This document shows, one piece after another, positions 1-64,000 of a stretch of 64,000 nucleotides of DNA. The notes below the pieces were generated by a model. That model worked only from the letters and a program-made list of their open reading frames with translations. It did not search any database and had not been told where the DNA came from. This DNA is from a virus (taxonomy: Duplodnaviria; Caudoviricetes), in IMG/VR virus record IMGVR_UViG_3300005719_000002, positions 1 through 64,000 of that record. One strand, written 5' to 3'. Every line of letters begins with the position of its first letter. The first letter of the stretch is position 1. The position numbers and the translations under genes are program-made.

Positions 1-435
1 CCCGCATCGTTTTATGGCCTACCTGAAGATTGGGAGAAATTGCGCTGGGGCGTGACCGCAGAAGGCAAGAAACTCGACCTATTAGGCGAGTACCCCTCAC
101 GCGGCACCTACATTATGGTTATGCCGCTGCTGGGCGCACAGGGCGAGTACGTTCCCTGCTCGGAAGATGTAATCACCTTCATCAACATCATGCGGAAGGA
201 ATTCGAGTCCCGAATAGGCGGTGCTTATTCAGGAGCCGAACTCCATCTCCAGATGGAACAGCGAATGGCGCGCGATCAGGCAGAACTAAACGCTGAAGCT
301 GATCAACAAATTGACGAGTATCGCGAGTGGTGGAGGAAAAACGAGGACAAGATCAACAAGGACAAGGTGTACTCAAAGAATCTCCAGTCCTCGGTTCTTT
401 GGACGCCTAATTCAAGTGAGTCCGCAGTTCACTAG
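1..435 (+). CDS. Hypothetical protein, 5'-truncated (frame open from base 1: PASFYGLPEDWEKLRWG...)
   Basis: Frame 1 is open from the window start to TAG at 433-435; it precedes the structural operon. Confidence 0.7.
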   Translation, partial: PASFYGLPEDWEKLRWGVTAEGKKLDLLGEYPSRGTYIMVMPLLGAQGEYVPCSEDVITFINIMRKEFESRIGGAYSGAELHLQMEQRMARDQAELNAEADQQIDEYREWWRKNEDKINKDKVYSKNLQSSVLWTPNSSESAVH

Positions 436-440
436 GAGGA

Positions 441-1418
441 ATGATGACTAACGCATTCGCGTACCAGGATGGTACGTCAGCCGCATCAAGAGGTTCAGTT
501 CTAACTCAATCGGGTGCTGACCCTCGCCGCCGCAGGTTTGGAATAAACCCTTCAATCTGGCAGATGGTTATGCCCTGCCGGGACTCAGGCCAGCAAGTAG
601 AAGTAATCCCTTCCGGGTTGGTGACTTTCCGTACCGACACGATTAAGGTCGAAAACTATGAAGACGTGCTGCAAGTTCCTGAAGGCGAGTTCCAAAAAGA
701 AATTTACCGTGAATTCACGGCGCAGTGGTTTCTGAACAACACCAAGATTCGCTGGGCAAGCCACGCCTTTCGTGAGCTTCCCTCGATCATGGTGCTGGAC
801 GACCCTGAACTGAACAAGGACGGGTCGGTAAACCAGCGCGTGTTCCCGCATAGCGCCCAAGGGTACTTTGCGACCGTGCATCCATCGCTCCAGTGCGAAC
901 GCGAGGGCGGTGTTAAGGAATGTGTTACCTGCCGTCTCCGTTCGCTGGGAACTACCGAACAGTGCCCGGAGGAACTATGGAAGCAGATGTCCCGCCTGCC
1001 GCGCCCTGACATTGCCGAGCAACTGCGGCTTGAACTAATCGAAACCTACGAGGCTCGTCTGGAAGTCTGTCGCGTGCGATGGGACGAATTAAAATCCGAG
1101 GTGAAGGGTCGCGAGCGTGGTGAGCCGGGGATTTCCAGAATTGACGAGTCCGGCCACTTTGTTCGCAGGCATTTACACGCTGCGGAGGAGTCGGAAGCAG
1201 CTACCGCTGCGGTCTACGGCCAGCAAGTCGCCGAGAAACAAGTGGAAGGCTTCAAGACCCTTGCCAATGCCATGCAGAACGCCAAGGGCAACGACACGCT
1301 CACGGAGTTGCTGGCGCGCGTGGTTGAAAAGCAGGAAAAACAGGATGAAGTTTTAGCGGAGCTTCTGAAAGATCGGAAGAAACCCGCGAAGAAAGCAGAC
1401 GTGGAGACTGCTGACTAA
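441..1418 (+). CDS. Hypothetical protein (325 aa) with Cys cluster (CERE..ECVTCR..C) and coiled-coil C-terminus
   Basis: AGGAGG SD immediately upstream; long ORF. Confidence 0.8.
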   Translation: MMTNAFAYQDGTSAASRGSVLTQSGADPRRRRFGINPSIWQMVMPCRDSGQQVEVIPSGLVTFRTDTIKVENYEDVLQVPEGEFQKEIYREFTAQWFLNNTKIRWASHAFRELPSIMVLDDPELNKDGSVNQRVFPHSAQGYFATVHPSLQCEREGGVKECVTCRLRSLGTTEQCPEELWKQMSRLPRPDIAEQLRLELIETYEARLEVCRVRWDELKSEVKGRERGEPGISRIDESGHFVRRHLHAAEESEAATAAVYGQQVAEKQVEGFKTLANAMQNAKGNDTLTELLARVVEKQEKQDEVLAELLKDRKKPAKKADVETAD

Positions 1419-1458
1419 CTCTCCGGCGAACGATCTGAAAAGAGAGGAGTATCGTTCA

Positions 1459-1686
1459 ATGTTATTCAAATTCGCAAAAGGTACGCGCTTCTGGAGAGGC
1501 AACGAGACGTTTGTGCTGCCAGCGAACACGACTATCGAATGTGAGTCGGTTCAATCAATGGATGCACTGGCGGAAATTCTCGCTGCCGATCCGGTAGCTT
1601 TCGGCCTGAACAAAGACCGTCTCACTCACAAGGAGGACGGAAAGACTGTCCGTTACGGACTGGGCGGAAGACGAGAGGAGGTCTAA
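1459..1686 (+). CDS. Small hypothetical virion-region protein
   Basis: GAGGAG SD; ORF packed in operon. Confidence 0.7.
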   Translation: MLFKFAKGTRFWRGNETFVLPANTTIECESVQSMDALAEILAADPVAFGLNKDRLTHKEDGKTVRYGLGGRREEV

Positions 1687-1689
1687 GCG

Positions 1690-2253
1690 ATGTCACTTAT
1701 CGTACAACTCGTTGAAGACCAAATCGTTACTCTGAAAACCAGTTTGGGCGGCATTCGGATTAAACTCAAAGCCGGTCATCCGGTGGACTTTGTGGATGCG
1801 GTAGCAACCGGGCTGCATCATTCGGTAAACGATGTCGTAGCGGAGCAGATGGCTGCGATTGACCGGAACTTTCTCAGGGTCAATCTCGGCAACCTCCAAC
1901 AGACATTCGTGGACACTGACGGCAAGCATTATTCAGTGACCTACGGCCCGAATGGTGAGGCAACGTACACTTCGCAGACCAGCGCAAGTGCTTCTCCGTC
2001 GTTGAGTCCGTCGGGATCGATTTCCCCGTCGGCTTCAACCTCGATTAGTCCTTCGGGAAGTCTGTCGCCTTCGGCGTCAACGTCAATCTCTCCGAGCGGT
2101 TCTTTGTCCCCCTCGGCGTCAGTTTCACGTTCGCCGTCGCCGTCACTGTCACCTTCGGCTTCAACCTCGATTTCGCCGTCGGCCAGTGCGAGTTCGACCC
2201 TTTCGCCATCCGGCTCGATCAGTCCTTCAGCTTCAGCTTCTCCATCGCCATAA
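1690..2253 (+). CDS. Putative virion protein with C-terminal SPSAS repeat tail
   Basis: About 95 aa globular N-terminus then SPSxS[LIV] repeats ending SASPSP. Confidence 0.8.
   Translation: MSLIVQLVEDQIVTLKTSLGGIRIKLKAGHPVDFVDAVATGLHHSVNDVVAEQMAAIDRNFLRVNLGNLQQTFVDTDGKHYSVTYGPNGEATYTSQTSASASPSLSPSGSISPSASTSISPSGSLSPSASTSISPSGSLSPSASVSRSPSPSLSPSASTSISPSASASSTLSPSGSISPSASASPSP
1975..2250 (+). repeat. SPSAS-coding degenerate hexapeptide repeat tract 1
   Basis: Protein-level tandem repeat, codon-diversified. Confidence 0.9.
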
Positions 2254-2263
2254 GGAGGGCTAA

Positions 2264-2995
2264 GTGGACTGTTCGTCGCTGGCGCAACTGGTTACAGACA
2301 CGCTTAACGGTCTGGGGAATCCCGACGTTAAGTATTGCACCGTGGAAGACGCGGCCAGGGCTGTCGTTCATTCGATAGCCCTGCTCAAACAGTCCGCGTC
2401 TTTCTCACGACAAAACCTCGAAATCCTTAACTACGAGTGGGAGGCATCTGCGCGGGAGGAACAACTTCTCGCTCTGGATGCCTGCCTGCCTTTATGGGTG
2501 GAGAGAAAGGTGGATCAGGACTACTGGCGGTTCGTGCCCACCTGTAACCTGTCTGTCCTTGAGGACGCGCGCATGAGAGGCGACTTTCGCTGTGCGTTCT
2601 TTTCAGAAGACGGCGTACTCAAGGTACGGTTCAGTTACCTGCCTACCGACCTTGCATTTCGCACCCATCGGTTGCGGTACGAACCGTCCCTGTTCAACGC
2701 TGAGACCTTCAGCGACATCCTGCTGGATAGTCAGGGCACAGGAATTAGTTCGGCGTTCTTTCCGCTGGTGTCGGCGCTGGCTGAGCTTGAACTAATCCCC
2801 ACCATGAAAATCAAGGCCGCGCAGGAACCCAACCCGAATGTAATTCTAATCAACGCATGGACGGATCGGCAGGACTATCTGGCTATCAAAGCCGCCGAAT
2901 GGCACAGACGTTACCGCCAATGGGCGTTTGGTGAACGGAGTGGGATTCGTGGGCGGCGCAGGCGTTCTCTGGTGGCGAAAGGGATTGGAATATGA
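2264..2995 (+). CDS. Putative head-tail adaptor/ring-like protein
   Basis: AAGGAG SD with GTG start; size and position ahead of ring paralogues and nozzle gene. Confidence 0.5.
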   Translation: MDCSSLAQLVTDTLNGLGNPDVKYCTVEDAARAVVHSIALLKQSASFSRQNLEILNYEWEASAREEQLLALDACLPLWVERKVDQDYWRFVPTCNLSVLEDARMRGDFRCAFFSEDGVLKVRFSYLPTDLAFRTHRLRYEPSLFNAETFSDILLDSQGTGISSAFFPLVSALAELELIPTMKIKAAQEPNPNVILINAWTDRQDYLAIKAAEWHRRYRQWAFGERSGIRGRRRRSLVAKGIGI

Positions 2996-3348
2996 ACGAA
3001 AACACTTCTCAAAGAGTCCCGTTTGGGCGTCCGTCGTGCAAGCGGTACATCGCCTTGCTTACCCAGTCGGGTACTGATGCGCCCGTAGCGACGGTGCTGG
3101 AAAATACCCTGGGTGACATTGCGTGGACGTACAGCACCGTGGGGGTCTACGTCGGCACCCTCGCCGGTGCGTTCCCAGCGGATAAGGTGCTGTGCTTTGT
3201 AGGCGGCTTAGCTTCTGCGGCGGCAGATCGCACTGGGCGATGCGTGCGAACAGATGCCGACACAATCACTCTGACAACTTCAGAAAACACCGCAGCCGCC
3301 AATGCGCTGCTTATCGGCGACCCGATTGAAATTCGTGTTTACGACTAA
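2992..3348 (+). CDS. Conserved phage structural-region protein (YIALLTQSGTDAPVATVLENTLG motif)
   Basis: Motif recognised from uncharacterised phage proteins; ATGA overlap with upstream gene. Confidence 0.6.
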   Translation: MNENTSQRVPFGRPSCKRYIALLTQSGTDAPVATVLENTLGDIAWTYSTVGVYVGTLAGAFPADKVLCFVGGLASAAADRTGRCVRTDADTITLTTSENTAAANALLIGDPIEIRVYD

Positions 3349-4001
3349 TGGGCACAGTAGACGAGAACATTGTCAAACAGCGCGTGGGCGCGATTCTTTT
3401 TATCAACCGCCTTGACTCTTATTCAGGCACGGCCAGCGGCTCAAACTCTCGCTACCAGTCGAACGACGAAATTACCGACACGATCCGCGAGGTGGACGCC
3501 TTGCTATGTCAGGCGCGCATGTCCACCACGGGCGACCCTTACCGCTCAAACTGGATGCAAGTCACAGGGTCACTGGCGAGCGGAGATCGCATTCCAGCGT
3601 TTGTCGGCGTCTTGGGTGATATCGATGTGAAGAATGGCAGCGCATGGGCACCTGCGCGCTACGCAGCCTCGCGTGCAGACGTGATCGAAATGCGGCGCAA
3701 CCCTGCGCTTTACCCCAACGTGAACGATTGGGTGGCTGTGGAGGATGGGCGAATATTCCACAATGCCGAAGCAGCCCGTGCGCACTACCCAAACTTTGAG
3801 AAGCGGCAGGAGTGTCAATCACCCGATGTCGATGAGTCGGCTTTGGTGTACGGCACGGTGGCATCGCTGGCAAAGGATGGCTCAGTAACCCCTGAAGTGT
3901 TTGAAGCCTCAGGGCGATACTTTCAGGCTTACCTTGCGATGATTAAAGGTGAACCAGCGGTACTGCCCGACGTGGCGAGGTTTGAAACCAATGTTCGATA
4001 A
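3348..4001 (+). CDS. Putative tail ring/adaptor protein (divergent paralogue)
   Basis: TAATG coupling; about 200 aa; position in ring gene run. Confidence 0.5.
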   Translation: MGTVDENIVKQRVGAILFINRLDSYSGTASGSNSRYQSNDEITDTIREVDALLCQARMSTTGDPYRSNWMQVTGSLASGDRIPAFVGVLGDIDVKNGSAWAPARYAASRADVIEMRRNPALYPNVNDWVAVEDGRIFHNAEAARAHYPNFEKRQECQSPDVDESALVYGTVASLAKDGSVTPEVFEASGRYFQAYLAMIKGEPAVLPDVARFETNVR

Positions 4002-4557
4002 CGATGAACAGGTTGCGGTAATAGCCCGACGGAGACTTGGCGCTCCACCTGAGGCTGTCTACGCACTCCAACCGCTTGTCGGCCAAGCCCTGTCCAGTCT
4101 CGCGCACAAGGTAGCCCGCAGTGACAACTTTGTTGAATTGCGCAAAGAGCAAGCGATTACCTGTACTGCTGGAGTAGTTACACTCACCGACACGTCGTTA
4201 CTACTCGACATGCTGGACAAGACCAGCACGCTGATACTGAACGGCAAAGAAGCAAAGTGGGTGGCGCGGTTTGACGACCTGAGGGCAAAGTTACCAACCG
4301 ATATTTACTGGGCGGCACTAAGAGGACGGAAAATACTGGTCAAGGACATCGCTACTGGGAATCTGGGGACAGCCTCGGTGTTTGGATTACTGGAAGCTAG
4401 TTACAGTCCTAAACTCTCAGAGTTGCCCGATGCCCTGAATGAAGACTTGATCGATGAAGTGGTGCGGATGGCGCAATCCCGCACCGACACTGCCGCGCAA
4501 GACATTGAAGGAAAGCAGAGTGACATAAACAATGTCCGTTTCGTCCCTAACGACTGA
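3991..4557 (+). CDS. Putative tail ring/adaptor protein, paralogue 1
   Basis: Probable start ATG 3991; shares ALxxLAxxV, GxxxL, LLLD, W...G..L..K and SY.P.L..LP..L...LID.V blocks with the next two genes. Confidence 0.6.
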   Translation: MFDNDEQVAVIARRRLGAPPEAVYALQPLVGQALSSLAHKVARSDNFVELRKEQAITCTAGVVTLTDTSLLLDMLDKTSTLILNGKEAKWVARFDDLRAKLPTDIYWAALRGRKILVKDIATGNLGTASVFGLLEASYSPKLSELPDALNEDLIDEVVRMAQSRTDTAAQDIEGKQSDINNVRFVPND

Positions 4558-5143
4558 CGATGTTCTGGCTCGCGTCCGCGCCCGATTCGACGTGCCACTG
4601 GCACTGGTGCCACGCGCAGAGCACAATATTGCGCTGTGCATTGCAGGTGGGTTGGAACGATTAGGGCGCGCGGTTAAAGACTCACTGGATCGCCATCTCC
4701 TGATTACCTCGCTGAATGCCACGCCAGCGGCGGGAGTAATCGACCTTTCAACCGCAACGTACAGAAATATCCTGATTGATACGTTTAAGTTACCAGGAGG
4801 CATCACAACCCAAGCCGAGTTAAGCACGGTGTTCAAGCAGGTTGCTTCGTTGGACGCCCTGCGAGCCACCAGCCCTGCGGATACGTCATGCGTGTGGTTC
4901 AACCTCACTGGAACAAAACTGACATTCAAGCACCCAACATCAGGTGCGTTGAATTCTTACGCTACAGCAGTTGTCTTGCGCGGTTCGTACATCCCCACGC
5001 TGGACACGACGAGTTTGCCAATGCCCGCAGAGCTTGATGACCAGTTGATCGATCAGGTAGCGGGGTTGGTGAAGCAGCTAGGTGGAATGAGCTTTCTAAA
5101 GATGGACGATGACTTAGCAGCCGAGCGGGTGGGCGGAAACTAA
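4532..5143 (+). CDS. Putative tail ring/adaptor protein, paralogue 2
   Basis: Shared blocks GLERLGRAV, GVIDLS, ILID, WFNLTGTKLTFK, SYIPTL...LDDQLIDQV. Confidence 0.6.
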   Translation: MSVSSLTTDDVLARVRARFDVPLALVPRAEHNIALCIAGGLERLGRAVKDSLDRHLLITSLNATPAAGVIDLSTATYRNILIDTFKLPGGITTQAELSTVFKQVASLDALRATSPADTSCVWFNLTGTKLTFKHPTSGALNSYATAVVLRGSYIPTLDTTSLPMPAELDDQLIDQVAGLVKQLGGMSFLKMDDDLAAERVGGN

Positions 5144-5144
5144 T

Positions 5145-5714
5145 ATGTTGCTGAACGACCTCGAACAACGAGTAAAGAACCGGCTGCAACCTGAGGGGAT
5201 CGCAGAGGACGATCTGGCCTTCGTAATCGGGCAGGAAACTTTTCCTGCGCTTGAGCAACTAGCTCGCGAATGTGCTCGCGACCCCAGCCAGCGACACTTC
5301 TTTCTCACCAGTCCGGCGTCGGTTACAGCCGTGCTGGATGGCACCGGCGCGGCAGACTTATCGAGCCTCGTAACCAACAACGGCATTTTGATCGATTGCC
5401 TCCAGTATGGCGAGGTGTTCCCTCCGGTGAGTGATGCTTATCCAACCCAACCATTCAGAATCATCGAGAACCGCCAGCAGGCGCTACTCTCAGGAATGCT
5501 GGATGGACTGGTACTCAAAGCGTGGCGTGAGGGGAACCTGCTAAAAACCAAGAGTCCGTCAAACAATGTCGAGCCGTTGAGCGGTTCGGTGTCGTTCAAA
5601 GTACCCCGTGTGCCGACACTGGCGGAAGTACCTGCCACCTTGGAAGGCAGGGTGGTCGATTTAGTAGCGGAGAGATTAAGTGGACGAATTACCAGACAGC
5701 CTAAAAATAAGTAA
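5145..5714 (+). CDS. Putative tail ring/adaptor protein, paralogue 3
   Basis: Shared blocks ALEQLARECA, GAADLS, ILID, WREGNLLKTK, VPTLAEVP..LEGRVVDLV. Confidence 0.6.
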   Translation: MLLNDLEQRVKNRLQPEGIAEDDLAFVIGQETFPALEQLARECARDPSQRHFFLTSPASVTAVLDGTGAADLSSLVTNNGILIDCLQYGEVFPPVSDAYPTQPFRIIENRQQALLSGMLDGLVLKAWREGNLLKTKSPSNNVEPLSGSVSFKVPRVPTLAEVPATLEGRVVDLVAERLSGRITRQPKNK

Positions 5715-6294
5715 TCCGCAGGTCCTGGAACAAGCCGAGCAGATGCGCGCTGACTTGATACAGCGGGCGAATAGTCCATTTGCGCGCATGTCGCCTCAGG
5801 AGCAGACCAGAGCGCGGGCGTTCAAGATTTCCGAGGAGTTACAGAACGACCTCGACATCATCTCGGAGCAGATAGCGAGAGGTGAGGCAACCCATGAACT
5901 GAAAGCCGCGCAATTCACCATCGCATCGCAACTGGCCGAGCAGTTGGCAATCACAGGTAATTACGAACGTGCCTATGAAATCGATCCGCGCGAAGAGTAT
6001 CGGGCTGAGTACCGAGGGATTCTGGAAGCAATCAACCGTGACGATGAAGAGTCCTGTGGCTGTCCGCCGGGACGTACCTTCGTCAAAGCCGATGTGTTCT
6101 CTCTGAAACACGGTAGGACGGTGACGTTGATTAAGTGCCAGTGCGGATATCTCAACGCACGCCCAATTACCGCTGAACTAAGCAAACAGAGAGAGCACCG
6201 GGCAAAGGCGCAGAGTTTAGTAGGTGACCTTTCCCCAGCGGATGCGGCAGAGAGACTGAGAGCAATCGGACACACGACAAAACAACTATCTTGA
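5680..6294 (+). CDS. Hypothetical helical protein with C-terminal Cys motifs (CGC...CQCG)
   Basis: ORF fills the gap between ring genes and nozzle gene; exact start uncertain. Confidence 0.65.
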   Translation: MDELPDSLKISNPQVLEQAEQMRADLIQRANSPFARMSPQEQTRARAFKISEELQNDLDIISEQIARGEATHELKAAQFTIASQLAEQLAITGNYERAYEIDPREEYRAEYRGILEAINRDDEESCGCPPGRTFVKADVFSLKHGRTVTLIKCQCGYLNARPITAELSKQREHRAKAQSLVGDLSPADAAERLRAIGHTTKQLS

Positions 6295-8354
6295 GGCGCA
6301 CCTCCCTACTTGAGCACGAATTCACTTCCGGCCTGCAAGTCCCTTTTAATCCGCTGGCTGGAGGTAAAGGACTGGCTGATGGTTCGCGTAATCTCCTGCG
6401 ATTGCCGGGAGGGTTTCAGGTCTGGAAAGGGCTGTCGTCATTTGGAGCAAACACCGGTTCCCGCCTGATGCGCAATGTGGGTGGGACTTGGGGCGGGCTA
6501 AAGGACATTGGAAGCCTGCAAGCCAAGGGAAGCCTGTTTCAAGACATTGGTAGATCGCTGTGGTTTATTGGTGCGGGGCAAGTTTCGATTGAAGGTGCTG
6601 ACCTTGTTGGTATTACCGCTTCAACTTCTCTCAAGGTTTCGCTCTCGGTTAACGGAGCTTATAGCGCAGCTACTACTTACGTTGCGGGGCTACCGCAACC
6701 GTCTGCGCCGGATATTGGTATTCCTGCGTCTATTGGCACGGGACTAACCGGAAACATCAAAGGCCCGGTCAGCACAAAGATTGCTCGGTTACGTCTGTCC
6801 ACGGGTGCGCGCTCGGTCTCATCTCCTACCTCGGCGGTGGCCGATCCGCAGAACCAAACGGTCAGGGTGACTTTCCCGCTACCCTCCACCGGGCAGGACT
6901 ACTGGGCGGTGTTCTTTACCCAGTCAGGCTTTGGCGGGGTTGGGCTTCATTACCGCGCACCGTTCAATGGCGCATTGGACATTCCTGAATCCCTCGTGGC
7001 CGCAAGTTCAGTAGACGGCATCCCTCGCTCACTGGAGTTCGACTTCAAAGATGGCGACCTAATCCCTGAGGTTGCTTACATTGACGACTACGTACCACCC
7101 GCCGGAACCCATGCGGTGCGATTGGAAAATGTCATGGTGGTGCTGGGTGCGTATGCCGACTCAACCTCTCCAGTGAGCAGCACCAACCCCGGTACGGTCG
7201 GTGCGGTGTCGCTACCCAATTACTACGAATCCTACAAGCCTCGACACTTGGTGTACTTCCCTGAGCAGATCGTGGACGTGATGGCACGCCCCACTGACCA
7301 GTTTGCTTATGTCGGTCATCGTGATTGCATTACCGCGCTTCAGTACGTTGGTGTGCAAGACGGGCCAGCAGTGGCCGTGACGATGGTGTCACCCGATATT
7401 GGCATCGCCAAACCGCACAACTGGTGTCAGGTACATGGGCTTCTCTACGTCTTTCCCGCGCAGGGTGGGCCGGTACGCATGAGACGAGACGGCTCGTGGG
7501 ATTACACTTTTGCCGCCGACGTGCGCGCGTTGATGAAAGATTGGTCGGTAGAGGAAACAATAGTCGGTTGGCACCCCGATACGCTGTCCGTGGTCTACAT
7601 GAACAATGGTCAGGGGTTGTCTTTCTCTCTGCAAACAGAAGAGTGGTCGGCCATCTGCAACTTCACCGACGGGGGAGTTTCCGGTACGGCGTTGTCATGC
7701 ACCAGCACCGCAGGACAGTTGGTTGTCTCCATAATCGATCCCAACGGAACACATATCGCTTATGCGTGGCATGAAGGGGCAACCTCAATGCCGATATCCG
7801 TCTTCACCCAATGGCAGAAAAGTCTCAGGCCGATAACGGTCATGGAACTAAGCGCAGGGTTTGAAGCGGATCGTAGTTCCCCGCTGCTCTACTCCGTTCA
7901 TCGCAACCTGAAGATTAAATATGTCGTGGATGGCCGAGTAACCGGTGGGCATCATACGCTGGAGTCTATTGATGCTAAGTGGGCGGCGTCTATTACCGGC
8001 GACATGGTGCTGATCTTTGGCGCAGGTATCGGCGTTGGAGTTGACTACCTGATTGCCCGTGTCACCTACGGCAGCCCAACAGTGGTGATGCTTTCCGATC
8101 CGATTACCGGCGCAACACTGAACACCTTGACCACCGCGCAGGACTGTTTCGTGGTTATTGCTACTCAGATTGGAAGTTATGTGGTTAGTCAAACCGGCTA
8201 CCAGCACACCCCGCCGCTTCAGGATGTGTTCGTGGATGAGTGCCAGAGTTTTGCTATTGGACTGCACCAGTTGACCATGGCAGTCTCGGCAGGGTTCTCC
8301 CATGTCAACGTGCAGGGCACAGGACAAATGACGCCCACGGCTCTATCAACCTAA
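6291..8354 (+). CDS. Putative tail nozzle / DNA-stabilisation protein (T7 gp12 / P22 gp10-like, beta-rich)
   Basis: 687 aa, beta-rich, follows the ring genes; N-terminal F.SGL..PF.P...G.RN pattern typical of this class; assignment by context. Confidence 0.55.
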   Translation: MRRTSLLEHEFTSGLQVPFNPLAGGKGLADGSRNLLRLPGGFQVWKGLSSFGANTGSRLMRNVGGTWGGLKDIGSLQAKGSLFQDIGRSLWFIGAGQVSIEGADLVGITASTSLKVSLSVNGAYSAATTYVAGLPQPSAPDIGIPASIGTGLTGNIKGPVSTKIARLRLSTGARSVSSPTSAVADPQNQTVRVTFPLPSTGQDYWAVFFTQSGFGGVGLHYRAPFNGALDIPESLVAASSVDGIPRSLEFDFKDGDLIPEVAYIDDYVPPAGTHAVRLENVMVVLGAYADSTSPVSSTNPGTVGAVSLPNYYESYKPRHLVYFPEQIVDVMARPTDQFAYVGHRDCITALQYVGVQDGPAVAVTMVSPDIGIAKPHNWCQVHGLLYVFPAQGGPVRMRRDGSWDYTFAADVRALMKDWSVEETIVGWHPDTLSVVYMNNGQGLSFSLQTEEWSAICNFTDGGVSGTALSCTSTAGQLVVSIIDPNGTHIAYAWHEGATSMPISVFTQWQKSLRPITVMELSAGFEADRSSPLLYSVHRNLKIKYVVDGRVTGGHHTLESIDAKWAASITGDMVLIFGAGIGVGVDYLIARVTYGSPTVVMLSDPITGATLNTLTTAQDCFVVIATQIGSYVVSQTGYQHTPPLQDVFVDECQSFAIGLHQLTMAVSAGFSHVNVQGTGQMTPTALST

Positions 8355-10363
8355 TGGATCGACTTTCTCAAGCTGAAGCGAACATTACCCGCATCTGGCG
8401 GGAATTGAATGACGTTCAGGCTGGGTTGGCGCAGACACAACCCGCGTCGCTTGGTTCTTCCAATATCAGTCTCCAGCCAATCCCCACCACTACCCTGCCT
8501 TCTGCGGCAAACTCAGTTCGAAACGGAGAACTAAATCATAGTGTCAATACGTGGAATGAGTCGTCGCCTGCGCCAACTGCGGACAAGGGTAAGGAATGTG
8601 CGTGGTGGTTTACGCACGATGCGCCAGCTACGGGGCAAGTGCTGGACGTTACAACGGACGCTCGCGCGAGTTCAACGAATCATACTCTGAAGGCTTACCT
8701 GAACGATGGCGGGGTTCACTCGACTTACAACGGGCTGTACTGCGACTGGGACAGGCAATTAGGCCAAGCACGGCTGACGGGCACCAAAACCCTCGACGCT
8801 CCGCTTCCCAACAACCGCATCGCCGCCCCCAACCGTGCCGGTGTGTACTTTGCCGCATTGGTCGCCTTGCGAAGCTCGCAAATCCGCTTTCAGGACGATA
8901 CCCACATCTTTGCAGGGATTTGGGATGAGGCCGCAAAGGATTGGCTGCGGGGCACGGCCTTTACCGTCTCCGGCACGGTCAGGGGTACACCATCAGGCAC
9001 AGTTGAACGCCGCTACCGAGTGCGGGCGTTTACCGACAGAGGGTATGAATACATCTCGACTGAGCTTGCGATTGCGAATGCGCCAGCCAGCTTCTCCACT
9101 TCAGACGTTCAGCTAACATGGAGGGTTATTCCCGGCATTCTGCGATACGAGGTCTATCGGTTCGATCCCTCAACGGCCACCTACTACCTGCTGGCCGATG
9201 ACGTGATTGGCGGCACGTACATCGACAACGGCAGAACGCTGAAGTCGGTTGCAGGCTACCCATCAGCCACCGATACGGTTCCTAAAGCCTACGTTGCAAC
9301 CACGGCGATGAACCCTTCCGACATTCCGGTTGATGGCTTGCCGTGGACACCACTGCGGCTGAATATTCCCATTCCCAACGACTACGACACTCTGCTGACC
9401 ACTGCCAACCAGGTATTGAGAGTCGGATCGACTAAACCGATGGATCGGGAACTATTGGATGGTTTGGTGTCTGGAACGAGCCTCAGCTCCGCTTCGGGGT
9501 TCACCGCCCTAGATGATCGCCGCACGGTCAGGGTGTTTAACGACTCCCATGAGATGACGCCGACGCAGATAACCTACACCAGCCCTACTACCGCAACGCT
9601 GGACACGGCATGGCCGTTCGGGGCAGATACGGTGAGTATTTACATCTATGAAGGCGGCGATCACGGTCTGCTTCTGGACGCGGCACATCTATCCTACGTT
9701 CCCAACTCCGCTTTCGCTCCTTACCCTGACGATCTAAACCGCGCGCAGAATGGCGGGCAGAACCCCATCGCCGCTCCGAACCATTCCAGTCAAGGCGGTT
9801 CAGGGCAAACCGGCAGTATCGACCCAGACCCCGGCGGCGGGGATATCGGCTGTATTGCGTTGGATTGTCCTGTAACAGTCTGGACAGGCCGGTGGGAAGC
9901 GTGGGCATGGCGAGCGGTGAACATTGGAGACGCAGTGTTCTCCGGTGACTTGATTTCCAATCGGGTACTGCGCAAACACCTCACTAAAACCACAGACCTG
10001 CACGTGCTCCGCGTGCGAGCGCATTGGTTATTCGACATTGAACTTCCCTGTTCGCCTGATCATCCAGTAATTACCGGACGGTTTGACTCACGCGGCAGGA
10101 GAGCGCACGGGTTGAAAGCCGGAGATGAAGTGCTTGTTGGCATCAACGGCAACGTCAAGACCAGAAAAGTTCGGGCGGTTGTTTCTACGGGCAAACCGGC
10201 AGACGTAGGGACGTTTTCGCTTACCCCGCACAGTCTGTACGCCGCTGGGCAGATTAAATTTCGTACCCCGCTACACGAGTTTATTGCTAAGATGCTGGGG
10301 AAGCGCTTCGTTGCCGGTGTGCTTTCGCACAATCGAAAGAACCGCGAAGGCGACATAACGTAG
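8354..10363 (+). CDS. Tail-associated structural protein with C-terminal Hint (intein-like) domain
   Basis: TAATG coupling gives ATG 8354. Hint blocks: G|CIALDCPV (Cys codon 9851), IGDAV, CSPDHPV, LKAGDEVL, V.TFSL.PHSLYAAG, VLSHN (HN codons 10328-10333). Confidence 0.75.
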   Translation: MDRLSQAEANITRIWRELNDVQAGLAQTQPASLGSSNISLQPIPTTTLPSAANSVRNGELNHSVNTWNESSPAPTADKGKECAWWFTHDAPATGQVLDVTTDARASSTNHTLKAYLNDGGVHSTYNGLYCDWDRQLGQARLTGTKTLDAPLPNNRIAAPNRAGVYFAALVALRSSQIRFQDDTHIFAGIWDEAAKDWLRGTAFTVSGTVRGTPSGTVERRYRVRAFTDRGYEYISTELAIANAPASFSTSDVQLTWRVIPGILRYEVYRFDPSTATYYLLADDVIGGTYIDNGRTLKSVAGYPSATDTVPKAYVATTAMNPSDIPVDGLPWTPLRLNIPIPNDYDTLLTTANQVLRVGSTKPMDRELLDGLVSGTSLSSASGFTALDDRRTVRVFNDSHEMTPTQITYTSPTTATLDTAWPFGADTVSIYIYEGGDHGLLLDAAHLSYVPNSAFAPYPDDLNRAQNGGQNPIAAPNHSSQGGSGQTGSIDPDPGGGDIGCIALDCPVTVWTGRWEAWAWRAVNIGDAVFSGDLISNRVLRKHLTKTTDLHVLRVRAHWLFDIELPCSPDHPVITGRFDSRGRRAHGLKAGDEVLVGINGNVKTRKVRAVVSTGKPADVGTFSLTPHSLYAAGQIKFRTPLHEFIAKMLGKRFVAGVLSHNRKNREGDIT

Positions 10364-10373
10364 GAGCTAACCA

Positions 10374-10919
10374 ATGTCCCATAAAGCTAAAGTAGACCCC
10401 GCAGTTCAGCAACAGCAACAAGCGTCTCTTGCAGCAGTGCGCCAACCCAGCGCTGGCGAGCAGTATTTAACCAACGATGCCACAAGCACTTTGGACTACA
10501 TCAAGGCGGGTGACTACACCAAACGTCCGAAGAACCTGTTTTTCAACTTTGCCGACCCTGCGCAGCGCGACCAGAACCGCCGGTTGATGATGAACGCAGG
10601 CGGGCAGGGTGTCTTCGCTTTAGGCTCACCCAGCCCCAACTTGCTCGCCACGCAGAAACAGAACTTAGATGACGAATGGGCGCGCGACTCCGCAGGTCAA
10701 TACGAACAGGACATTTCCAATGCGCAGACGCAAGCGCGAGGAGCGTTGGGTGATGTAGCGGGACTGGCAAACCAGCGTAATCTCGGTGCTCTTGGCGCAA
10801 CCTCAGGCATGTGGGGCCAGTCGCTTCAGGCTGACGCGATGCGTAAACCATGGTGGCAGATACTCATCGAAGGCGCTCAGAGGGGCGCTCAAGCAGCAGC
10901 TATGGGTGCAGGTGGATAA
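10374..10919 (+). CDS. Putative small ejection/pilot protein
   Basis: Q/A/G-rich helical protein with Gly/Ala amphipathic C-terminus ([15 protein letters not shown]), placed after nozzle genes. Confidence 0.5.
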
Positions 10920-10933
10920 GAGGAGAAACCAGC

Positions 10934-13252
10934 ATTCCCCTAACCGGACAATACCGAAGTTTTTCCCATGACTGGTTCGCGAAGCACCAAACACGGCTGC
11001 TGCGCCTGCTCAACCATCCTCTCTACAAACGATGGTTTCGTTGGGTTCTCTGCATCACTAAAGACGACGCTGGTTACGACCGTGAGATAATCCAACTCCT
11101 GCCTCACGCTTATATCTGCAAGGGTGACGACGGCAAGCTCATAGCCGACTTCCGCACCCATCCGAAGTACGCCAAGCGCATTTTTCACGCATTCAAACCA
11201 GTCTGGTTTGTGATGCACGGTTGGGACAAGATCGCCGACCCGTTAATTCCCGAATGGAGCTTCGCGCATTCTACCCTGACGAAGTATCCCGACACGGGTA
11301 ATCCGGGTGCGACGACTTGCGATGGAGATATTGTCAATAAGGGTAACACCTACTCGACGGTTCACGACAGTTCTACCGGATCGGCTATAGACAACAATGG
11401 CACTTCCTCTATAGACGTTGAAAATTCGCTCACTTCGAAATACAACATCGCCAGAGGTGTTGCAACATTTGACACATCTGCTTTAGGGTCATCTGCGTTT
11501 CTTTCTCAAGCCGACCTCTCAGGCTACGTTACCAGCCATGGAGGATCGTCATCCGACACGATAGATATCGTTTCATGGTCAGGCGGTGCGAACCAGTACA
11601 GTGTTTCTGATTACGGTTTGTTTGGTTCAACCGTCTTCGGGCAGTCGAATCCTATTCTGGGATTCGTTGATAATGCTTACAAAGACATTCCAATCAACCT
11701 CGTTACAGCGGCAGGTTACATTCAACTCAATGGTGTTACGAAGTTTGGTTGGCGCACGGATGGTGATGTAAACAGTGCGGCTCCCACAACCGACCAAGAT
11801 TTTTGTATTTTCTCCGCAGCGGAAGTTAGCGGCACCTCCCAAGACCCGAAGCTGGTCATTACCTACACGCTGTCCTCGCCCAGTGCGTCCATTTCCCCTT
11901 CAGCGTCTCGTTCACCGTCTGCTTCGGCTTCCGCGTCAATTAGTCCGTCGGCTTCCACCAGTCCATCGGCTTCCGCGTCGCCGTCACTAAGCCCATCGGC
12001 CAGTATCTCGCCCTCGGCTTCAGTAAGTGCGAGCACGTCGCCATCGTCTTCCCGCTCGCCCAGCGCCAGTATCAGTGCAAGTACTTCTCCGAGTCCGAGT
12101 ATTTCGCCTTCGGCCAGCACCTCCCCGTCGGCGTCCGCTTCGGCATCAACGTCCCCCAGCGCGTCACGCAGCCCCTCGGCTTCGGCTTCACCATCGCTCT
12201 CGCCATCAGGCAGCGTATCGCCCAGCGCCTCGGCAAGTGCATCAGTGTCGCCCAGCGCTTCGATCAGTTCATCGGCATCGCTTAGCCCGTCCGCATCGGC
12301 AAGTTTGTCGGTAAGCCCAAGCGCGAGTTTATCGCCCAGTGCGTCACTGTCCCCGTCAGCTTCGATTAGTCTATCAACCAGCCCGTCGCTCAGTCCCAGC
12401 GCGTCCTTAAGCCCGTCAGCCAGTGTCTCAGCCTCGGTGAGTCCCAGCGCGAGCATGTCGCCGTCTACTTCGTTGTCCCCAAGCGCTTCATTGTCACCGA
12501 GTGCGTCATCGTCTCCGTCGCTGTCGCCGTCGTCCAGCGTGAGTGCCAGTGTTAGTCCGTCAGGCTCACTGTCGCCCTCAGCAAGTGTGTCACTGTCTCT
12601 ATCGCCCAGCGGATCGGTCAGTGCCAGTATTTCGCCGTCAGATAGCCAGTCACCTTCAGCTTCAGTTTCGCTGTCCGTTTCACCAAGCAGTTCGGTTAGC
12701 CTCTCGATTTCCGGCTCGGTATCGCCCAGCGCGAGTGTGAGTTCATCGCTAAGCCCCAGCGAGTCGGCGTCCGCCACTGCCAGTCCCAGTGCATCCAGTT
12801 CGCCATCAATGTCACCCTCAGCGAGCCGTTCGCCATCGGCCTCAGCATCGCCTTCCCCCGATCCGGGCGATCAGGGCGTGTCAATTTCGAGCTTTAGAAT
12901 TCCGTACTACCAGCGAGCAGGTGAGAAAGCCTACGTGGACATTTACTTCACCAAACCATTCAGAGACGTGGACAGCAACTATATTCCGGGCGGTGGCGGA
13001 GCCAAGCGTTCTCCGTTCTACAAGCGACTAACGTGCGCAGTAAATAAGTTCACCCATATTATCACTGTGCCTCAGTTCAACATTCCCTGCACTACTACCG
13101 GATCGGACACGGCTGTCAGGGCAGTGTTTATTTTGAGAGATTCAACCTTCAGTTTTGTGCGATACTTAAACCACTCTAAAGGCGCGTATTGGGTCGTGCC
13201 TGATACGGTGACCAGCTGGCAAGGGCTGATGCAATACAATGACACCCACTAA
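10934..13252 (+). CDS. Virion decoration/fibre protein with long central SPSAS tract; probable ATT start
   Basis: AGGAG 10921-10925 then in-frame ATT 10934. Basic/aromatic N-terminal domain, beta-rich domain, about 330 aa SPSAS tract, C-terminal domain. Confidence 0.75.
11874..12860 (+). repeat. SPSAS-coding repeat tract 2
   Basis: Protein-level tandem repeat of about 330 codons. Confidence 0.9.
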
Positions 13253-13263
13253 GGAGAAATGAA

Positions 13264-13719
13264 ATGGGTAGAAAGTACGCTGTTACAGGGGGTGACACCA
13301 ATACCGCCAACACGACCATGCTTGGCATCAACGCCAAGTCGTCGTCACCAACGGTACGTGCTCACCTTTACGATTTCGTGTTCAGTTCCGTGGCGTCCCC
13401 GAACGATTACCCGTGGGAGCTTAACCTGCAACGCATTACGGATGCGGGTACGTCTACCGGCGTGACGCCGCAAGCTCTGGACTCCGCCGATGGCGCGGCT
13501 GAGTGTACGGCGGGCAAGGCGCATTCCGCTGAACCTACTTACACAGCCAGTGCCGTCCTGCTCGATCTGGCGATCAACCTGCGCAGTACGTTTCGCTTTG
13601 CGTGTGTGCCGGGATCGGAATTTATCATTCCCGCCACCGCATCGAATGGGCTGGCAGTCAGGTCGATCACAGCAGCAAATGCGTTTACGATTTTAGCCAC
13701 GATTCTTTACGAAGAATAA
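13264..13719 (+). CDS. Small beta-rich virion structural protein
   Basis: AAGGAG SD; T/A/S-rich beta-sandwich-like sequence. Confidence 0.7.
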   Translation: MGRKYAVTGGDTNTANTTMLGINAKSSSPTVRAHLYDFVFSSVASPNDYPWELNLQRITDAGTSTGVTPQALDSADGAAECTAGKAHSAEPTYTASAVLLDLAINLRSTFRFACVPGSEFIIPATASNGLAVRSITAANAFTILATILYEE

Positions 13720-13736
13720 CTACTTGGAGGTAGGTA

Positions 13737-14009
13737 ATGCCGGAATACAATGGGCTACTACTACCATCCGAGCCTGCCTATGAACGCAAACCCGCTGGTG
13801 TGATCATCGTTGACGGGCAGGACATAGCTTCTACGGTGCAGTGTTGCCACTGCAACTGCCACTTCATTTCAGTTAAAGGCTCAGGACAAACGCGCGGGTT
13901 CTGCACGTTGTGCATGGCGCGCACTTGCGGCAAGCCGGAGTGTGATGTCTGTACGCCCTTTGAGAAGAAGATTGCCGATTATGAACGTGGAAAACGAGTA
14001 GGCTTGTAA
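13737..14009 (+). CDS. Small Cys-rich (Zn-binding) protein
   Basis: CCHCNCH, CTLC, C..PECDVC motifs; GGAGGT SD. Confidence 0.75.
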   Translation: MPEYNGLLLPSEPAYERKPAGVIIVDGQDIASTVQCCHCNCHFISVKGSGQTRGFCTLCMARTCGKPECDVCTPFEKKIADYERGKRVGL

Positions 14010-14807
14010 ATGTTTCAACGTATCAGAGCGGGAGTATCGCAAACGGGAGAAGGTTTTGTCGTCCCCAGCCCCGGCTCGCCTTCGCTTTCACCCTCAGCGA
14101 GTCTCAGCCCTTCAGCCAGCGCCAGCGCGTCTCTTTCACCTTCAGCCAGCCGCTCACCTTCAGCCAGTGTGTCACCGTCAGGCGGGGCGTTGCGCGGCAT
14201 TGTGTTCAACGGCACAAACCAGAATGCTTACCGCTCGCTCTCCGGCTCGCCGTGGAGTTCGATGGGTGCATTCAAAACCATCTTTCGGATGCGCAGCCTG
14301 ACAACTTCAGGTGCGCGCATTTTCCAACTGGGACAGGAGAGTGCTGGTGACGGATTCAAGCTCTCTGAGAATAGCGGACGGTTGGACTTTGTGGAGACGC
14401 GCGAGTCTGCCCAGATTTTCCATACCCCCACCGACCTGACCAACATGGTCGTTAAGGTGCAGTTCGATCCGGCGAACACCCGGTGGACATACGAATCATG
14501 GAAATCGGATGGAACAGGTTACGTTTCCGGCACGGTGGCGATGACCGACGCGAGTAACTACAACATTGACAGCTTCTCGTGCGGCGCGAGCGTCTTTAAC
14601 GCATTCAACGGGGACGCGCACTTTGACTGGGTGGGTATTCAGTCGGGTGTTGATGCGTTAGGGTCGGGCAATTTCCCCGGTGCTGAACCCCCGGCAGGCA
14701 CCTATCTCGCCCTGTGGAAGTTTGACGCTGACGACGGCACCGACTCGTCAGGAAACAGTTTGACGCTTACGTTGCATAATTCACCAACATTTGAGAACAC
14801 ACCATAA
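14010..14807 (+). CDS. LamG/concanavalin-A-like virion protein with N-terminal SPSAS tract
   Basis: SPSAS tract then GIVFNGTNQ... and LWKFDADDGTDSSGNSLTLT, typical LamG terminal strands. Confidence 0.65.
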   Translation: MFQRIRAGVSQTGEGFVVPSPGSPSLSPSASLSPSASASASLSPSASRSPSASVSPSGGALRGIVFNGTNQNAYRSLSGSPWSSMGAFKTIFRMRSLTTSGARIFQLGQESAGDGFKLSENSGRLDFVETRESAQIFHTPTDLTNMVVKVQFDPANTRWTYESWKSDGTGYVSGTVAMTDASNYNIDSFSCGASVFNAFNGDAHFDWVGIQSGVDALGSGNFPGAEPPAGTYLALWKFDADDGTDSSGNSLTLTLHNSPTFENTP

Positions 14808-14810
14808 ATC

Positions 14811-16835
14811 ATGCCATCCCCAAACCCACCAACAAATCTGGTCTGCACCAACGGCGGCGCAAACGATATTGTTTTGGCATGGACGGATAACTCGTCCGAT
14901 GAAACAGGGTTCAGGATTGAGCGCAAGCTGGGTGTCAGTGGATCGTATTCGGAAATCGACACGGTAGGTGCAAACGTTACCGGCTACGTTGACACGTCTT
15001 CCAAGACAGCCAACCGTCCGTATATCTACCGCGTGCGCGCTTATAACGGTTCCGGCAATTCGGCCTACTCAAATGAAGACGACGCCACCACGCCCTATGC
15101 GGGTACGGTTCCCAACTACAAGACCGACACCGCGAACTACGTAGACGTTGAGAAGACCATCACCGATGCAACGAACGCGACCCCGATTGTCATCACCACC
15201 AGCACGACGCACGGCCTCTCCACAGGCGATCTGATTCGCATATCAAAGGTTCTGGGTAACGATGCGGCCAATGGGCTGTGGCGCGTTACGGTGCTGAGCA
15301 CCACCACGTTTAGTCTCGACAACAGTGTCGGCACTGGCGCGTTCAGTTCCAGTCCGGCAGCGCGGGTATTTGCCAACTTCCCTGTGCCTCTACCGTTGGC
15401 TGGCGGGAAGTTCTACGACGAAATGTTCGGTACACAGGTAATGCGGTTTACGGACGAGTCGGACGGGGATTATTTCGGCACGGCTTACTCAGTATGGCCG
15501 ACATTCAACTGCGACAACACGCGGGTCTATTTGCAATCAGGGGGTGGTTGGGCATTAGGTGAATTCAACCCAACGACCTTCCGCCGCTCTGGAGCGCTTC
15601 ACTCAATCCCGAATGCACCGTTTACCAACTATGCCCACTACGAGTCAGCCTTCTGGAGTTTTACCGATCCCAATAAATTGTTCATTCTGGTTGATGCCAA
15701 AATCTACTACTACAGCCCCTTAACCGACACCTACACGCTCGTCAAGGACTTGCAGAGCTACTTCGGAGCGGGGTGGTTTTTCAATCAGCTTTATGTGAGC
15801 AGCAATGACAATCGTTTTGGGTTCAACACATGGAACGGGTCAGGTAATCAGGGCTTTGCGGTGTATGAACTGTCCACCGACACTCTGAAACTCGACGTGC
15901 GCAACACCGATGTCAACGGCATCACGATGGACAAGTCCGGCCAGTATGTGTTGTTTGTTACCGACTCTCTTGGTTATTACACCCAGTACATCTACTCCGT
16001 GGACGCTGGAACCTTTGAGACTCTTATCTCAGACGTGAACACCGGACTGCCGGATTTTGGCATAGGGCACAACGATGCCGGTCAGAGCGTGATTGTGGGA
16101 GCGGATCAATGGAATGGTGGGTTTAGTTTCCGTAACATGGGTACGCCACACACGGTGAGCCACCCATTCACCTACGCCCCCTACTGGTTTAATTTTCACC
16201 TCTCAATGCGTGCTGATAACGATGAGTGGGTGCTGGTCGGCACCTACGGCGATACTGGCGTGTCCGCCGCACCGCCGAAGTATTATCAGGAGCTTTTCCA
16301 GACAAACAACACAAACGGTTCCCTCAGGCGGCTGGTTCACGGTAATTCCAACTATCAAGCCAACGTGTTCCTTTGTCCCACCTGTCCGGTAACTGTGACG
16401 GGTGCGACCAACGCAACGCCTATAGTTATTGCTACCTCCGGCCCGCATCGGATGCTGACAGGGATGCGCCCGCAGATTTCCGGCATTGGCGGGAACACAG
16501 CAGCGAATGGCACGTGGACAGCGACGGTCATTGATGCGACACACTTTAGTTTAGACGGCAGCACTGGCAACGGGGCTTACACATCCGGTGGGCAGGTTTA
16601 CGCGGAGATGTACTGGGACACGCCGCGTGCGAACATGAGCCGTGATGGTAAGTTTATCGCGTGGACTTCCAACTGGAACGGAGTTCCCGGTGGTGGGCGC
16701 AGGGACTTGTTCATCGCGCAGGTTGATCCGGTCAACCCGTCCGCGTCCCCTAGCCCATCGGCGTCGCTTAGTCCTTCAGCGTCCGCGTCACCGTCGGCAG
16801 GCAGTAGTTTGAAGTTGATTGCTTTGTGTGGCTAG
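14811..16835 (+). CDS. Putative receptor-binding protein: FN3 + two TNATPIV beta modules + beta-propeller + SPSAS tail
   Basis: FN3 motif LAWTDNSSDETGFRIER...YIYRVRAYN...SAYSNE; duplicated TNATPIVI..H....G....ISxVxGNxAANG.W modules; propeller-like ANMSRDGKFIAWTSNW. Confidence 0.7.
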   Translation: MPSPNPPTNLVCTNGGANDIVLAWTDNSSDETGFRIERKLGVSGSYSEIDTVGANVTGYVDTSSKTANRPYIYRVRAYNGSGNSAYSNEDDATTPYAGTVPNYKTDTANYVDVEKTITDATNATPIVITTSTTHGLSTGDLIRISKVLGNDAANGLWRVTVLSTTTFSLDNSVGTGAFSSSPAARVFANFPVPLPLAGGKFYDEMFGTQVMRFTDESDGDYFGTAYSVWPTFNCDNTRVYLQSGGGWALGEFNPTTFRRSGALHSIPNAPFTNYAHYESAFWSFTDPNKLFILVDAKIYYYSPLTDTYTLVKDLQSYFGAGWFFNQLYVSSNDNRFGFNTWNGSGNQGFAVYELSTDTLKLDVRNTDVNGITMDKSGQYVLFVTDSLGYYTQYIYSVDAGTFETLISDVNTGLPDFGIGHNDAGQSVIVGADQWNGGFSFRNMGTPHTVSHPFTYAPYWFNFHLSMRADNDEWVLVGTYGDTGVSAAPPKYYQELFQTNNTNGSLRRLVHGNSNYQANVFLCPTCPVTVTGATNATPIVIATSGPHRMLTGMRPQISGIGGNTAANGTWTATVIDATHFSLDGSTGNGAYTSGGQVYAEMYWDTPRANMSRDGKFIAWTSNWNGVPGGGRRDLFIAQVDPVNPSASPSPSASLSPSASASPSAGSSLKLIALCG

Positions 16836-16837
16836 AA

Positions 16838-17080
16838 ATGCAACGCAAACCGCATGGAAGGTCGATAACGCTTATCGCAACCCTAACACCACCGAAGGTT
16901 GCCAGTCTAACCTTTACGCTGACCCGTCCAGATCGCAGCAAGTCGTCTCAGATGGCATCCACGGACGGGGCGGGGAAGGCCAGTGTGAGTTTTCAGTTGC
17001 GTCCTAAAGACCCGACGGCCACATATCAATGCAGCGTGGCAGGGGCAGGAGCAAGCGATTCGACTTCGATAATTTGCTGA
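16838..17080 (+). CDS. Small Ig-like beta protein
   Basis: ATG 16838 after TAG; T(D)GAGKASVSFQL pattern. Confidence 0.55.
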   Translation: MQRKPHGRSITLIATLTPPKVASLTFTLTRPDRSKSSQMASTDGAGKASVSFQLRPKDPTATYQCSVAGAGASDSTSIIC

Positions 17081-17109
17081 CGCCGTAGCGTACTGAGATA
17101 GAGATGGTT

Positions 17110-17146
17110 AGCCGAGCCGGGACATACGAACTCGGCTCGGTTTTTT
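17110..17146 (+). terminator. Intrinsic terminator-like hairpin
   Basis: CCGAGCCG(GG)-9 nt loop-(CT)CGGCTCGG followed by T6. Confidence 0.7.
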
Positions 17147-17152
17147 CATAAA

Positions 17153-19783
17153 TTGGCAACTAAACTTTACTTAGAATCGACCGCGTTCTCGCCCATCACG
17201 CCGACGCCTAACGCCGGTTGGACGGACACGACGCAGTTTGCCCGCTTCGCGGCTGGCACAACCAAGCTGAGTTCCACGATGACGACGCGCAGTTGCACGT
17301 CAGCCATCTCCACTCAGGCCGACATTATTCTCTGCCAGTTTATTTCACACCCGCTGGATGCAGGCCAGACGATTACCGGCGGGCAAAACATTTCGATTGT
17401 AATGCGCGAGGCGGAGACTGCCGCCACTAACAACCTCTTTTTCACTTGGGCAGTCTACATTTTCAACGGCTCAACACTTCAGAAAACCCTCATTGCCAAG
17501 CGTCAGGATGGCACTGAGCAGACCTCCGCTACCTTAACCACCCGCAGCGCCACGGTTGCGAGTGTGGCGGGTAACTACACCACCGTTGCGGGGGATCGAA
17601 TTGTTATTGAGGTTGGATTGAACGGCGACCCCGGCGGCACGAGCAACCACAATGGATCGGTTAGTCACGGATCGGATTCAGGTTCGGATTTGGCTATTTC
17701 AGATGGCGTTACGACCGCTAATAATCCCAACCTGAACCTCACCGACACGCTGACGTTTAATACGATTTCCCCTTCAGCTTCGCTCAGTCCAAGTGCATCG
17801 CTGAGTCCAAGTGCATCCTTGTCCCCCTCGGCAAGTCTCAGCCCCAGCGCCAGTGTTTCACCCTCACTCAGTCCATCAGCGAGTTTAAGCCCCTCTGCCA
17901 GTTCGTCACCTTCTCTGAGTCCATCAGCCAGCCTGTCACCGTCTGCGAGTCGTAGTCCCAGTGCCAGTATCTCGGCATCGGTCAGCCCCTCTGCGAGCTT
18001 GTCCCCATCCGCCAGCCTCAGCCCTTCGGCAAGCAGTTCGGCGTCGTTAAGTCCGTCAGCAAGTATCAGTCCAAGTTCCAGCGCAAGTCCCAGCGTGTCG
18101 GCAACGCCACCGATATTTATCGAAGGGCAGAATGTCGATCCATTCTTCATTGAACACTTTCTGTTCTATGAGACACAGCCCTTGCTGGGAATTCCGGGGT
18201 TGTCGCCAAGTGCTTCAGTCAGTCCATCAGCAAGTATTTCGGCTTCAATTAGTCCCAGCGCCAGTCTCAGCCCCTCGGCGTCTTTGAGTCCGAGCGCGAG
18301 TGTGTCAGCTTCAGTCTCCCCCAGTGCGAGCATTAGCCCATCAGCTTCAGCCTCACCAAGTCTCTCACCATCCGCGTCGCTGAGTCCTTCTGCGAGTGAG
18401 TCGCCTTCGATTTCTCCGTCCGCGTCTTTAAGCCCCAGCGCTTCCGTGTCGGCCAGCGTGTCGCCCAGTCCGTCGCTGTCGCCTTCAGCGTCGCTCTCGC
18501 CCTCTGCCAGTGTCTCCGCGTCGTTATCGCCTTCGGCGAGTCTAAGTCCGAGTGCTTCACAATCTGCGAGCCTATCCCCTAGCGCGTCATTGTCACCTTC
18601 GGCGTCCCTTTCACCGTCCGCGAGTGCATCAGCCTCAGTGTCCCCGTCGGCGAGTCTCAGTCCCAGCAGCAGCGCATCGCCGTCTTTGTCGCCATCTGCG
18701 TCTCTGTCACCAAGCGCATCGCCGTCACCATCGGCCAGTGTTAGCGCGAGCGTATCTCCCAGTGCTTCGTCCAGCGCCAGTTCGTCGCCGTCACTTTCTC
18801 CGAGTGCCAGCGCGTCACCATCGTCCAGCGCCAGTCCTAGTTCCGGTCTGACTCCGGCCATCTTCGTCTACGGCCAAAACGTCGATCCGTTTTTCATTCA
18901 GCACTTCATTCCGCTGATTGTTAATTCGCTGTTCGTTGCTGAGCAGCCATCGCCATCCGCTTCGCTTAGCCCCAGTGCCAGTCAGTCACCCAGCGCCAGC
19001 GCCAGTCCCAGCCCTCCGGCTGCGCCGCCTGTGTTCGTCTATGGTCAGAATGTTGATCCGTTCTTCATCCAGAAGTTCATCCCGCTGATTGTCAACTCTC
19101 TATTCGCGATTGAAATCACGGCATTCTCACCGAGCGGTAGCCAGAGTCCATCCGCTTCCGCGTCAGCATCGCTGTCTCCGTCGCGGTCGTTGAGTCCCAG
19201 TGCATCGCTTAGTGCCAGCCTGTCTCCCAGTGCGAGTTTGTCACCTTCAGCCTCGCTCAGCCCAAGTGCCAGCGCTTCGCCGTCTCGTTCGCCGTCAGCT
19301 TCTCTAAGTCCCAGTGCAAGTGTCTCCGCATCGCGCTCACCCAGTGCCTCACGGAGCGCATCTCTTAGCCCTTCAGCATCCATCAGCCCATCAGCCAGCG
19401 GGTCGGTCAGTCCTTCCCCATCGGTCAGCCCGTCAGCATCAATCAGCGCTTCGGCGTCAATCTCGCCATCGCCAAGTGCCAGTGCGTCTCGTTCCCCTTC
19501 GGCATCTTTAAGCCCCTCTGCCTCCATTAGTCCCTCACTCAGCCCCAGTGCTTCTGCTTCAGCGTCTGCCAGCCCTTCGGGGTCACTGTCGGCGTCGCTC
19601 TCACCAAGTACATCCATCTCTCCGTCCGCGTCAGCCAGCCGCAGTATCTCGCCAACCTTGCCGCCGCCATTGTGCGTGACCTTTGAATTCACGCTCACAA
19701 CAAGCCAAGTGGTGTTCTCAGGAAAGACTTCTACAACAGAGTTCGATCTACACACTTCTGAAATTGACTTTGACCAATTGTAA
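17153..19783 (+). CDS. Large mucin-like virion fibre protein (N-terminal beta domain, SPSAS tracts, three GQNVDPFF nodes)
   Basis: TTG start; about 200 aa globular domain then mostly SPSAS; three conserved inserts; short acidic/hydrophobic C-terminal domain. Confidence 0.8.
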
Positions 19784-20730
19784 TGGCCGTATCCCCCTCA
19801 GCCAGTATCAGCCGCAGCCCCAGCCCGTCGGCATCGCGGTCGCCGTCAGCTTCACGCAGCCCTTCAGCCAGTAGATCGCCGTCTGCATCTGTTTCGGCGT
19901 CTCGCAGTCCGTCAGCCAGCCGTTCACCCAGTGCTTCAGTATCAGCAAGCATTTCGCCGTCGGGGAGCGCCAGCGGGTCACTCTCTCCGTCAGGGTCGGC
20001 CAGCACGAGCACTTCACCTTCAGCATCTATTAGCGCATCACAAAGCCCTTCGGGTTCAATATCAGCGTCGCTATCTCCATCCGGCTCGGTGAGCACGAGC
20101 GCGTCACCCTCGGCCTCGGTGAGTGCGTCACCCAGCCCGTCAAGCTCAGTATCCGCGTCACCATCCAGTTCAGCGAGCGCAAGTATCAGCGCTTCGTTAT
20201 CACCAAGCACGTCCAGTAGCGGGAGCGCATCACCATCAGCCTCGGTGTCCCTATCAGCCAGTGCTTCGTCATCTCAAAGCCTATCTCCCAGCGCAAGCGC
20301 ATCGGAAAGTCCGAGTCCCTCGGCTTCTGTAAGCCCATCGAGTAGCATGTCTCGCTCGCTCAGCCCTTCCAGTTCCGTCTCAGAGTCACCCAGCGCCAGT
20401 GAAAGCCCATCCGTATCCGCCAGCCCGTCAGCAGCACCAGTTTCCCCGTCGGTGTCGGTCTCACCTTCCGCCAGTGTTTCCGTTTCTCCATCTCCAAGTC
20501 CGTCGCCCTCTGAAAGCGGCAGCGTCAGTCCAAGTAACAGCCTTAGTAACTCACCGTCCCCGTCAAACGGGCCGTGGTCGCCTTCTTCGTCAATCAGTCC
20601 ATCCAGTTCAAACAGTCCCAGCGTAAGCCCAAGCAGTTCAGTCAGTCCTTCACACGTACATCAGGATTCAGGTTCGTCCTCTATAAGCCCGTCAAGTTCA
20701 TGCAGCCCTTCGCCTAGTTCTTCTCCTGGG
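17767..20730 (+). repeat. SPSAS-coding repeat tracts in the 876 aa and 316 aa ORFs
   Basis: Protein-level tandem repeat interrupted by three GQNVDPFF modules and one gene boundary. Confidence 0.9.
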
Positions 20731-20733
20731 TGA
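19783..20733 (+). CDS. Almost pure Ser/Pro/Ala repeat protein (316 aa)
   Basis: TAATG coupling; SPSxS repeats over nearly the full length with mixed TCN/AGY codons. Confidence 0.7.
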
Positions 20734-20740
20734 AACTCTC

Positions 20741-20772
20741 TTGACAGCATCTACGCAGCAAGCGTATATATT
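20741..20772 (+). promoter_or_regulatory. Sigma70-like promoter ahead of the glycosylation cassette
   Basis: TTGACA 20741-20746; TATATA/TATATT at 20765-20772 (spacing imperfect); TACGC/GCGTA inverted repeat in the spacer. Confidence 0.5.
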
Positions 20773-20780
20773 GCTACTCA

Positions 20781-20924
20781 GTGAGTAAAAAACCCGTCAC
20801 CATTCAAACCTTTAGATGCCAATGCGAACGCTGCGGGTATCGGTGGGTGGCAAAGGTCAGAGAACCCAAGCGTTGCCCTAACTGTCATAATCCCAACTGG
20901 AACAGGCGGAAGAAGACGAGATGA
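20781..20924 (+). CDS. 47 aa Zn-ribbon protein (not in ORF track)
   Basis: GTG start, MSKKPVTIQTFRCQCERCGYRW...PKRCPNCHNPNWN; ATGA overlap with the GT gene; paralogue at 40271. Confidence 0.75.
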   Translation: MSKKPVTIQTFRCQCERCGYRWVAKVREPKRCPNCHNPNWNRRKKTR

Positions 20925-21892
20925 TCAAAGGTCGTGTATCAGTACTCATCCCCAGCCGCAAGGAACGCTGGCTGAACCAGACCCTAGCCGATGTGTTCGG
21001 TAAAGCGGCTGGTGATGTCGAAGCGGTCGTGTGCCACGACGGAATTTGGCCGGACGAGTTACCGCCTGAAAACGCAAAGCTCATCCAGTTTCATCCCGGC
21101 AGAAACGTCGGCATGAGAGCGGGAATCAACATGGCTGCGCGCATTGCTCAGGGTGAATACCTAATGAAACTTGACGGTCACTGTCAGTTGGGCGAAGGGT
21201 ATGATGCGATTCTCAAGGCCGATTGTGCGCCGAATTGGGTGATGATTCCACGGCGGTATTCCATTGAGGTCGGCACACCTGAAGAACCGAAATGGGAACT
21301 GCGAACCGATAAGGTGGTTGATTATCACTACCTTTCCTACCCGTTTCTCCGCAAGAACGATATCGCCTGTGGGCTGCATGGGAACATCTGGCATGAACGG
21401 CGCAAGAAGCGTCAGGATATTTTAGTGGATCGTGAAATGTCATCACAGGGGTCGTGCTACTTCGGCCACCGAGACTTCATGGAGAAGGCCATCTTTCCGC
21501 TGGATGACGAATCTTTCGGCACGTTTGCGAGCGAGATGCAGGAAGTTGGTTATCGGGCTTGTTCTAACGGCGGGCAGTTGATGGTCAATAAGAACACCTA
21601 TTACGGCCATGTTCATAAGGGCAAAGCGTGGGGTACGGGGTATAAGTTCAACACGAAAGAATGGGAGAACTGGCAACGGCAGAATAAGAAGGGTCACGAC
21701 CACGCAATCATTCAGCTTCTCTCGAATCGACCGCTGGCCGAGAAGTTAATCAACGAGTTCTGGCCTGTACCCGAATGGCCGGAGAAAAACGGTGGGTGCA
21801 ACTGGGGTAAAGTCTATGCAGACTTTGCCGAATGGAAAGCAGAAACCTACGGCAAGGAACCGCCGATGAGTTGGTTGGAAAAGGGGGCATGA
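20921..21892 (+). CDS. GT-A glycosyltransferase (GT2/GT27 ppGalNAc-T-like)
   Basis: VSVLIPSR, GMRAGIN, YLMKLDGHC (DxH), EMSSQGSCYF...FGTFASEMQEVG...GGQLMVN...GHVHK. Confidence 0.85.
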   Translation: MIKGRVSVLIPSRKERWLNQTLADVFGKAAGDVEAVVCHDGIWPDELPPENAKLIQFHPGRNVGMRAGINMAARIAQGEYLMKLDGHCQLGEGYDAILKADCAPNWVMIPRRYSIEVGTPEEPKWELRTDKVVDYHYLSYPFLRKNDIACGLHGNIWHERRKKRQDILVDREMSSQGSCYFGHRDFMEKAIFPLDDESFGTFASEMQEVGYRACSNGGQLMVNKNTYYGHVHKGKAWGTGYKFNTKEWENWQRQNKKGHDHAIIQLLSNRPLAEKLINEFWPVPEWPEKNGGCNWGKVYADFAEWKAETYGKEPPMSWLEKGA

Positions 21893-21977
21893 TGATTATC
21901 TTCTGGATTTCCCTTGTAGTGGTGGCAATGGCAGTACTTATTTGGCTAGGCAGCAAAACAGCAAAGGAGCAAAATCG

Positions 21978-22250
21978 ATGGCGTTAGACGAAGTAATCGA
22001 CACAGAAGCAGTGGTGAAAAGTTTCTCACCGCGTCCGACAAAGCCGGTGACAATGGACTTTCCTGACGCGATGCGGGAGGTGATCGCGGGGAAGAAGATC
22101 GCTAAGTTGGAGTGGGCGGAGAAGGGCGAGCCGGAGTGCTATGCATTGCTCAACGCCGGAATGCTGCAAATCTTTCGTGGGGCAAGTTTCCATGCGTGGA
22201 ATGTCTCTGATGGGGATTTAGCGGGTGAGGATTACATTGTGGTCAAATGA
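21978..22250 (+). CDS. Tad2-like (DUF2829) anti-defence nucleotide sponge
   Basis: AAGGAG SD with ATG 21978; MDFPDAM...GKKIAKLEW and W.VSDGDLAGEDYIVV match the DUF2829 consensus F..A...L..GKKV.R..W / W.PS..DL.A.DW.IV. Confidence 0.7.
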   Translation: MALDEVIDTEAVVKSFSPRPTKPVTMDFPDAMREVIAGKKIAKLEWAEKGEPECYALLNAGMLQIFRGASFHAWNVSDGDLAGEDYIVVK

Positions 22251-22888
22251 ACCGCACCCTCCAATTCATCGCTGACAAGTTCGGCGTAGACCTGAACGCT
22301 CGGTGCCCTATCGCGCTGCCAATCAGCCGTCATGGGCTAGCCAAGTTGTTTGCTGACTTAGGATTCAAGCACATCGTGGAGATTGGTGTCGAGAAAGGAC
22401 TGTACACAAAAGCCCTTGCCAAATTCAACCCGCAAGCAACCATCTACGCTATCGACGCTTGGCACCCGATCAAAGGCTATCGTGACCACGTAAACCGAGA
22501 CAAGCTCCAGAGGTTTTACGAGATCAGCAAGGAACGTCTCGCACCGTTTCCGAACGTGAAAATCATCCGGCAGCTTTCACTGGATGCGGTGAGGGATTTT
22601 AACGACAAGTCACTGGATGCTGTTTATATCGATGCCGATCACTGTTTTCAGTCAGTTACAAATGACATCTGTGAGTGGGGTAAAAAAGTTAAAGCAGGTG
22701 GCATTGTTGCAGGTCACGACTTTGCCCACTTAAACAAAGGTAATGCCCTGATGCACGTTAAGTATGTCGTTGAGGGCTATACGCGCTGTTACGACATTTA
22801 CCCGTGGTTTCTGACCAATACCGACGAGGAAGAACCGGAAGCGGACAGTCTTAAGACTAATCGAAGTTTCTTGTGGGTTAAGCAGTGA
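22247..22888 (+). CDS. Class I SAM-dependent methyltransferase (Methyltransf_24-like)
   Basis: VEIGVEKG, YAIDAW, LDAVYIDADH, KKVKAGGIVAGHDF. Confidence 0.9.
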   Translation: MNRTLQFIADKFGVDLNARCPIALPISRHGLAKLFADLGFKHIVEIGVEKGLYTKALAKFNPQATIYAIDAWHPIKGYRDHVNRDKLQRFYEISKERLAPFPNVKIIRQLSLDAVRDFNDKSLDAVYIDADHCFQSVTNDICEWGKKVKAGGIVAGHDFAHLNKGNALMHVKYVVEGYTRCYDIYPWFLTNTDEEEPEADSLKTNRSFLWVKQ

Positions 22889-23520
22889 TTGTTGGAGTTC
22901 TTTACGTTACCTCGAACCGAGAGCGCCCTGAATTCGAGGAGAAGATAAAGGCCAGCCTGTTGACCGTTATTGGAGATCGACCCTTGGTGAGCGTATCACA
23001 ACAACCGATAAATTTTGGTCGGAACATCTGCGTGGGTGACATTGGACACTCCTACTACAGCGCCTTCCGGCAAATGGTTGTTGGCGCAGAATCCATGACG
23101 GAGGACTATGTAGCCATTGCCGAGTCCGACCAGCTCTACCCACCCGACTATTTCACTTTTGAGCCAGCCGGAGAAGACCTGTACCTGCATGACAGTGTGT
23201 ATGTAATCAAATCCTTCAAACCCGACCAGTATCAGCAAAAGCGCTGGGGTGACTGGATTTCCGTGGTGAAGCGAGAGTATCTGATTGCCTGCGCCAAAAG
23301 CTACCTTAGCAAAAAGAAGACGCGCGTGTCACTGTTTGGGCTTCATGGGTTGAAAGACGTGAAGCATTGGAAACACGGATTACCCGTGGTGAGCTTCAAG
23401 ACGCGGCAGAATGTCAGTCTTAACACCGAGACATTAGTGGACACGGGCGAGGTAGAAGCGGTCGCAGAACTGCCTTACTGGGGTAAGGCTCGCGATCTGT
23501 TTAGGAAGTACGTGAAATGA
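22885..23520 (+). CDS. GT-A-like protein, ExD family paralogue A
   Basis: LVSVSQQPINFG.NI.VG, YVAIAESDQLYPPDYFTFEP; homologous to 25609 and the C-terminus of 26588. Confidence 0.7.
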   Translation: MIVGVLYVTSNRERPEFEEKIKASLLTVIGDRPLVSVSQQPINFGRNICVGDIGHSYYSAFRQMVVGAESMTEDYVAIAESDQLYPPDYFTFEPAGEDLYLHDSVYVIKSFKPDQYQQKRWGDWISVVKREYLIACAKSYLSKKKTRVSLFGLHGLKDVKHWKHGLPVVSFKTRQNVSLNTETLVDTGEVEAVAELPYWGKARDLFRKYVK

Positions 23521-24191
23521 AGGTGTGCGTAATCAGCGCCTCGCTTGGTAACTACGATGTCGAACATCCGTGGGCAGAGCAAATTGTTCCTGATGGCGTC
23601 GAAGTAGAAATCCACCGGCTCAACGATTCTAATTTCCCGCCACGCCATAAAGCCATGACGCCTGCGTTACAGTGCGGGATACCGAAATGGCACGGTTACG
23701 AAATGTTTCCTGGTTTCGACTGGTATCTCTGGATAGACGCGAGTTGCGCGCTCACCAGAGGCAACGAAGTGCATCTGTGGCTGTGTGAAGCCGATGCGTT
23801 CAACTTGGCAGGTTACTACGACATCGCACTGTTCAAACACCCTGAGCGGAAGACTATTCAGCAAGAGTATGAATTTATCAAGGAAAAGATGGCGACGGGC
23901 AACAAGTATCTCTGTTCGCGATATGAAGGTGAATGGCTAGACGAGCAATACGAGTACGTGGCTGATATCGCTTATTATCCAGCGTTCTATGCGTCTACTG
24001 CTTTCATCTACAACCCAACGCCGCTAATTCGCAACGCGTTCAAAGAGGTTGCGTGGCAAAAATACCGCTTCATGCTGCACGATCAACTTGCCCTTGCTTA
24101 TGCACTTCGAGAACACGGGCATAGTATCAAGGTAATCAATCAGGATTATCAAAAGTCGGGGTTGATGGAGTTTGTGAGGAGTAAGAAGTAA
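23517..24191 (+). CDS. DUF616-like (TOD1/MUCI70-type) glycosyltransferase
   Basis: VISASLGNYD, DWYLWIDAS, ALFKHPER.TI.QE, HDQLALAYA. Confidence 0.75.
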   Translation: MKVCVISASLGNYDVEHPWAEQIVPDGVEVEIHRLNDSNFPPRHKAMTPALQCGIPKWHGYEMFPGFDWYLWIDASCALTRGNEVHLWLCEADAFNLAGYYDIALFKHPERKTIQQEYEFIKEKMATGNKYLCSRYEGEWLDEQYEYVADIAYYPAFYASTAFIYNPTPLIRNAFKEVAWQKYRFMLHDQLALAYALREHGHSIKVINQDYQKSGLMEFVRSKK

Positions 24192-24194
24192 CTC

Positions 24195-25397
24195 ATGCCC
24201 AATACCATCATCTTAGGAGCGGGCTTCAGTGGCCTTGCTACCGCGATCACGTCAGGTGGGACGGTCTATGAGGCAACGGATTCACCGGGCGGTCTGGGTG
24301 CGTCCTACGAAATCAACGGTTTCCGCTTTGAGCGCGGCGGGGGGCACTGGTTGTTCGGCGGCGACCCGATGGTAACGGCGTTTATCCAAGGACTCTGCGA
24401 CATTAAGCGGTACGAGCGCAAGTCGTCCATTTATTTTCCCGATGAGGACAAGTTCTACCCCTACCCAATTCAGTCCACCCCTGAGTTCGCGAGCGTCATC
24501 AGTCAGGAGACAGGCGGTGAGTACGGTCAACCCATCGTGACCATAAAAGACGACTTGCGGCATCGGTTCGGCACGACCATGTGTGAGAAGTTTTTCTTTC
24601 CATTCAACGACCTCTATACCGCAGGACTCTACGACAAGGTTGCTCCGCAGGACGCTTACAAAAGTCCGCCGATTGGCAACAAGGGCTACAACGAGACGTT
24701 TATCTATCCGGTGCAGGGGTTGGGGCATTTGGCACGTCGCATGGCCGCACGGTGTGAGGTGAGGTTCAACAAGCGAGCAAAGTGGATTGATACCAGAGAG
24801 AAGATGGTTCATTTCGAGGATGATACCTGTCAAGGGTATGGCAAGTTAGTTTCCACGTTGCCGCTGAACCGCATGATGGTGATGACAGGATTGCAACCAG
24901 ACAATGACGCCAGCGATCCTGCTGTATCGGTTGCTGTGTATAACATCGCTGCTAAAAGAGGTAAAAACTGTCCTAGTGACCAATGGGTTTACACGCCGAA
25001 TAGTGATGCGGGTTTTCATCGAGTCGGGTTCTATAGCAACGTGGATAAGATACTTGCTCCGTTTGGCAAGCAAGACACCCATGTAAGTATGTACGTTGAA
25101 TCTGCGCACAAATACGATCCGCACGCCAGCAATGGCTTAGTAAGTGAGTGGTCAAATGAAAGCGCCGTAATTTGGACGCTTCAGGAGTGGGGCTGGATAG
25201 AAGATACCGAGGTAGTAGATCGTACTGACGTAGAAATCGCCTACACCTACTGCCGACCGGAAAGCACATGGCGAGAGGATGCGATTGCGTTGCTCAAGCA
25301 GCACGACATCACCTGTGTTGGGCGATTTGCCGAGTGGCGGTTTTGCGGAATCGTTGAGTCTATGCGGAGAGGGTTTGAAGCGGGGGTAAATTTATGA
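24195..25397 (+). CDS. FAD-dependent oxidoreductase, UDP-galactopyranose mutase-like
   Basis: IILGAGFSGL, E...PGGL..S...GFRFE.GGGHW, YPIQ, GRFAEWRF. Confidence 0.75.
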   Translation: MPNTIILGAGFSGLATAITSGGTVYEATDSPGGLGASYEINGFRFERGGGHWLFGGDPMVTAFIQGLCDIKRYERKSSIYFPDEDKFYPYPIQSTPEFASVISQETGGEYGQPIVTIKDDLRHRFGTTMCEKFFFPFNDLYTAGLYDKVAPQDAYKSPPIGNKGYNETFIYPVQGLGHLARRMAARCEVRFNKRAKWIDTREKMVHFEDDTCQGYGKLVSTLPLNRMMVMTGLQPDNDASDPAVSVAVYNIAAKRGKNCPSDQWVYTPNSDAGFHRVGFYSNVDKILAPFGKQDTHVSMYVESAHKYDPHASNGLVSEWSNESAVIWTLQEWGWIEDTEVVDRTDVEIAYTYCRPESTWREDAIALLKQHDITCVGRFAEWRFCGIVESMRRGFEAGVNL

Positions 25398-25618
25398 TTC
25401 CTATAATAGTACACATCAACGCTGGGCATGAATTTTGCGATGACGAAGAAAGGCGATGTCACTTTTACAAGTCTAGCGACATATCGATGGCTTCTCAGTG
25501 TGATGCCCATTGCAAATTGTTCGCTGTGGACTTGCGAGAGGTGTTCAATGAGAGGGGTCAAATCCTGCACGCCAAACGCCACGATTTGTGTGTCATCGCT
25601 GAAAAGTTATGTCCCTAG
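25394..25618 (+). CDS. Small Cys/His-rich hypothetical protein
   Basis: ATGA overlap; 74 aa. Confidence 0.55.
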   Translation: MIPIIVHINAGHEFCDDEERRCHFYKSSDISMASQCDAHCKLFAVDLREVFNERGQILHAKRHDLCVIAEKLCP

Positions 25619-26304
25619 CTATCCTATTCTACAGTGCTAACCAAAAGCCCGAACCTTTCGCCTCCAAGGTGCGCGCATCTCTACTCGACACAATAGGCGA
25701 CCTGCCGCTCGTCTCCGTCACGCAAGGCGAATTAGACTTCGGCCAAAACATCAACGTCGGACAAATCGGTGCGTCCACCTACAACTGCTACAAGCAAATT
25801 CTTATTGGGGCGCAAGCGGCCACCACGCGGTTCATCGCCTGTGCCGAGGACGACGTTCTCAGCCCTGTCGAACATTACCAGTTTCGCCCTCCCCGCGACG
25901 ACACTTTCTACTACGATAAAAACCGCTGGTGGGTGGAGCTAAACGACCGGAAGCCTCGTTACCGCTGGCGCAACCGCACGGTAATGTCCACCTGTGTCTG
26001 CAACCGTGAATTGTTCATCGAATGGGCAGAGAGGCTGTTTAAGAAGTTCCCCAAGGAACCGACTAGGGAGGGGATGACGGGCTGGGCGGAGCCGGGAAGG
26101 TACGAAACCTACCTCAAACTTCCGCAGGTAAAGATTAGCTTTTTCAGCAGTCAATACCCAATGCTGACGTTTAACACCAAGCCGTCTCTGGGTGGTGTTA
26201 GAAGGCCGCAGTCAACTGACACGACCTGTAACTACTTAGAACCTTGGGGATTCGCCAGTGACGTTTGGGAGAAATATATAGCCAGTGGGGCTGAAAGCGG
26301 CTAG
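25609..26304 (+). CDS. GT-A-like protein, ExD family paralogue B
   Basis: LVSVTQGELDFGQNINVG, FIACAEDDVLSPVEHYQFRPPRDDTFYY. Confidence 0.7.
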   Translation: MSLAILFYSANQKPEPFASKVRASLLDTIGDLPLVSVTQGELDFGQNINVGQIGASTYNCYKQILIGAQAATTRFIACAEDDVLSPVEHYQFRPPRDDTFYYDKNRWWVELNDRKPRYRWRNRTVMSTCVCNRELFIEWAERLFKKFPKEPTREGMTGWAEPGRYETYLKLPQVKISFFSSQYPMLTFNTKPSLGGVRRPQSTDTTCNYLEPWGFASDVWEKYIASGAESG

Positions 26305-26347
26305 AATGTCCTGACAACTGAATAGGCCACATCCCCAGAGGATCAAC

Positions 26348-26393
26348 CACCGTTTAGTTTCGAGTTATCGCAACTTGAAATTGGCGGTGTTTT
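26348..26393 (+). terminator. Long imperfect hairpin followed by a T-tract
   Basis: CACCG..TTTCGAGTT-ATCGC-AACTTGAAA..CGGTG then TTTT. Confidence 0.45.
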
Positions 26394-26409
26394 CATTTAG
26401 GAGGGGCTT

Positions 26410-26577
26410 ATGTTCATAACGCAATGTGTAGGCCGTCGCAAGCTGGAATGGCGGTTACAAGCCGACGGGAGTTACAGGGTAGACATTAAGCTGAAGGATA
26501 CCCGATTAGCCACTCTGATCATCGACAAGGCCGAAGCGAGCAAACTGCGCGCTCGAATGGTGAAGCATTCGAAGTAG
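26410..26577 (+). CDS. 55 aa hypothetical protein (not in ORF track)
   Basis: AGGAGG SD, ATG 26410, TAG 26575-26577. Confidence 0.6.
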   Translation: MFITQCVGRRKLEWRLQADGSYRVDIKLKDTRLATLIIDKAEASKLRARMVKHSK

Positions 26578-26587
26578 GAGGTAACTT

Positions 26588-28294
26588 ATTCCTTACGACC
26601 TCTCGGTTTTGATCCCCGCTCGTAACGAGGAATTCCTCGCCCGTACCGTTGAAGGCGTTCTTGCTGCGCGGGAAGCAAAAACCCAAGTTTGCGTGATCGC
26701 GGACGGCGCTTGGCCTGACCCTCCGCTCCCTGTTCATCCTGACGTAACAATCATTCATCACTCGAAGTCTATTGGGCAACGGGCAGCTTGCAATGAAGGT
26801 GCGCGGCTGTCTGAAGCCAAGTACATAATGAAGCTGGATGCGCACTGCATCATGGATCAGGGATTTGACCGGAAGCTGATTGAGGACGCCCAGCCCGACT
26901 GGACGGTCATTCCCAGCCAGTACAACCTCTACGCCTTCGACCGTCTCTGCAAAGACTGTGGACACGAAGCCTACCAAGGCCCAACGGTATGCGAGAAGTG
27001 CGGCTCGAAGAACGTGGAGAAAGTGATCGTGTGGCAACCGCGCGATGGGCGGGTAATTAACGGCAAGAACATGGGCAAGCGGCTTACCGAAGCGTGGGCG
27101 TTTGATCGCGAGTTGCACTTTCAGTATCACGGGGAAATAGCCGCAAGACAGCAAGGCGATCTAATTGAAACCATGTCGTTACTGGGAGCCTGCTGGTTTC
27201 TGGAACGAGAACGGTATTGGGAGTTGGGCGGCAGCGACGAGGAGCATGGCTCATGGGGACAGCAAGGCACGGAGATAGCCTGCAAGTCATGGCTGTCGGG
27301 TGGGAAGGTAATCGTTAACCGCAAGACATGGTTTGCCCATATGTTCCGCACTCAAGGCGGCGACTTCGGGTTTCCATACCCGAACACTTCGGTTCACAAA
27401 GCGCGGGAACACTCCAAGTGGCTGTGGAAGGGCAACAACTGGCCGCTGGCTAAGTATCCCCTATCGTGGCTGGTGGAGAGGTTCATGCCGCTGGGGTCGT
27501 GGTGGAGCCAGGAAGACCTTGACCAGCTTAAAGCGGTAGAGAAGGGTAAAGCGGTAGAGAAGGGCAAAGCGGTGGATGTCCGGCCTCCAACCAAGGGAAT
27601 CGTCTACTACTCCCATAACCAGCTTGATCCGGTCGTCGCCCAGACCGCCAGAGACGTGCTCAAGCGCGCGGTTAACGGGCACAAGATTGTTTCAGTTACA
27701 CTGGAGCCGGTAGACCTTGGGCTGAATGTCGTTCTCCGCGATAAGCAGAAGGGTTATCTAACCTATCTTGAGCAGATTCTCAAGGGACTACAGACATCGA
27801 CAGCGGACTCCTGCTGGCTGGTTGAGCATGATTGCCTCTACCCACCTGAGCATTTTGCTTTCACCCCGCCACGAGATGATCGCTATTACTACAACACCAA
27901 TGTCGTGAAGGTGCGCTGTTCGGATGGTCACGTGCTGAAGTATTCCGGCTGCTTGCAGGTGTCGGGGATGTGTGCCAGCCGCCAACTGCTCATCCAGCAC
28001 TACGAGAAGCGCATTGCGCGGTTTCACGCAGACGGTGACAAGTATGATCGTCATATCGGGTACGAGCCGGGAATGCGCCCACCGCCACGAGGGATTGACG
28101 ATTACGGATATGAGACGTGGACTTCCACAAAGCCGATTGTTGATTTGCGTGTCGAGGGAACAATGTCGAAGTCGAGGTGGACGATTGACGAGTTTCGCAA
28201 CAAGCCGAAAGAATGGTGGGAGGGTGATTATGTTGAGGGGTGGGGGCCGACCAAAGGCCGCGTATCGGAATTCCTTCAGGACTTGAGAGCATGA
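26588..28294 (+). CDS. Two-domain glycosyltransferase: ppGalNAc-T-like GT-A with Zn-ribbon insert fused to an ExD GT-A; probable ATT start
   Basis: AGGAGGT then ATT giving MPYDLSVLIPARNE; YIMKLDAHC; ELGGSDEEHGSWGQQGTEIACKSWLSGG...AHMFR; second domain WLVEHDCLYPPEHFAFTPPRDD. Confidence 0.85.
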   Translation: MPYDLSVLIPARNEEFLARTVEGVLAAREAKTQVCVIADGAWPDPPLPVHPDVTIIHHSKSIGQRAACNEGARLSEAKYIMKLDAHCIMDQGFDRKLIEDAQPDWTVIPSQYNLYAFDRLCKDCGHEAYQGPTVCEKCGSKNVEKVIVWQPRDGRVINGKNMGKRLTEAWAFDRELHFQYHGEIAARQQGDLIETMSLLGACWFLERERYWELGGSDEEHGSWGQQGTEIACKSWLSGGKVIVNRKTWFAHMFRTQGGDFGFPYPNTSVHKAREHSKWLWKGNNWPLAKYPLSWLVERFMPLGSWWSQEDLDQLKAVEKGKAVEKGKAVDVRPPTKGIVYYSHNQLDPVVAQTARDVLKRAVNGHKIVSVTLEPVDLGLNVVLRDKQKGYLTYLEQILKGLQTSTADSCWLVEHDCLYPPEHFAFTPPRDDRYYYNTNVVKVRCSDGHVLKYSGCLQVSGMCASRQLLIQHYEKRIARFHADGDKYDRHIGYEPGMRPPPRGIDDYGYETWTSTKPIVDLRVEGTMSKSRWTIDEFRNKPKEWWEGDYVEGWGPTKGRVSEFLQDLRA

Positions 28295-28659
28295 ACGTCA
28301 ACGAAAAAGCTGGTTGCACGATCAACGTGGTAATCAAGGATGAGAACAAGCAAGTGGTCATCCCTGATGCCTTTAACTACGCATTGGCAGACAAGGACTC
28401 AGGAATAGTGCTCACTTCAGGTTCCAAGTCCCCGGCCAGTTCGGTAAATATCGCCATCACCCCCAATCAGAACCGTATTCTCGATCAGGGCAAGCCAAGT
28501 GAAACCAGAGTCCTGACAGTGGTAGCGCCGTACGATGGAACCAACCAGGCAACCGGCGAGTACCAGTACAAAGTTGTTAATCTCAAAGGGGTAGATGCGA
28601 ATACGTCCACTTCGCCGTCGGCTTCGGTGTCTCCTTCGGCAAGTCCGTCGGCTGGGTAG
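28291..28659 (+). CDS. Ig-like structural protein with short C-terminal SPSAS tag
   Basis: ATGA overlap at 28291; beta-rich; ends [17 protein letters not shown]. Confidence 0.7.
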   Translation: MNVNEKAGCTINVVIKDENKQVVIPDAFNYALADKDSGIVLTSGSKSPASSVNIAITPNQNRILDQGKPSETRVLTVVAPYDGTNQATGEYQYKVVNLKGVDANTSTSPSASVSPSASPSAG

Positions 28660-28699
28660 CAATGCAATTACATCCTCAGACTGAAGGCGGACGATAACT

Positions 28700-29494
28700 A
28701 TGCGCCAAAGTGATGAAGACAGAGATAAGCGTCAAATTCCGCATGATGACGTTGCTTATGGCGATATAGTACCGCGTCCCGATCCGACAACGCTCACAAC
28801 TCGCCAGCTTGAGCGCGAGATTGCCGCACTCTCTGAAATCTTTGAAGCCAAACTCAGGGCGCTTACTGAGCGGGTTAATACTTTTGAAACCGGCAGTAAG
28901 GAAGCCTTAGTTGCCGCCGCCCAAAACATTCAGACCGGATTAGATAAAGCCGAAAAGAGCATCGTTGTTTCGATTGACAAGGTTCAGAGCGAACAGCGTA
29001 ATGCCCTCACCGATGCCGAGAAGCGGGTCAATGAGAAGTTTGAAGGGTTAATAAAATCTATAGATGAAAAGTTCTCACAGCATCGAGTGGTTGATGACGA
29101 AAAATTCCGCAGTATTGAGGTTCAGTTTGTAGAAAGGGACAGGCGCACCGAACAATTGTCGTTGGCGGACAAGACGGCCATCGCCGCAGCACTTCAAGCT
29201 CAGAAAGAAGCTGCGGGCGCAACGAACGAAAGTAATGCCGCAGCTATTTCTAAAAGCGAATCGGCATTCACAAAACAGATCGATCAAATCTATACACTTG
29301 TGGCATCAACCACCAAGAGTACTGATGACAAAATCAACGATCTCAAATCGCGCTTAGATCGCGGCGAAGGGAAAACGGTTGGAACACAGGAAACGAAAAC
29401 CGAGCAACGGGATAACGGTAAATACCTGATTGCTGTTCTAGGACTACTACTCGCTATCCTTGCGTTTATTGTGGGCAAAGGTGGGCTTCACTAA
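28700..29494 (+). CDS. Coiled-coil protein with C-terminal transmembrane helix
   Basis: Long heptad helices; YLIAVLGLLLAILAFIVG at the C-terminus. Confidence 0.75.
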   Translation: MRQSDEDRDKRQIPHDDVAYGDIVPRPDPTTLTTRQLEREIAALSEIFEAKLRALTERVNTFETGSKEALVAAAQNIQTGLDKAEKSIVVSIDKVQSEQRNALTDAEKRVNEKFEGLIKSIDEKFSQHRVVDDEKFRSIEVQFVERDRRTEQLSLADKTAIAAALQAQKEAAGATNESNAAAISKSESAFTKQIDQIYTLVASTTKSTDDKINDLKSRLDRGEGKTVGTQETKTEQRDNGKYLIAVLGLLLAILAFIVGKGGLH

Positions 29495-29505
29495 GAGGGT
29501 GGCTG

Positions 29506-30164
29506 ATGGACAATCTTGACTGGAAACTCTGCTGGAAGTGCGGTGAGCGCAAGCCGTCAAGGGAGTTCCTGTCACCTTTAGATGGCGAGTGCCTCAACTG
29601 CCATATGAAAAAGACAGACAAAGCGGACACTTTCGATGTAGTATGTGGACGGGCAGCAAAATTGAGGGGCACGGAGTTTTTAACACATGAGAACCTTTCA
29701 CGAAGTTGAGCGCGGCGGCAATCTTGATTTCTTGCTCCGTGGGTTTAATGGAGCCGTCAACAAGCTGGCAGACGCCATTGGCGGCGGATTAAAAGCAGTC
29801 GCCTTGGCGCTCTCGACGCCTCAAGACAATTCTGCTCAGGTGCAGGCAGAAATTGACAAGCAAGTGGCACTACTTAACGCCGGAACCGCCGTGGTTCAGG
29901 ACGCAATCAACCAGCAAACAAAGGAGAGTTAAAATGGCAGTAGACCTAACAGGACTTCGCGCGTCGGTATCGAACGCAACCACAGTGGACGCTTCCGGTG
30001 CGGCGCTTATTCGCGGCATCTCGCAGATGATTAAGGACGCGATTGCCGCAGACGACTTACAGGACTCGGCAGCTATCAATGAAGTGGTCACGCTTCTGGA
30101 TGGCGGGACGACCGATTTGGCAGCGGCGATTGCTGAGCATACGCCAGCAGCGCCACCGGCGTAA
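29506..30164 (+). CDS. Three small ORFs (29506-29709 CxxC protein; 29687-29932; 29934-30164 helical protein)
   Basis: Packed ORFs with SD motifs. Confidence 0.6.
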
Positions 30165-30344
30165 CCGAACCTTCGCAAACACAGAACCCGACTGTAACAC
30201 TGTGCAGGAGTATTAAACTGCAAAATGTGATTCATGGCGACCGCTAACGTACTTCATGAACGAAACTGGGCAGCAACGGAGAACGGGAGAAGTACAGCAA
30301 CTCCGTTGCAATCCCAGTTGCAACACGGAACATGGAGAGCGTTC

Positions 30345-30779
30345 ATGACCAAACCAACGACCACACCACGTTGGATGCAGCTTGTTACTCATGGTGCGCT
30401 CATTGTTACGATTTTGGTCGGCGTCGTTTCTTATGGGCGGTCGGCGGGGCGGACAGAAGTTGCTCTGGCGAACTACAACAAGGTTCCGGGGATTCAGGCA
30501 AACGTGGACTCCCTCGCCACGCAACTGAACAAGATCGAAGGGTTGATTAGCACGCAGAATGAGAAAACCAATCAAACCCTGGACAGCCAGAACCGGCGCA
30601 TCGACGCTACTCAGCAACAGATTGCCGCGTTAACCCAGCAACTTAACGCCCTTAACAATTCCTTCGGTTCAGTATGGGCGCTCGCTCAGTCGGACAGTAA
30701 CAAGATGTCCAAGCTGGAAGGTATGCTCACCGCAATGCAACTTCAGCAACAGCAGCAACAGCGCAAGGAGAAAAACTAA
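30345..30779 (+). CDS. N-terminal TM plus coiled-coil protein (spanin/holin-accessory-like)
   Basis: GGAG SD with ATG 30345; ALIVTILVGVVSYG TM; Gln-rich coiled coil. Confidence 0.6.
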   Translation: MTKPTTTPRWMQLVTHGALIVTILVGVVSYGRSAGRTEVALANYNKVPGIQANVDSLATQLNKIEGLISTQNEKTNQTLDSQNRRIDATQQQIAALTQQLNALNNSFGSVWALAQSDSNKMSKLEGMLTAMQLQQQQQQRKEKN

Positions 30780-31211
30780 ATGTCGAATGGTCATCCCCCG
30801 CAGTGCGACCCAGCGTGTCAAAAGCTGATTCTGGATGGTGACTTGGCGGGAAGTGTGTACGCGCTCACAGGCGAGCGTATCGCAGTCCAGTCAGGGTTTG
30901 GCAATCCACCGAGTCTAATGAAAGCGCTGGACGCAGGCGAGGCAAGTTTTCTGGTTTTTGCGGAGGCTGTAGTTCTGAGCACGGGTGGTGAGGTTCCAGC
31001 GCTCGGCAAAGGAACAATCAGCAACCGCGTCACCGCGCTCGTAGCCGCCTTCACTAACGTCTGTGAGCAGATCGAGCATCACGGCTCGCTGGCTAATGCT
31101 GACGATGCGGTTGTTGCTTTGATTACTGCGGAGAACTGCGCGTTTAACTTCATGCGGGCGTTTCTTGAGGCCGTGGGCTATACGGGGCCGTGGCCGAAGT
31201 GCCTGTCTTAG
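30780..31211 (+). CDS. Hypothetical protein
   Basis: AAGGAG SD; 143 aa. Confidence 0.7.
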   Translation: MSNGHPPQCDPACQKLILDGDLAGSVYALTGERIAVQSGFGNPPSLMKALDAGEASFLVFAEAVVLSTGGEVPALGKGTISNRVTALVAAFTNVCEQIEHHGSLANADDAVVALITAENCAFNFMRAFLEAVGYTGPWPKCLS

Positions 31212-31442
31212 CCGCCCACCTAAAACTTGTAGCTTTCCCTTGGCGTCAGGGGTAGAATGGCTGGCGTGAGAATCCTCGAAACCGACGACGAAACGTTGAT
31301 AATTCCAATCAACCGGCGCACTCATAAGGTCTCCATTCGCGACGAAACCGATACGCATCAGACTGTTTACATTGAACCGCTCAACCCTGAGCCAACCAAA
31401 CAGGAAGAAGCTAGAGCTTCAACACAGTAGGAGGAAACTACA

Positions 31443-31628
31443 ATGCCGCTTTCGATGCTATTCTGGGTCTTGTTCATCATCTGGGTTTTGTTCGGCGGGT
31501 GGAGCTACTACGAAGGCGGCGTATTGCGCTGGCGTCCGCTTGGTGGCCATCTATTGCTCGGCATTCTGATCTTCCTGCTTGGCTGGGGTGTCTATGGCTT
31601 CCTAGTCACGGGCGGTGGGCACAGATAA
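31443..31628 (+). CDS. Small two-TM membrane protein
   Basis: AGGAGG SD; two hydrophobic helices. Confidence 0.7.
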   Translation: MPLSMLFWVLFIIWVLFGGWSYYEGGVLRWRPLGGHLLLGILIFLLGWGVYGFLVTGGGHR

Positions 31629-31637
31629 GGAGAACCT

Positions 31638-31949
31638 ATGAACGCATTTCTCAGCCACGTCCTTGGCATCAACTGGCGTACCACCATCCTCGGTGTCGGC
31701 GTAATTGTCGGCGCCGTTGGGCGCATCGCGCTGGCCTTCCGCTCCAAGCACTACGACTTCACGGCGTTGGCTGAAGATGGGCAGTTGATTATGACGACGG
31801 CAGGGGCGCTGCTTGCAGGTCTGGGGTTGGTGATTGCGAAAGACTCAAGCGTAACCGGCGTGGGCAGCGCGGCCAAGGCCGTTGACAGTTCAGGCGCGAT
31901 AACGAATGTTGAAGGTGATAAGGTTGGTCAACAGCCGACTAAGGAGTAA
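31638..31949 (+). CDS. Putative holin
   Basis: NWRTTILG...two TM helices...GLGLVIAKD, charged C-terminus. Confidence 0.6.
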   Translation: MNAFLSHVLGINWRTTILGVGVIVGAVGRIALAFRSKHYDFTALAEDGQLIMTTAGALLAGLGLVIAKDSSVTGVGSAAKAVDSSGAITNVEGDKVGQQPTKE

Positions 31950-31952
31950 TTC

Positions 31953-32492
31953 ATGAATACCGATCAAAGCAAACGCGATTTCCTGCGACTGGCTGGTACG
32001 GGTGCGGCCGGATTGGCTCTCGGCGGTGTCATCGCTCCGGTTAGCGCACCTAACACCCCAGAGCCGTCTTGCAGCAAAAAGAGCATCGAGATAGAAGTCT
32101 CAACAGCAATTTCGTTTCTCAACAAAGTCTCATCGCTATTACCCGCCAAAGCGCAAATCATCGCCAAGGTGGTTGGCGCACTCAACGATTTCAATGCCGC
32201 GTATCAGGCTGGGAAGTTCGACTCGGCCGGCGCGTTTCTGGCTAACGCATCAGTTCTGTTTGAGCAGTTGCTTGGCGACATTGGGGTCAATCTGAATCCC
32301 ACGGTGAAGATTGCGCTGGCGATTGTGGATGCCGCTATTTCGGCCATCGCAGTTTTGATGAAATCCCAGTCGAACGCACCAGGAGTCGCAGCGGTCATAA
32401 GCGCGGCCACACCTGAGCAACAAAAGCAGATGGCAATTATTGAGAAGCGCGCGGCACATGCAGAGCAGTTGTTTGCGGCGATTCAACGCTGA
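31953..32492 (+). CDS. Exported/membrane protein with Tat-like signal
   Basis: SKRDFLRLAG plus hydrophobic stretch; amphipathic helical body. Confidence 0.6.
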   Translation: MNTDQSKRDFLRLAGTGAAGLALGGVIAPVSAPNTPEPSCSKKSIEIEVSTAISFLNKVSSLLPAKAQIIAKVVGALNDFNAAYQAGKFDSAGAFLANASVLFEQLLGDIGVNLNPTVKIALAIVDAAISAIAVLMKSQSNAPGVAAVISAATPEQQKQMAIIEKRAAHAEQLFAAIQR

Positions 32493-32678
32493 GATTTGTG
32501 CTCCTCGTTTCAATGTTATCTGACGGTAGCCGCTCAATCCTGAGAATCGTTTCCCAAGCCTCTACTCGGCAAGCCTCACAGCGTCCTGAGACGTGGCCTT
32601 TTTGCAAACAGTCGATACAGAGATTTGTGGGGCTGACTGTTTCGCGGTCACAGTGATTGTAGCGGTTCATGGTTCGCC

Positions 32679-33443
32679 TCAAAGTATTGGAGCGGCGTCG
32701 TGGAACTGCCCCACGCTCTCATTGACGGAATCAATGCGTGTCTCTCCTGACACTTCCACCGCCCGCTTGGGATAAGGCTCTAGCGGCCAAAGTAGCTGAC
32801 CTCGTAATTCTTTTCGTTCTTTCTTAGAGCCGAGGAGGTAGACGTATCGCCCCTTACGCTTTCTAGGGGCTTTAGTCATCCAGGGCTTAATCACACCAAC
32901 GCAACCAGTAATCCGCTTGCCATTGCCGTCAAAGTAATCAGGTCGAACCGCAGTCAGCCCGCAGTAAATCCAATTTGTTGCTTGGTACACCGTTCCGATT
33001 TCGCCAGCTTCAGGATCAGAAAAGGCGATAACTATTCTGTAACCGCGCTTCTCTATTTCTCTCAAGCCAAAGGCGATTAATTTACTAGCCGAGTGCGGGT
33101 GTGCCCAATGAACACAAGCACCCCTGCCTAACTGAACAACCTTCGATGTGTTGGATTGGCCTGCGACTGAGGAACCTAAGCTTGGAGGCGTCGGAGCACC
33201 GAAAACTATAACGCCGCCAAGTTTGCCATCAAAGAAAATACCAAAACAACAAACAGCAGCAGGATACATTGTTCCCAACCATTCGTATTCCTCGATAATC
33301 CCGCGTGCTGTTATGAAATCCACTTCCCTACAAACGGCCTTCTCGATAGACGTGTCAATTTCTTCCCACCATGCGCCGAACAAATTAGCAGACGCATCGG
33401 TTAAGGCTTTCTTTTCTCTTATCTGTCTTTGCCAAGCCTTCAC
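32679..33443 (-). CDS. Mom-like (GNAT-fold) adenine hypermodification enzyme
   Basis: FGIFFDGKLGGVIVFG, QLGRGAC...SASKLI, AFSDPEAGEIGTVYQATNWIYCG match the Mom family signature. Confidence 0.8.
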   Translation of the reverse strand: MKAWQRQIREKKALTDASANLFGAWWEEIDTSIEKAVCREVDFITARGIIEEYEWLGTMYPAAVCCFGIFFDGKLGGVIVFGAPTPPSLGSSVAGQSNTSKVVQLGRGACVHWAHPHSASKLIAFGLREIEKRGYRIVIAFSDPEAGEIGTVYQATNWIYCGLTAVRPDYFDGNGKRITGCVGVIKPWMTKAPRKRKGRYVYLLGSKKERKELRGQLLWPLEPYPKRAVEVSGETRIDSVNESVGQFHDAAPIL

Positions 33444-33593
33444 GCTTTCACCTCAAAGTAATCGAGAGCCATTGAGCCGCTTTCATGGCGGCGCATAGGC
33501 AACGGGAGTATCCTGCAAACACTCCGTTATAATAAACTGCGTAAGTTATCAACCGTTCACCGTTCTTGGTGCGCCAAATCTGCGGAGTTATTT

Positions 33594-34127
33594 TCATTTG
33601 AATTCCACCTTCACGACTCCGAATGATCGGTACTCTCGCGCAAAGGCTTCTACGTTCTCACCGTAGTAAGTAACCACGCTTCCTTTGGAAACGCCTTTCT
33701 TAATCGTCCCATCTGGTAGTCTGTAATTCGTGCGCGGGGTTAGATAACATTGCGGACGTTTAGCGAGCGGCTGAAACCACCTCTCGGACGTACAAGCGTA
33801 AGTAATACAACACGCCTCGGTTGTGCGAACTTCGCGATATTCGCGCTCCAGATAATTGATCCACTTTGGATTCTGAACGAGGCCGAACGGGTGATTCATC
33901 CAGACTCGACCGTGCCAAGGCTGCTTAAGACCGTCTTCCTTGATCGTGTAGACATGCGTGGCTTTTACGAATTGATTTGCGGCTTCACTACTTGCGGGAT
34001 CAAGATCGATACCGCCCATGACACGACGCGCCGCCTCAACGATTTCGACAGGCGTGTAGTACTCAGCTTCACCCGAAGTCTGGTTGATCAACTGATGCGA
34101 TTCCAATGTGCCTCCCTCAACACCCAA
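33594..34127 (-). CDS. Phage DNA N6-adenine methyltransferase (Dam-like), NHPF variant motif
   Basis: EYYTP, IDLDPAS, DGLKQPWHGRVWMNHPF. Confidence 0.85.
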   Translation of the reverse strand: MGVEGGTLESHQLINQTSGEAEYYTPVEIVEAARRVMGGIDLDPASSEAANQFVKATHVYTIKEDGLKQPWHGRVWMNHPFGLVQNPKWINYLEREYREVRTTEACCITYACTSERWFQPLAKRPQCYLTPRTNYRLPDGTIKKGVSKGSVVTYYGENVEAFAREYRSFGVVKVEFK

Positions 34128-34136
34128 GCCGCCATG

Positions 34137-34361
34137 CTACTCTGCGACAGCAGCATTCGCCATAGAGGTCAGCTTTGGGTCAGTGACACCCCGCCTCTTC
34201 CCCGCATCAGACCGCTTAGCACGCGGCTTGGCAGGTTTGGTTGCAGCAAAGCGGGCATCCTTGATTGCCTTCAGCACCTGCATCATAAAGTCCAGCTCAG
34301 ACTCACTGGCGGTCTGCGCATAAGTTGTGAATCGCGTGATGTCGCTGATTCGTTTTGCCAT
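34137..34361 (-). CDS. Small basic hypothetical protein
   Basis: AAGGA SD; 74 aa. Confidence 0.65.
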   Translation of the reverse strand: MAKRISDITRFTTYAQTASESELDFMMQVLKAIKDARFAATKPAKPRAKRSDAGKRRGVTDPKLTSMANAAVAE

Positions 34362-34499
34362 ATCATCCTTTCAATCGGTCGGTTAAATCGCAGGGGAGCA
34401 GCCGTACCTTTGCTTTGATTGACAGCCACTCCCCCATTCCCACAGCAACCCAGGCGACGGTTGCGGCGTCGTCAGGCTGCGGTGTGAGAAACTAAACGA

Positions 34500-35099
34500 T
34501 CACTGCCCCAGCACCCACAACCGCACACAATTCCCACTGATCGTCCCCGTACTCAGCCGCGAGCGGTCGATACCACGCTGGTTGACGAAGTAGTCGATGG
34601 CGGTCTGAACCTGCGCCGCCTCAACCAACCCTCGTGTCCACGGGTCGTGGTGAAGCTCAATGGCGAAGTTATCCAGACGGGCTTTCAGGTCGTCACTCTT
34701 GCACCCGCAACACGCATCAAACAGCTTCGGCGGTACGACTTCCGGTGCTTCCGGTTTGGGTGGTTCTGGTGTCGGGCACGGTGTTGGTGCTGGCGCAACC
34801 GGCGCAGGTGGAATCACAGGTGGTGTGTAAGTCACCGTCAATGTCGTCACGCACTTGGCTCGAATAGTCACAGTGCGAGTCACGAATGCGCCATCGCTGA
34901 CAGCGGTGACGATAGTATGCACCCCAACCACCAACTCAAACGATTGACTCCCGTAATAGACTGGCACTGCTGCCCCACCATCAATCGTCACCGTGAGCGG
35001 GGTATCGGTGGTGATGATCAGCGTACCCGACTTTGGTTTCGCCATTGCAGTTGAAGCGCAGAGTAAGATGATCGCGAATAAAAGAGTTTGGGTTTTCAT
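34500..35099 (-). CDS. Secreted protein: PEGA-like domain, Pro linker, truncated OmpA-like C-terminal module
   Basis: Signal peptide MKTQTLLFAIILLCASTAMA; KARLDNFAIEL...DYFVNQRGIDRSRL...VRLWV. Confidence 0.65.
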   Translation of the reverse strand: MKTQTLLFAIILLCASTAMAKPKSGTLIITTDTPLTVTIDGGAAVPVYYGSQSFELVVGVHTIVTAVSDGAFVTRTVTIRAKCVTTLTVTYTPPVIPPAPVAPAPTPCPTPEPPKPEAPEVVPPKLFDACCGCKSDDLKARLDNFAIELHHDPWTRGLVEAAQVQTAIDYFVNQRGIDRSRLSTGTISGNCVRLWVLGQ

Positions 35100-35536
35100 T
35101 GTGTTTCGTCTTCCTTTTTTGGTGGCTCGCCTGTGCCCTTGCACATCGCGCACGTTTCTCTGCGAAGCTGATTCGTTACTTTCGCTACACCTGCGGGTAC
35201 GCCTTCCGGCCTAATAAGAAGAGTTCCAATGCCTCGACACTGCGGACAAACCAGCGGAGCAGGCAATTCGGTCTGTTCATCACCGTTGAGAAACCGGATA
35301 GCTTCGCGAGCAATGAGATTCCAGTATGAGCGTGTTGTTCCTTCTGCGACCCACGATGTCATAACGGAATCCTCCGATAGTTCCAGACCGTCGTTGACTC
35401 GCGTGTGTTCGATTCGTAATTGCTTGGAGCACATTCGTCGATACTCAACCTGATCGATCAAGTGCCGTCGATGTAGCGCTCGCGCCAAAGCGTTCGCTAG
35501 TTCAACCGTGCAATTTGCCAACCCTACTGAGGGCAT
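35096..35536 (-). CDS. Hypothetical protein with CxxCxG...CxxCxGxG zinc motif
   Basis: CPQCRGIG...CAMCKGTG; probable ATG at 35536. Confidence 0.65.
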   Translation of the reverse strand: MPSVGLANCTVELANALARALHRRHLIDQVEYRRMCSKQLRIEHTRVNDGLELSEDSVMTSWVAEGTTRSYWNLIAREAIRFLNGDEQTELPAPLVCPQCRGIGTLLIRPEGVPAGVAKVTNQLRRETCAMCKGTGEPPKKEDETQ

Positions 35537-35883
35537 CGTCGTCTCCTTTGCCGAATTATCATCACCAGACAACCCGCACCGAACAGTACCCACGTCGCCG
35601 GTTCCGGCACCGGAGTAGTCGGCTGCGGCGTCGGCGCAACCACCACAGTCGGCGGCGGTGTCTCAGCCCCACGATGGATGAACAGCAGCGGCACACCCGC
35701 AACCGGCAGCAGCCACGGCCACCAGACCGCTTTGTGCTCACAGTCGCAGTCAACCGAGTCAATGGACACCAGCAGGGAGCCTTGGGCGGGTGATTGGGGT
35801 TGCTGGGTCAGGTAATCGGCCACGGTCATCGGTGTCGCGGAGGCGACGGATGCCAGCAGTAGGATTGTTAGAATGATTTTCAT
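35524..35883 (-). CDS. PEP-CTERM sorting-signal protein
   Basis: Signal peptide MKIILTILLLASVASA; C-terminus VPEPATWVLFGAGCLVMIIRQRRRR (PEP + TM + Arg cluster). Confidence 0.85.
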   Translation of the reverse strand: MKIILTILLLASVASATPMTVADYLTQQPQSPAQGSLLVSIDSVDCDCEHKAVWWPWLLPVAGVPLLFIHRGAETPPPTVVVAPTPQPTTPVPEPATWVLFGAGCLVMIIRQRRRRCPQ

Positions 35884-36666
35884 AGTAATTCTCAGCCTTG
35901 AGTATTGAAGTTGCGCGGGGTCGGATTCGACAGCCGACTCCTTTTCCGGTTCCGTGTACTTTGGAACCATAGGGGCGTTACGGTTACTAGCTGACGTTGC
36001 CAGCCTTCGCTATCAACCCCGATCTGCGTGTGTCCTTCCACACCGCCCGCGCAACATCTGGTAGGCCGAAGCTGTCCTATTCGGTAGCGGGATCGGCATT
36101 CAGTTTGGTTAAGTGCGAATGAACGCGCCTCGATTTCCGTCTTTTGGTCGCGCTCTCCCACCTTCTTTACCGCGTCGTAACACTTCGCCAAAATGCGATT
36201 GCTTCGTCAATACTCGAATACCGCTGCCATCTGGCGATCTCAACTCGCGACTCCCGATAGGTTCATAGCCCTCGATATGGATTAAATAACGACGGTGGCA
36301 TTTGAATGCAGCAGGGCTGTCAGTATGCATCTTGACCATGCGCTTATTGCCCAGCCACGCACTTGTACCAAAGAGCGTTCCTGAACAGTGCTCAGGAGGC
36401 GTTCCGCATAATACCTTTCTCATTCTCATTCCCTCCCACACGCTTGCGCGTCAGCTTCGACCAGAAACTTTCGAATACGTACCGCTCGGATAAGCGACCC
36501 ACACAAAAACAACTGCTACTAATTGAACTGTCAGTGTGCGCCACAATCCGAACTCAGGACGCCCCATCGCAAGCCCCGAGAGCCACGCGACAATCACCGC
36601 AATACTGAACCATTGGCGATTTAATTGAGAATCACTCATCTCACCCCTCTCAGCTTCGACCAGAAG

Positions 36667-36885
36667 TCAGCCAACTTGCCATGATTCGCCTGAGTTAATT
36701 TCTTTATAAACCACTAAGTAAGCCGCGATTTTGATCTGTTCTCGCTTCACTAATTCCGCACCGACTGCCCCGCTCATCTTTTCCATTTGCTCAGCCATGC
36801 CTTTGCCCGAATCGATCTGAATCTGTAACCATTCAGAGAATCGGCGCTTCTCTTCGTCTGTTAATAAAGCACCGCCCATCACCAC
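36667..36885 (-). CDS. Hypothetical protein
   Basis: Packed ORF in the minus-strand operon. Confidence 0.6.
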   Translation of the reverse strand: MVMGGALLTDEEKRRFSEWLQIQIDSGKGMAEQMEKMSGAVGAELVKREQIKIAAYLVVYKEINSGESWQVG

Positions 36886-36889
36886 TCCT

Positions 36890-37111
36890 TCACGCTGTCT
36901 CTCGGTTGGGTTTCTCGATGAAGTACCGTTTCACCCTCGCACCGCCTTCGGTTTTAACCCATTCGTCGGTAATCGGATGTCCCGCGTTCCTCAGTTCATG
37001 GATTCTCCCTTTCGCGTTCATGCAATGAAAGTCTCTCAGGATGTCGAGACAGGTCAGTTTACGCCCGTTCTCCATCGCCGCGAGTATCTGGGTTTCTTGA
37101 GATTCTTTCAT
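36890..37111 (-). CDS. Winged HTH protein (HTH_39-like)
   Basis: QILAAMENGRKLT..D....RIHELRNAGHPI. Confidence 0.7.
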   Translation of the reverse strand: MKESQETQILAAMENGRKLTCLDILRDFHCMNAKGRIHELRNAGHPITDEWVKTEGGARVKRYFIEKPNRETA

Positions 37112-37113
37112 GG

Positions 37114-37701
37114 CTAAAAGGGCACATCCAAGTCGTCGTCTGCCGGTTCTATTGGCGGCGGGGTTTCCTCTCCGTATTGTCCCGTTGATTGCTGTTCAGT
37201 GGCTTGCACTTCTGCCCAAGTTTGAGGTCGCTGGCCTAGTCTTTCCTGGAGTTTGGTTGCGAGCGGGAACAGTTTTCGCTCCTTGTCCCAAATTACCTTG
37301 ATTCGCTCGCCGCTGGCGCGATGCAACCGTCCGAATACTACTTTCTCTCCGCCGTTTGCAACAACCAACGTGTACGGCAAAGAGAAATCATCAATGATTT
37401 CCATTGCCAATAGGATTCCTCGTGCAAAGGTTGTGTCTACGCCCGTGCGGATCACATACGGCTTGTCGGCCATTATGTTGATATCAAGTTTGGTGTTCTG
37501 TTTTTCCTTGAATGTCTTGATTGACATTCGTAATCCTGTAATCGTTCCGGTTAAGGCTTTTTCCTTGACTGGAATTTGTTTCTTCTGGTCGTGGTCGTAG
37601 AGATGCCACGGGTACACGTTTCCTTGTTCGTCCACGCTTTCACCAACGAACAGAAAGACCGGATCGGGCGATTCGCCCAAACCTAATTTAACTTCGCTCA
37701 T
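37114..37701 (-). CDS. Putative ssDNA-binding protein
   Basis: Acidic tail ending DDDLDVPF; located in the recombination operon. Confidence 0.6.
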   Translation of the reverse strand: MSEVKLGLGESPDPVFLFVGESVDEQGNVYPWHLYDHDQKKQIPVKEKALTGTITGLRMSIKTFKEKQNTKLDINIMADKPYVIRTGVDTTFARGILLAMEIIDDFSLPYTLVVANGGEKVVFGRLHRASGERIKVIWDKERKLFPLATKLQERLGQRPQTWAEVQATEQQSTGQYGEETPPPIEPADDDLDVPF

Positions 37702-38128
37702 TTACGTTCGCTCCTTTTGCTAAAAAGACATCTGATGATACGACTACAATTCCACAAAACTCGGCCAACCACGCAGCACACTTCTCGATGTAATCCGTAA
37801 ATTCTGCCGTATCGAGGTTGTGTGATGTTGGTGTAATGACTACTGCTTGGCCTCCGATTTCCTTGTACTTCACGCCGAGAATCTTTTGCTTCAGCATTTC
37901 GTGCGCTTGTTCAGGTTCGATGCTTTCGCCCCACTCATCGTGTAACCATTCAACGAACGGAGCCACGACAGCCACCCAGTAATAGGAATTCTGATTGAGA
38001 CTTCGGTTGAATCTCCGGCGCGTGAGCGTCATTTCCCAAACACCCTGAAGAGTTCCGATCTTGGACATCACCTGACGTTTTATAGTCAAGTCATCCATGT
38101 TCAGAATGAGGGATTCTTTTCTACTCAC
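37688..38128 (-). CDS. NinB-like recombination protein
   Basis: RSLNQNSYYW...AHEMLK...TSHNLDTAEFTDYIEK. Confidence 0.7.
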   Translation of the reverse strand: MSRKESLILNMDDLTIKRQVMSKIGTLQGVWEMTLTRRRFNRSLNQNSYYWVAVVAPFVEWLHDEWGESIEPEQAHEMLKQKILGVKYKEIGGQAVVITPTSHNLDTAEFTDYIEKCAAWLAEFCGIVVVSSDVFLAKGANVNERS

Positions 38129-38910
38129 TGAATCTTAACCTCTCCTGCGCCTAACGTCTTACATCCTTGAAGGAAATTACAATAGCCACACGGGAACTTC
38201 ACGGCATCGGGATTGACGATAATCTTCCCCTCGTACTCCCGATCTGGCATCACGCCATTGCGCACCATCTCAACGATGGTTCTATGGCGCTGGAGTTCGT
38301 TCATTGTCGCGTCTGCGTGGTCGGCAGCATTAAACCGCCACTCCCAAGTTACAGGTTCATCCTTTGCCGCCGTCTTGCGAACGTAAACTATCGCCATGTA
38401 AGGCGCGTCAAACATCTGCGCGTAGATTCCTACCTGAAGTAAATGAGGGCGGCTTGGGCCTTCGGGCGGATCGGGATTTTTCTTTTTCCACCGTCCGTTG
38501 GATTTCAAGGGAATGCCCGTGGCTTTCTCAAATCCAAAGTCTGCTGTGGATTTAATCTCACACACGACTTTGTTTCCATCTTCGGCTGAGTAGCGAAGGT
38601 CTAAATGCCCTGTGATGTAATTCCCGATTTCACCTTCCAGTTCCTTCTCCGCATCAGGAAACTTTGACATCATAGCCGTCTGTACGAGGTCGTGAATCTT
38701 ATCTCCGATCCAGAAGTTCACCAGCGACTCGCCTGACGGGGGATTGGTTGCAGGGATGCCCGTAATCTTAAAGGCTATCTGTCTCGCACAGTTCCCCGCT
38801 GAAGATGCCCGTGAGCGCAAGACAGGCTCGGCGTCGGGTTTAGCCTCTCGCGGCTCCTGAGCGACCAGCAAGTGCTCGAATATAACCTCTTGGACTTTAG
38901 GCAGCGGCAT
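38125..38910 (-). CDS. Cas4-like PD-(D/E)XK exonuclease
   Basis: SSAGNCARQ, G..IH, GHLD, CEIKS, Q..IY, CGYCNFLQGC (4-Cys Fe-S pattern). Confidence 0.8.
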   Translation of the reverse strand: MPLPKVQEVIFEHLLVAQEPREAKPDAEPVLRSRASSAGNCARQIAFKITGIPATNPPSGESLVNFWIGDKIHDLVQTAMMSKFPDAEKELEGEIGNYITGHLDLRYSAEDGNKVVCEIKSTADFGFEKATGIPLKSNGRWKKKNPDPPEGPSRPHLLQVGIYAQMFDAPYMAIVYVRKTAAKDEPVTWEWRFNAADHADATMNELQRHRTIVEMVRNGVMPDREYEGKIIVNPDAVKFPCGYCNFLQGCKTLGAGEVKIQ

Positions 38911-39112
38911 TAGGTCTTACTCCGGCCAGCGGATTGACTTCAAAGTACCCCACGCCACACTTTGTACACTCAGGCTCGTCAGCCCAAACGTGGGAACACT
39001 CTGATTGATACCGTTCGGCAAACTTCCGCAGCGGTTCACCCGACCCTGCTACGATTAAATCCTGAGAGTCTGCCATTGCGCGTAGTGCGCCCCTTAATAA
39101 AGTCTCGCTCAT
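38897..39112 (-). CDS. Small hypothetical protein
   Basis: Overlapping start/stop packing. Confidence 0.55.
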   Translation of the reverse strand: MSETLLRGALRAMADSQDLIVAGSGEPLRKFAERYQSECSHVWADEPECTKCGVGYFEVNPLAGVRPNAAA

Positions 39113-39264
39113 TTTTTAACCTTCTCCTCAGACTGCGCCAGAGCTTGCACGGCGCGATCCAGCACTCGCCCCTCTGTCAAGTCCATCACCCGCGCCATCT
39201 CTCGCATTAGCTTCACCGTCTCTGGCAATACCGTCCGGTGAATTCTTACTCGCTTTTTTGGCAT
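39109..39264 (-). CDS. Ribbon-helix-helix regulator, probably leaderless
   Basis: MPKKRVRIHRTVLPETVKLMREMA...GRVLDRAV; promoter TTGACA(39300-39295)-17-TATTGT ends about 7 nt before the ATG. Confidence 0.7.
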   Translation of the reverse strand: MPKKRVRIHRTVLPETVKLMREMARVMDLTEGRVLDRAVQALAQSEEKVKK

Positions 39265-39494
39265 GTGCAAGACAATACACCTATTGTGTGCAAGTGTCAA
39301 GCGAAATAATCATTGAACTTATCAGAATTTCTATGCTAATCTATGCTGACAATTTGCGAAGCCGATGGCGACGGCTTATAATGACTCAAGAGCGGCTTTT
39401 CACAGTCGCGTCCGTCAGTCTTGTTGACCTTCTTGAGTCGGCAACTAGACCGCCAGATGCGACGCGACGGTGAAAGGCCGTTTTCTTTCCTCCG

Positions 39495-40235
39495 ATGAAC
39501 CATGAAATAACTGACGACGGCGATCCTCGATACTACTGGGCGCAAATTCCAAACATTGTCTGCTTGCTCGGCCTTAGCCCTTTCGAACTGGCATTGTATG
39601 TACATCTTAAAAAAGCCGCCGGAGCGCGGCCTAACGGTAAGTGTACGAAATCCCGCGCAACTTTAGCCAAGGAATGCCGCATGGGGAGCGGGTCGGTTAG
39701 CCGCGCTCGTGCCGCGCTGGAAAAGCCAAGACCTGAACTAGCCGGAAAGCCTCTCATTCGGGTTCGTGAAATCCCTAACCCTAAAGGCGGAAAAGCCTAC
39801 CTCGAAGTTACGATCACCGACATCTGGAAAGACAATATCAACCGCTTTACACCAACGTCCCCTGTGGACTTTGCCTCAACCCAACGTCCAGAAGCACCTC
39901 AACCAACGTCCAGAGCAACGTCCCCTGTGGACATAAAGAAGAACAGTAAGAAGAACCCTAATAAAGAAGAAGAAGGCGCAACGCTTATTTCTGACCTTCA
40001 AAGCGATCCGGCTTACGAGCGTCTGGACGTGGCGCTTGAGTTCCGCAAGGCTGATCGCTGGTGCTCGGTGAACCATCGCCAGTTGACGCCCAGGTTCTTC
40101 GTGAACTGGCTTAACCGAATTGATCAGCCCTTCCGTCCAGCTGATGGCGGTAACGGCTACTCGATGTCCCGCAATGGGCGCAACATCGACGCCGGTCTCA
40201 GCTATATAAACTCTCTCTCAGAAAAAACTTCTTGA
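39495..40235 (+). CDS. Replication initiator-like protein (N-terminal HTH)
   Basis: AQIPN...LSPFELALYVHL...SRATLAKECRMG.GSV.RAR. Confidence 0.7.
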   Translation: MNHEITDDGDPRYYWAQIPNIVCLLGLSPFELALYVHLKKAAGARPNGKCTKSRATLAKECRMGSGSVSRARAALEKPRPELAGKPLIRVREIPNPKGGKAYLEVTITDIWKDNINRFTPTSPVDFASTQRPEAPQPTSRATSPVDIKKNSKKNPNKEEEGATLISDLQSDPAYERLDVALEFRKADRWCSVNHRQLTPRFFVNWLNRIDQPFRPADGGNGYSMSRNGRNIDAGLSYINSLSEKTS

Positions 40236-40261
40236 CTTCTTACTTACCTGTAAGTTAGTAT
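40232..40261 (+). promoter_or_regulatory. Sigma70-like promoter with operator palindrome
   Basis: TTGACT-18-TAGTAT; ACTTAC-CT-GTAAGT in the spacer. Confidence 0.6.
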
Positions 40262-40270
40262 CCGCGCCTG

Positions 40271-40438
40271 ATGAAGATAACACTCCGTCAGTTGACCTGC
40301 AAGCGTTGCGGTCACAAATGGAATCCGCGCACGAAGTTTGTAACGATGTGCGCTAAATGCAAGTCGATTTATTGGAATCATGCGAAAACGAAACCGCCCC
40401 AATCCGTTACTAGGACAAAAGCTCAGTCAGGGCCATAA
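40271..40438 (+). CDS. 55 aa Zn-ribbon protein (not in ORF track), paralogue of 20781
   Basis: MKITLRQLTCKRCGHKWNPR...MCAKCKSIYWN. Confidence 0.75.
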   Translation: MKITLRQLTCKRCGHKWNPRTKFVTMCAKCKSIYWNHAKTKPPQSVTRTKAQSGP

Positions 40439-40612
40439 ACTGCGCGCTAAAGAGGGCCGCGACAGGGTAAGGCAGGAAGTTCACGAGCAGTTTATGAAGC
40501 ATTGTTTTGGAGACGATTTCTGGGAGCGGCCCGTTGAAGAGAGATTTGAAATGGCAATACAACGCGCGCTCCGTGTTCCGGTCACAGCGTTGGGCGAGGG
40601 TAAGCCGAAAAA

Positions 40613-41428
40613 GTGAGAGCGGTTAATCCAACATTGGGACATCGCAAGAGCGCGGGCACGGTGGCACGTAGCGTTGCGGGAATCCGAGCGCGGCAAGCGA
40701 GAGGGTTAAGGTTCGGACGCAGCCCAACGTCTATCATTCTCGCGGCGATTTGTGAAACATGCGGCAAGGATTTTCTTTGGACGACGGGAGGAGCAAGAGA
40801 GGGGGCTAAATCACAAACAACTGGACGGTTCTGCTCGCATCCATGTTTGGTGAAATGGCTACATAAACATCGACAAATTCTTCCTGATATTGAAGTGATA
40901 AAAAAGATGTACTGGGAAGATGGGATGTCGCTTTGGGAAATTGCTCGCAAGTGTGGCGCGAAAACCCACAAGGCAGTGGAGCACGCCATGAAGAAAGCTG
41001 GCATACGTCGCAGGCCGCGACGCAATACGGGCAAGCATGTGTGCGTTGTTGAAGGGTGTAAAAACCCGACGTTTAAGATCGTCCACAGTAACAACAAGTC
41101 GCCTTATGGTCGTCGCTGTGAAAAACACTGGGTAGAACATAGAAAAGCGTTGCAACTCGATTATCAACGCCGGAAACACAACAGTCCGATGTGCGAGATC
41201 GCGCAGGCAATGGTTGAGGGTTGCAGTACGTCGCACGAAATCGCCGCAGTGCTCAACGAACCGGTGAGGCGAATTTCTTGCACGATGGGCCACATGAAGG
41301 GAATAGGCATGGTGCGGATCGCTGGGCGCGCTCGTTCTGAATGTCCGAGCGGCCAAAGCGAAGCCAAGATTTATGAATTGGCAAAGGAATGGAAGTCGAA
41401 GATACCGATGTACCTGAGAACGAGTTAG
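40613..41428 (+). CDS. Basic Cys-rich/HTH DNA-binding protein
   Basis: CETCGK.F...FCSHPC; MSLWEIARKCG HTH; CVVEGC. Confidence 0.6.
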   Translation: MRAVNPTLGHRKSAGTVARSVAGIRARQARGLRFGRSPTSIILAAICETCGKDFLWTTGGAREGAKSQTTGRFCSHPCLVKWLHKHRQILPDIEVIKKMYWEDGMSLWEIARKCGAKTHKAVEHAMKKAGIRRRPRRNTGKHVCVVEGCKNPTFKIVHSNNKSPYGRRCEKHWVEHRKALQLDYQRRKHNSPMCEIAQAMVEGCSTSHEIAAVLNEPVRRISCTMGHMKGIGMVRIAGRARSECPSGQSEAKIYELAKEWKSKIPMYLRTS

Positions 41429-41502
41429 ACCGTGAAATTTCTGTTACGGGCCTGATGTCGGAGTCTCGAATGTTGCGGGCTGCAAGCCCGCCGAGAAACA
41501 AA

Positions 41503-42597
41503 ATGAATCAAGAATGGTCAATCGACAAAGTTCAATTTAACGAAGGCAACCCCCGCCGTCGATTGCGGGACTCTGCCTTCGATGAGCTTGTCGCGTCAAT
41601 CAAGGCGCAGGGTATTCTCTCTCCGTTGTTGATTACGCCGGAAGGCGTTGTGTTGGCGGGCAATCGGCGGTTGGCGGCGGCGCATCAACTCAAGTTGCAA
41701 ACGGTGCCTGTGCGCGTCCTTCCGCAAACAGGGAAAGACCGCGATCTAATTCCGCTGATTGAAAACTTGATTCGCACCGATCTAACCCCGCTGGACGCGA
41801 TGGATTACATGGTGACGCTGCGTAAACGGTGGAACCTCAACATCACCGGCATCTCAAATCTCACGGGTATCTCTACTGGAACGGTTGGTCAGTATCTTCG
41901 TATCGCGGACGGCCCGAAAGCTATCCGTCAAATGATTGCGGAAGATCGGATTGGCCTGTCAGCGGCGTGTGCGCTTCTGCGTCACGCGGATTCAGAACTC
42001 ATCACTCTGCTGTCAAAGAAAGAACAGGTTAGTTACAAAGAGGCTCGTCAGCTAATCGCAGCAATCAAAAACGAGAAGCGCAAAGAACCGATTGTTGAAC
42101 CGCCGAGTCCCAAGCGAGCAGACACGATCACCTCAAGTGGCTTCATGTTCTACAGCAACATGACCATGAAGTTTATTGAGAGTGATTTGTGTGACGTTAC
42201 CCACGAGCAGATATTTACTCGACTGAAAGAGTTGGCTGACTTAATCAATCCGGTTATCGCTAACGCTAACCGTCCGCGACTACCGACGAAAATTCCAGAC
42301 AATCGAATGGCGCATCCGGCCATCGTTGCGTTCAAAGCCGCTACCGGATCATATCCGAAACGAATGCTCATGGATCAGGTTATCGAGACGCTGGGTGAGA
42401 ATCCAGACGTGACGCGACTCAATCAGGTGTTCGTGGCATGGACAGCCAAGGGCTACAACCCGCTGAATCTGAATTTTCTTGAATGGTACATCAAGGGAAT
42501 TCCGGCAAATGGAAATGGGAAGTCAAAGTATGAAACCGCTTCAACGCGCAATGCCCGAAATATCAACGACGCCCTCGACCACATCGCTAAACTATAG
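41503..42597 (+). CDS. ParB/Srx-domain protein with HTH and replication-protein-like C-terminus
   Basis: NPRR...FDELVASIKAQGILSPLLI...VLAGNRRLAAA, IENLIRTDL; probable ATG at 41503. Confidence 0.8.
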   Translation: MNQEWSIDKVQFNEGNPRRRLRDSAFDELVASIKAQGILSPLLITPEGVVLAGNRRLAAAHQLKLQTVPVRVLPQTGKDRDLIPLIENLIRTDLTPLDAMDYMVTLRKRWNLNITGISNLTGISTGTVGQYLRIADGPKAIRQMIAEDRIGLSAACALLRHADSELITLLSKKEQVSYKEARQLIAAIKNEKRKEPIVEPPSPKRADTITSSGFMFYSNMTMKFIESDLCDVTHEQIFTRLKELADLINPVIANANRPRLPTKIPDNRMAHPAIVAFKAATGSYPKRMLMDQVIETLGENPDVTRLNQVFVAWTAKGYNPLNLNFLEWYIKGIPANGNGKSKYETASTRNARNINDALDHIAKL

Positions 42598-42988
42598 CCA
42601 GGCAGTGGGGCTGTTGCTGATGGCGATGAGGATGGCTTTTTCATTGCCGCCACTGGAGACGGTTGGCAGAGACGGCGGTGAAGGTGAATTCCCCCGCATG
42701 GTGAAGGTTTGGACGCGCACCCTTCAGCCGATAGTGCCTCTTGATTGGCTGCAACGGGCTTACGACGAAGCGATGCGTCTGCATAAATCATCCTTCCCGC
42801 TTACGGCCCCGGAAATCACGGCGGCGTATCAAGACTTGATGGCCGTGCGCGGGCCGCATCCGAACATCTCACCTAATCGAATGTTGAAAGGAGAGGTCTG
42901 TCCGAATTGTCATGGCACGGGTATGGCACAATACGAAGAGAGCGGCTATACGCTTTCACGAAGATGCGAGCACCCGGAATCTATTTGA
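42530..42988 (+). CDS. Replication accessory (helicase loader-like) protein
   Basis: Position after the initiator-like gene; C-terminal CPNCHGTG; assignment by context. Confidence 0.45.
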   Translation: MKPLQRAMPEISTTPSTTSLNYSQAVGLLLMAMRMAFSLPPLETVGRDGGEGEFPRMVKVWTRTLQPIVPLDWLQRAYDEAMRLHKSSFPLTAPEITAAYQDLMAVRGPHPNISPNRMLKGEVCPNCHGTGMAQYEESGYTLSRRCEHPESI

Positions 42989-43310
42989 TTCTGTAATTGA
43001 TCGTGAACGAGTCCGCGAGGTTAATCAGAAACCTTACGGTCGCGCTCCCGCTTTCGATGGCGCGACGTTCGACGCGCAGAAAGATTACGTCCGCCTCAAA
43101 GGACAACTCGCTGCCGTCTATGAAGTGATGTCAGACGGATGCTGGCGCACCCTCAGCGAAATCAAGAATCTAGTTGGCGGAAGCGAGGCGGGCATCTCAG
43201 CAAGGCTGCGCGATCTTCGCAAGCAGAAGTTTGGATCGCATCGCGTCAATCGACGGCGGCGCGAACACGCAAATGGGTTGTGGGAATATCAACTCATAGC
43301 CAACAAGTGA
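42912..43310 (+). CDS. Winged HTH protein
   Basis: WRTLSEI...SEAGISARLRDLRK. Confidence 0.7.
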   Translation: MARVWHNTKRAAIRFHEDASTRNLFDSVIDRERVREVNQKPYGRAPAFDGATFDAQKDYVRLKGQLAAVYEVMSDGCWRTLSEIKNLVGGSEAGISARLRDLRKQKFGSHRVNRRRREHANGLWEYQLIANK

Positions 43311-43314
43311 TCCA

Positions 43315-43515
43315 ATGTACGTTAAGACAGATTGGAATTCTCGCTTTCGGATTTGTCCGGGCTGTCCCGCCAGAGGCCCACAACCCTTGTCTAACTTCTG
43401 GCGATGTTCTACCAGACCGAATCAACACACGTCGCGGTGTAAACGATGCCATCAGAAGTCAGTAAAAGAATATCGTAATAGAGTAAGAGCCTTAGGACTA
43501 AGCCGGAGATGGTAA
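43315..43515 (+). CDS. Small Zn-binding protein
   Basis: CPGC...F......SRCKRC. Confidence 0.6.
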   Translation: MYVKTDWNSRFRICPGCPARGPQPLSNFWRCSTRPNQHTSRCKRCHQKSVKEYRNRVRALGLSRRW

Positions 43516-43516
43516 C

Positions 43517-44101
43517 TTGAGCCTGAAACCAGCCACATTCGAGGAAGGGAAAGCGAGAGCCGCCCGCTACGCAGAGAAGCGGAAGGGCAAAATACTGCAA
43601 TTTGGTCATAGACGCGCCAGAATCGCCCCAGAAACGATTCAGGGTGTCGAAGGCGGCAATGGTATTCCTGACGCCCCAAACGCCAGCCGCACAAAGCAGG
43701 GCAAGAAGCGAAAGGGCTTCAGGTCGGTCACAAGAGACCAAGCCGATCATTTCTTCAGTTTGTTCATCCGGTATCGGGACAACTGGACGTGTCAACGCTG
43801 CGGAAGTAAGTACGAACCTGTCACCGCGTCCCTTCAGTGCAGTCACTTCTACGGTCGGGCAAGAGAGAACACAAGATTTGATCCGATCAATGCTGATGCT
43901 CAATGCGCAGGGTGTCACAATTTCCTAGGGGCTAATCCTGAACTACACAGAGAGTGGAAACTTCAAAGGATCGGGGAAGATGCTTACATGAAACTCAGGG
44001 TTAGGGCAGAGTCAAGATGTAAGAAGGATCGAAAGCTGATGGCGATGATCTGTAAAAAGCTCTTTGAAGATGAAAAGAAACGATTCGAGTCATCCTCATA
44101 G
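43517..44101 (+). CDS. NinG/Rap-like endonuclease
   Basis: D..FS.FIR.RD...CQRCG...CSHF.GR....RFD..N..AQC..CH. Confidence 0.8.
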   Translation: MSLKPATFEEGKARAARYAEKRKGKILQFGHRRARIAPETIQGVEGGNGIPDAPNASRTKQGKKRKGFRSVTRDQADHFFSLFIRYRDNWTCQRCGSKYEPVTASLQCSHFYGRARENTRFDPINADAQCAGCHNFLGANPELHREWKLQRIGEDAYMKLRVRAESRCKKDRKLMAMICKKLFEDEKKRFESSS

Positions 44102-44367
44102 ACCACCATCAGTCATCTCCTCCAAGGCTTCAGTGGGCGGCGCGGGTAGTGACTATCGGCTTCCTCGTTAATCGAAAAAAGTTACGCACGCCCAAAACAG
44201 TAGCGCCATTAAACCTGACCCAGCCAGAAATCCTGAAAACCACAGTTGCCAGAGCTTACGCCGCCCTTCAGTCGCTGCGGAGAACGCGACGTATGTCAAG
44301 GCGCTAATAAGACAGTTACTCGTAGCTATCATTAACAGCGGTAGAAGCAGGTATTTATCTTCGCTCA

Positions 44368-45411
44368 TCACTTCTCCTTCCCGCTCGGCGGCTCAGGTAG
44401 TGGCGTGTAAACCGTTCCACCCGCCGACTGAATCTTTTCAATAAAGTCTCTCATCGTTGTTCCAGCCTTAATTACCGTTTTGTGGTTAGCCCACTCATCA
44501 GCAGTTAGCCACGCAACCGCTCCTGCGTTAATTTGCTCGACGGAATAATGACTATTGCTGTTTGCTCGCTCAGCAGGTGTTTCTACGTCGCATTCGTATA
44601 CGAGCTTGAAGATTTGCCAAGTGCGCCCATCCTTCTCATTTAACGGGCCGTAAGGCTCACCTGCGTTATGCTCATAAGGCGCATCGTTCCAATCATCGCC
44701 CCATTGCATATTGATTGGCTGAGTAGTGAAATATGCAAACCCATGCTTCACGTAGCAAAGTTGAGCGTCCATCCCGTTCACGCACGGCGGCTGTGGTGAC
44801 GCGGCCCTAAGAATCGCATCCAGTGTGTCGCGGTTTAGAGTGATATTCACAAGCGCATAGTGCTCTGGTCGAAGCTCAGGCAGACAAAGGAACGCATCGC
44901 AAGTAGCTTCCCTGTGGAGTATCTCGCCCTTACAGTTGCCGTGAAGAATCGCCTTAACCAGATGACATTCTTCCTCGGCTGACAACCCCTGCACGGCCTG
45001 TGGTGATGCGGACTGGAGAGCGGCGGCGCATCCTGCTTCGAATGCGCGGTACATCAAATTCTGTATATCTCGCTCACCTGCTGGCCGAAATTCCGTACAA
45101 GGTTCATCGTTCGAATAGCAATGTTCACACTCCCAATGATCGCGATGCCAACTATGCTGAGATTGCAATCCACCACAAATACATTTCGCATCTCGCTCAC
45201 TTGGTACGGCGGGGAACTCGATCCGCGCACCGCAACTGTGGCAGTTCACCGCTTGCGACCGCTCACTTGGTACGGCTTCGACGATGGCGGCGATGCCGTC
45301 AAGTACTGCGGACTCATCGGCGGCGGGATGTTCAAGCAACCCTTCATCGAAGTATCCCTTCGCTCTGATTGCGGCGACGATTCGTTCTGCTGTCTGCTGG
45401 TTAGGTGTCAT
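44368..45411 (-). CDS. Mosaic accessory protein with conserved WGDDWNDAPYEHNAG domain
   Basis: C-terminal motif seen in phage hypotheticals; N-terminal modules joined by VPSER repeats. Confidence 0.7.
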   Translation of the reverse strand: MTPNQQTAERIVAAIRAKGYFDEGLLEHPAADESAVLDGIAAIVEAVPSERSQAVNCHSCGARIEFPAVPSERDAKCICGGLQSQHSWHRDHWECEHCYSNDEPCTEFRPAGERDIQNLMYRAFEAGCAAALQSASPQAVQGLSAEEECHLVKAILHGNCKGEILHREATCDAFLCLPELRPEHYALVNITLNRDTLDAILRAASPQPPCVNGMDAQLCYVKHGFAYFTTQPINMQWGDDWNDAPYEHNAGEPYGPLNEKDGRTWQIFKLVYECDVETPAERANSNSHYSVEQINAGAVAWLTADEWANHKTVIKAGTTMRDFIEKIQSAGGTVYTPLPEPPSGKEK

Positions 45412-45538
45412 AAAATCTCCTTAGGACTTGGATGAACAATAATCTTTGCAGCGGACTGCACGCCCACCACAAACATAGCAATCGGCAGCAACAAAACAAT
45501 TCCAATCAGCAGCAACCAGTCAGTTCCAGTTGGGCGGT

Positions 45539-48500
45539 TCATTTGGGTTCTCGCTTCTTGTCTAATCCAAGCTCGTACTCGTAAAGCGACTGGGCCTCTT
45601 TTTCTGCCTCAGCCAGTTGCGCCCGAAGTGATTCAACTTCAGCGGCGGACTCAGAAGATTTCATTGTGAGCAATTTAATCTCTTCGACGTATCCGCCAAT
45701 TACGTGTTCGGAATGGCGTAGATATGCTGATTGCTCCTGTTTCAGTTGCTCAAGCTGCGCTGCAAGAGTCTCGATACGGCGACCCCATCCCTCGTTCGTG
45801 CGGGTCAGTTCCGCAATCCGCTCTCGCTGCTGATGGTAGAGGGTGATGACAGCCTCAGCCTTCTTTTGCGCGTCTTTAACCGCCGCCCACGGTCGGGCTG
45901 CAAAGAGAGCAGTTATCGCATTGCGCAAATCCGCAATCTCGGCGACTTCGATGGATTGGTCGTCAGTTGGCATTGCTCGCCTCACCTTCAGTTGGTTCAT
46001 CAAAGACGCCTTCAATCGCGGCCATCACAGCATCATCGTTATCCATTTCCGCTCCGCAGATAGGGCGACATTCCCAAATACCCTTAACGCCCTTCTCGTT
46101 GACGCGATGCAAGACACCTCTACATTGAGTCGGTGTTCGCCCGCAAAGCCTACATTGAATCATCTACTCCACCTCTTTCAGTGCGGTGAGAATTTTCACA
46201 AGTTGGCATCTGTGTTTACGCCATTGTTCATGAGTTTCAAATCGAGTGTCACACCTTGCGCAATACCAACAGCCGCTCATACCGCTTCTCCGATTATCAG
46301 GCCGCGAATCGCTCGCAACCGCTCATCAGCATCGCCAAACTCTTGTGCGCTACCCTCATCGCAGATTTCAACGATCTTAGCTAGAAGCGGAGTTGTTGGA
46401 CTTTTCCTGAGAATTCTCAAGGTTTCACCTACCGTCAATAAATCCTTCGACCCTGCGGCTGCGGCATCACGAGCGGCTTCGAGCGCGGCAACGGCGTGGT
46501 TGATTGCTAAGTCGTAAGCCACGTCGTCCTCTGACCCTGTAGGTTCTTCAAGGTGCTCGCCTTTCACAACCTCGATAGCGGCATCCCACACCGCCCTCGG
46601 TGCGGCAGCGTCCTCGAAGTAGCTGAAAGCTTGCGTGATTTCTGCTTTTGTGAAATCAAGCGGATCGCCACTATCACACCCTGCGCCATCAATGCGACTA
46701 TCTGGTACTCCCAGCGAAATCAAATGATCACGAACGCCATCTTGAAAGCGGCGAATCTCGTCATCGTCACTCGGTGCGGCAAGATCGGCGCGCACGTAAA
46801 CATAAACAGGCTTCCCGTTATCGTGGACTTCACGCGGATCAAGTTTGTAGGCGTGTACGGTTACATCGTCAGGGCTTTTGGGAATCTGCACCCAAATCCT
46901 CTCCGGTGCTGCCTGTGCTGGTTGTTCGTCGCTCATTTGGGTTCCACCTCGCGCGCCACGAGCTTACGCATCAACGGCGCATTGTTTACTTTGCCTCGAT
47001 ACTTGGACTGATGCTCGTGCTTTCTCCACTCGCATCGCTGCGGACAGGTATAGGTATCACGGATTATGTGACCGCAGCCGTCAACGCCATCGCAGATTTG
47101 AATTTTATACGTCTTAGTGCTGCTCATTTGTTCTCCAATTCCGCCGCGATAATGCCCTCCAGTTCGTCAAGCGGAATGCTGCCAGTAAAGCGATGTCGCC
47201 ACTTGTCGATAATCTTTTCCGCAGCACGACGCACTGGTTCAGGTGGAGCGGCGGCTGTGCAGATTTTGCATTCGTCTCTTTCTGCTCCATGCACACAGCC
47301 GTCATCGAAATAATCGTCCGCCGCTGGCTCAACTGAGTGAACCGCTGCGTCCGGCTTAAAGCCAGTTCCGTTACATCCTTTGCAGTCCTTCTTGCCGCCG
47401 ACAGTCCAACCCTGTAATCGACCATCTGGCAGACGGCGAAGAATCGGAGGTCCATATCGCGAGATCGCACCACCCAGCCCGCCACACTCAGGACATACTT
47501 GCTGCTGCCGTACTTCTGGGCGTGGCGGCTCGACAAACTCATGGCTTGGATACCGCTCTGCATGGTGTCGCCTCACGCCGTCACAGAACATGTTCGCTGA
47601 GAGGCGATAGACACATTTGTCGTCTGGGCCTGGCGCTACTTCGCGCTCTGAGTCGAGTACGGGTGATGATTTCTGGTCGCGGAAGTTGATATTCAAGAGA
47701 CAGCTAATCTTGTGAATGTTTACGCTCCTGCACTCTCGGCATGGGCGTGGCGTGGTGTCGTTGGTCATCACTTTTTCTCCAGTGGTTTCGCGCACTCCGG
47801 GCAAACAATTTCACCGTCAAGATTGCGCCAGCCCTTTCTGCTGAATTCTTTCAAGGCGGTAGGTTTCTGCGCTGCCAGCGATTCTTGGGAAGCCTCGCAC
47901 AGTAGACACTGAATGATGTAGTGAATGCCGTCGATAATGTCGCTGCTTAGGGGCTCGGTGTCGTTGGCTGAGTTGTGCGTGGTCATCGTGGTATGTCTAC
48001 CTTTCCGCATCGGCAGCGAGTTCCGGCTACGTCTGCGTTGTAATCGGCCCACTTTAGTTCGGCGCGATGATTCGTCAGTCGAGCACAAAGACGTTCAGGG
48101 TAATTCGCCAACGTGCGACTTGGCACCGTGCCAAAGGTGTATTGATAACTAAACCACCAATCAAGAATCAAAATAAGTAGCTTCATCGCTTCTCCTGCTG
48201 CTGCTCGTTACGTTCCCACTGAGGACAATTAGACTGAAGCCGCTCGCTTAAATCGATTTCCTTTTCGCAGTAACGTACTTTGTGCGGTTGCCCAAATACC
48301 GCATCTCCAAATTGATGCCCCATGTATTCCTCTTCGTAGTCAGTTGTGAGGTGTTTGCACGTTGCGCAAGCCTTTTGGTTGGGGTTATGAAAGCAGCGAG
48401 TCTCGTGCTTCTCCATACTTTTGCGCGAGGTCGTCACGTTCCGATGACAACCAAACTCACAAGCAAAAGCTCTTACGACTCGCGGCATTCAACCCTCCTC

Positions 48501-49790
48501 ACCTTCTGCCTCAGTTCCCTTGGCTGGAAGCGCGAAATAACTATCAATGAACTTCAGAGCAATCGGATGTGCGCAGCCAACTTCGCGTATTCCGCTGATT
48601 ACCTGACCGGCTATGTATCGTCCCATTCGTTCGCGGGTATTGAACCATTCTGGCTGTTGACCGACATGCTCATTCTCTTTGTAGCCGCCGTCCTCAAGTG
48701 TTATCGCAACGGTTTGCCTGTCCCAAACAACGGCTACATCGTCAGCGGCAGGAATAAATTCTTGAAGCCATTTCATCAGCGCATTTAGGTGGTTGTCTGT
48801 GCGCAAAATCTTAGGCAGGGCTTCTATACAAGCGTTCACGTCTGATTGACGTTTCACAATCTCCCGATCTCGCGCAGCCTTGGCTTGCCTTCCTTCGGGC
48901 GACTCGCGGTAAGCACGTTGCTGTTCTTCGAGAATTGCGCGCCACCGATTTACGATGACTTGAGGATCGTCCGCTGGTAACGCTTGCAAGGCGATGCCGT
49001 TAAACGAAAAGCGCACGGCGTCGTTAGCCTGAGACGCTAAAGCAACGGCGTCGGCACACGCCTTGTCGATGCAAGTTCCTGCCGATGGTTCAAATGTTGC
49101 CATCTTCTCAACCTCATCTCCCTCCAGCACAGCGAGACTCTATGCGCTGCACGAGCTTGGCAGTTATAAAAGCCGATGCAGCAAAATAAATTGACATTGC
49201 CGTCCAAAGGGCAAGCGTCAAAATAATTACAGTTGACCATGTTGCTGGTTTCTCACCCATGATTCATGCCTCACCTCTCGACTTGTTTGAGAATTGCTTG
49301 CGCCAACCGCCGCAACGTAGTTACGCCCGATAGCGTAGCGAAGCAAAACTTGTCATCTTCGGCGTCGTTGCCAATCCACAAATAACTGCGCTCGCCATCT
49401 TCGACCAAATGAATCTTTGGGTTGTTTGGTAGGCGACTCAGGTGCTCGCCTTCTTGAAGTTTGAAATTAGCCATCGTTTAACCTCACTTCTCGCCTCGAA
49501 ACTTCCCGCAAATACGGCAAACGTAACGACCGATGGAATTCATCACGCCGCAAGAACACTTCCACTGCTTCTCACCCATGATTAGCCTCACCTTCGATGC
49601 GCTCAATTTCGACAATCACATTGTTTAGTTCGTTCTGTAGTTTCCACTTCTCATCAAGTTCGCTGTCGGTGTAACTAGCGCGGCGACCGTGGCGCTCAAT
49701 CTTTGCTAGCGCGCGTTCAATCTCATCGTTGCGGCAATACAAATCTTCTAATCGCTCTATGCGCTCTTGGTCTGTCAGTTTCTTAGCCAT
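45539..49790 (-). other. Block of small accessory ORFs (45539-46015, 45963-46163, 46277-46936, 46933-47127, 47124-47804, 48183-48488, 48489-49130, 49271-49474, 49572-49790)
   Basis: Tightly packed minus-strand ORFs with ATGA/GTGA overlaps and GAGG SDs; no function recognisable. Confidence 0.65.
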
Positions 49791-49859
49791 TACCAGCCCT
49801 CACCTTCTGCCCGAATTGCGGCTGCGATGGCCGATGCGATGACATCCGCAACGGCGGCC

Positions 49860-50093
49860 TTAGACCATCCGCCCAGATAACGAGCGGGCTGAGTTTGCGG
49901 AGACGCGGGTGTTCCACGCCGTGATCGCTTCCTCCCAACTATGGCCTTCACGTCCGACGACACAGGCAGGACAACCGATCATGTAGCGAGCGGCGTCGCC
50001 GTAGCCGAGTTCTCGAATGTCGCGCCGGAACGCTGCCCCGCCACAAAACGGACACGGCAAAAGACTCGGTGTTGCTTCTGCTTCTCTACTCAC
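49860..50093 (-). CDS. Lar-family restriction alleviation protein
   Basis: LLPCPFCGG...CPAC...EEAITAWNTR. Confidence 0.75.
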   Translation of the reverse strand: MSREAEATPSLLPCPFCGGAAFRRDIRELGYGDAARYMIGCPACVVGREGHSWEEAITAWNTRVSANSARSLSGRMV

Positions 50094-51491
50094 GAATCCT
50101 CCTCTGCGATCATCGCTTCGCTTGGTGTGTCCTGACCGAAGTTGGCATTGCGTACTAACTTACGAGCCTCTGCGAATGAATAGCGTCCCGCATCGCGACG
50201 CTTCGACACGTACCCCTCGCGATCCGCGTCCCACCACGCCTCATGTTCAATACTCCAAATCAGCCAATTGTCTACTTCTCTACTGGACATTACCTATGCC
50301 ACCTTTCGTGCTGCTTCAGGGCTAGTTCTCAGTTAAGTTAATTTTCGGTTGCTGCGGAAGTATTAGTGGATTGGGCGCAGGATGCCGCAGTTGTCGTGCG
50401 GCTTCACGAGACTCCTGCTCCAGCTCTTTTAATTCATCATAACGACGAGCGCTTATCTCGAGCGGCCCGTTGCGGTATTCTTGAATTTCATCGGCACAAT
50501 TAACCAGTAAACTAGCAATTTCTTCATTACTGAATCTTAGCGGTTCGCTACTCATACTCCTCCTATACCAAGGACTCAGTACCCCAACCAGACGAAATCG
50601 CCTGTCCTCAGGGTCTTGTTTGAAATCAAATAATCTACTCATGCGACTTTCCTTGCTGCTTCGTCGGTGATACGCCGCTGGATTTCGTCGCAGAAGTCGA
50701 GCCGCTGCGCATTGGCCTTGTCCCGGTCGATGAAGTCTGACTGGTACAGCTCCCACGGCACGTTGGCGCACTCAGGGTCGCCATCATCGATCACCGTCAG
50801 GATGATGCGCCGCAAGGCTGCCAGGTCGGTTGTGGTTAGATTAGAGAGCGCCATTAGTGATTAACCCCTCTGCAAACAGGATCGTCAAGTTCGATTTCCG
50901 CTTTACCGCAATTGGCGCACACCGCCAACCCACCATCGCACACCGGACACTGGCGATCTTCGTAATGCGTGAAGGTGCAAGTCTCGCGTGTAAGCAGAAC
51001 GTGCTTGCGTGGCGATTCATCTACCGTTGTCGTTGCCATCAGTCGTAGCCCCCATCGCGCCCACCAGCGGTCAACCGCGTCGGCTTGGTGGGTGGTTAAC
51101 AGTATCACTCACCCTCCAGAATCTTTCCATCTGTGCGGAGGATTGCCTTGAGAAGATCGACAGCTACTGCGGCTTGCTTTCGCCGTGTTGTAGCTTTTCG
51201 GTATTGAGTTCTGAAAGGTTCAGGCCACCTGCTTCCTTGAACGTTAAAAATGGCGTAGCGAGAATCAATGCCCATTAACTCGAACGGATCGTAGTGACGG
51301 CCAAGGGCGAACTTGATGCCCTCCGCCTCGGTTCGCTTGGAGCAGATCGCAGCCTCTCCCGCCAGACACGCAACCGTGCCACAAGGCGCGGAGTCGCTTT
51401 CCTCTGCGTACATGGCGCCTTGGTCGTAACTTAAAGGCTTTGTCTCGATCCGCTTGATCATTTTTCTAATGAGCGGTTTGTTCAGCTTCAT
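50090..51491 (-). other. Block of small accessory ORFs (50090-50290, about 50322-50642, 50639-50854, 50854-51108, 51105-51491)
   Basis: Packed ORFs; last gene has GGAGG SD and promoter TTGACA(51548-51543)-17-TACTCT. Confidence 0.6.
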
Positions 51492-51519
51492 CGTGTTATC
51501 CTCCCAGCATTGCAAGGGG

Positions 51520-51613
51520 AGAGTAGCAAAGTGGAAAATGGATGTCAAGGGAAAAGTGTAATCCATTCCAAATTATTTTAACTGTTGACTTGGAACTGAT
51601 TTTACTTTAGGAT
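51520..51613. promoter_or_regulatory. Divergent sigma70 promoter pair with 19 bp imperfect inverted repeat
   Basis: Minus TTGACA-17-TACTCT; plus TTGACT(51585)-17-TAGGAT(51608); IR 51553-51571 / 51590-51608 (15/19). Confidence 0.7.
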
Positions 51614-51621
51614 TCGCCATT

Positions 51622-51819
51622 ATGGGTGATTTCCTGACAGTTCCACAGTTTGCTGAGAAGATGGGATTGGGGCAGACGGCGGTTTACAAAGCCATCGAAC
51701 AGAACCGCGTTCAGCACGCTAAAATCCTTGGCCGCATTGGCATTCCCAGAACAGAGTTGCGGCGATTTAAGAAGCGCAAAAACGGCGATCTATCCAAAGT
51801 CTTAAAAGCAACAGCTTGA
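51622..51819 (+). CDS. HTH_17/excisionase-like regulator, probably leaderless
   Basis: FLTVPQFAEKMGLGQTAVYKAIEQNRV; ATG 9 nt after the -10 box, no SD. Confidence 0.75.
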   Translation: MGDFLTVPQFAEKMGLGQTAVYKAIEQNRVQHAKILGRIGIPRTELRRFKKRKNGDLSKVLKATA

Positions 51820-51850
51820 GCTATTTCAAGGGGTTCTCTCGCTTGACCCG

Positions 51851-54800
51851 CTATCGCTTCCCGGCAGCCACCGATTTCGCCGCTCGACTGACTGCCTTCA
51901 CTCCCTGGTTCCTCGCATCAAGTACTCGTGCAAGGTGGTCGCGGTCGAGATACTCCGCTCGTGTCGCATGATGGACGGCCAGCCGCGCCAGGGAACTCAG
52001 CGGTTTCCAGCACCAGATAACCTTGGAACGGATAACGCAGCTCCGGTGGGTTGCGACGCCTTTGGGGAGACGGAGTGGTTCGACGAGTTGGATTTTGGGT
52101 GATGGGTTCATGGCTTCTCTTTCTTGGCGTTCAGTATTCATCAGGGTTACGGCTTCAACCCGCTATCGCTTGGGTTTCAATCGCCTACCGTCTCACTTTC
52201 AACCCAAATCCTGTCGCGCCTGCCATTACAATGCCGCCAAGAACATCCATGAAGAATCCACGCCACGGGTGCTCTCGATGGATTCGCGCCCACGCCATCG
52301 CAGCGGTTAGTTCGCTTAAGTTGCGAGCATTGCGGAAGCCCTCAAGTTCCCGCTCATTAATCTCTTCTCTGGTTAGTAAAAGTTTCATTACTATCTCCGT
52401 TTCAATCGCCCTGCCGCATTTGGGTGCATCGCTGAGCTTCCCTATCTGCGCTGGTTAGCTCACCCAAACACCGAGGGCAGAGCGACCGCTCAGGTATCGA
52501 TTCTCGGCGTTTGCGCGCCCTGTGGCTGGCGAGACGGCCTAAATTGGGCTTGGACACAGCATCAATCTTCATAAGCCATGTCCTCGGCGTCGTCATCTCG
52601 CTGCTCGGCTGCCGCGCTGGCTTGGCATCGCGGGCAGTCTCCGTTCTCATCGAGGAGCATACCGTCAACGTCGCAGTATTCGGATGGTCGCGCCTCAAGG
52701 ATTAGATTTTCATCAGGTCGATGGTAAATGTAACCCTGCGTGTCGTATTCATCGGGTCGCGTAATGCTCGCATAGTTACTGCTGTCGCTATCCCACAGGC
52801 ATTTCTCGCAAACACCATCAGACTGAACGCGACGACGGCCACAGTTCGGGCAATCGACAGGGCGATAGCCTGGCTGCGAGTAATGCTCATCAGCGAACGC
52901 TCGGTAATGCCGCCCACTCCCCGGCACAAGGCGATCCGAGGCGTCACCGGCGGCATAAAGCGCGTCTCTCAAGATATCGTTAGTGCCCATGGTTGTCTCC
53001 TCCCTAATTCAAGATATGTTCGATTCTCAATTCACTGTCAGCTTCTACAGACAGGCTGGCATTATCGAACGTGAGAATGATCAGTCCTTCGTCAGCCCAG
53101 CATTCAACTTTTTGCAACCGCTGGCCGACCATTGAGCCAAGCGAATCTTTCAGGGCTTGAACCTTCGCCTGAGTCGCTTCTTGATGTTGAATGCGTAATT
53201 CTTCCAGTGTCATCGCACCGCCCCTGAGCCGCTATCGCCTTTCGTCTGCTGGTCTGAATCTTCCGCGCCGCCGTCATTGTTGCGTGACGGTCGGGCGCAA
53301 GGTTCAGGCTGCTGTCAGTGCTTCCGGTTTCAAGCGAAAATAACAGACACAACCCACGCCAACACGTTTCCGTGTATCGGTATAGTAATCGTATCGGGTA
53401 ACATAATTCTTTGGCTCTTTCCGTGCTTCGGCCAATCCCCAAAATGCCAGAGTCTCAGCTACCCAAAACAAGTCAGGATCGCCACGATCAACATTGGCGC
53501 TTACGTTGAGCCAGTCCGTTGACAGTTTCGCAGCGTGTCCGAGAATCCATTCTGCGTTTTCTTGCGCCGCGCTTCGGCTGGTTTGCGGGTAATGGTTTGG
53601 GTCAGCGGTAATTTCCCGCACTCGTTGCTCTAGCTGTGTCATTTCAGTTTTCACCTTTCAGGCTGCCACTTGTTGCGCTCGTCGCGTCCGTTCTCGCTGT
53701 TGCTTTCTTAGTTCCAGCTCTTTGGCTGTCGCGTCTAATTCACCCTGCATCGCGGCTTTCCGCGCTTGATAATCGGCAGTTGCCTGATTAGCGCGAATGG
53801 CGCGTGTCAGTGCGTCGATTATTTTCGGCTCGTCAGTGTCGATATTGAACACGTGCGAGATGCCGCGGAAGTTACCAAAGAAGCTAACCGTTCCGGCTGG
53901 ATATAGCGGCTTGAGCGTGTCCCATGCCACAGGATCGGGCGTGATAAAATTCCCGTAATTCTCGAAAGACGGATCAAGCGTGTACTCTGCCAACACTTCA
54001 AGTAATTTCTCGATTGAATCGGGCGCTTGCCCTGCCCATTTACTACCGTTGGATTGAATGTTGATCATGGCGCTTCTCCTGTTAGTTTCCCGATCCCTGT
54101 CGAGAATCAGTTGGGCTGGGATTAGCCGTGAGTATCTAATTGATCAACAGCCTGCACAACCGAGCCAAGTTGTCGAGATGAAAGTCCGAACGTGGCACGC
54201 AGAGATGGTAGATAGATTGAAAAGACCTCATTGCGCGGTGTCTGCGCTCTTTGCTCAATCCAATACCAAAAAGCCGCTCGCTCTAAGATTCCTAACTTGC
54301 GAGCTATTTTATGGGCGCGTGGTGGTATTCTGCGCATTGTTCATTGCTCCCTTCTCGTGCTTGGCACGCTGGTTAATTGATTGCTGGTCTCAAGTGCGCT
54401 TCCCAATACGGATCGAAAGCAAAAGGAATATCGATCCATCGGCCACCCTCAACTTGATTCGTGAAAAACGAGCACATGCCCCAGCCGGTTAGTTGTTTTT
54501 CTTGCTTCCATTCAGCAATCACGGCGGCAGCTTCCGGCGTGTAGCGGACATATAAATCGCTATAATGCGATGAAATATCCCCTGGGCGCATCGCGCTCTG
54601 TAATCGTTGGTATAGGCTTTGTTCGCTCATGGTCTGTTCATCCTTTCATTCGCTGCTTAGTACGTGGCGCAATCCTCAGCGAAGATCGCGCCTGCCTACC
54701 AAGCGGCTCCGTCTAATTCAACGGCAACCCGCTAACGCGATAGCATCGCTCGCCATCGAGGGTTTCAACGTCAACGGTGCCCATTCCGTGAATGCGATAT

Positions 54801-56209
54801 ACGCGGCACTTCTGACCGTAAACTGTGATAATGTCTCCGATTTTCATGTTATCTATTCTCCTTTGCCTGCTGTGGTTGAGTAGTTGCTTAGTCGTACATG
54901 CCGAAATAATGAATCTTTGACTCTGCGGCGCGTTTTGCTTCATCGGCTATCGCTGCTTCTTTTCGCGCCTCGCGCACGAATTCTGCGGTATAATCAGACC
55001 GATATGCGGGCGCATCGTACAAACCAGTCAGAACGCCATTTTGCAAGTGGCCGATGTAAAGTGTCGCCTCTGCATAGCTGGCAACCTGGTAATCATTTTG
55101 CGGCGTCCAATTCTTGCCTCTCGTGCATTTGCTGGTTTTGACATTCAGCACGACGTTGTAGCCGTGGCCGGTTGAGTACCACGAATGAGCATCGCCGTTT
55201 GATTGCTGAATTGACGGCGGCAAAGCCTCTTGAACCTTTTTCAATAGTGAGCCGTCAGCCTTGCAAACCTTTTGCCCAACAAACGGGCGCAAGGCATCTG
55301 CCGCGGCCTGATAACTTTCATTAGCGAGCGCGTTGACTTCATTGCGCGCTGCGATCTTAGCGTCTAGCTCGTTGTCGTAGATTTTCATCATTGTCCCTCT
55401 CCTGTTGGTTGATATTGACTGCTGTGATAACTCAGAACCGCACCTTGCGCCTTACGTGCTTATCTTGCGCTTTCGGCAATAAGCTGCGCATTCACCTATT
55501 GAGTACTAACTCAAGCATTAACTTATCGGCTTCCCTCAGGGTAAACCCTAGAAGTCAAGATGCGGGTTTCAGTTATCAGCACAATTAGAGACTCGCGGTT
55601 GAATCATTGTTTGACGACATAATCGCCGCTGGCGTATTCGTCTTTGAATCGAGATACGTCCGCACTGCTTATCAGGCCGTTGCGTTCCATAACGTCAAGC
55701 GCCTTGTAAACCTTCTCCTGTTCGGTCCCTTGTGTTTGATCGGCCACGAGGGTATTGACAAAATCACCAATAGTGCCCGTGACTTTTGTGCGAGATTGTT
55801 TCAGCATAACCGTTTCCTTTCTGCGAGTCCCTAACTGTACTGATAATCTATCTATCCTTGACCACGCACAGAACACTTGCTGTAACTACGTGGCTGCAAT
55901 GTCAAATATCGGAGTCTTTCCCACGCCTAAGCCTACTCACTCCGAATAGGCAAAGGGATGGGAAAGTTAGAGCGCGGCCAATAGTTCAGCAGGCTTATCC
56001 CAGCCGTAAGTTACCAGCTCCCAAGATAGCCACTCAGGATTCTCGCCATATTCAGCAACAAGGCTTTGCAACCGTGGTCGCAATGGCGTTTTGAAAACCA
56101 ATTCATAGGCTGACTCATAATCCATTCCACCCATGATGCGCGCTCCGGCTGGAGTCATTCGCAGGGTTTGTTTCGCAATGCGCATCTGATGTTTTTGAGG
56201 TATGTCCAT
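51851..56209 (-). other. Early-type region of small ORFs (51851-52141, 52185-52388, 52562-52990, 53004-53213, 53304-53654, 53658-54068, 54373-54630, 54888-55391, 55604-55876, 55967-56209)
   Basis: Minus-strand ORFs, many with AGGAGA SDs, separated by non-coding gaps. Confidence 0.65.
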
Positions 56210-56233
56210 TTTTGCTTCTCCTTTACAAACCGC

Positions 56234-56304
56234 ATCCTATACCTATTATTTGTCGCTGTCAAGGATTATTTGCGCTTGACAAGAAAATAATTTTCAGGTA
56301 ATAT
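56234..56304. promoter_or_regulatory. Divergent sigma70 promoter pair
   Basis: Minus TTGACA(56262-56257)-17-TAGGAT; plus TTGACA(56276)-17-TAATAT(56299). Confidence 0.75.
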
Positions 56305-56311
56305 AAAAGCT

Positions 56312-56545
56312 GTGAGTTTGCTAACGATTAGTGAGGTTGCGGAGCTAAAAGGCGTGTCGCGGCAGGCTATTTGGGCGGCAATCGAGGCCGGACGCCTTGA
56401 AACCGTGACCGTGGACGTGCCCAGCGTCCGCGTGTCGTTAAAGGCAGCAAAGGAGTTTACACCCAACCCAAAGCGGCAAGCGGCTGGGAAACGAAGCGCC
56501 CAAGCTCGAAACGGTCAAACCGGCAAATCCCAACTTTCCCCTTGA
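56312..56545 (+). CDS. HTH_17-like regulator, probably leaderless
   Basis: LLTISEVAELKGVSRQAIWAAIEAGRL; GTG 8 nt after the -10 box. Confidence 0.75.
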   Translation: MSLLTISEVAELKGVSRQAIWAAIEAGRLETVTVDVPSVRVSLKAAKEFTPNPKRQAAGKRSAQARNGQTGKSQLSP

Positions 56546-56585
56546 TTCTCTCCGGTGATTCAGGCTAGAGTTTGACGCAGGGTGA

Positions 56586-57098
56586 ATGAGTCAACGGTTA
56601 CACTATCGGCATCGGCAATTCCTGGCGAACTATATTCTGCTGGCCGGGAACGGCGTCCAAGCCGTCTACGCCGCCGGATACAAACAAGGCTATGACTCGG
56701 CTTGCGTGACCGCATCTCGCCTGCTAAGGAACGCTAAGGTGGCTTCTGAACTGGAAAAACACGCCAATAAAGCTGCGATGAGCGCCGATAGCGTTATCAG
56801 TGAACTGTCTGGCATCGCCCAAGTTGATACTCCAATTGACGGTAATCAACGATTAAAAGCCTTAGAATTGCTTGGTAAATTCCATAAACTATTCGTTGAT
56901 CGCTCTGAATCATCCGTTGTGACCGCATCGGCTGGCGATTTCACCGCAGCTCGCACTAAATTCGCCGATGCCTGGTTGCAGCGAACTAACTGCTCCCCAG
57001 CCGAAGCCGAAGCCAAAGCGCTCGAAGCCTTTCCCGACCTAACTCCAATAAAATCAACGGTTTCCGAAGTCCAGCCGGAAACGGATGCGGTATCGTGA
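56586..57098 (+). CDS. terS: Terminase small subunit
   Basis: F...Y....N..QA...AGY......ASRLLRN..V...L, ...V..EL..IA, R.KALELLGKF..LF.DR. Confidence 0.85.
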   Translation: MSQRLHYRHRQFLANYILLAGNGVQAVYAAGYKQGYDSACVTASRLLRNAKVASELEKHANKAAMSADSVISELSGIAQVDTPIDGNQRLKALELLGKFHKLFVDRSESSVVTASAGDFTAARTKFADAWLQRTNCSPAEAEAKALEAFPDLTPIKSTVSEVQPETDAVS

Positions 57099-57430
57099 CA
57101 CCTACTCACCAGTACGGTCTAAGTCTAGCTCTATCAACTAGATAGACAGCCAATCAGCCTACTATCTAACATAATGGACATTATCAGACGCATCAAGGGT
57201 TAACCTATTGGTGTGTATAGGGTTAGAGTATAGCACAGAGCTGCGCACAGGCGCGCTATGGCGCATGAGCACGCGATGACTATGGCTCGCTACGCCTCGC
57301 CAGCACCAAGCGGCTAATACCCTGCAACCAATAGAGCGCAAAGGGGTTAGGGGTGTCAGATGGAACGATGCGTGTTAACCGGTGAGCGGTGACGGATGAC
57401 ACCACGTGAAAGACTGTGCAAATTCTCCAA

Positions 57431-57479
57431 GAGACTCCTTGTTTGGGACTCCGGTGTGGGACTCCTGAAAAGGAACTCT
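57431..57479 (+). repeat. Four GxGACTCC-like direct repeats at 13-14 nt period
   Basis: GAGACTCC 57431, GGGACTCC 57445, GGGACTCC 57458, GGAACTCT 57472. Confidence 0.7.
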
Positions 57480-57536
57480 AAATAAGTATTACAAAGTGCT
57501 ATACAAGTAGCATACGTTTGTGATACAGTTGTATTC

Positions 57537-57896
57537 ATGGCGAAATTAGCGAAGGAGTTGATTGCGTTACGATTGAAGCCTGAGACGGTTAGGTGGATTA
57601 AGGATGAAGCTAATCGGCAGGGAAAGACTCAAGCTGATGTGGTGAGTGACGCAATCGAGGTTGTTAGGAACCCTATTGGAGAGCCGCCTGAGAGTGTCTA
57701 TAAGGCTATTGGTGGGGTTGTGGTACGAGAAGATGCTCCGCGTGGTTTCCCGATCATCTGTCGGCACTGTGGAGAAGTTGGAGCGCACGGCTCGACGAAG
57801 ATTGCGACAATTTGTTTCGACTGTAAAGCTGGTGGGCATTCAAATGAGCCGCGAGACTGTCCGGTGTGTACGGAGCAGGGGACGGGGGCGTTGTGA
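57537..57896 (+). CDS. RHH/CopG-like regulator with C-terminal Zn motifs
   Basis: LIALRLKPETVRWIKDEANRQGKTQADVVSDAI; CRHC, CFDC, CPVC. Confidence 0.7.
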   Translation: MAKLAKELIALRLKPETVRWIKDEANRQGKTQADVVSDAIEVVRNPIGEPPESVYKAIGGVVVREDAPRGFPIICRHCGEVGAHGSTKIATICFDCKAGGHSNEPRDCPVCTEQGTGAL

Positions 57897-58192
57897 AAGA
57901 AAAGAAGCCTGACACACGGACGCTGGAGCAAAGGATGGCTGACTGGCGCGCGAAGCGGAAACCGATAGACACCCCTAAAGGAAAATACGGATGGGCGACC
58001 AAGAAACCAGCCAAGAAAGACCGCGACGAAAGTTAAGTCGCCGTCAGCAGGAAATTGAGGCACGGAAGGCGGCTGACCCGATTGCTCAGTTGATGGAGCG
58101 TGACGACATTGATTACGGTTCCGACGAGCTACCGGTTGCGCCACGAATTCAAAGACCTGACTAATTCTACCACGGCGGACGATTGAAATGAG

Positions 58193-60173
58193 CGACGAAT
58201 ATCCAAACGCGCCTCCGTGGATTGAGGAAATGCTGGCAGAGAGTTCCCTGATAACCGCAGCGCGGAAGATGCGATGGAAAGAGCGCGTTGAGGAGTTGAT
58301 GAAAGAGGCGGTAGAACATGACGCGCCTTCTACCACGCAGCCGGAGGAGAAATCGAAGAAATGAGTGAATCTAAACAAAAAGCAGATTGGTTGGTATTTC
58401 AGAACTTCTTGGAGGCTACGGGCGGCGTTCAGGGGTTCCTTATGTTGCGTCAGCAAGAGCCTGAGTTTTGTAACGCAATGCTCGATGCTTACGGTATCGT
58501 TTTACCGCCACCGAGCAACGAGATGAAACCGGAAAGCTACAGCCTGTGGGCGTCAAAGAGGCCGATTGCAACGCAGCACGTCGTAAAGATGTTTCCATTG
58601 ACGAATGGTACTCATGCCTTCGCAAAAGGGCGATGCTGCAATCTGAGGCTGTGGGATTAGCGCGTCGGCTGAGTCGGGCGACTACGCCTCCGCAATTTAA
58701 CGCATACTCATGTTTTTACTGTGGACGGTATCACGTAGGTCGAATGAAACATCGAAAGCGGAAATTGGAGAGCATGGCAAGGGAAGCGATGGCTATAGCG
58801 ATTGAGCGGTATTTCAATCTGTAAGCAGCCATCGGAGAGAGGAAAGAAATCGTGAGCGAGTTCAGGATAGGCAGCGACGTGTTAATTGGCAACGACATCC
58901 GCGCAAGGATTCGGGCGATTGAAATTCGCGGCCCTGAACAGCTTGTGACTTATCAATGCGCTTGGTGGGACGAACGCACCTTGAAAAGCGAGTGGGTTTA
59001 CTCCGACGAAATCACGCCGTTAACCAAAAAGAAAACCATGCGAGGTTTTCACAGCGGCGCGGCTTCTACTTCAGAAGGGGGAGGGGAATGAAGGGCGCGG
59101 TGCGTAGACTTTTGGACTGGATTAACGCTCAACGTGTTTTGAACTGCTTGGGCCATCATCATTCAGTTAATATTCGCGGCTCGCATAAGCGTGTGAAATG
59201 GGCGTCCTGTGCTGATTGCAAATACTACTGGCAGCCATACTACGGACGTGCAGCCTTCGACCGTGTTTGTGAGAAGCCAAAATGAGCGAGGCTGTTGATT
59301 TACGAGCAACCTGCGCGAGACTTGGACTAACTTCCGCCGTCGTGACGCGGCATGGGAAACAAGTGCATTTATGGAATCCCTCAGCGAAGCAGCGGTGCAA
59401 GACTTTTTGTGGATTAGCAATCGTTGATTTCGCGTCCGATATGGACTCGCGGACGGTGACTTGTGCGCGATGTTCGGAGAAGCAAGCCGCCGTGTCAGAA
59501 GGGGGAGCAGAGTGAGCGAGCCGAAACGTCAGAACGTATCACCAAAAGCCATTGAAATCATTCGCCGCATTTACGCGAAATCGTGCGTTGGCTGTTGTTG
59601 GCACGTCGTCTTAGACGATGAGAATTGGGACTCTATCGAGTTTTGTCGCCAGTGGGCTGCTGAACACCGCCAACCGGACGCTGAGTACCCTTGCATTACC
59701 GAAGGTGCATGTCAGGAACTTGCCGCGCTGGATGTAACTGCGAGCATTCTTAAGCGTGCGATGGATGTCGTTGACAGTGAACTTCGCAACGCCGCAACCG
59801 CGTCAGAAGAGGTCTAAGAGATGAGTGCGAAACCACCCACCGACAAACTCCCCTGCGCCCCACCCAAGCACCGCTTCGACGTGGAGAATGGAAAGATCGT
59901 TGGCGATAAATGCAGATGCGGCGCGCGACCAGTCAAGCGGATGAAGTGATGGCCGATTCTGACGACCAGTATATTCATCGTTTACCTGACGGGAATCTGT
60001 ATGCCGAAGTACCCGACGACCAATCCTGTCCTGCGTGCGGCGAGACGTATCCAACCACGAAAGAAGGAGTAGACGATCACGCCACGCATCATCTTGCTGA
60101 GTACGAGAGACTGTTCGTGTGGCCTGAGTTCGTTTTGGAAGACCTGCTTGACGCTGAATACCTGAGTGAGTAG
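58193..60173 (+). other. Run of small hypothetical ORFs incl. a DUF2158-like protein (58852-59091)
   Basis: Packed plus-strand ORFs; FRIGSDV...YQCAWWD pattern at 58852. Confidence 0.55.
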
Positions 60174-60233
60174 CAGCGGGGCTTTAACATTCGCTATTTC
60201 CAAACCCGCCAAATTGATTTATCCTGCTGAGCG

Positions 60234-61481
60234 ATGGCAGTACAGCTTCCCCGTATCTTCCGGCGCACGCCGTTTCCGTTGACGCCTCCGTTTGTCGAAG
60301 GCGACCACCCGCTCGGCAACATCCTGATTCCCGGCGCGCGAAGTTTCGCTGAAGATGTACCACCGCCTGCGCAAATCGCCGCGCCCAACCTGACAAACAT
60401 CGCTACCGCACTGCCGCAGCCTGTAGACAACCCTAATGTAGATGTTGATGCGCCGCCTTTACTCGGCTTGCAACCACCACCGCCCGCAATGATCCAAGGC
60501 GACAAGTATTCCCGTCCGCAGAACGTCATCGGCGCAACCTCTCCCGAAGAAGCGGCGATGATGAGAAACCAAGCCCTCCACGCCTACGAACCACAAAAGT
60601 CCAAAGGCTTCTGGGACAGGTTTCTCAAGCCCGCGCTGCTGGGTGGTGGGTTGGGATTTATCGCCGGTGGGCCGGGAGGCGCAATCGGTGGTGCGGCTAC
60701 GAACGCTATCCGCTCGGCCTTTAACCCCAAAGCCCCCAACGAAGACTGGAAACGCCGCGAGACGGCCCAGAGCGACCGCGAAGTTACCGGAATGCTGCAA
60801 CGGCAGAAGATGTCCGATGAGGATGTGCAACGCCAAGCGACGCTTCAGAGAACTATTGCTGATACGCAACTCAGTCGTCGCCGAGCAGCGGAGCTAGGTA
60901 AATCAAAACCACGCAACGTGCAAACCGGCACCGCCGTGCTACCTGACGGACGTTCCGTTCAGGTCGAGCGTGACGACAAAGGTACATGGCAACTGTCCAA
61001 GGGCGCAGATGGTGACGTAGTGGTTAAGAAAGCCGCTCCCAATGCCAAGAGCAAAGTTACCGTGGACGTTCCCGGTGTGGGGCCGCTGGAAGTGACCCCT
61101 GAATCCGCCTTGGGCTACTACTCCACCGCTGAGAACCGCCAACAGACCAGCGAAAACAAAGCAGGTGAAGCGGAATTCTCCAACACGCAACTTCAGTCCA
61201 ATATTAGTGATGCTGCTGGCGAGCAGGCCAAGGTCGAGCAGGCGTTGAAAGACACCGCGCCGACAGTTACTACGACCGACGAGACAACCGGCACCCAAAA
61301 GACCGTGCGCAATCCAATCTACACCGATCTGGAAAACCGTCGGGATAAACTAATCGATGACCAACGCCGCTGGAAGGGTGAGTTGAAAGCGGTTCCGAAA
61401 ACAAACGTCACGCGAGGTAGGGCTAAAATACAACCGAAGGTGAGCGCAGGCCGTCTCAAAAGTGAATTTGGAATAAAGTGA
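60234..61481 (+). CDS. Putative ejection (internal virion) protein
   Basis: Pro-rich N-terminus, Gly-zipper LLGGGLGFIAGGPGGAIGG, Q/E/K-rich coiled body; directly upstream of the SLT protein. Confidence 0.6.
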   Translation: MAVQLPRIFRRTPFPLTPPFVEGDHPLGNILIPGARSFAEDVPPPAQIAAPNLTNIATALPQPVDNPNVDVDAPPLLGLQPPPPAMIQGDKYSRPQNVIGATSPEEAAMMRNQALHAYEPQKSKGFWDRFLKPALLGGGLGFIAGGPGGAIGGAATNAIRSAFNPKAPNEDWKRRETAQSDREVTGMLQRQKMSDEDVQRQATLQRTIADTQLSRRRAAELGKSKPRNVQTGTAVLPDGRSVQVERDDKGTWQLSKGADGDVVVKKAAPNAKSKVTVDVPGVGPLEVTPESALGYYSTAENRQQTSENKAGEAEFSNTQLQSNISDAAGEQAKVEQALKDTAPTVTTTDETTGTQKTVRNPIYTDLENRRDKLIDDQRRWKGELKAVPKTNVTRGRAKIQPKVSAGRLKSEFGIK

Positions 61482-61482
61482 C

Positions 61483-64000
61483 TTGCCGCAAAAGAAACCT
61501 CAAGAAGACCTTTCTCTCGATGATGCGATAGATCGAATCGCAGACAATCTTTCTGTCCCGCGCGAACTCTGGCGGGCGATGACAAATCAGGAATCCGGTG
61601 GTAAGACTTCCGCGCAGTCTCCGAAAGGGGCGCACGGAATGTTTCAGATCATGCCCGCAACTGCGGCGGGAATCAAGAAGCCCAACGGACAGGTCATCGA
61701 CATAAACGATCCACTGGACAACGCCTACGGTGGATTAAAACTTCTCTCTGATAACTACAAGCAGTTTCGCCCCCTGGCTCAGAACGACCGTCATGCGTGG
61801 GCAATGGCTATTGCTGGCTACCACGGCAACCCGAAAAACGTAATTCGAGATGTCAAGCGTGGCGGAATCGGCATTCCCGATCAGGACGATGGGGCAATCA
61901 ACACGCAGGATCATGTTTACAAGATCATGCACAATGTCCCCGGTATTGGACGCTTAGGGCCAGATGCGTCCACTACCCCGCCTTTGGTTCAATCAGGGCA
62001 AGCGCCGAAGGCGGGGGCACTTCCAGCCACGCCAATCGACTACTCAGGCCGTATCCCTAAAGTCGCCGTTCCGGTAAACCAACCACCATCGCCCACCGAT
62101 GCCGTGAGCGCGTTAGCAACCAAGTTCGCTCAACAAGCTCCTGAAAACGCTCGCCGTCGGCGGATGCAGCAACGGGTGCAGCAAGCCAGAGCGAGTATTG
62201 GAACAAATGACGCGGCATGGCACTTCGGCATGACGCCGGATGAAGCAAAGCGACTATCGCCACAAGCCCAACAAGTTCTCGTGCAGGCCGTCACGGAAGA
62301 TCGTCGCAAGAAAGCCGCCGGGCAGGAGATCGCCCCGCCGTCTCTCACTTATCAGAATGAGATGAGGGCTAAGGCGGGACTAAAACCGCTGGCTTTCAAC
62401 GTCGCCACGGCACCCAACGCAACAGCGCCTTACTACCGTCCTGAATCCGCGAATCTCAACTTAGACATGGAGGATCGCAGCGGGTTTGCGGTTCCACGTC
62501 AAACTCCCGCTGGGAACGTGGTCGAACGTCGTAATCAGGCGTTCAATCGCCCTTTAGCTGAGCAAGTAGGCGCAGCAGCAACCAGCGCTCCCGTGCTGTC
62601 CGATGAAACAAAAACTCGCAACCTGATCCAGGAAACTGCACCGCCGGGATTCGAGTACCTGCCGAAAGGGTTGCAGGACTGGATTGGTGGTGCGGTGGCG
62701 AAGAACGCTGTCGGCCTTGCGAAACAAGTAGGCGCATTAGGGCATGATGTAGCAGTGATTTCTCCGGCAACTCAGATTGCTGCTGCCATCGCGAGTAAGG
62801 CCACGGATCGCGATTTACCAAAGGAGCTTCTTAACACCGCTGACGAACTCAGTCGCGGCGCTGCGATTGCTGATGCTAAGGCTGGTCGTAGTACTCTATC
62901 CCAGGGCGCACAGGACGTTCTCGGTTCTACGGTATCAAGCGCTCCAGCGTTGGCTCTAAGCGCATTGGGCGTGCCTGCTCCTATTGCTTTCGGGCTTCAA
63001 TCCTATCTCGATGCTCAAGGCAATCGTGCTGGCTTAATGGAAACCATGAAGGCCACAGGTGAAGGTGCACTGATTGGTGAACTGTTCGAACTGCCCTTAC
63101 CTGCAAAACTTCAAGTCCTCAGTCGCATTGGAGCGAGGTTGGGCAAGACTGGTGAGATTGCCGGTCGTGCCGCGGAGCGAGCGATCCCCGTTGGCGCAGG
63201 CACCGCAGCGATAACCGGATCGCCCCAAGCCGCAGCAGTGAATGCACTGTTCGCCGCCTCTGGAGCAATCGGAAAGGGAGAACATGCAACTACTGAAACT
63301 CCTGAAGTGCTGGGAAGCGTACCTAAGCCAGCCACCGAACCACCTCGCGTACCGGAGCGTCCTGCGGATGTGGGCACATCTGCACCGCAATTGAGTGAGG
63401 CTGTCCAAGCGAAACCCCGGCCGAAGCTACCCGTTACTGAACCCGATTGGACAGACGTGCCACCGGAAGATCGCACTAAGATTCAACAGCAGTTGGTTGA
63501 TGAAATGGGCGCACCCACACACGATGAAGGTCAACCGAAACTACCAATAACAGAACAACCAATCCCACCAACGCAACCACCCACGCGGCCTGATACACCG
63601 CCAAAAGTCTCACCGGAGACTCCCGCTGAACCTCCAACCGCTGTAAAGTCAGCCGAACCTCCGCCAGCCGAGGTCGCAACTACGTCGCCCAAGGGCGCAA
63701 CTACGGCCTCAACATCTTCGGCACGCAAGGCCCAATTTGCCGAAGACCGTGCCGCGCTGGATTTACCCGAACTCCCCGTCGCCGAGCGCAAGTCATGGCA
63801 GCGGTCACTGGCCGAAGCCCAACCGGAGCACGCCAACGCTTTTGCCGACGAAGTGCTGAACAAACCCCGCGCTCTAACCGATTCCGAAACAGCCAGCATC
63901 GTCGTGCGCGCTCAGCAGATCAAAAACCGTCACGCTGACGTAATGAAAGAGATTGGCGACTCCAACGACACCCAATCCATCATCGGCAAACGCGCTGAAG
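61483..64000 (+). CDS. Large ejection protein with N-terminal soluble lytic transglycosylase domain, 3'-truncated (not in ORF track)
   Basis: TTG 61483, frame open to window end by manual translation; QESGG...SPKGAHGMFQIMPATA, N.YGG..LL, AIAGYHG. Confidence 0.85.
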   Translation, partial: MPQKKPQEDLSLDDAIDRIADNLSVPRELWRAMTNQESGGKTSAQSPKGAHGMFQIMPATAAGIKKPNGQVIDINDPLDNAYGGLKLLSDNYKQFRPLAQNDRHAWAMAIAGYHGNPKNVIRDVKRGGIGIPDQDDGAINTQDHVYKIMHNVPGIGRLGPDASTTPPLVQSGQAPKAGALPATPIDYSGRIPKVAVPVNQPPSPTDAVSALATKFAQQAPENARRRRMQQRVQQARASIGTNDAAWHFGMTPDEAKRLSPQAQQVLVQAVTEDRRKKAAGQEIAPPSLTYQNEMRAKAGLKPLAFNVATAPNATAPYYRPESANLNLDMEDRSGFAVPRQTPAGNVVERRNQAFNRPLAEQVGAAATSAPVLSDETKTRNLIQETAPPGFEYLPKGLQDWIGGAVAKNAVGLAKQVGALGHDVAVISPATQIAAAIASKATDRDLPKELLNTADELSRGAAIADAKAGRSTLSQGAQDVLGSTVSSAPALALSALGVPAPIAFGLQSYLDAQGNRAGLMETMKATGEGALIGELFELPLPAKLQVLSRIGARLGKTGEIAGRAAERAIPVGAGTAAITGSPQAAAVNALFAASGAIGKGEHATTETPEVLGSVPKPATEPPRVPERPADVGTSAPQLSEAVQAKPRPKLPVTEPDWTDVPPEDRTKIQQQLVDEMGAPTHDEGQPKLPITEQPIPPTQPPTRPDTPPKVSPETPAEPPTAVKSAEPPPAEVATTSPKGATTASTSSARKAQFAEDRAALDLPELPVAERKSWQRSLAEAQPEHANAFADEVLNKPRALTDSETASIVVRAQQIKNRHADVMKEIGDSNDTQSIIGKRAE

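Follow-up and report, generated by a model that had tools for sequence, protein, structure and literature searches.

The uncultivated tailed phage IMGVR_UViG_3300005719_000002 has a complete genome of 75.5 kb, and the window analysed here is its first 64,000 nucleotides. Within the late (virion) gene run, between positions 1690 and 28659, seven ORFs on the + strand carry SPS tracts totalling 1,383 residues, of which 687 are Ser (Table 1). All seven ORFs to which a preliminary description had assigned a shared SPSAS repeat are present, and the position of each tract was mapped. That description had started one of them at 10934; the ORF begins at 10850 if common start codons are used, but an ATT at 10934 lies behind a good ribosome-binding site and is probably the true start. 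Tract genes adjoin, on both sides, a + strand cassette that holds the expected glycosyltransferases (GTs), methyltransferase and sugar mutase homologue, although it measures 7.4 kb (20921-28294) and not the 8 kb first given. Its domains comprise two GT27-like catalytic domains, three more GT-A domains, the methyltransferase and a eukaryote-type UDP-galactopyranose mutase homologue.

Table 1. Tract-bearing genes and cassette genes, with positions in the window
Feature	Position	Strand	Description
187-aa protein	1690..2253	+	92-aa N-terminal domain, then free 95-aa C-terminal SPS tail (nt 1966-2250)
800-aa protein	10850..13252	+	Internal 335-aa SPS tract (nt 11861-12865) flanked by two folded parts
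265-aa protein	14010..14807	+	Short N-terminal peptide, 43-aa SPS stalk (nt 14061-14189), LamG/ConA-like jelly-roll domain
674-aa protein	14811..16835	+	FN3 and Ig-like/FCCH domains; 29-aa C-terminal SPS tag (nt 16731-16817)
876-aa protein	17153..19783	+	N-terminal domain of 200 aa followed by 548 aa of SPS repeat in four tracts
316-aa protein	19783..20733	+	SPS-type repeat over whole length
GTa, 323-aa ppGalNAc-T-like GT-A enzyme	20921..21892	+	Pfam GT2; PDB 6s22 (TgGalNAc-T3), E 0.0029
Tad2-like (DUF2829) small protein	21942..22250	+	Pfam PF11195, 21.6 bits, below cut-off
SAM-dependent methyltransferase (Methyltransf_24)	22247..22888	+	Pfam E 1.1e-14
211-aa stand-alone GT-A domain	22885..23520	+	Paralogue of GTb C-terminal domain
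224-aa protein	23517..24191	+	Homologue in another locus (L002) weakly matches TOD1/MUCI70 (plant putative glycosyltransferase)
400-aa flavoenzyme, eukaryote-type UDP-galactopyranose mutase relative	24195..25397	+	Pfam NAD_binding_8, Amino_oxidase
231-aa stand-alone GT-A domain	25609..26304	+	Paralogue of GTb C-terminal domain; blastp E 1.5e-16, GTb residues 330-488
GTb, two-domain enzyme	26588..28294	+	N-terminal ppGalNAc-T-like domain with 4-Cys zinc-ribbon insert; C-terminal second GT-A
122-aa protein	28291..28659	+	20-aa C-terminal SPS tag; ATG overlaps GTb stop

The N-terminal domain of the 187-aa protein gave no match in the family search, and that of the 800-aa protein has four homologues in other loci, all of which carry tracts. 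The jelly roll of the 265-aa protein resembles phage Laminin_G_3 clusters in the Atlas (feature score 0.95-0.96, TM 0.66-0.70), while the 674-aa protein matches fn3 and E1_FCCH in Pfam and, in part, the major tail protein PHROG 584. In the 876-aa protein, three copies of a ~30-aa hydrophobic motif keep the four tracts apart, and its stop is overlapped by the start of the 316-aa protein. The 122-aa protein becomes 139 aa when read from a GTG at 28240; among nine homologues just downstream of GTb elsewhere, two have the tag and seven have none. Tract ORFs match the Pfam families Laminin_G_3, Gly_rich_2, Sipho_Gp37, Phage-tail_3 and Beta_helix, and their named PHROG matches are all tail, baseplate, head or virion proteins. 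These matches identify the tagged proteins, as far as homology can tell, as virion proteins (lectin-like, tail and head). For the window's 187-, 800-, 876- and 316-aa proteins, which gave no direct matches of their own, gene order and the domains of relatives suggest a virion role.

SPSAS occurs more than 110 times within the seven ORFs, compared with 4 times in the remaining six-frame translation of the 64 kb. Every Ser position of the tracts uses all six Ser codons (TCN and AGY), Tandem Repeats Finder reports almost no DNA repeat across 4.1 kb of tract, and 38 SPSAS[LVI] units share a mutual DNA identity of only 55%. As synonymous codons are fully scrambled, selection on the repeat acts at the protein level; DNA slippage does not account for it. 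Long antisense ORFs overlap the tracts, which might indicate that the repeats are not real protein and reflect DNA repeats or an off-frame reading of another feature. However, such ORFs are an expected by-product of a stop-poor repeat, the + frame continues into the tracts without interruption from the folded domains (LamG, FN3), the codons are scrambled, a DNA repeat is almost absent, and the identical peptide repeat is found in hundreds of loci with different DNA, so that this explanation has a negligible chance of being correct.

Comparison of related loci gives S-P-S-x-S-x as the conserved unit (x = A > V > S > L > P > E > I). The SPSAS originally taken as the tag unit is a real repeat, but its Ala is a local preference outside the conserved core. 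The tag is portable, as had been proposed: in the 136 tract ORFs surveyed across loci, tracts are N-terminal, C-terminal or internal, stand on unrelated domains and have been gained and lost among homologous proteins. Of the 136, 69 lie between domains, 30 form free tails at the C-terminus and 9 make up the whole protein. Because many tracts link nothing, a role as acceptor or bristle fits better than a role as linker.

Against PDB sequences, the only matches of GTb with E <= 0.03 are ppGalNAc-Ts, and the alignments span the DxH, WG..E..W..GG and H-x-FR motifs, whose DxH, WG..E and H-x-FR residues are invariant in 28 GTb homologues. The start of GTb is likely the ATT at 26588, the first common start codon being a TTG at 26609. 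Its AF2 model (pLDDT 88.9) was searched against the PDB with Foldseek, and all matches listed (ranks 1-47) are ppGalNAc-Ts, with E from 1e-14 to 1e-11. A second GT-A (pLDDT 95.6) with an invariant E-H-D forms the C-terminal domain and has two stand-alone copies in the cassette, of which 22885-23520 matches GTb residues 330-433 (blastp E 8.5e-15) and 25609-26304 (E 7e-30). GTa, found in every GT locus compared, is a paralogue of the GTb N-terminal domain (24% identity, E 6e-29) that keeps D-G-H and the later His but lacks the zinc ribbon and has a diverged WG motif. By sequence and predicted fold, GTb is specifically GT27-like, and the GTs of the preliminary description can be narrowed to ppGalNAc-T-like enzymes.

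The nearest catalytic fold is that of eukaryotic GT27 enzymes (human GalNAc-T2, Drosophila PGANT9, Toxoplasma GalNAc-T3), with which GTb shares the DxH, WG..E and His-x-Phe-Arg motifs. Unlike these, the phage enzyme is predicted to be soluble and cytoplasmic, has neither a membrane anchor nor a ricin-type lectin domain, and carries the zinc-ribbon insert and a fused second GT-A domain. As its WGGE motif is altered to WGQxGxE and it lacks the anchor and lectin domain that true GT27 enzymes have, homology cannot give the donor or the acceptor. The system as a whole resembles eukaryotic mucin-type glycosylation in its long Ser/Pro-rich repeat acceptors and in having several paralogous initiating enzymes together with elongating GTs. 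Animal ppGalNAc-Ts prefer Thr, and eukaryotic acceptors are Thr-rich; here, acceptors are Ser-only, the window tracts being nearly Thr-free (27 Thr versus 687 Ser), and the enzyme is found in phage and CPR bacterial genomes. A Pro stands at -1, +1 or +3 of every Ser in S-P-S-A-S-x, these being the positions favoured by the GalNAc-T sequon T/S-P-x-P (bioRxiv 10.1101/2020.06.25.171371).

The Methyltransf_24 gene, shared by 56 viral and 62 MAG GT loci, probably encodes a sugar O-methyltransferase. Residues 2-316 of the mutase homologue match PDB 4dsg (E 5e-11), and Aspergillus UGMs also match; this gene is not constant among the cassettes of the compared GT loci. The 231-aa GT-A domain has homologues in 81 viral and 75 MAG loci. 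The window copy of the 224-aa protein has no Pfam match itself, and the DUF2829 family is a recurrent passenger that is found in cassettes of other contigs too. Phage GTs often have DNA as their substrate (PMC12619734), and the cassette methyltransferase matches a PHROG labelled DNA methyltransferase, as might be expected if the cassette, in the manner of the T4 glucosyltransferases and other DNA-hypermodifying GTs, glycosylated phage DNA. Yet Pfam scans covering part of the genes found no hydroxymethylase, a separate Mom-type DNA modification gene lies far from the cassette, the GT27-like fold is unlike that of known DNA GTs, and the cassette lies within the virion gene run and is coupled to SPS proteins in cellular genomes too. 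A DNA substrate is thus very improbable.

The GT is present in 457 IMG/VR contigs (base rate 1.6e-4). Its co-occurrence with tracts across phage genomes, a check set beforehand, is strong: SPS tracts lie within 10 kb of the GT, always on its strand, in 68 of 80 viral GT loci, and SPSxSx tracts do so in 55 of 80 MAG loci, where a giant protein encoded immediately downstream of the GT usually carries them. In reverse, the GT is found in 19 of 21 true SPSAS x4 records and in none of 8 controls matched through TPTAT-type or out-of-frame sequence (Fisher p = 1e-5, kinship ignored; viral records at least 40% complete, small SPSAS fragments left unscored). Two records with SPSAS lack the GT. The complete exception, G056, encodes two SPS giants, and immediately upstream of them lies a non-homologous glycosylation cassette that comprises a TPR-GT, GT2s, methyltransferases and an RGP/GT75 mutase. 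The other 12 viral GT records have no SPS tract anywhere in the record, and all 12 are incomplete, one of them, of 112 kb, being 76% complete. The preliminary description had named tracts without the cassette, and vice versa, as the finding that would speak against it; the two co-occur in both directions, and the five closest phages identified through the terminase (60-71% identity, four complete) lack both, having no GT27-like gene, GT2 or SPS tract.

This coupling evidence is wholly correlative and the counts ignore relatedness, leaving some room for tracts modified by host enzymes or otherwise (phosphorylation), with the cassette hitch-hiking within one phage lineage. However, both GT27-like enzymes, as well as one of the stand-alone GT-A paralogues, occur in over 155 loci, almost none of which share the phage's other genes; its tail genes occur in just one GT locus of those compared. 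CPR MAG chromosomes show the pairing as well, and both features are missing from the terminase relatives. Such a reading is accordingly improbable, and the link between enzyme and tracts appears, from these comparisons, to be independent of shared ancestry. In one relative, L048, three tract proteins and the cassette make up a single 10.6-kb insert between homologues of two near-adjacent window genes, and the homologue of window gene 6291-8354 has SPS tracts inserted exactly at domain junctions, indicating that tracts and cassette move as one block there.

Extracellular multidomain proteins commonly have Ser/Pro-rich linkers, and the tracts, half of which lie between domains, could be linkers of the polyserine type or entropic bristles that bear no modification. 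The cassette would then glycosylate another target, such as the host envelope (seroconversion or superinfection exclusion) or a small molecule; the alteration of host surface sugars by phage GT2 enzymes is well documented (review cited in PMC12619734), and the tract-less GT records would fit. We consider this unlikely, as the nearest solved relatives of GTb are all protein-Ser/Thr transferases, GTb has no membrane segment of the kind usual in polysaccharide or lipid-linked GT2s, and gain, loss and movement of tracts and GT go hand in hand across unrelated genomes. Moreover, free tails and all-repeat proteins link nothing, and the G056 tracts are adjoined by a different glycosylation cassette.

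The interpretation in the preliminary description is supported, every computable part of it having held up. The region 1690-28659 probably holds a self-contained, cytoplasmic, mucin-type protein O-glycosylation module within the virion gene run and, given that the repeats accompany the enzymes in hundreds of phages and tiny bacteria, the phage very likely glycosylates its own particle. Soluble GTb and GTa would attach the first sugar to the Ser residues of (S-P-S-x-S-x)n during virion protein synthesis; the GTb C-terminal half, its two stand-alone paralogues and the TOD1/MUCI70-like protein may lengthen the glycan, the mutase homologue could supply a furanose donor, and the methyltransferase would cap the sugars. 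The tract would act as a portable acceptor cassette at either protein end, between domains or as a whole protein, yielding stiff glycan-covered stalks or bristles on lectin-like tail, other tail and head proteins. If so, the benefit is most likely a mix of extending receptor-binding domains, protease resistance or shielding, and adhesion.

A literature search found no description of such a phage module, and tblastn of GTb against 50,697 deposited phages gave no match. In the Gram-positive proteins GspB, Fap1 and SraP, glycosylation is initiated by a GT4 (GT-B fold) GtfA/GtfB pair and export is by SecA2/SecY2. The likeness lies in dedicated cytoplasmic enzymes encoded beside a very long Ser-rich-repeat, fibre-like surface protein; a Pfam scan of the cassette shows no GT4 or other GT-B domain, and the repeat unit is SPSxSx as opposed to SASA/SESA-type dipeptides. 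Chlorovirus PBCV-1 glycosylates its structural proteins with virus-encoded cytoplasmic enzymes, methylated sugars included, as is predicted here. It differs in being a eukaryotic virus that puts atypical N-linked glycans on a folded capsid protein and lacks a repeat acceptor; as far as tested, its enzymes and the phage cassette are unrelated. Mycobacteriophage virion glycosylation was reportedly described by Freeman et al. (2023, Cell Host Microbe 31:1216). According to PMC12619734, phage-encoded GTs glycosylate the virion proteins of Che8, Corndog and Myrna, with shielding proposed, the modified sites being the C-termini of capsid and tail-tube subunits. The present genes predict the same principle, phage-encoded GTs acting on the phage's own virion proteins, with no homology to GTb detectable in the tblastn search. 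Unlike in mycobacteriophages, hundreds of dedicated-repeat residues occur here, at any position, on lectin-like, fibre-like and other proteins, and the cassette is much larger, with six GT domains, a mutase homologue and a methyltransferase.

In the preliminary description, seven separate ORFs of the window, with unrelated folded domains, were said to share an SPSAS repeat, and the hexapeptide S-P-S-A-S-x was indeed confirmed in seven plus-strand ORFs. These SPS tracts amount to 1,383 residues, including 687 Ser and only 27 Thr, and four occurrences of SPSAS were found elsewhere in a six-frame translation. At each Ser position of the repeat all six Ser codons are present, drawn from both the TCN and the AGY boxes, and all four codons of Pro and of Ala are in use. 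In 4.1 kb of tract, Tandem Repeats Finder detected no more than two arrays, both short, and the mean DNA identity among 38 SPSAS[LVI] units is 55%. The scrambled codons, the near-absence of DNA repeats and the low identity between units show that the periodicity is maintained by selection at the protein level; on the codon mixing and the Tandem Repeats Finder result, replication slippage and off-frame reading are rejected as the source of the tracts. The long ORFs antisense to the tracts are what a repeat poor in stops is expected to produce. In the 876-aa protein, a conserved hydrophobic motif of ~30 aa (..GQNVDPFFI..) occurs three times between SPS tracts (18104-18187, 18848-18952 and 19016-19117); they may serve as small knots for folding or oligomerisation on a putatively glycosylated stalk.

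Tract-bearing ORFs, cassette genes and compared features (window coordinates unless stated otherwise)
Feature	Coordinates	Strand	Details
C-terminal tracts	1690-2253, 14811-16835, 28291-28659	+	
N-terminal tract	14010-14807	+	
Internal tracts	10850-13252, 17153-19783	+	
Tract fills whole protein	19783-20733	+	
GTa	20921-21892	+	Paralogue of GTb N-terminal domain, E 6e-29; retains DxH (D-G-H) and later His
Tad2-like (DUF2829)	21942-22250	+	Under Pfam cut-off
Methyltransf_24 enzyme	22247-22888	+	Pfam
Stand-alone paralogues of GTb C-terminal domain	22885-23520, 25609-26304	+	
Cassette gene	23517-24191	+	Homologue at locus L002 has weak TOD1/MUCI70 match
Homologue of eukaryote-type UDP-galactopyranose mutase	24195-25397	+	PDB 4dsg, E 5e-11, residues 2-316
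Large terminase	genome 66475-68436		PHROG 38, E 5e-19
Cassette of record G056	L206:2595-12280 (IMGVR_UViG_3300017963_000104)		836-aa GT2+TPR+GT4/GT1 protein, four methyltransferase-domain proteins, RGP/GT75-family protein, two GT2s, epimerase

A cassette of glycosyltransferases (GTs) with a methyltransferase and a sugar mutase-like gene had also been claimed, and was found as eight co-directional genes, flanked by the all-repeat gene on one side and the last tagged gene on the other. It includes two GT27-like enzymes, GTb and its paralogue GTa, in which the Gal/GalNAc-T (WGGE) motif has diverged further than in GTb. The mutase homologue also matches Aspergillus UGMs at 6e-7 and Pfam NAD_binding_8, and is predicted from its sequence to adopt the flavin-binding fold. 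No NCBIfam model was found for any cassette protein, and a blastn search of the cassette against deposited phages found nothing. Around the cassette, a promoter and terminator scan gave sites no more numerous than in shuffles. The gene order small GT, Tad2-like, methyltransferase, TOD1-like, mutase-like, GT-A and GTb is common to other phage contigs. The Tad2-like gene recurs in cassettes of unrelated contigs (loci L003/L004, the JGI contig of P0076, and six viral and three MAG loci); it is either a hitch-hiking anti-defence gene or one with a cassette function, e.g. nucleotide binding.

GTb consists of two domains. In a phmmer search of the PDB, every match with E ≤ 0.03 is a polypeptide GalNAc-transferase, with T10 at 6.6e-5 and further matches to PGANT9, T2, T1, T7 and Toxoplasma T3. 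The DxH manganese-binding motif is present (LDAHC aligns to LDSHCE of the ppGalNAc-Ts), the Gal/GalNAc-T motif region aligns (WGQQGTEIACKSWLSGG versus WGGENLEISFRVWQCGG), and A-H-M-F-R, with the third metal-ligand His on the catalytic loop, aligns with G-H-V/I-F-R. Invariant positions among 28 aligned homologues include D77 and H79; W216, G217, Q218, G220, E222, K226, W228 and G232, giving WGQxGxE rather than WGGE; H244, F246 and R247 of His-x-Phe-Arg; and, in the C-terminal half, an E-H-D triad. The AlphaFold model (pLDDT 88.9) agrees: among the Foldseek matches listed against the PDB (ranks 1-47), there are ppGalNAc-Ts alone, at E 1.6e-14 to 1.4e-11 over ~335 columns. The C-terminal 237 residues, modelled separately (pLDDT 95.6), form a second, generic GT-A glycosyltransferase, structurally closest to heparosan synthase, WrtF and alpha-1,3-GalT. 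In the model this second GT-A fold takes the place of the C-terminal ricin-type lectin domain, which is absent. GTb has no N-terminal extension or type II membrane anchor, as both the phage copy and the family consensus begin at the first GT-A strand, and none of the cassette GTs has an N-terminal membrane segment. A four-Cys zinc ribbon is inserted in the GT27-like domain at residues 107-137 (26609-28294 numbering), its four Cys invariant in the 28 homologues; no solved ppGalNAc-T aligned across it, and PDB matches there are only weak, to zinc-ribbon proteins. GTb probably starts at ATT 26588, behind a strong ribosome-binding site (AGGAGG, 6 nt upstream, in 26575-26610), and the extra residues restore the family consensus DLSVLIP. 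The 800-aa tract protein likewise probably begins at an ATT, at 10934, 8 nt behind a strong GAGGAG site (10914-10936 region); ORF callers restricted to ATG/GTG/TTG misplace both starts.

The preliminary description had proposed looking for co-occurrence of SPSAS tracts and the GT in phage genomes, and it holds in both directions. In the forward test, strict SPS tracts lie within 10 kb of the GT at 68 of 80 viral loci, with 136 different tract ORFs, a median of 354 tract residues per locus and, without exception, the tract ORFs on the GT strand. The 12 tract-negative viral GT records, all incomplete (7-76%), are free of tracts over their whole length. For the reverse test, a DNA pattern for four SPSAS units retrieved >120 stretches from IMG/VR, which were sorted by encoded peptide before the whole records were searched with a GT profile; TPTAT-type and out-of-frame sequences caught by the same pattern served as controls. 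Among records at least 40% complete, the GT is present in 19 of the 21 whose SPSAS repeats are genuine and in none of eight controls (Fisher p = 1e-5), against a base rate of 1.6e-4 among viral contigs. The GT is missing from many 5-20-kb fragments with SPSAS, which are unscorable: with tracts spread over 27 kb and a cassette of 7 kb, as in this phage, a tract-bearing fragment would often miss the cassette. Full-length GTb homologues at ~50% identity number in the thousands in metagenomes, with 295 clusters at E ≤ 1e-30 in a 50%-identity library. The enzyme is encoded on 457 IMG/VR contigs, found with an alignment query (a single-protein locus search returned nothing), and on 114 contigs of species-representative MAGs, which among the matches listed mostly carry Patescibacteria/CPR labels, with many Gammaproteobacteria. 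At MAG loci, SPS tracts lie within 10 kb of the GT in 55 of 80, usually as one giant protein directly downstream; some of these contigs (L210-L289) reach 270-455 kb, and the set may mix cellular contigs with binned phage contigs.

Several observations are evidence that the link between enzyme and tract is more than shared ancestry. The sole complete SPSAS record that lacks this GT, G056 (44.5 kb), encodes two SPS giants at 32.3-39.2 kb, and directly upstream of them lies a non-homologous glycosylation cassette. Its RGP/GT75-family protein (E 1.7e-38) belongs to the plant UDP-arabinose mutase family. Built of like kinds of parts from other families, this cassette would meet the same need by a second, independent route. 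Five phages related through the terminase (60-71% identity, four of them complete at 70-75 kb) have no GT27-like gene, GT2 domain or SPS tract. What they share with our phage is confined to the terminase, a portion of the SLT giant protein and a handful of small genes; since they have little else in common with it, the control is suggestive rather than strict, and weaker than a true sister genome. Across GT loci, GTa, GTb and one of the stand-alone GT-A paralogues each recur at >155 loci, and the methyltransferase and the second stand-alone GT-A paralogue at ~120-130, whereas the remaining genes of this phage are common to almost none. Only locus L048 (IMGVR_UViG_3300045391_002080) carries this phage's tail genes, at 40-66% identity, and it forms a natural with/without pair with the window. 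Between homologues of the near-adjacent window genes 2264-2995 and 3348-4001, L048 carries an inserted block of 10.6 kb (L048:1106-11716) that comprises three tract proteins and the cassette, and the homologue of window 6291-8354, tract-free here, is broken in L048 (14156-18720) by SPS tracts at two domain junctions, precisely where similarity stops. Similarly, the small protein 3' of GTb has nine same-position homologues, two tagged and seven untagged.

The tagged proteins point to the virion. The 14010-14807 product has a C-terminal LamG/ConA-like jelly roll typical of phage proteins, and FN3 and Ig-like domains make up part of the 14811-16835 product, which partly matches a family of major tail proteins; the 187-, 800-, 876- and 316-aa proteins are identified by position only. 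In 64 tract proteins of related phages, Pfam found Laminin_G_3 (8), Gly_rich_2 (6), DUF2341 (5), Sipho_Gp37, Phage-tail_3 and Beta_helix, and all named PHROG matches are virion parts (tail fibre assembly, major/minor tail, baseplate wedge, head and virion structural protein). The GT genes sit inside a virion gene run and are linked there to tagged virion proteins. Of the 136 tract ORFs, 39 are free tails or all-repeat proteins, which speaks against a role of the tract as spacer alone. Every Ser of S-P-S-A-S-x has Pro at +1, -1 or +3, the favoured positions in the GalNAc-T sequon T/S-P-x-P (bioRxiv 10.1101/2020.06.25.171371), and the S-P-S-P-S variant, frequent in relatives, fits that sequon exactly. 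We infer a cytoplasmic mucin-type O-glycosylation system, with its transfer steps, sugars and selective benefit: GTb and/or GTa would begin glycans on tract serines, the remaining GT-A domains would lengthen them, the mutase homologue would provide a furanose donor and the methyltransferase would alter the sugars. Glycosylation of DNA by the cassette was rejected, as the listed fold matches of GTb are ppGalNAc-Ts and the Mom-family gene is separate. The reading of SPSAS as a portable acceptor for virion glycosylation is supported as far as computation can go.

Sugar-coating of particles by phage enzymes is known from a few mycobacteriophages and is mostly regarded as a curiosity. In the present case, hundreds of uncultivated phages and ultra-small bacteria combine one defined acceptor repeat with one defined set of enzymes, and the enzyme is a member of the structural family that initiates animal mucin synthesis. 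The module belongs to none of the known systems compared. GT27 enzymes are structurally nearest to the GTb catalytic domain, which has both DxH and His-x-Phe-Arg, but GTb lacks their lectin domain and membrane anchor. In its way of working the module would resemble mucin-type O-glycosylation as well as the serine-rich-repeat adhesin systems of Gram-positive bacteria; unlike GtfA/GtfB, however, the cassette has no GT4 or other GT-B Pfam domain, both modelled GTb domains are GT-A, and no SecA2/SecY2 export genes were found among the proteins scanned, which cover part of the genome. Its proposed purpose would be that of mycobacteriophage virion glycosylation, shown by Freeman et al. 2023 as cited in PMC12619734. 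GTb has no homology to GTs of deposited phages, those of Che8, Corndog and Myrna included; a tblastn search with GTb through 50,697 deposited phage records gave no match at E 1e-5. Literature searches on the repeat, on GT27 in phage and on ppGalNAc-T in bacteriophage found nothing relevant. If the chemistry is confirmed, (SPSxSx)n plus the enzyme would be a simple rule for predicting glycosylated virions from metagenomes, and a soluble bacterial-type enzyme with a short portable tag would serve cytoplasmic production of mucin-like glycoproteins. It would also give a fresh angle on the origin of GT27, and cause to reconsider how such phages encounter receptors, proteases, antibodies and mucus. 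A broader proposal, which we regard as tentative and rather unlikely, is that phages and CPR bacteria harbour a large, uncatalogued clade of soluble GT27-like enzymes, which would be the counterpart among prokaryotes, and perhaps the origin, of the eukaryotic initiators of mucin-type O-glycosylation. Its members would build mucin-like glycan brushes with furanose and methylated sugars on virions and giant cell-surface fibres, and tailed phages would routinely bear a second, glycan-based surface layer overlooked by annotation.

The whole virus record is a single sequence of 75,484 bp with direct terminal repeats and a completeness rating of 100%, the window being its first 64 kb; no DNA-level likeness to the window was found among deposited phages. 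From 441 to ~32.5 kb all plausible genes are on the plus strand, and this run has almost no PHROGs or Pfam matches. PHROGs returned nothing for most structural and cassette proteins, save the terminase, the methyltransferase and one Ig-like region, and an Atlas search with the 325-aa capsid candidate (441-1418) gave no match. The terminase is preceded by a protein of 1,659 aa that begins with an SLT lytic transglycosylase domain. On the minus strand, 32679-33443 encodes a Mom-family protein (Pfam PF25680, E 4.9e-26), and the phage DNA is probably modified by this route, apart from the GT cassette. A ParB-like protein is encoded at 41389-42597 (ParB_N 3.2e-13, HTH_ParB), which may indicate a plasmid-like or partitioned lifestyle, or may be a ParB-type nuclease or regulator.

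Follow-up and report, generated by a model that had tools for sequence, protein, structure and literature searches.

Virion O-glycosylation by phage enzymes has been shown experimentally, in the literature found, only in mycobacteriophages (Che8 gp108-110, Corndog and Myrna; work of Freeman et al. 2023, as cited by PMC12363180 and PMC12619734). As described there, soluble phage-encoded glycosyltransferases (GTs) and a Methyltransf_24 domain decorate virion proteins on appended tails, much as could occur at the locus studied here, but the sugars go onto the C-termini of capsid and tail-tube subunits rather than onto repeat tracts of 100-1000 residues. The Che8 enzymes also differ, gp110 being GT25-like and gp108 a DxD GT2-methyltransferase fusion, and were rejected as relatives (hhalign probabilities to the GT-A family described below 0.2-30%).

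In Gram-positive bacteria a multi-GT cassette encoded beside the substrate gene, made up of GtfA/GtfB and extenders with GT-A fold such as GalT1 (PDB 5hea), O-glycosylates serine-rich-repeat adhesins in the cytoplasm on long repeats with alternating Ser. The phage locus likewise has a Ser-repeat gene beside a multi-GT cassette, and GalT1 weakly matches the N-terminal half of both phage profiles. The adhesin initiator, however, is a GT4 pair with GT-B fold, whereas the candidate initiators of the phage are GT27-like enzymes with GT-A fold; and adhesins are exported by an accessory Sec system, whereas the candidate phage substrates are structural proteins.

The window analysed is a stretch of 64,000 nt from the complete 75-kb genome of an uncultured phage (Table 1). 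A sequence-only reading had pointed out two GT genes with DxH-type motifs, and both are present as quoted, with KLDGHC at residues 83-88 of the first (GT-A) and KLDAHC in the second (GT-B, gene 26588-28294). The first ~325 residues of GT-B are paralogous to GT-A (hhalign E 1.8e-85). The position 27560, given as the end of the GT-B region, is a good limit of the GT27-like domain; residues ~338-569 form a second, different domain with GT-A fold, the X domain. Together GT-A and GT-B bracket a cassette with three ExD-type X copies, a weakly TOD1-like GT, a probable sugar methyltransferase and a mutase-like enzyme, located inside a block of structural genes. No transmembrane segment was found in any cassette enzyme.

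Table 1. Features of the glycosyltransferase cassette and the Ser/Pro-repeat genes, with positions in the window.
Feature	Position	Strand	Basis
187-aa protein, 100-aa C-terminal SPSxS tail	1690-2253	+	sequence
800-aa protein, internal 340-aa SPSAS tract; candidate acceptor	10850-13252	+	sequence
265-aa protein, SPSAS tract at N-terminus	14010-14807	+	sequence
674-aa fn3/tail-protein-like protein, C-terminal SPSAS tag	14811-16835	+	PHROG major tail protein, Pfam fn3
876-aa protein, four SPSAS tracts (about 580 aa); candidate acceptor	17153-19783	+	sequence
316-aa all-SPSxS-repeat protein, directly upstream of GT-A; candidate acceptor	19783-20733	+	sequence, gene order
GT-A, soluble 323-aa GT27-like glycosyltransferase with GT-A fold	20921-21892	+	Pfam, PDB profile, AF2, VIA
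GT-A DxH metal motif D85-G86-H87	21173-21181	+	aligns to ppGalNAc-transferase LDAHC
GT-A Gal/GalNAc-T-like motif D195...F202, E205, E208, G217-G218 to C-terminal His230	21503-21610	+	family alignment
SAM-dependent methyltransferase (Methyltransf_24), probable sugar O-methylase	22247-22888	+	Pfam 1e-14
X1, stand-alone X-domain paralogue	22885-23520	+	A3 alignment
Weak TOD1/MUCI70-like putative glycosyltransferase	23517-24191	+	sub-threshold Pfam match (E 0.031)
UDP-galactopyranose-mutase-like flavoenzyme, probably supplying a furanose donor	24195-25397	+	phmmer vs PDB
X2, stand-alone X-domain paralogue	25609-26304	+	A3 alignment, ESM Atlas model
GT27-like catalytic domain at the GT-B N-terminus; start codon probably ATT	26588-27559	+	profile, AF2, Foldseek, VIA
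GT-B DxH motif D85-A86-H87, numbered from 26585	26837-26845	+	KLDAHC; invariant 19/19
GT-B four-Cys zinc-ribbon insertion C122, C125, C136, C139	26948-27001	+	conservation, weak Pfam
GT-B FDxxLxFxY segment F173...F179, Y181	27101-27127	+	aligned to GalNAc-T2 FDWNLVFKW peptide-groove segment
GT-B Gal/GalNAc-T-like motif D218, W224, G225, Q226, E230, C-terminal His252, F254, R255	27236-27382	+	phmmer, conservation
X domain at the GT-B C-terminus, a divergent GT-A fold with invariant ExD	27596-28294	+	aligns with two stand-alone paralogues (A3)
139-aa protein immediately downstream of GT-B, with a short SPSAS tag at the C-terminus	28240-28659	+	sequence

The ORF list begins GT-B at TTG 26609. We place the start at 26588, as already proposed from the sequence, because AGGAGG (26576-26581) lies 6 nt before ATT 26588, an in-frame stop TAA lies at 26582-26584 and the homologues (18/18 aligned) start with M plus 0-5 residues, followed by DLSV. 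The ATT is either the true start codon or a base-call error.

GT27 and GT2 were compared by profile and by fold, as had been suggested, and GT27 was favoured for both enzymes. The GT-A family profile (A2) matched TgGalNAc-T3 in the PDB with E 3e-18 over a single stretch, 4-254, and its top 14 matches were all GT27; the GT-B family profile (A1) matched GalNAc-T1 with E 5e-12, with a top 13 entirely of GT27. By phmmer and profiles alike, the only PDB matches covering the second half of the catalytic domain of either enzyme were GT27 enzymes. PDB GT2 enzymes match both profiles over residues ~1-100 only, in the N-terminal half, and Pfam PF00535 likewise covers only the N-terminal half of GT-A. 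AlphaFold (AF2) models had a pLDDT of 94 for GT-A and 88 for GT-B, the latter dropping to block means of 67 and 61 across residues 251-270. Reference structures were mouse GalNAc-T1 (8v9q/1xhb), human GalNAc-T2 (4d0t/2ffu) and Toxoplasma GalNAc-T3 (6s22/8uhv). VIA Z reached 25.2 with GalNAc-T1 and 24.5 with TgGalNAc-T3 for GT-A (best non-GT27 fold 20.5), and 25.8 and 23.9 for GT-B (best non-GT27 fold 17.8). These alignments comprise 261-274 residues and run end to end over the GalNAc-T1 catalytic domain, 113-427 for GT-B and 114-468 for GT-A, at 13-22% identity to GT27. With Foldseek the top ~50 PDB matches of GT-B were all GT27 (E ~1e-16).

The second tier of fold matches of both models consists of the polysaccharide and teichoic enzymes K4CP, WrtF and TarS/TarP. 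Phage GTs acting on host envelope glycans are well known, and these folds, together with Pfam detecting Glycos_transf_2 only, would suit enzymes that modify O-antigen, teichoic acid or exopolysaccharide in superinfection exclusion or receptor masking, the Ser-rich genes being mere neighbours. We consider this very improbable, since GT27 exceeds the polysaccharide and teichoic folds by 4.7 to 8 Z units, the cassette enzymes lack membrane segments and lie among structural genes, and the association with Ser/Pro repeats persists over a GC of 0.30-0.67.

GT60 enzymes (Dictyostelium Gnt1, trypanosome pp-GlcNAcT; Pfam PF11397), reported from protists and prokaryotes, are polypeptide/hydroxyproline alpha-GlcNAc-transferases and share with GT27 a DxH variant of the GT-A core (PMC7185993). 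The Pfam GT60 model matches neither GT-A nor GT-B, nor any of 49 family members, and no GT60 structure occurs among the fold matches. Gnt1 is cytoplasmic, and we know of no solved GT60 structure. In fold, proteins of uncultured Caudovirales that UniProt names 'Glycosyltransferase, GlcNAc' come close to GT-A (E ~1e-10 to 1e-11). The closest solved relatives of both enzymes are mucin-initiating enzymes of animals and parasites, with GT60 compared by its Pfam model only. GT-A and the GT-B N-domain appear to form a large phage-borne sister family of eukaryotic GT27. No homologues were found among 50,697 GenBank phage records, and no published description of a GT27-like phage family was found in the literature.

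Common to both enzymes are an invariant DxH, a Gal/GalNAc-T-like motif and a C-terminal His as metal ligand; their ppGalNAc-T likeness, noticed previously from the sequence, is far above chance, given this invariance and the profile E-values. In GalNAc-T1 the LDAHC motif holds D209/H211 (PMC4202792). D85 and H87 are invariant in the GT-A family (49/49), as is H230 (49/49; codon 21608-21610), and E205 and E208 are kept in 47/49 and 42/49; by alignment, E205/E208/H230 would be equivalent to GalNAc-T1 E319/E322/H344. Asp occupies the GalNAc-T1 D310 position in 31/49, and His the position of the GT27 peptide-groove Phe361 in 32/49, although no reliable alignment of the GT-A groove aromatics to GT27 was obtained.

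All 19 GT-B-family sequences have D85, H87 and the C-terminal His. The stretch quoted earlier, ETMSLLGACWF...SWGQQGTEIACKSWLSGG...AHMFR, is found at residues 195-255 counted from 26585. Residues 194-291 align to GalNAc-T2 301-400 (phmmer); D310, W316, E322 and R347 (GalNAc-T1 numbering) are retained in the family, and the loop FRTQGGDFGFPYP, an FR(K/T)... segment, resembles the GT27 flexible loop. Recognition of Pro-x-Pro acceptors by GalNAc-T2 involves F280/W282/F361 (PMC4432651). At these aligned positions GT-B has F179/Y181/F254, and F173, D174, F179 and Y181 are invariant in its family, so GT-B appears to keep the aromatic triad of Pro-containing-peptide recognition. HMMER matches to GalNAc-T1 break off at profile position 105 and restart at 163 (GalNAc-T2 residue 274). 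A four-Cys insertion (C122/C136/C139 in 19/19, C125 in 17/19), with weak Pfam Zn_ribbon_8/DZR matches, has no counterpart in GT-A by hhalign, and its residues are covered by no GT27 alignment.

Position 227 of GT-B, corresponding to a Glu essential in GT27 (GalNAc-T2 E334, GalNAc-T1 E319), is M, Q or V in the family. A UDP-GalNAc donor is therefore not supported, and that of at least GT-B is probably another. Since this Glu is lost from GT-B and His stands in place of Phe361 in GT-A, the two are not equivalent copies. The variable position and the two-domain fusion, kept in 69/80 related loci, would also fit a single catalytic initiator, the other enzyme, likeliest the GT27-like domain of GT-B, being degenerate or re-purposed to present the (glyco)peptide to the X domain, as the lectin domain guides ppGalNAc-Ts. 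This seems to us improbable: DxH, C-terminal His, D218, E230, R255 and UDP-side residues of GT-B are invariant, which suggests an active site under selection, and GT-B is the sole DxH enzyme in sixteen loci, most of which still have Ser-rich genes.

Further differences from GT27 are that neither enzyme has an N-terminal anchor and stem, so that both would act in the bacterial cytoplasm instead of the Golgi lumen, and that the ricin-type lectin domain is absent from both; GT-A stops where its catalytic domain does, and GT-B continues into the X domain in place of a lectin. The candidate acceptors are Ser/Pro-rich and mucin-like, yet almost pure in Ser rather than Thr.

The SPSAS tag appears portable, being N-terminal, internal or C-terminal on seven virion-module proteins. 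Ser/Pro tracts of 100 aa or more lie within 10 kb in 66/80 viral contigs with a GT-B homologue, against 0/160 random viral loci (GC 0.30-0.67 and 0.27-0.73), but the 80 loci may share ancestry and these counts are not independent events. In 44/64 loci the GT-A paralogue is preceded, at no more than 700 nt, by the end of a Ser-rich ORF, which is also the arrangement of the window, and 13/16 MAG contigs with a homologue bear Ser/Pro tracts too. Gene context supports protein acceptors, and so strengthens the tie drawn earlier between both GTs and the SPSAS tracts.

The phage thus probably sugar-coats its Ser-Pro-Ser repeats. With somewhat more confidence than doubt, we favour GT27-like enzymes glycosylating Ser of the SPSAS tracts, with the cassette extending the glycan. 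GT-A and the GT-B N-domain, both soluble and of GT-A fold, would be cytoplasmic GTs, metal-dependent through DxH and the C-terminal His like the Mn2+-dependent GT27 enzymes. During infection one or both would put the first sugar on Ser hydroxyls of (S-P-S-A-S-x)n tracts on the seven virion-module proteins, by homology from a UDP-sugar and with retention; the remaining transferases and the methyltransferase would then extend and cap the glycan, yielding densely glycosylated, mucin-like stalks or coats on the virion. The proposal that both GTs are the best candidate initiators is supported by GT27 kinship and Ser/Pro context; low identity, the missing lectin domain, the Glu loss and unsupported UDP-GalNAc donor of GT-B, and the non-equivalence of the two count against it.

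The initiator may also be one of four additional GT-like domains that the cassette encodes. The X domain occurs in 64-70/80 related loci, nearly as conserved as the GT27-like domains, and is fused to GT-B; it has no sequence match in the PDB, and the ESM Atlas model of X2 resembles GT2 proteins (TM 0.6-0.7). With at least four further GT-like domains at hand and GT-B lacking its Glu334 equivalent, both GT27-like enzymes could elongate sugar-to-sugar in the same virion pathway, initiation falling to the TOD1-like protein or one of the ExD X domains. We regard this as unlikely, since every characterised GT27 member glycosylates Ser/Thr of peptides, the Pro-peptide triad is kept in GT-B and GT-A so often directly follows a Ser-repeat gene. 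None of the 80 related loci yielded a UDP-galactopyranose-mutase-like gene; the product of the one in the window matches T. cruzi UGM (5e-11) and fungal UGMs (~1e-6) in the PDB by phmmer. The Methyltransf_24 gene is present in 51/80, and in locus L219 a full TOD1/MUCI70-family match adjoins the GT-A homologue.

Phage GTs often glycosylate DNA, according to PMC12619734, which cites Pyle 2024, but action of these enzymes on hypermodified bases seems to us extremely unlikely, the nearest relatives being protein O-GTs, the cassette lying among structural genes and the complete genome having no thymidylate-synthase/hydroxymethylase homologue of the kind tied to hydroxymethyl-pyrimidine DNA. On the other side stands a Mom-family protein at 32679-33443, which points to DNA modification by another route in this genome.

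The two glycosyltransferases considered here, GT-A and the two-domain GT-B (a GT27-like N-domain fused to a C-terminal X domain), lie in the first 64 kb of a record of 75,484 bp that has direct terminal repeats and is rated complete by IMG/VR. The sequence-only reading had singled them out for motifs resembling those of GT27, the CAZy family of polypeptide GalNAc-transferases (ppGalNAc-transferases). These motifs were recovered on translation: KLDGHC in GT-A, and in GT-B both KLDAHC and the stretch ETMSLLGACWF...SWGQQGTEIACKSWLSGG...AHMFR. Coordinates of all features are collected in the table below.

Features of the window discussed in the text
Feature	Coordinates (strand)	Remarks
Putative structural protein	14811-16835	674 aa; fn3 and E1_FCCH-like domain; weak major-tail-protein match; short C-terminal SPSAS tag
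Four long ORFs	17665-20210 (-)	161-236 aa; G/D/A/L/E-rich; antisense reading of SPSAS repeats
Repeat-only protein	19783-20733	316 aa; ends 188 nt before GT-A
GT-A	20921-21892 (+)	323 aa; KLDGHC at residues 83-88
Tad2-like small protein (Thoeris anti-defence 2)	21942-22250	inside cassette; sub-threshold match, E 3e-4, 21.6 bits (cut-off 25)
X1	22885-23520	stand-alone X domain
UGM-like flavoenzyme	24195-25397	best matches are UDP-galactopyranose mutases of eukaryote type: T. cruzi 5e-11, Aspergillus ~1e-6
Methyltransf_24 methyltransferase		cassette; Pfam
TOD1/MUCI70-like protein		cassette; weak Pfam match; accessory among related loci
X2	25609-26304	stand-alone X domain
Small ORF	26410-26577	55 codons, own start; between X2 and GT-B; stop 11 nt before the GT-B ATT
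GT-B	26588-28294 (+)	start codon discussed in text
X domain of GT-B	27596-28294	C-terminal half of GT-B
SPSAS-tagged gene	28240-28659	overlaps the GT-B 3' end and extends downstream
Mom-family DNA-modification protein	32679-33443 (-)	Pfam PF25680, 4.9e-26
ParB-like nuclease/partition protein	41389-42597
Large protein	61483-63999	N-terminal lytic transglycosylase/endolysin-like domain; open at window end

The ORF listing places the GT-B start at TTG 26609, which cuts the first beta-strand. In all 18 aligned homologues the N-terminus consists of a methionine and zero to five residues followed by DLSV. The GT-B frame opens after TAA 26582-26584 and contains no ATG, GTG or TTG between that stop and the conserved DLSV strand; an ATT at 26588, six bases past an AGGAGG, would give M-P-Y-DLSV, in agreement with the M-x-Y-DLSV of homologues. 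Given these N-termini, the opening of the frame and the position of the ATT after AGGAGG, the earlier choice of 26588 is likely the correct one and GT-B is most likely initiated at this non-canonical codon, a base-call error in which ATG was read as ATT being the possible alternative.

Pfam's Glycos_transf_2 (PF00535) matched only the N-terminal ~115 residues of the two enzymes, at 27.8 and 44.4 bits (gathering cut-off 23.3), and since this model spans the GT-A superfamily broadly, GT27 catalytic domains included, the match cannot settle the choice between GT27 and GT2. No other Pfam model relevant to that choice was seen on GT-A or on the GT27-like part of GT-B. When GT-A and GT-B were each searched singly with phmmer against all PDB chains, solely ppGalNAc-transferases matched their second halves. 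Family alignments were made for GT-B (A1, 19 sequences drawn from more than 5,867 metagenomic relatives) and for GT-A (A2, 49 sequences drawn from 650 cluster representatives of metagenomic homologues). The comparison of GT27 with GT2 that had been proposed earlier was then run on profiles and structures, and GT27 came out closest for both enzymes. Against the PDB, the A2 profile matched TgGalNAc-T3 at E 3e-18 in one stretch (positions 4-254) and the A1 profile GalNAc-T1 at E 5e-12, with the first 14 and 13 places, respectively, all taken by GT27; profile matches to the bacterial GT2 structures 3bcv, 6p61, 5hea and K4CP were confined to the N-terminal nucleotide-binding half. PDB chain 8uhv, which bears the label 'Glycosyl transferase', belongs to Toxoplasma GalNAc-T3.

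AlphaFold models reached a pLDDT of 94 for GT-A and 88 for the GT-B N-domain. With Foldseek, the top ~50 PDB matches of GT-B were all GT27. VIA-align, a Foldseek-independent structure alignment of all against representatives, gave GT-B Z scores of 25.8 (rmsd 2.7, 261 residues) and 23.9 to two GT27 representatives versus 17.8 to the next fold, K4CP, and GT-A Z scores of 25.2 and 24.5 versus 20.5 to WrtF. The GT-B model aligns to residues 113-427 of GalNAc-T1, the whole catalytic domain. GT-A and GT-B are clearly paralogous, with an hhalign E of 1.8e-85 and 26% identity across 280 columns, and their closest family, as judged from profiles and predicted models, is GT27.

Residue equivalents were derived from the published metal ligands of GalNAc-T1 (Asp209/His211/His344, PMC4202792) and GalNAc-T2 (Asp224/His226/His359, PMC4432651) through HMMER and hhalign alignments, and conservation was counted in each family.

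Equivalents of GalNAc-T1 (T1) and GalNAc-T2 (T2) active-site residues and their conservation
Residue	GT-A family (n=49)	GT-B family (n=19)
DxH: D209/H211 (T1), D224/H226 (T2)	D85, H87: 49/49	D85, H87: 19/19
C-terminal His, third Mn2+ ligand: H344 (T1), H359 (T2)	H230: 49/49	H252: 19/19
D310 (T1)	D195: 31/49	D218: invariant
W316 (T1), W331 (T2)	F202: mostly F	W224: invariant
E319 (T1), E334 (T2)	E205: 47/49	position 227: M/Q/V
N320 (T1), N335 (T2)	position 206: mostly A or P	G228: invariant
E322 (T1), E337 (T2)	E208: 42/49	E230: invariant
R347 (T1), R362 (T2)	K233: 41/49	R255: invariant
F361 (T2)	mostly His	F254: invariant
F280, W282 (T2)	region not reliably alignable	F179, Y181: invariant (aligned positions, sequence alignment only)

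Acidic residues D310, E319 and E322 (T1 numbering) of the Gal/GalNAc-T motif were reportedly found to be essential by Hagen et al. in 1999. These residues are largely kept in the GT-A family; in the GT-B family two of them are invariant and the E319/E334 position is M/Q/V. The replacement of DxD by DxH, described as specific to the GT27/GT60 clade (PMC7185993), is without exception in both families, as had been observed for the two enzymes themselves. In GalNAc-T2, F280, W282 and F361 recognise Pro-x-Pro, and the W282A and F361A substitutions nearly abolish activity (Lira-Navarrete et al., PMC4432651). By these alignments, with the Glu334 equivalent in most of the GT-A family and aromatics at the Pro-pocket positions in the GT-B family, the two appear GT27-like in complementary ways. 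UDP-GalNAc as the donor of GT-B is not supported by its residues. Confidence in the GT-B model is lowest at a loop of this family, FRTQGGDFGFPYP, which resembles the flexible loop FRKQHPYTFPGG of GT27 enzymes. A zinc-ribbon insertion with four cysteines (C122, C125, C136, C139) is present in GT-B and missing from GT-A.

Other GT27 features are absent. Ricin_B_lectin was not matched in either enzyme in the Pfam search; the GT-A chain ends at residue 323, and the C-terminal half of GT-B is an ExD domain of GT-A fold (the fold name, not the gene) rather than a lectin. GT27 enzymes are type II membrane proteins of the secretory pathway; in the phage pair the catalytic domain begins at residue ~5, and hydropathy averaged over 19 residues peaks at 0.74 and 1.03. 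Because lectin domain and anchor are both missing and identity to GT27 is only 13-22%, GT-A and GT-B are best described, on sequence and model, as a GT27-like sister family and not as GT27 members. GT60 shares DxH with GT27 and has been reported from prokaryotes (PMC7185993). Membership of GT60 was rejected, since its Pfam model PF11397 missed both enzymes at E <= 0.1 as well as all 49 family members; its sole match in the whole genome was at an unrelated spot and below cut-off. Two of the 49 GT-A-family members touched Glyco_transf_7C, a model whose name refers to galactosyltransferases. Fold neighbours in BFVD included uncharacterised 'Glycosyltransferase, GlcNAc' proteins of uncultured Caudovirales.

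A hydropathy scan found no hydrophobic segment in any of the seven enzymes of the cassette (the sugar-modifying genes from GT-A to GT-B), which should therefore all act in the cytoplasm. The cassette holds three paralogous copies of the X domain of ~210-230 aa, in whose alignment the ExD motif is invariant and the N-terminal strand is GT-A-like. The assignment to the GT-A fold rests on a single comparison, in which the ESM Atlas model of one paralogue gave a TM of 0.6-0.7 to GT2 proteins. Neither matches in Pfam, PHROG and PDB sequences nor a profile link to the GT27-like families were found, and the X domain looks like an undescribed glycosyltransferase family on this model. The UGM-like flavoenzyme suggests, by homology, that furanose sugars could occur in the glycan; its gene is an accessory specific to this phage, as none of the 80 related loci described below carries it. 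In 11 of these 80, a homologue of the Tad2-like protein is encoded close to the cassette.

Seven proteins of the structural block bear (S-P-S-A-S-x)n tracts, with 114 SPSAS pentamers in total and serine at 31-52% of tract residues; the tract is N-terminal, internal or C-terminal depending on the protein. The four long minus-strand ORFs opposite the repeats are almost certainly not genes. Eighty IMG/VR loci were fetched, each with a GT-B homologue at 47-59% identity (GC 0.30-0.67), and compared with two sets of 80 control viral loci picked by arbitrary 14-mers (GC 0.27-0.73). Ser/Pro tracts occurred within 10 kb in 72/80 loci. Tracts of at least 100 aa were present in 66/80 loci, nearly all on the strand of the glycosyltransferase, and in 0/160 controls (Fisher's test, p ~1e-45, for GT loci that are mutually related, so that events are not independent). 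A separate GT-A-type paralogue, counted solely inside these GT-B-anchored loci, was found in 64, and in 44 of the 64 a Ser-rich ORF ends at most 700 nt upstream of it, the order seen in the window. The single GT-A protein as query for related loci returned no close relative, and five GT-A-family representatives led to four contigs of 2-7 kb, too short to judge Ser-rich neighbours. The conserved core begins with the Ser-rich gene and GT-A, followed by the methyltransferase (in 51/80), the X domain (in 64-70/80) and GT-B fused to X (in 69/80); the genes for the UGM-like and TOD1-like proteins are accessories to it. In a genome collection, 16 homologue-bearing MAG contigs were labelled as many phyla (Chloroflexota, Planctomycetota, CPR, archaea); 13 of them carry the same Ser/Pro tracts, and all are most likely binned phage contigs.

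The view that these are GT27-like peptide:sugar transferases for the SPSAS tracts is thus supported, as an inference, by GT27 homology and fold and by the pairing with Ser/Pro-repeat genes, and we consider it probable that GT-A and GT-B are protein O-glycosyltransferases acting on those tracts. The same pairing disfavours modification of envelope glycans, as do the solubility of the enzymes and the Z gap that sets GT27 above polysaccharide GT2 folds. Glycosylation of the phage DNA might be considered in view of the Mom-family protein, which would itself imply adenine modification of the Mu Mom type; it is unlikely because no thymidylate-synthase/hydroxymethylase homologue was found in the complete genome. 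The first sugar on the tracts may be added by GT-A and GT-B alike, by just one of them or by neither; the X/ExD domains are equally conserved. The 674-aa protein with its short tag would be a good natural test substrate.

To our knowledge, the only phages in which O-glycosylation of virion proteins has been demonstrated are mycobacteriophages, where the enzymes are unrelated and the acceptors are short tails at the C-terminus. Che8 gp108, gp109 and gp110 of that experimentally shown system are unrelated (hhalign probabilities 30%, 2% and 0.2%) to the family considered here, which pairs GT27-like enzymes with Ser/Pro repeats that resemble mucin and extend over hundreds of residues. The nearest functional analogy in bacteria is the cytoplasmic glycosylation of serine-rich-repeat adhesins. 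By tblastn GT-A and GT-B had no match in 50,697 GenBank phage records, nor had the cassette by blastn, deposited phages showing no resemblance to it at the DNA or protein level; a literature search, mostly outside subscription journals, found no paper on GT27-like enzymes in phages. The family is seen only in uncultured phages and metagenome bins.

On balance we favour phage virion glycosylation by an enzyme lineage previously known only from eukaryotes. If so, many environmental phages would have mucin-like glycoprotein stalks or coats, which could affect how the particles adsorb, how sticky they are and how well they are shielded from grazers or defences. For glyco-engineering, soluble relatives of the ppGalNAc-transferases that can be expressed in bacteria would become available, and the origin of the DxH clade (GT27/GT60), starter of eukaryotic mucin-type glycosylation, would be directly testable. 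Much more speculative, and in our opinion improbable as a whole, is the joint reading that a very large and uncharacterised phage lineage (more than 5,800 GT-B proteins) is a sister group, among viruses of prokaryotes, of the GT27 initiators of eukaryotes, performs true mucin-type O-glycosylation in the bacterial cytoplasm and builds mucin-like bottle-brush domains on virions, mucin-type initiation having pre-dated eukaryotes or been exchanged with them via viruses. On the same reading, the split between the paralogues, with Glu334 kept in the GT-A family and the Pro-pocket aromatics and fusion to a second glycosyltransferase in the GT-B family, might mean that naked peptides and glycopeptides are shared out between them as acceptors.

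Many GT-B relatives (P0001-P0009) are ~930-aa fusions that also bear Methyltransf_24, and Che8 gp108 (L217:4172-5347) is likewise a fusion of GT2 and Methyltransf_24, with an unrelated glycosyltransferase domain. Glycosylation and sugar methylation may have been coupled convergently in phage virion glycosylation.
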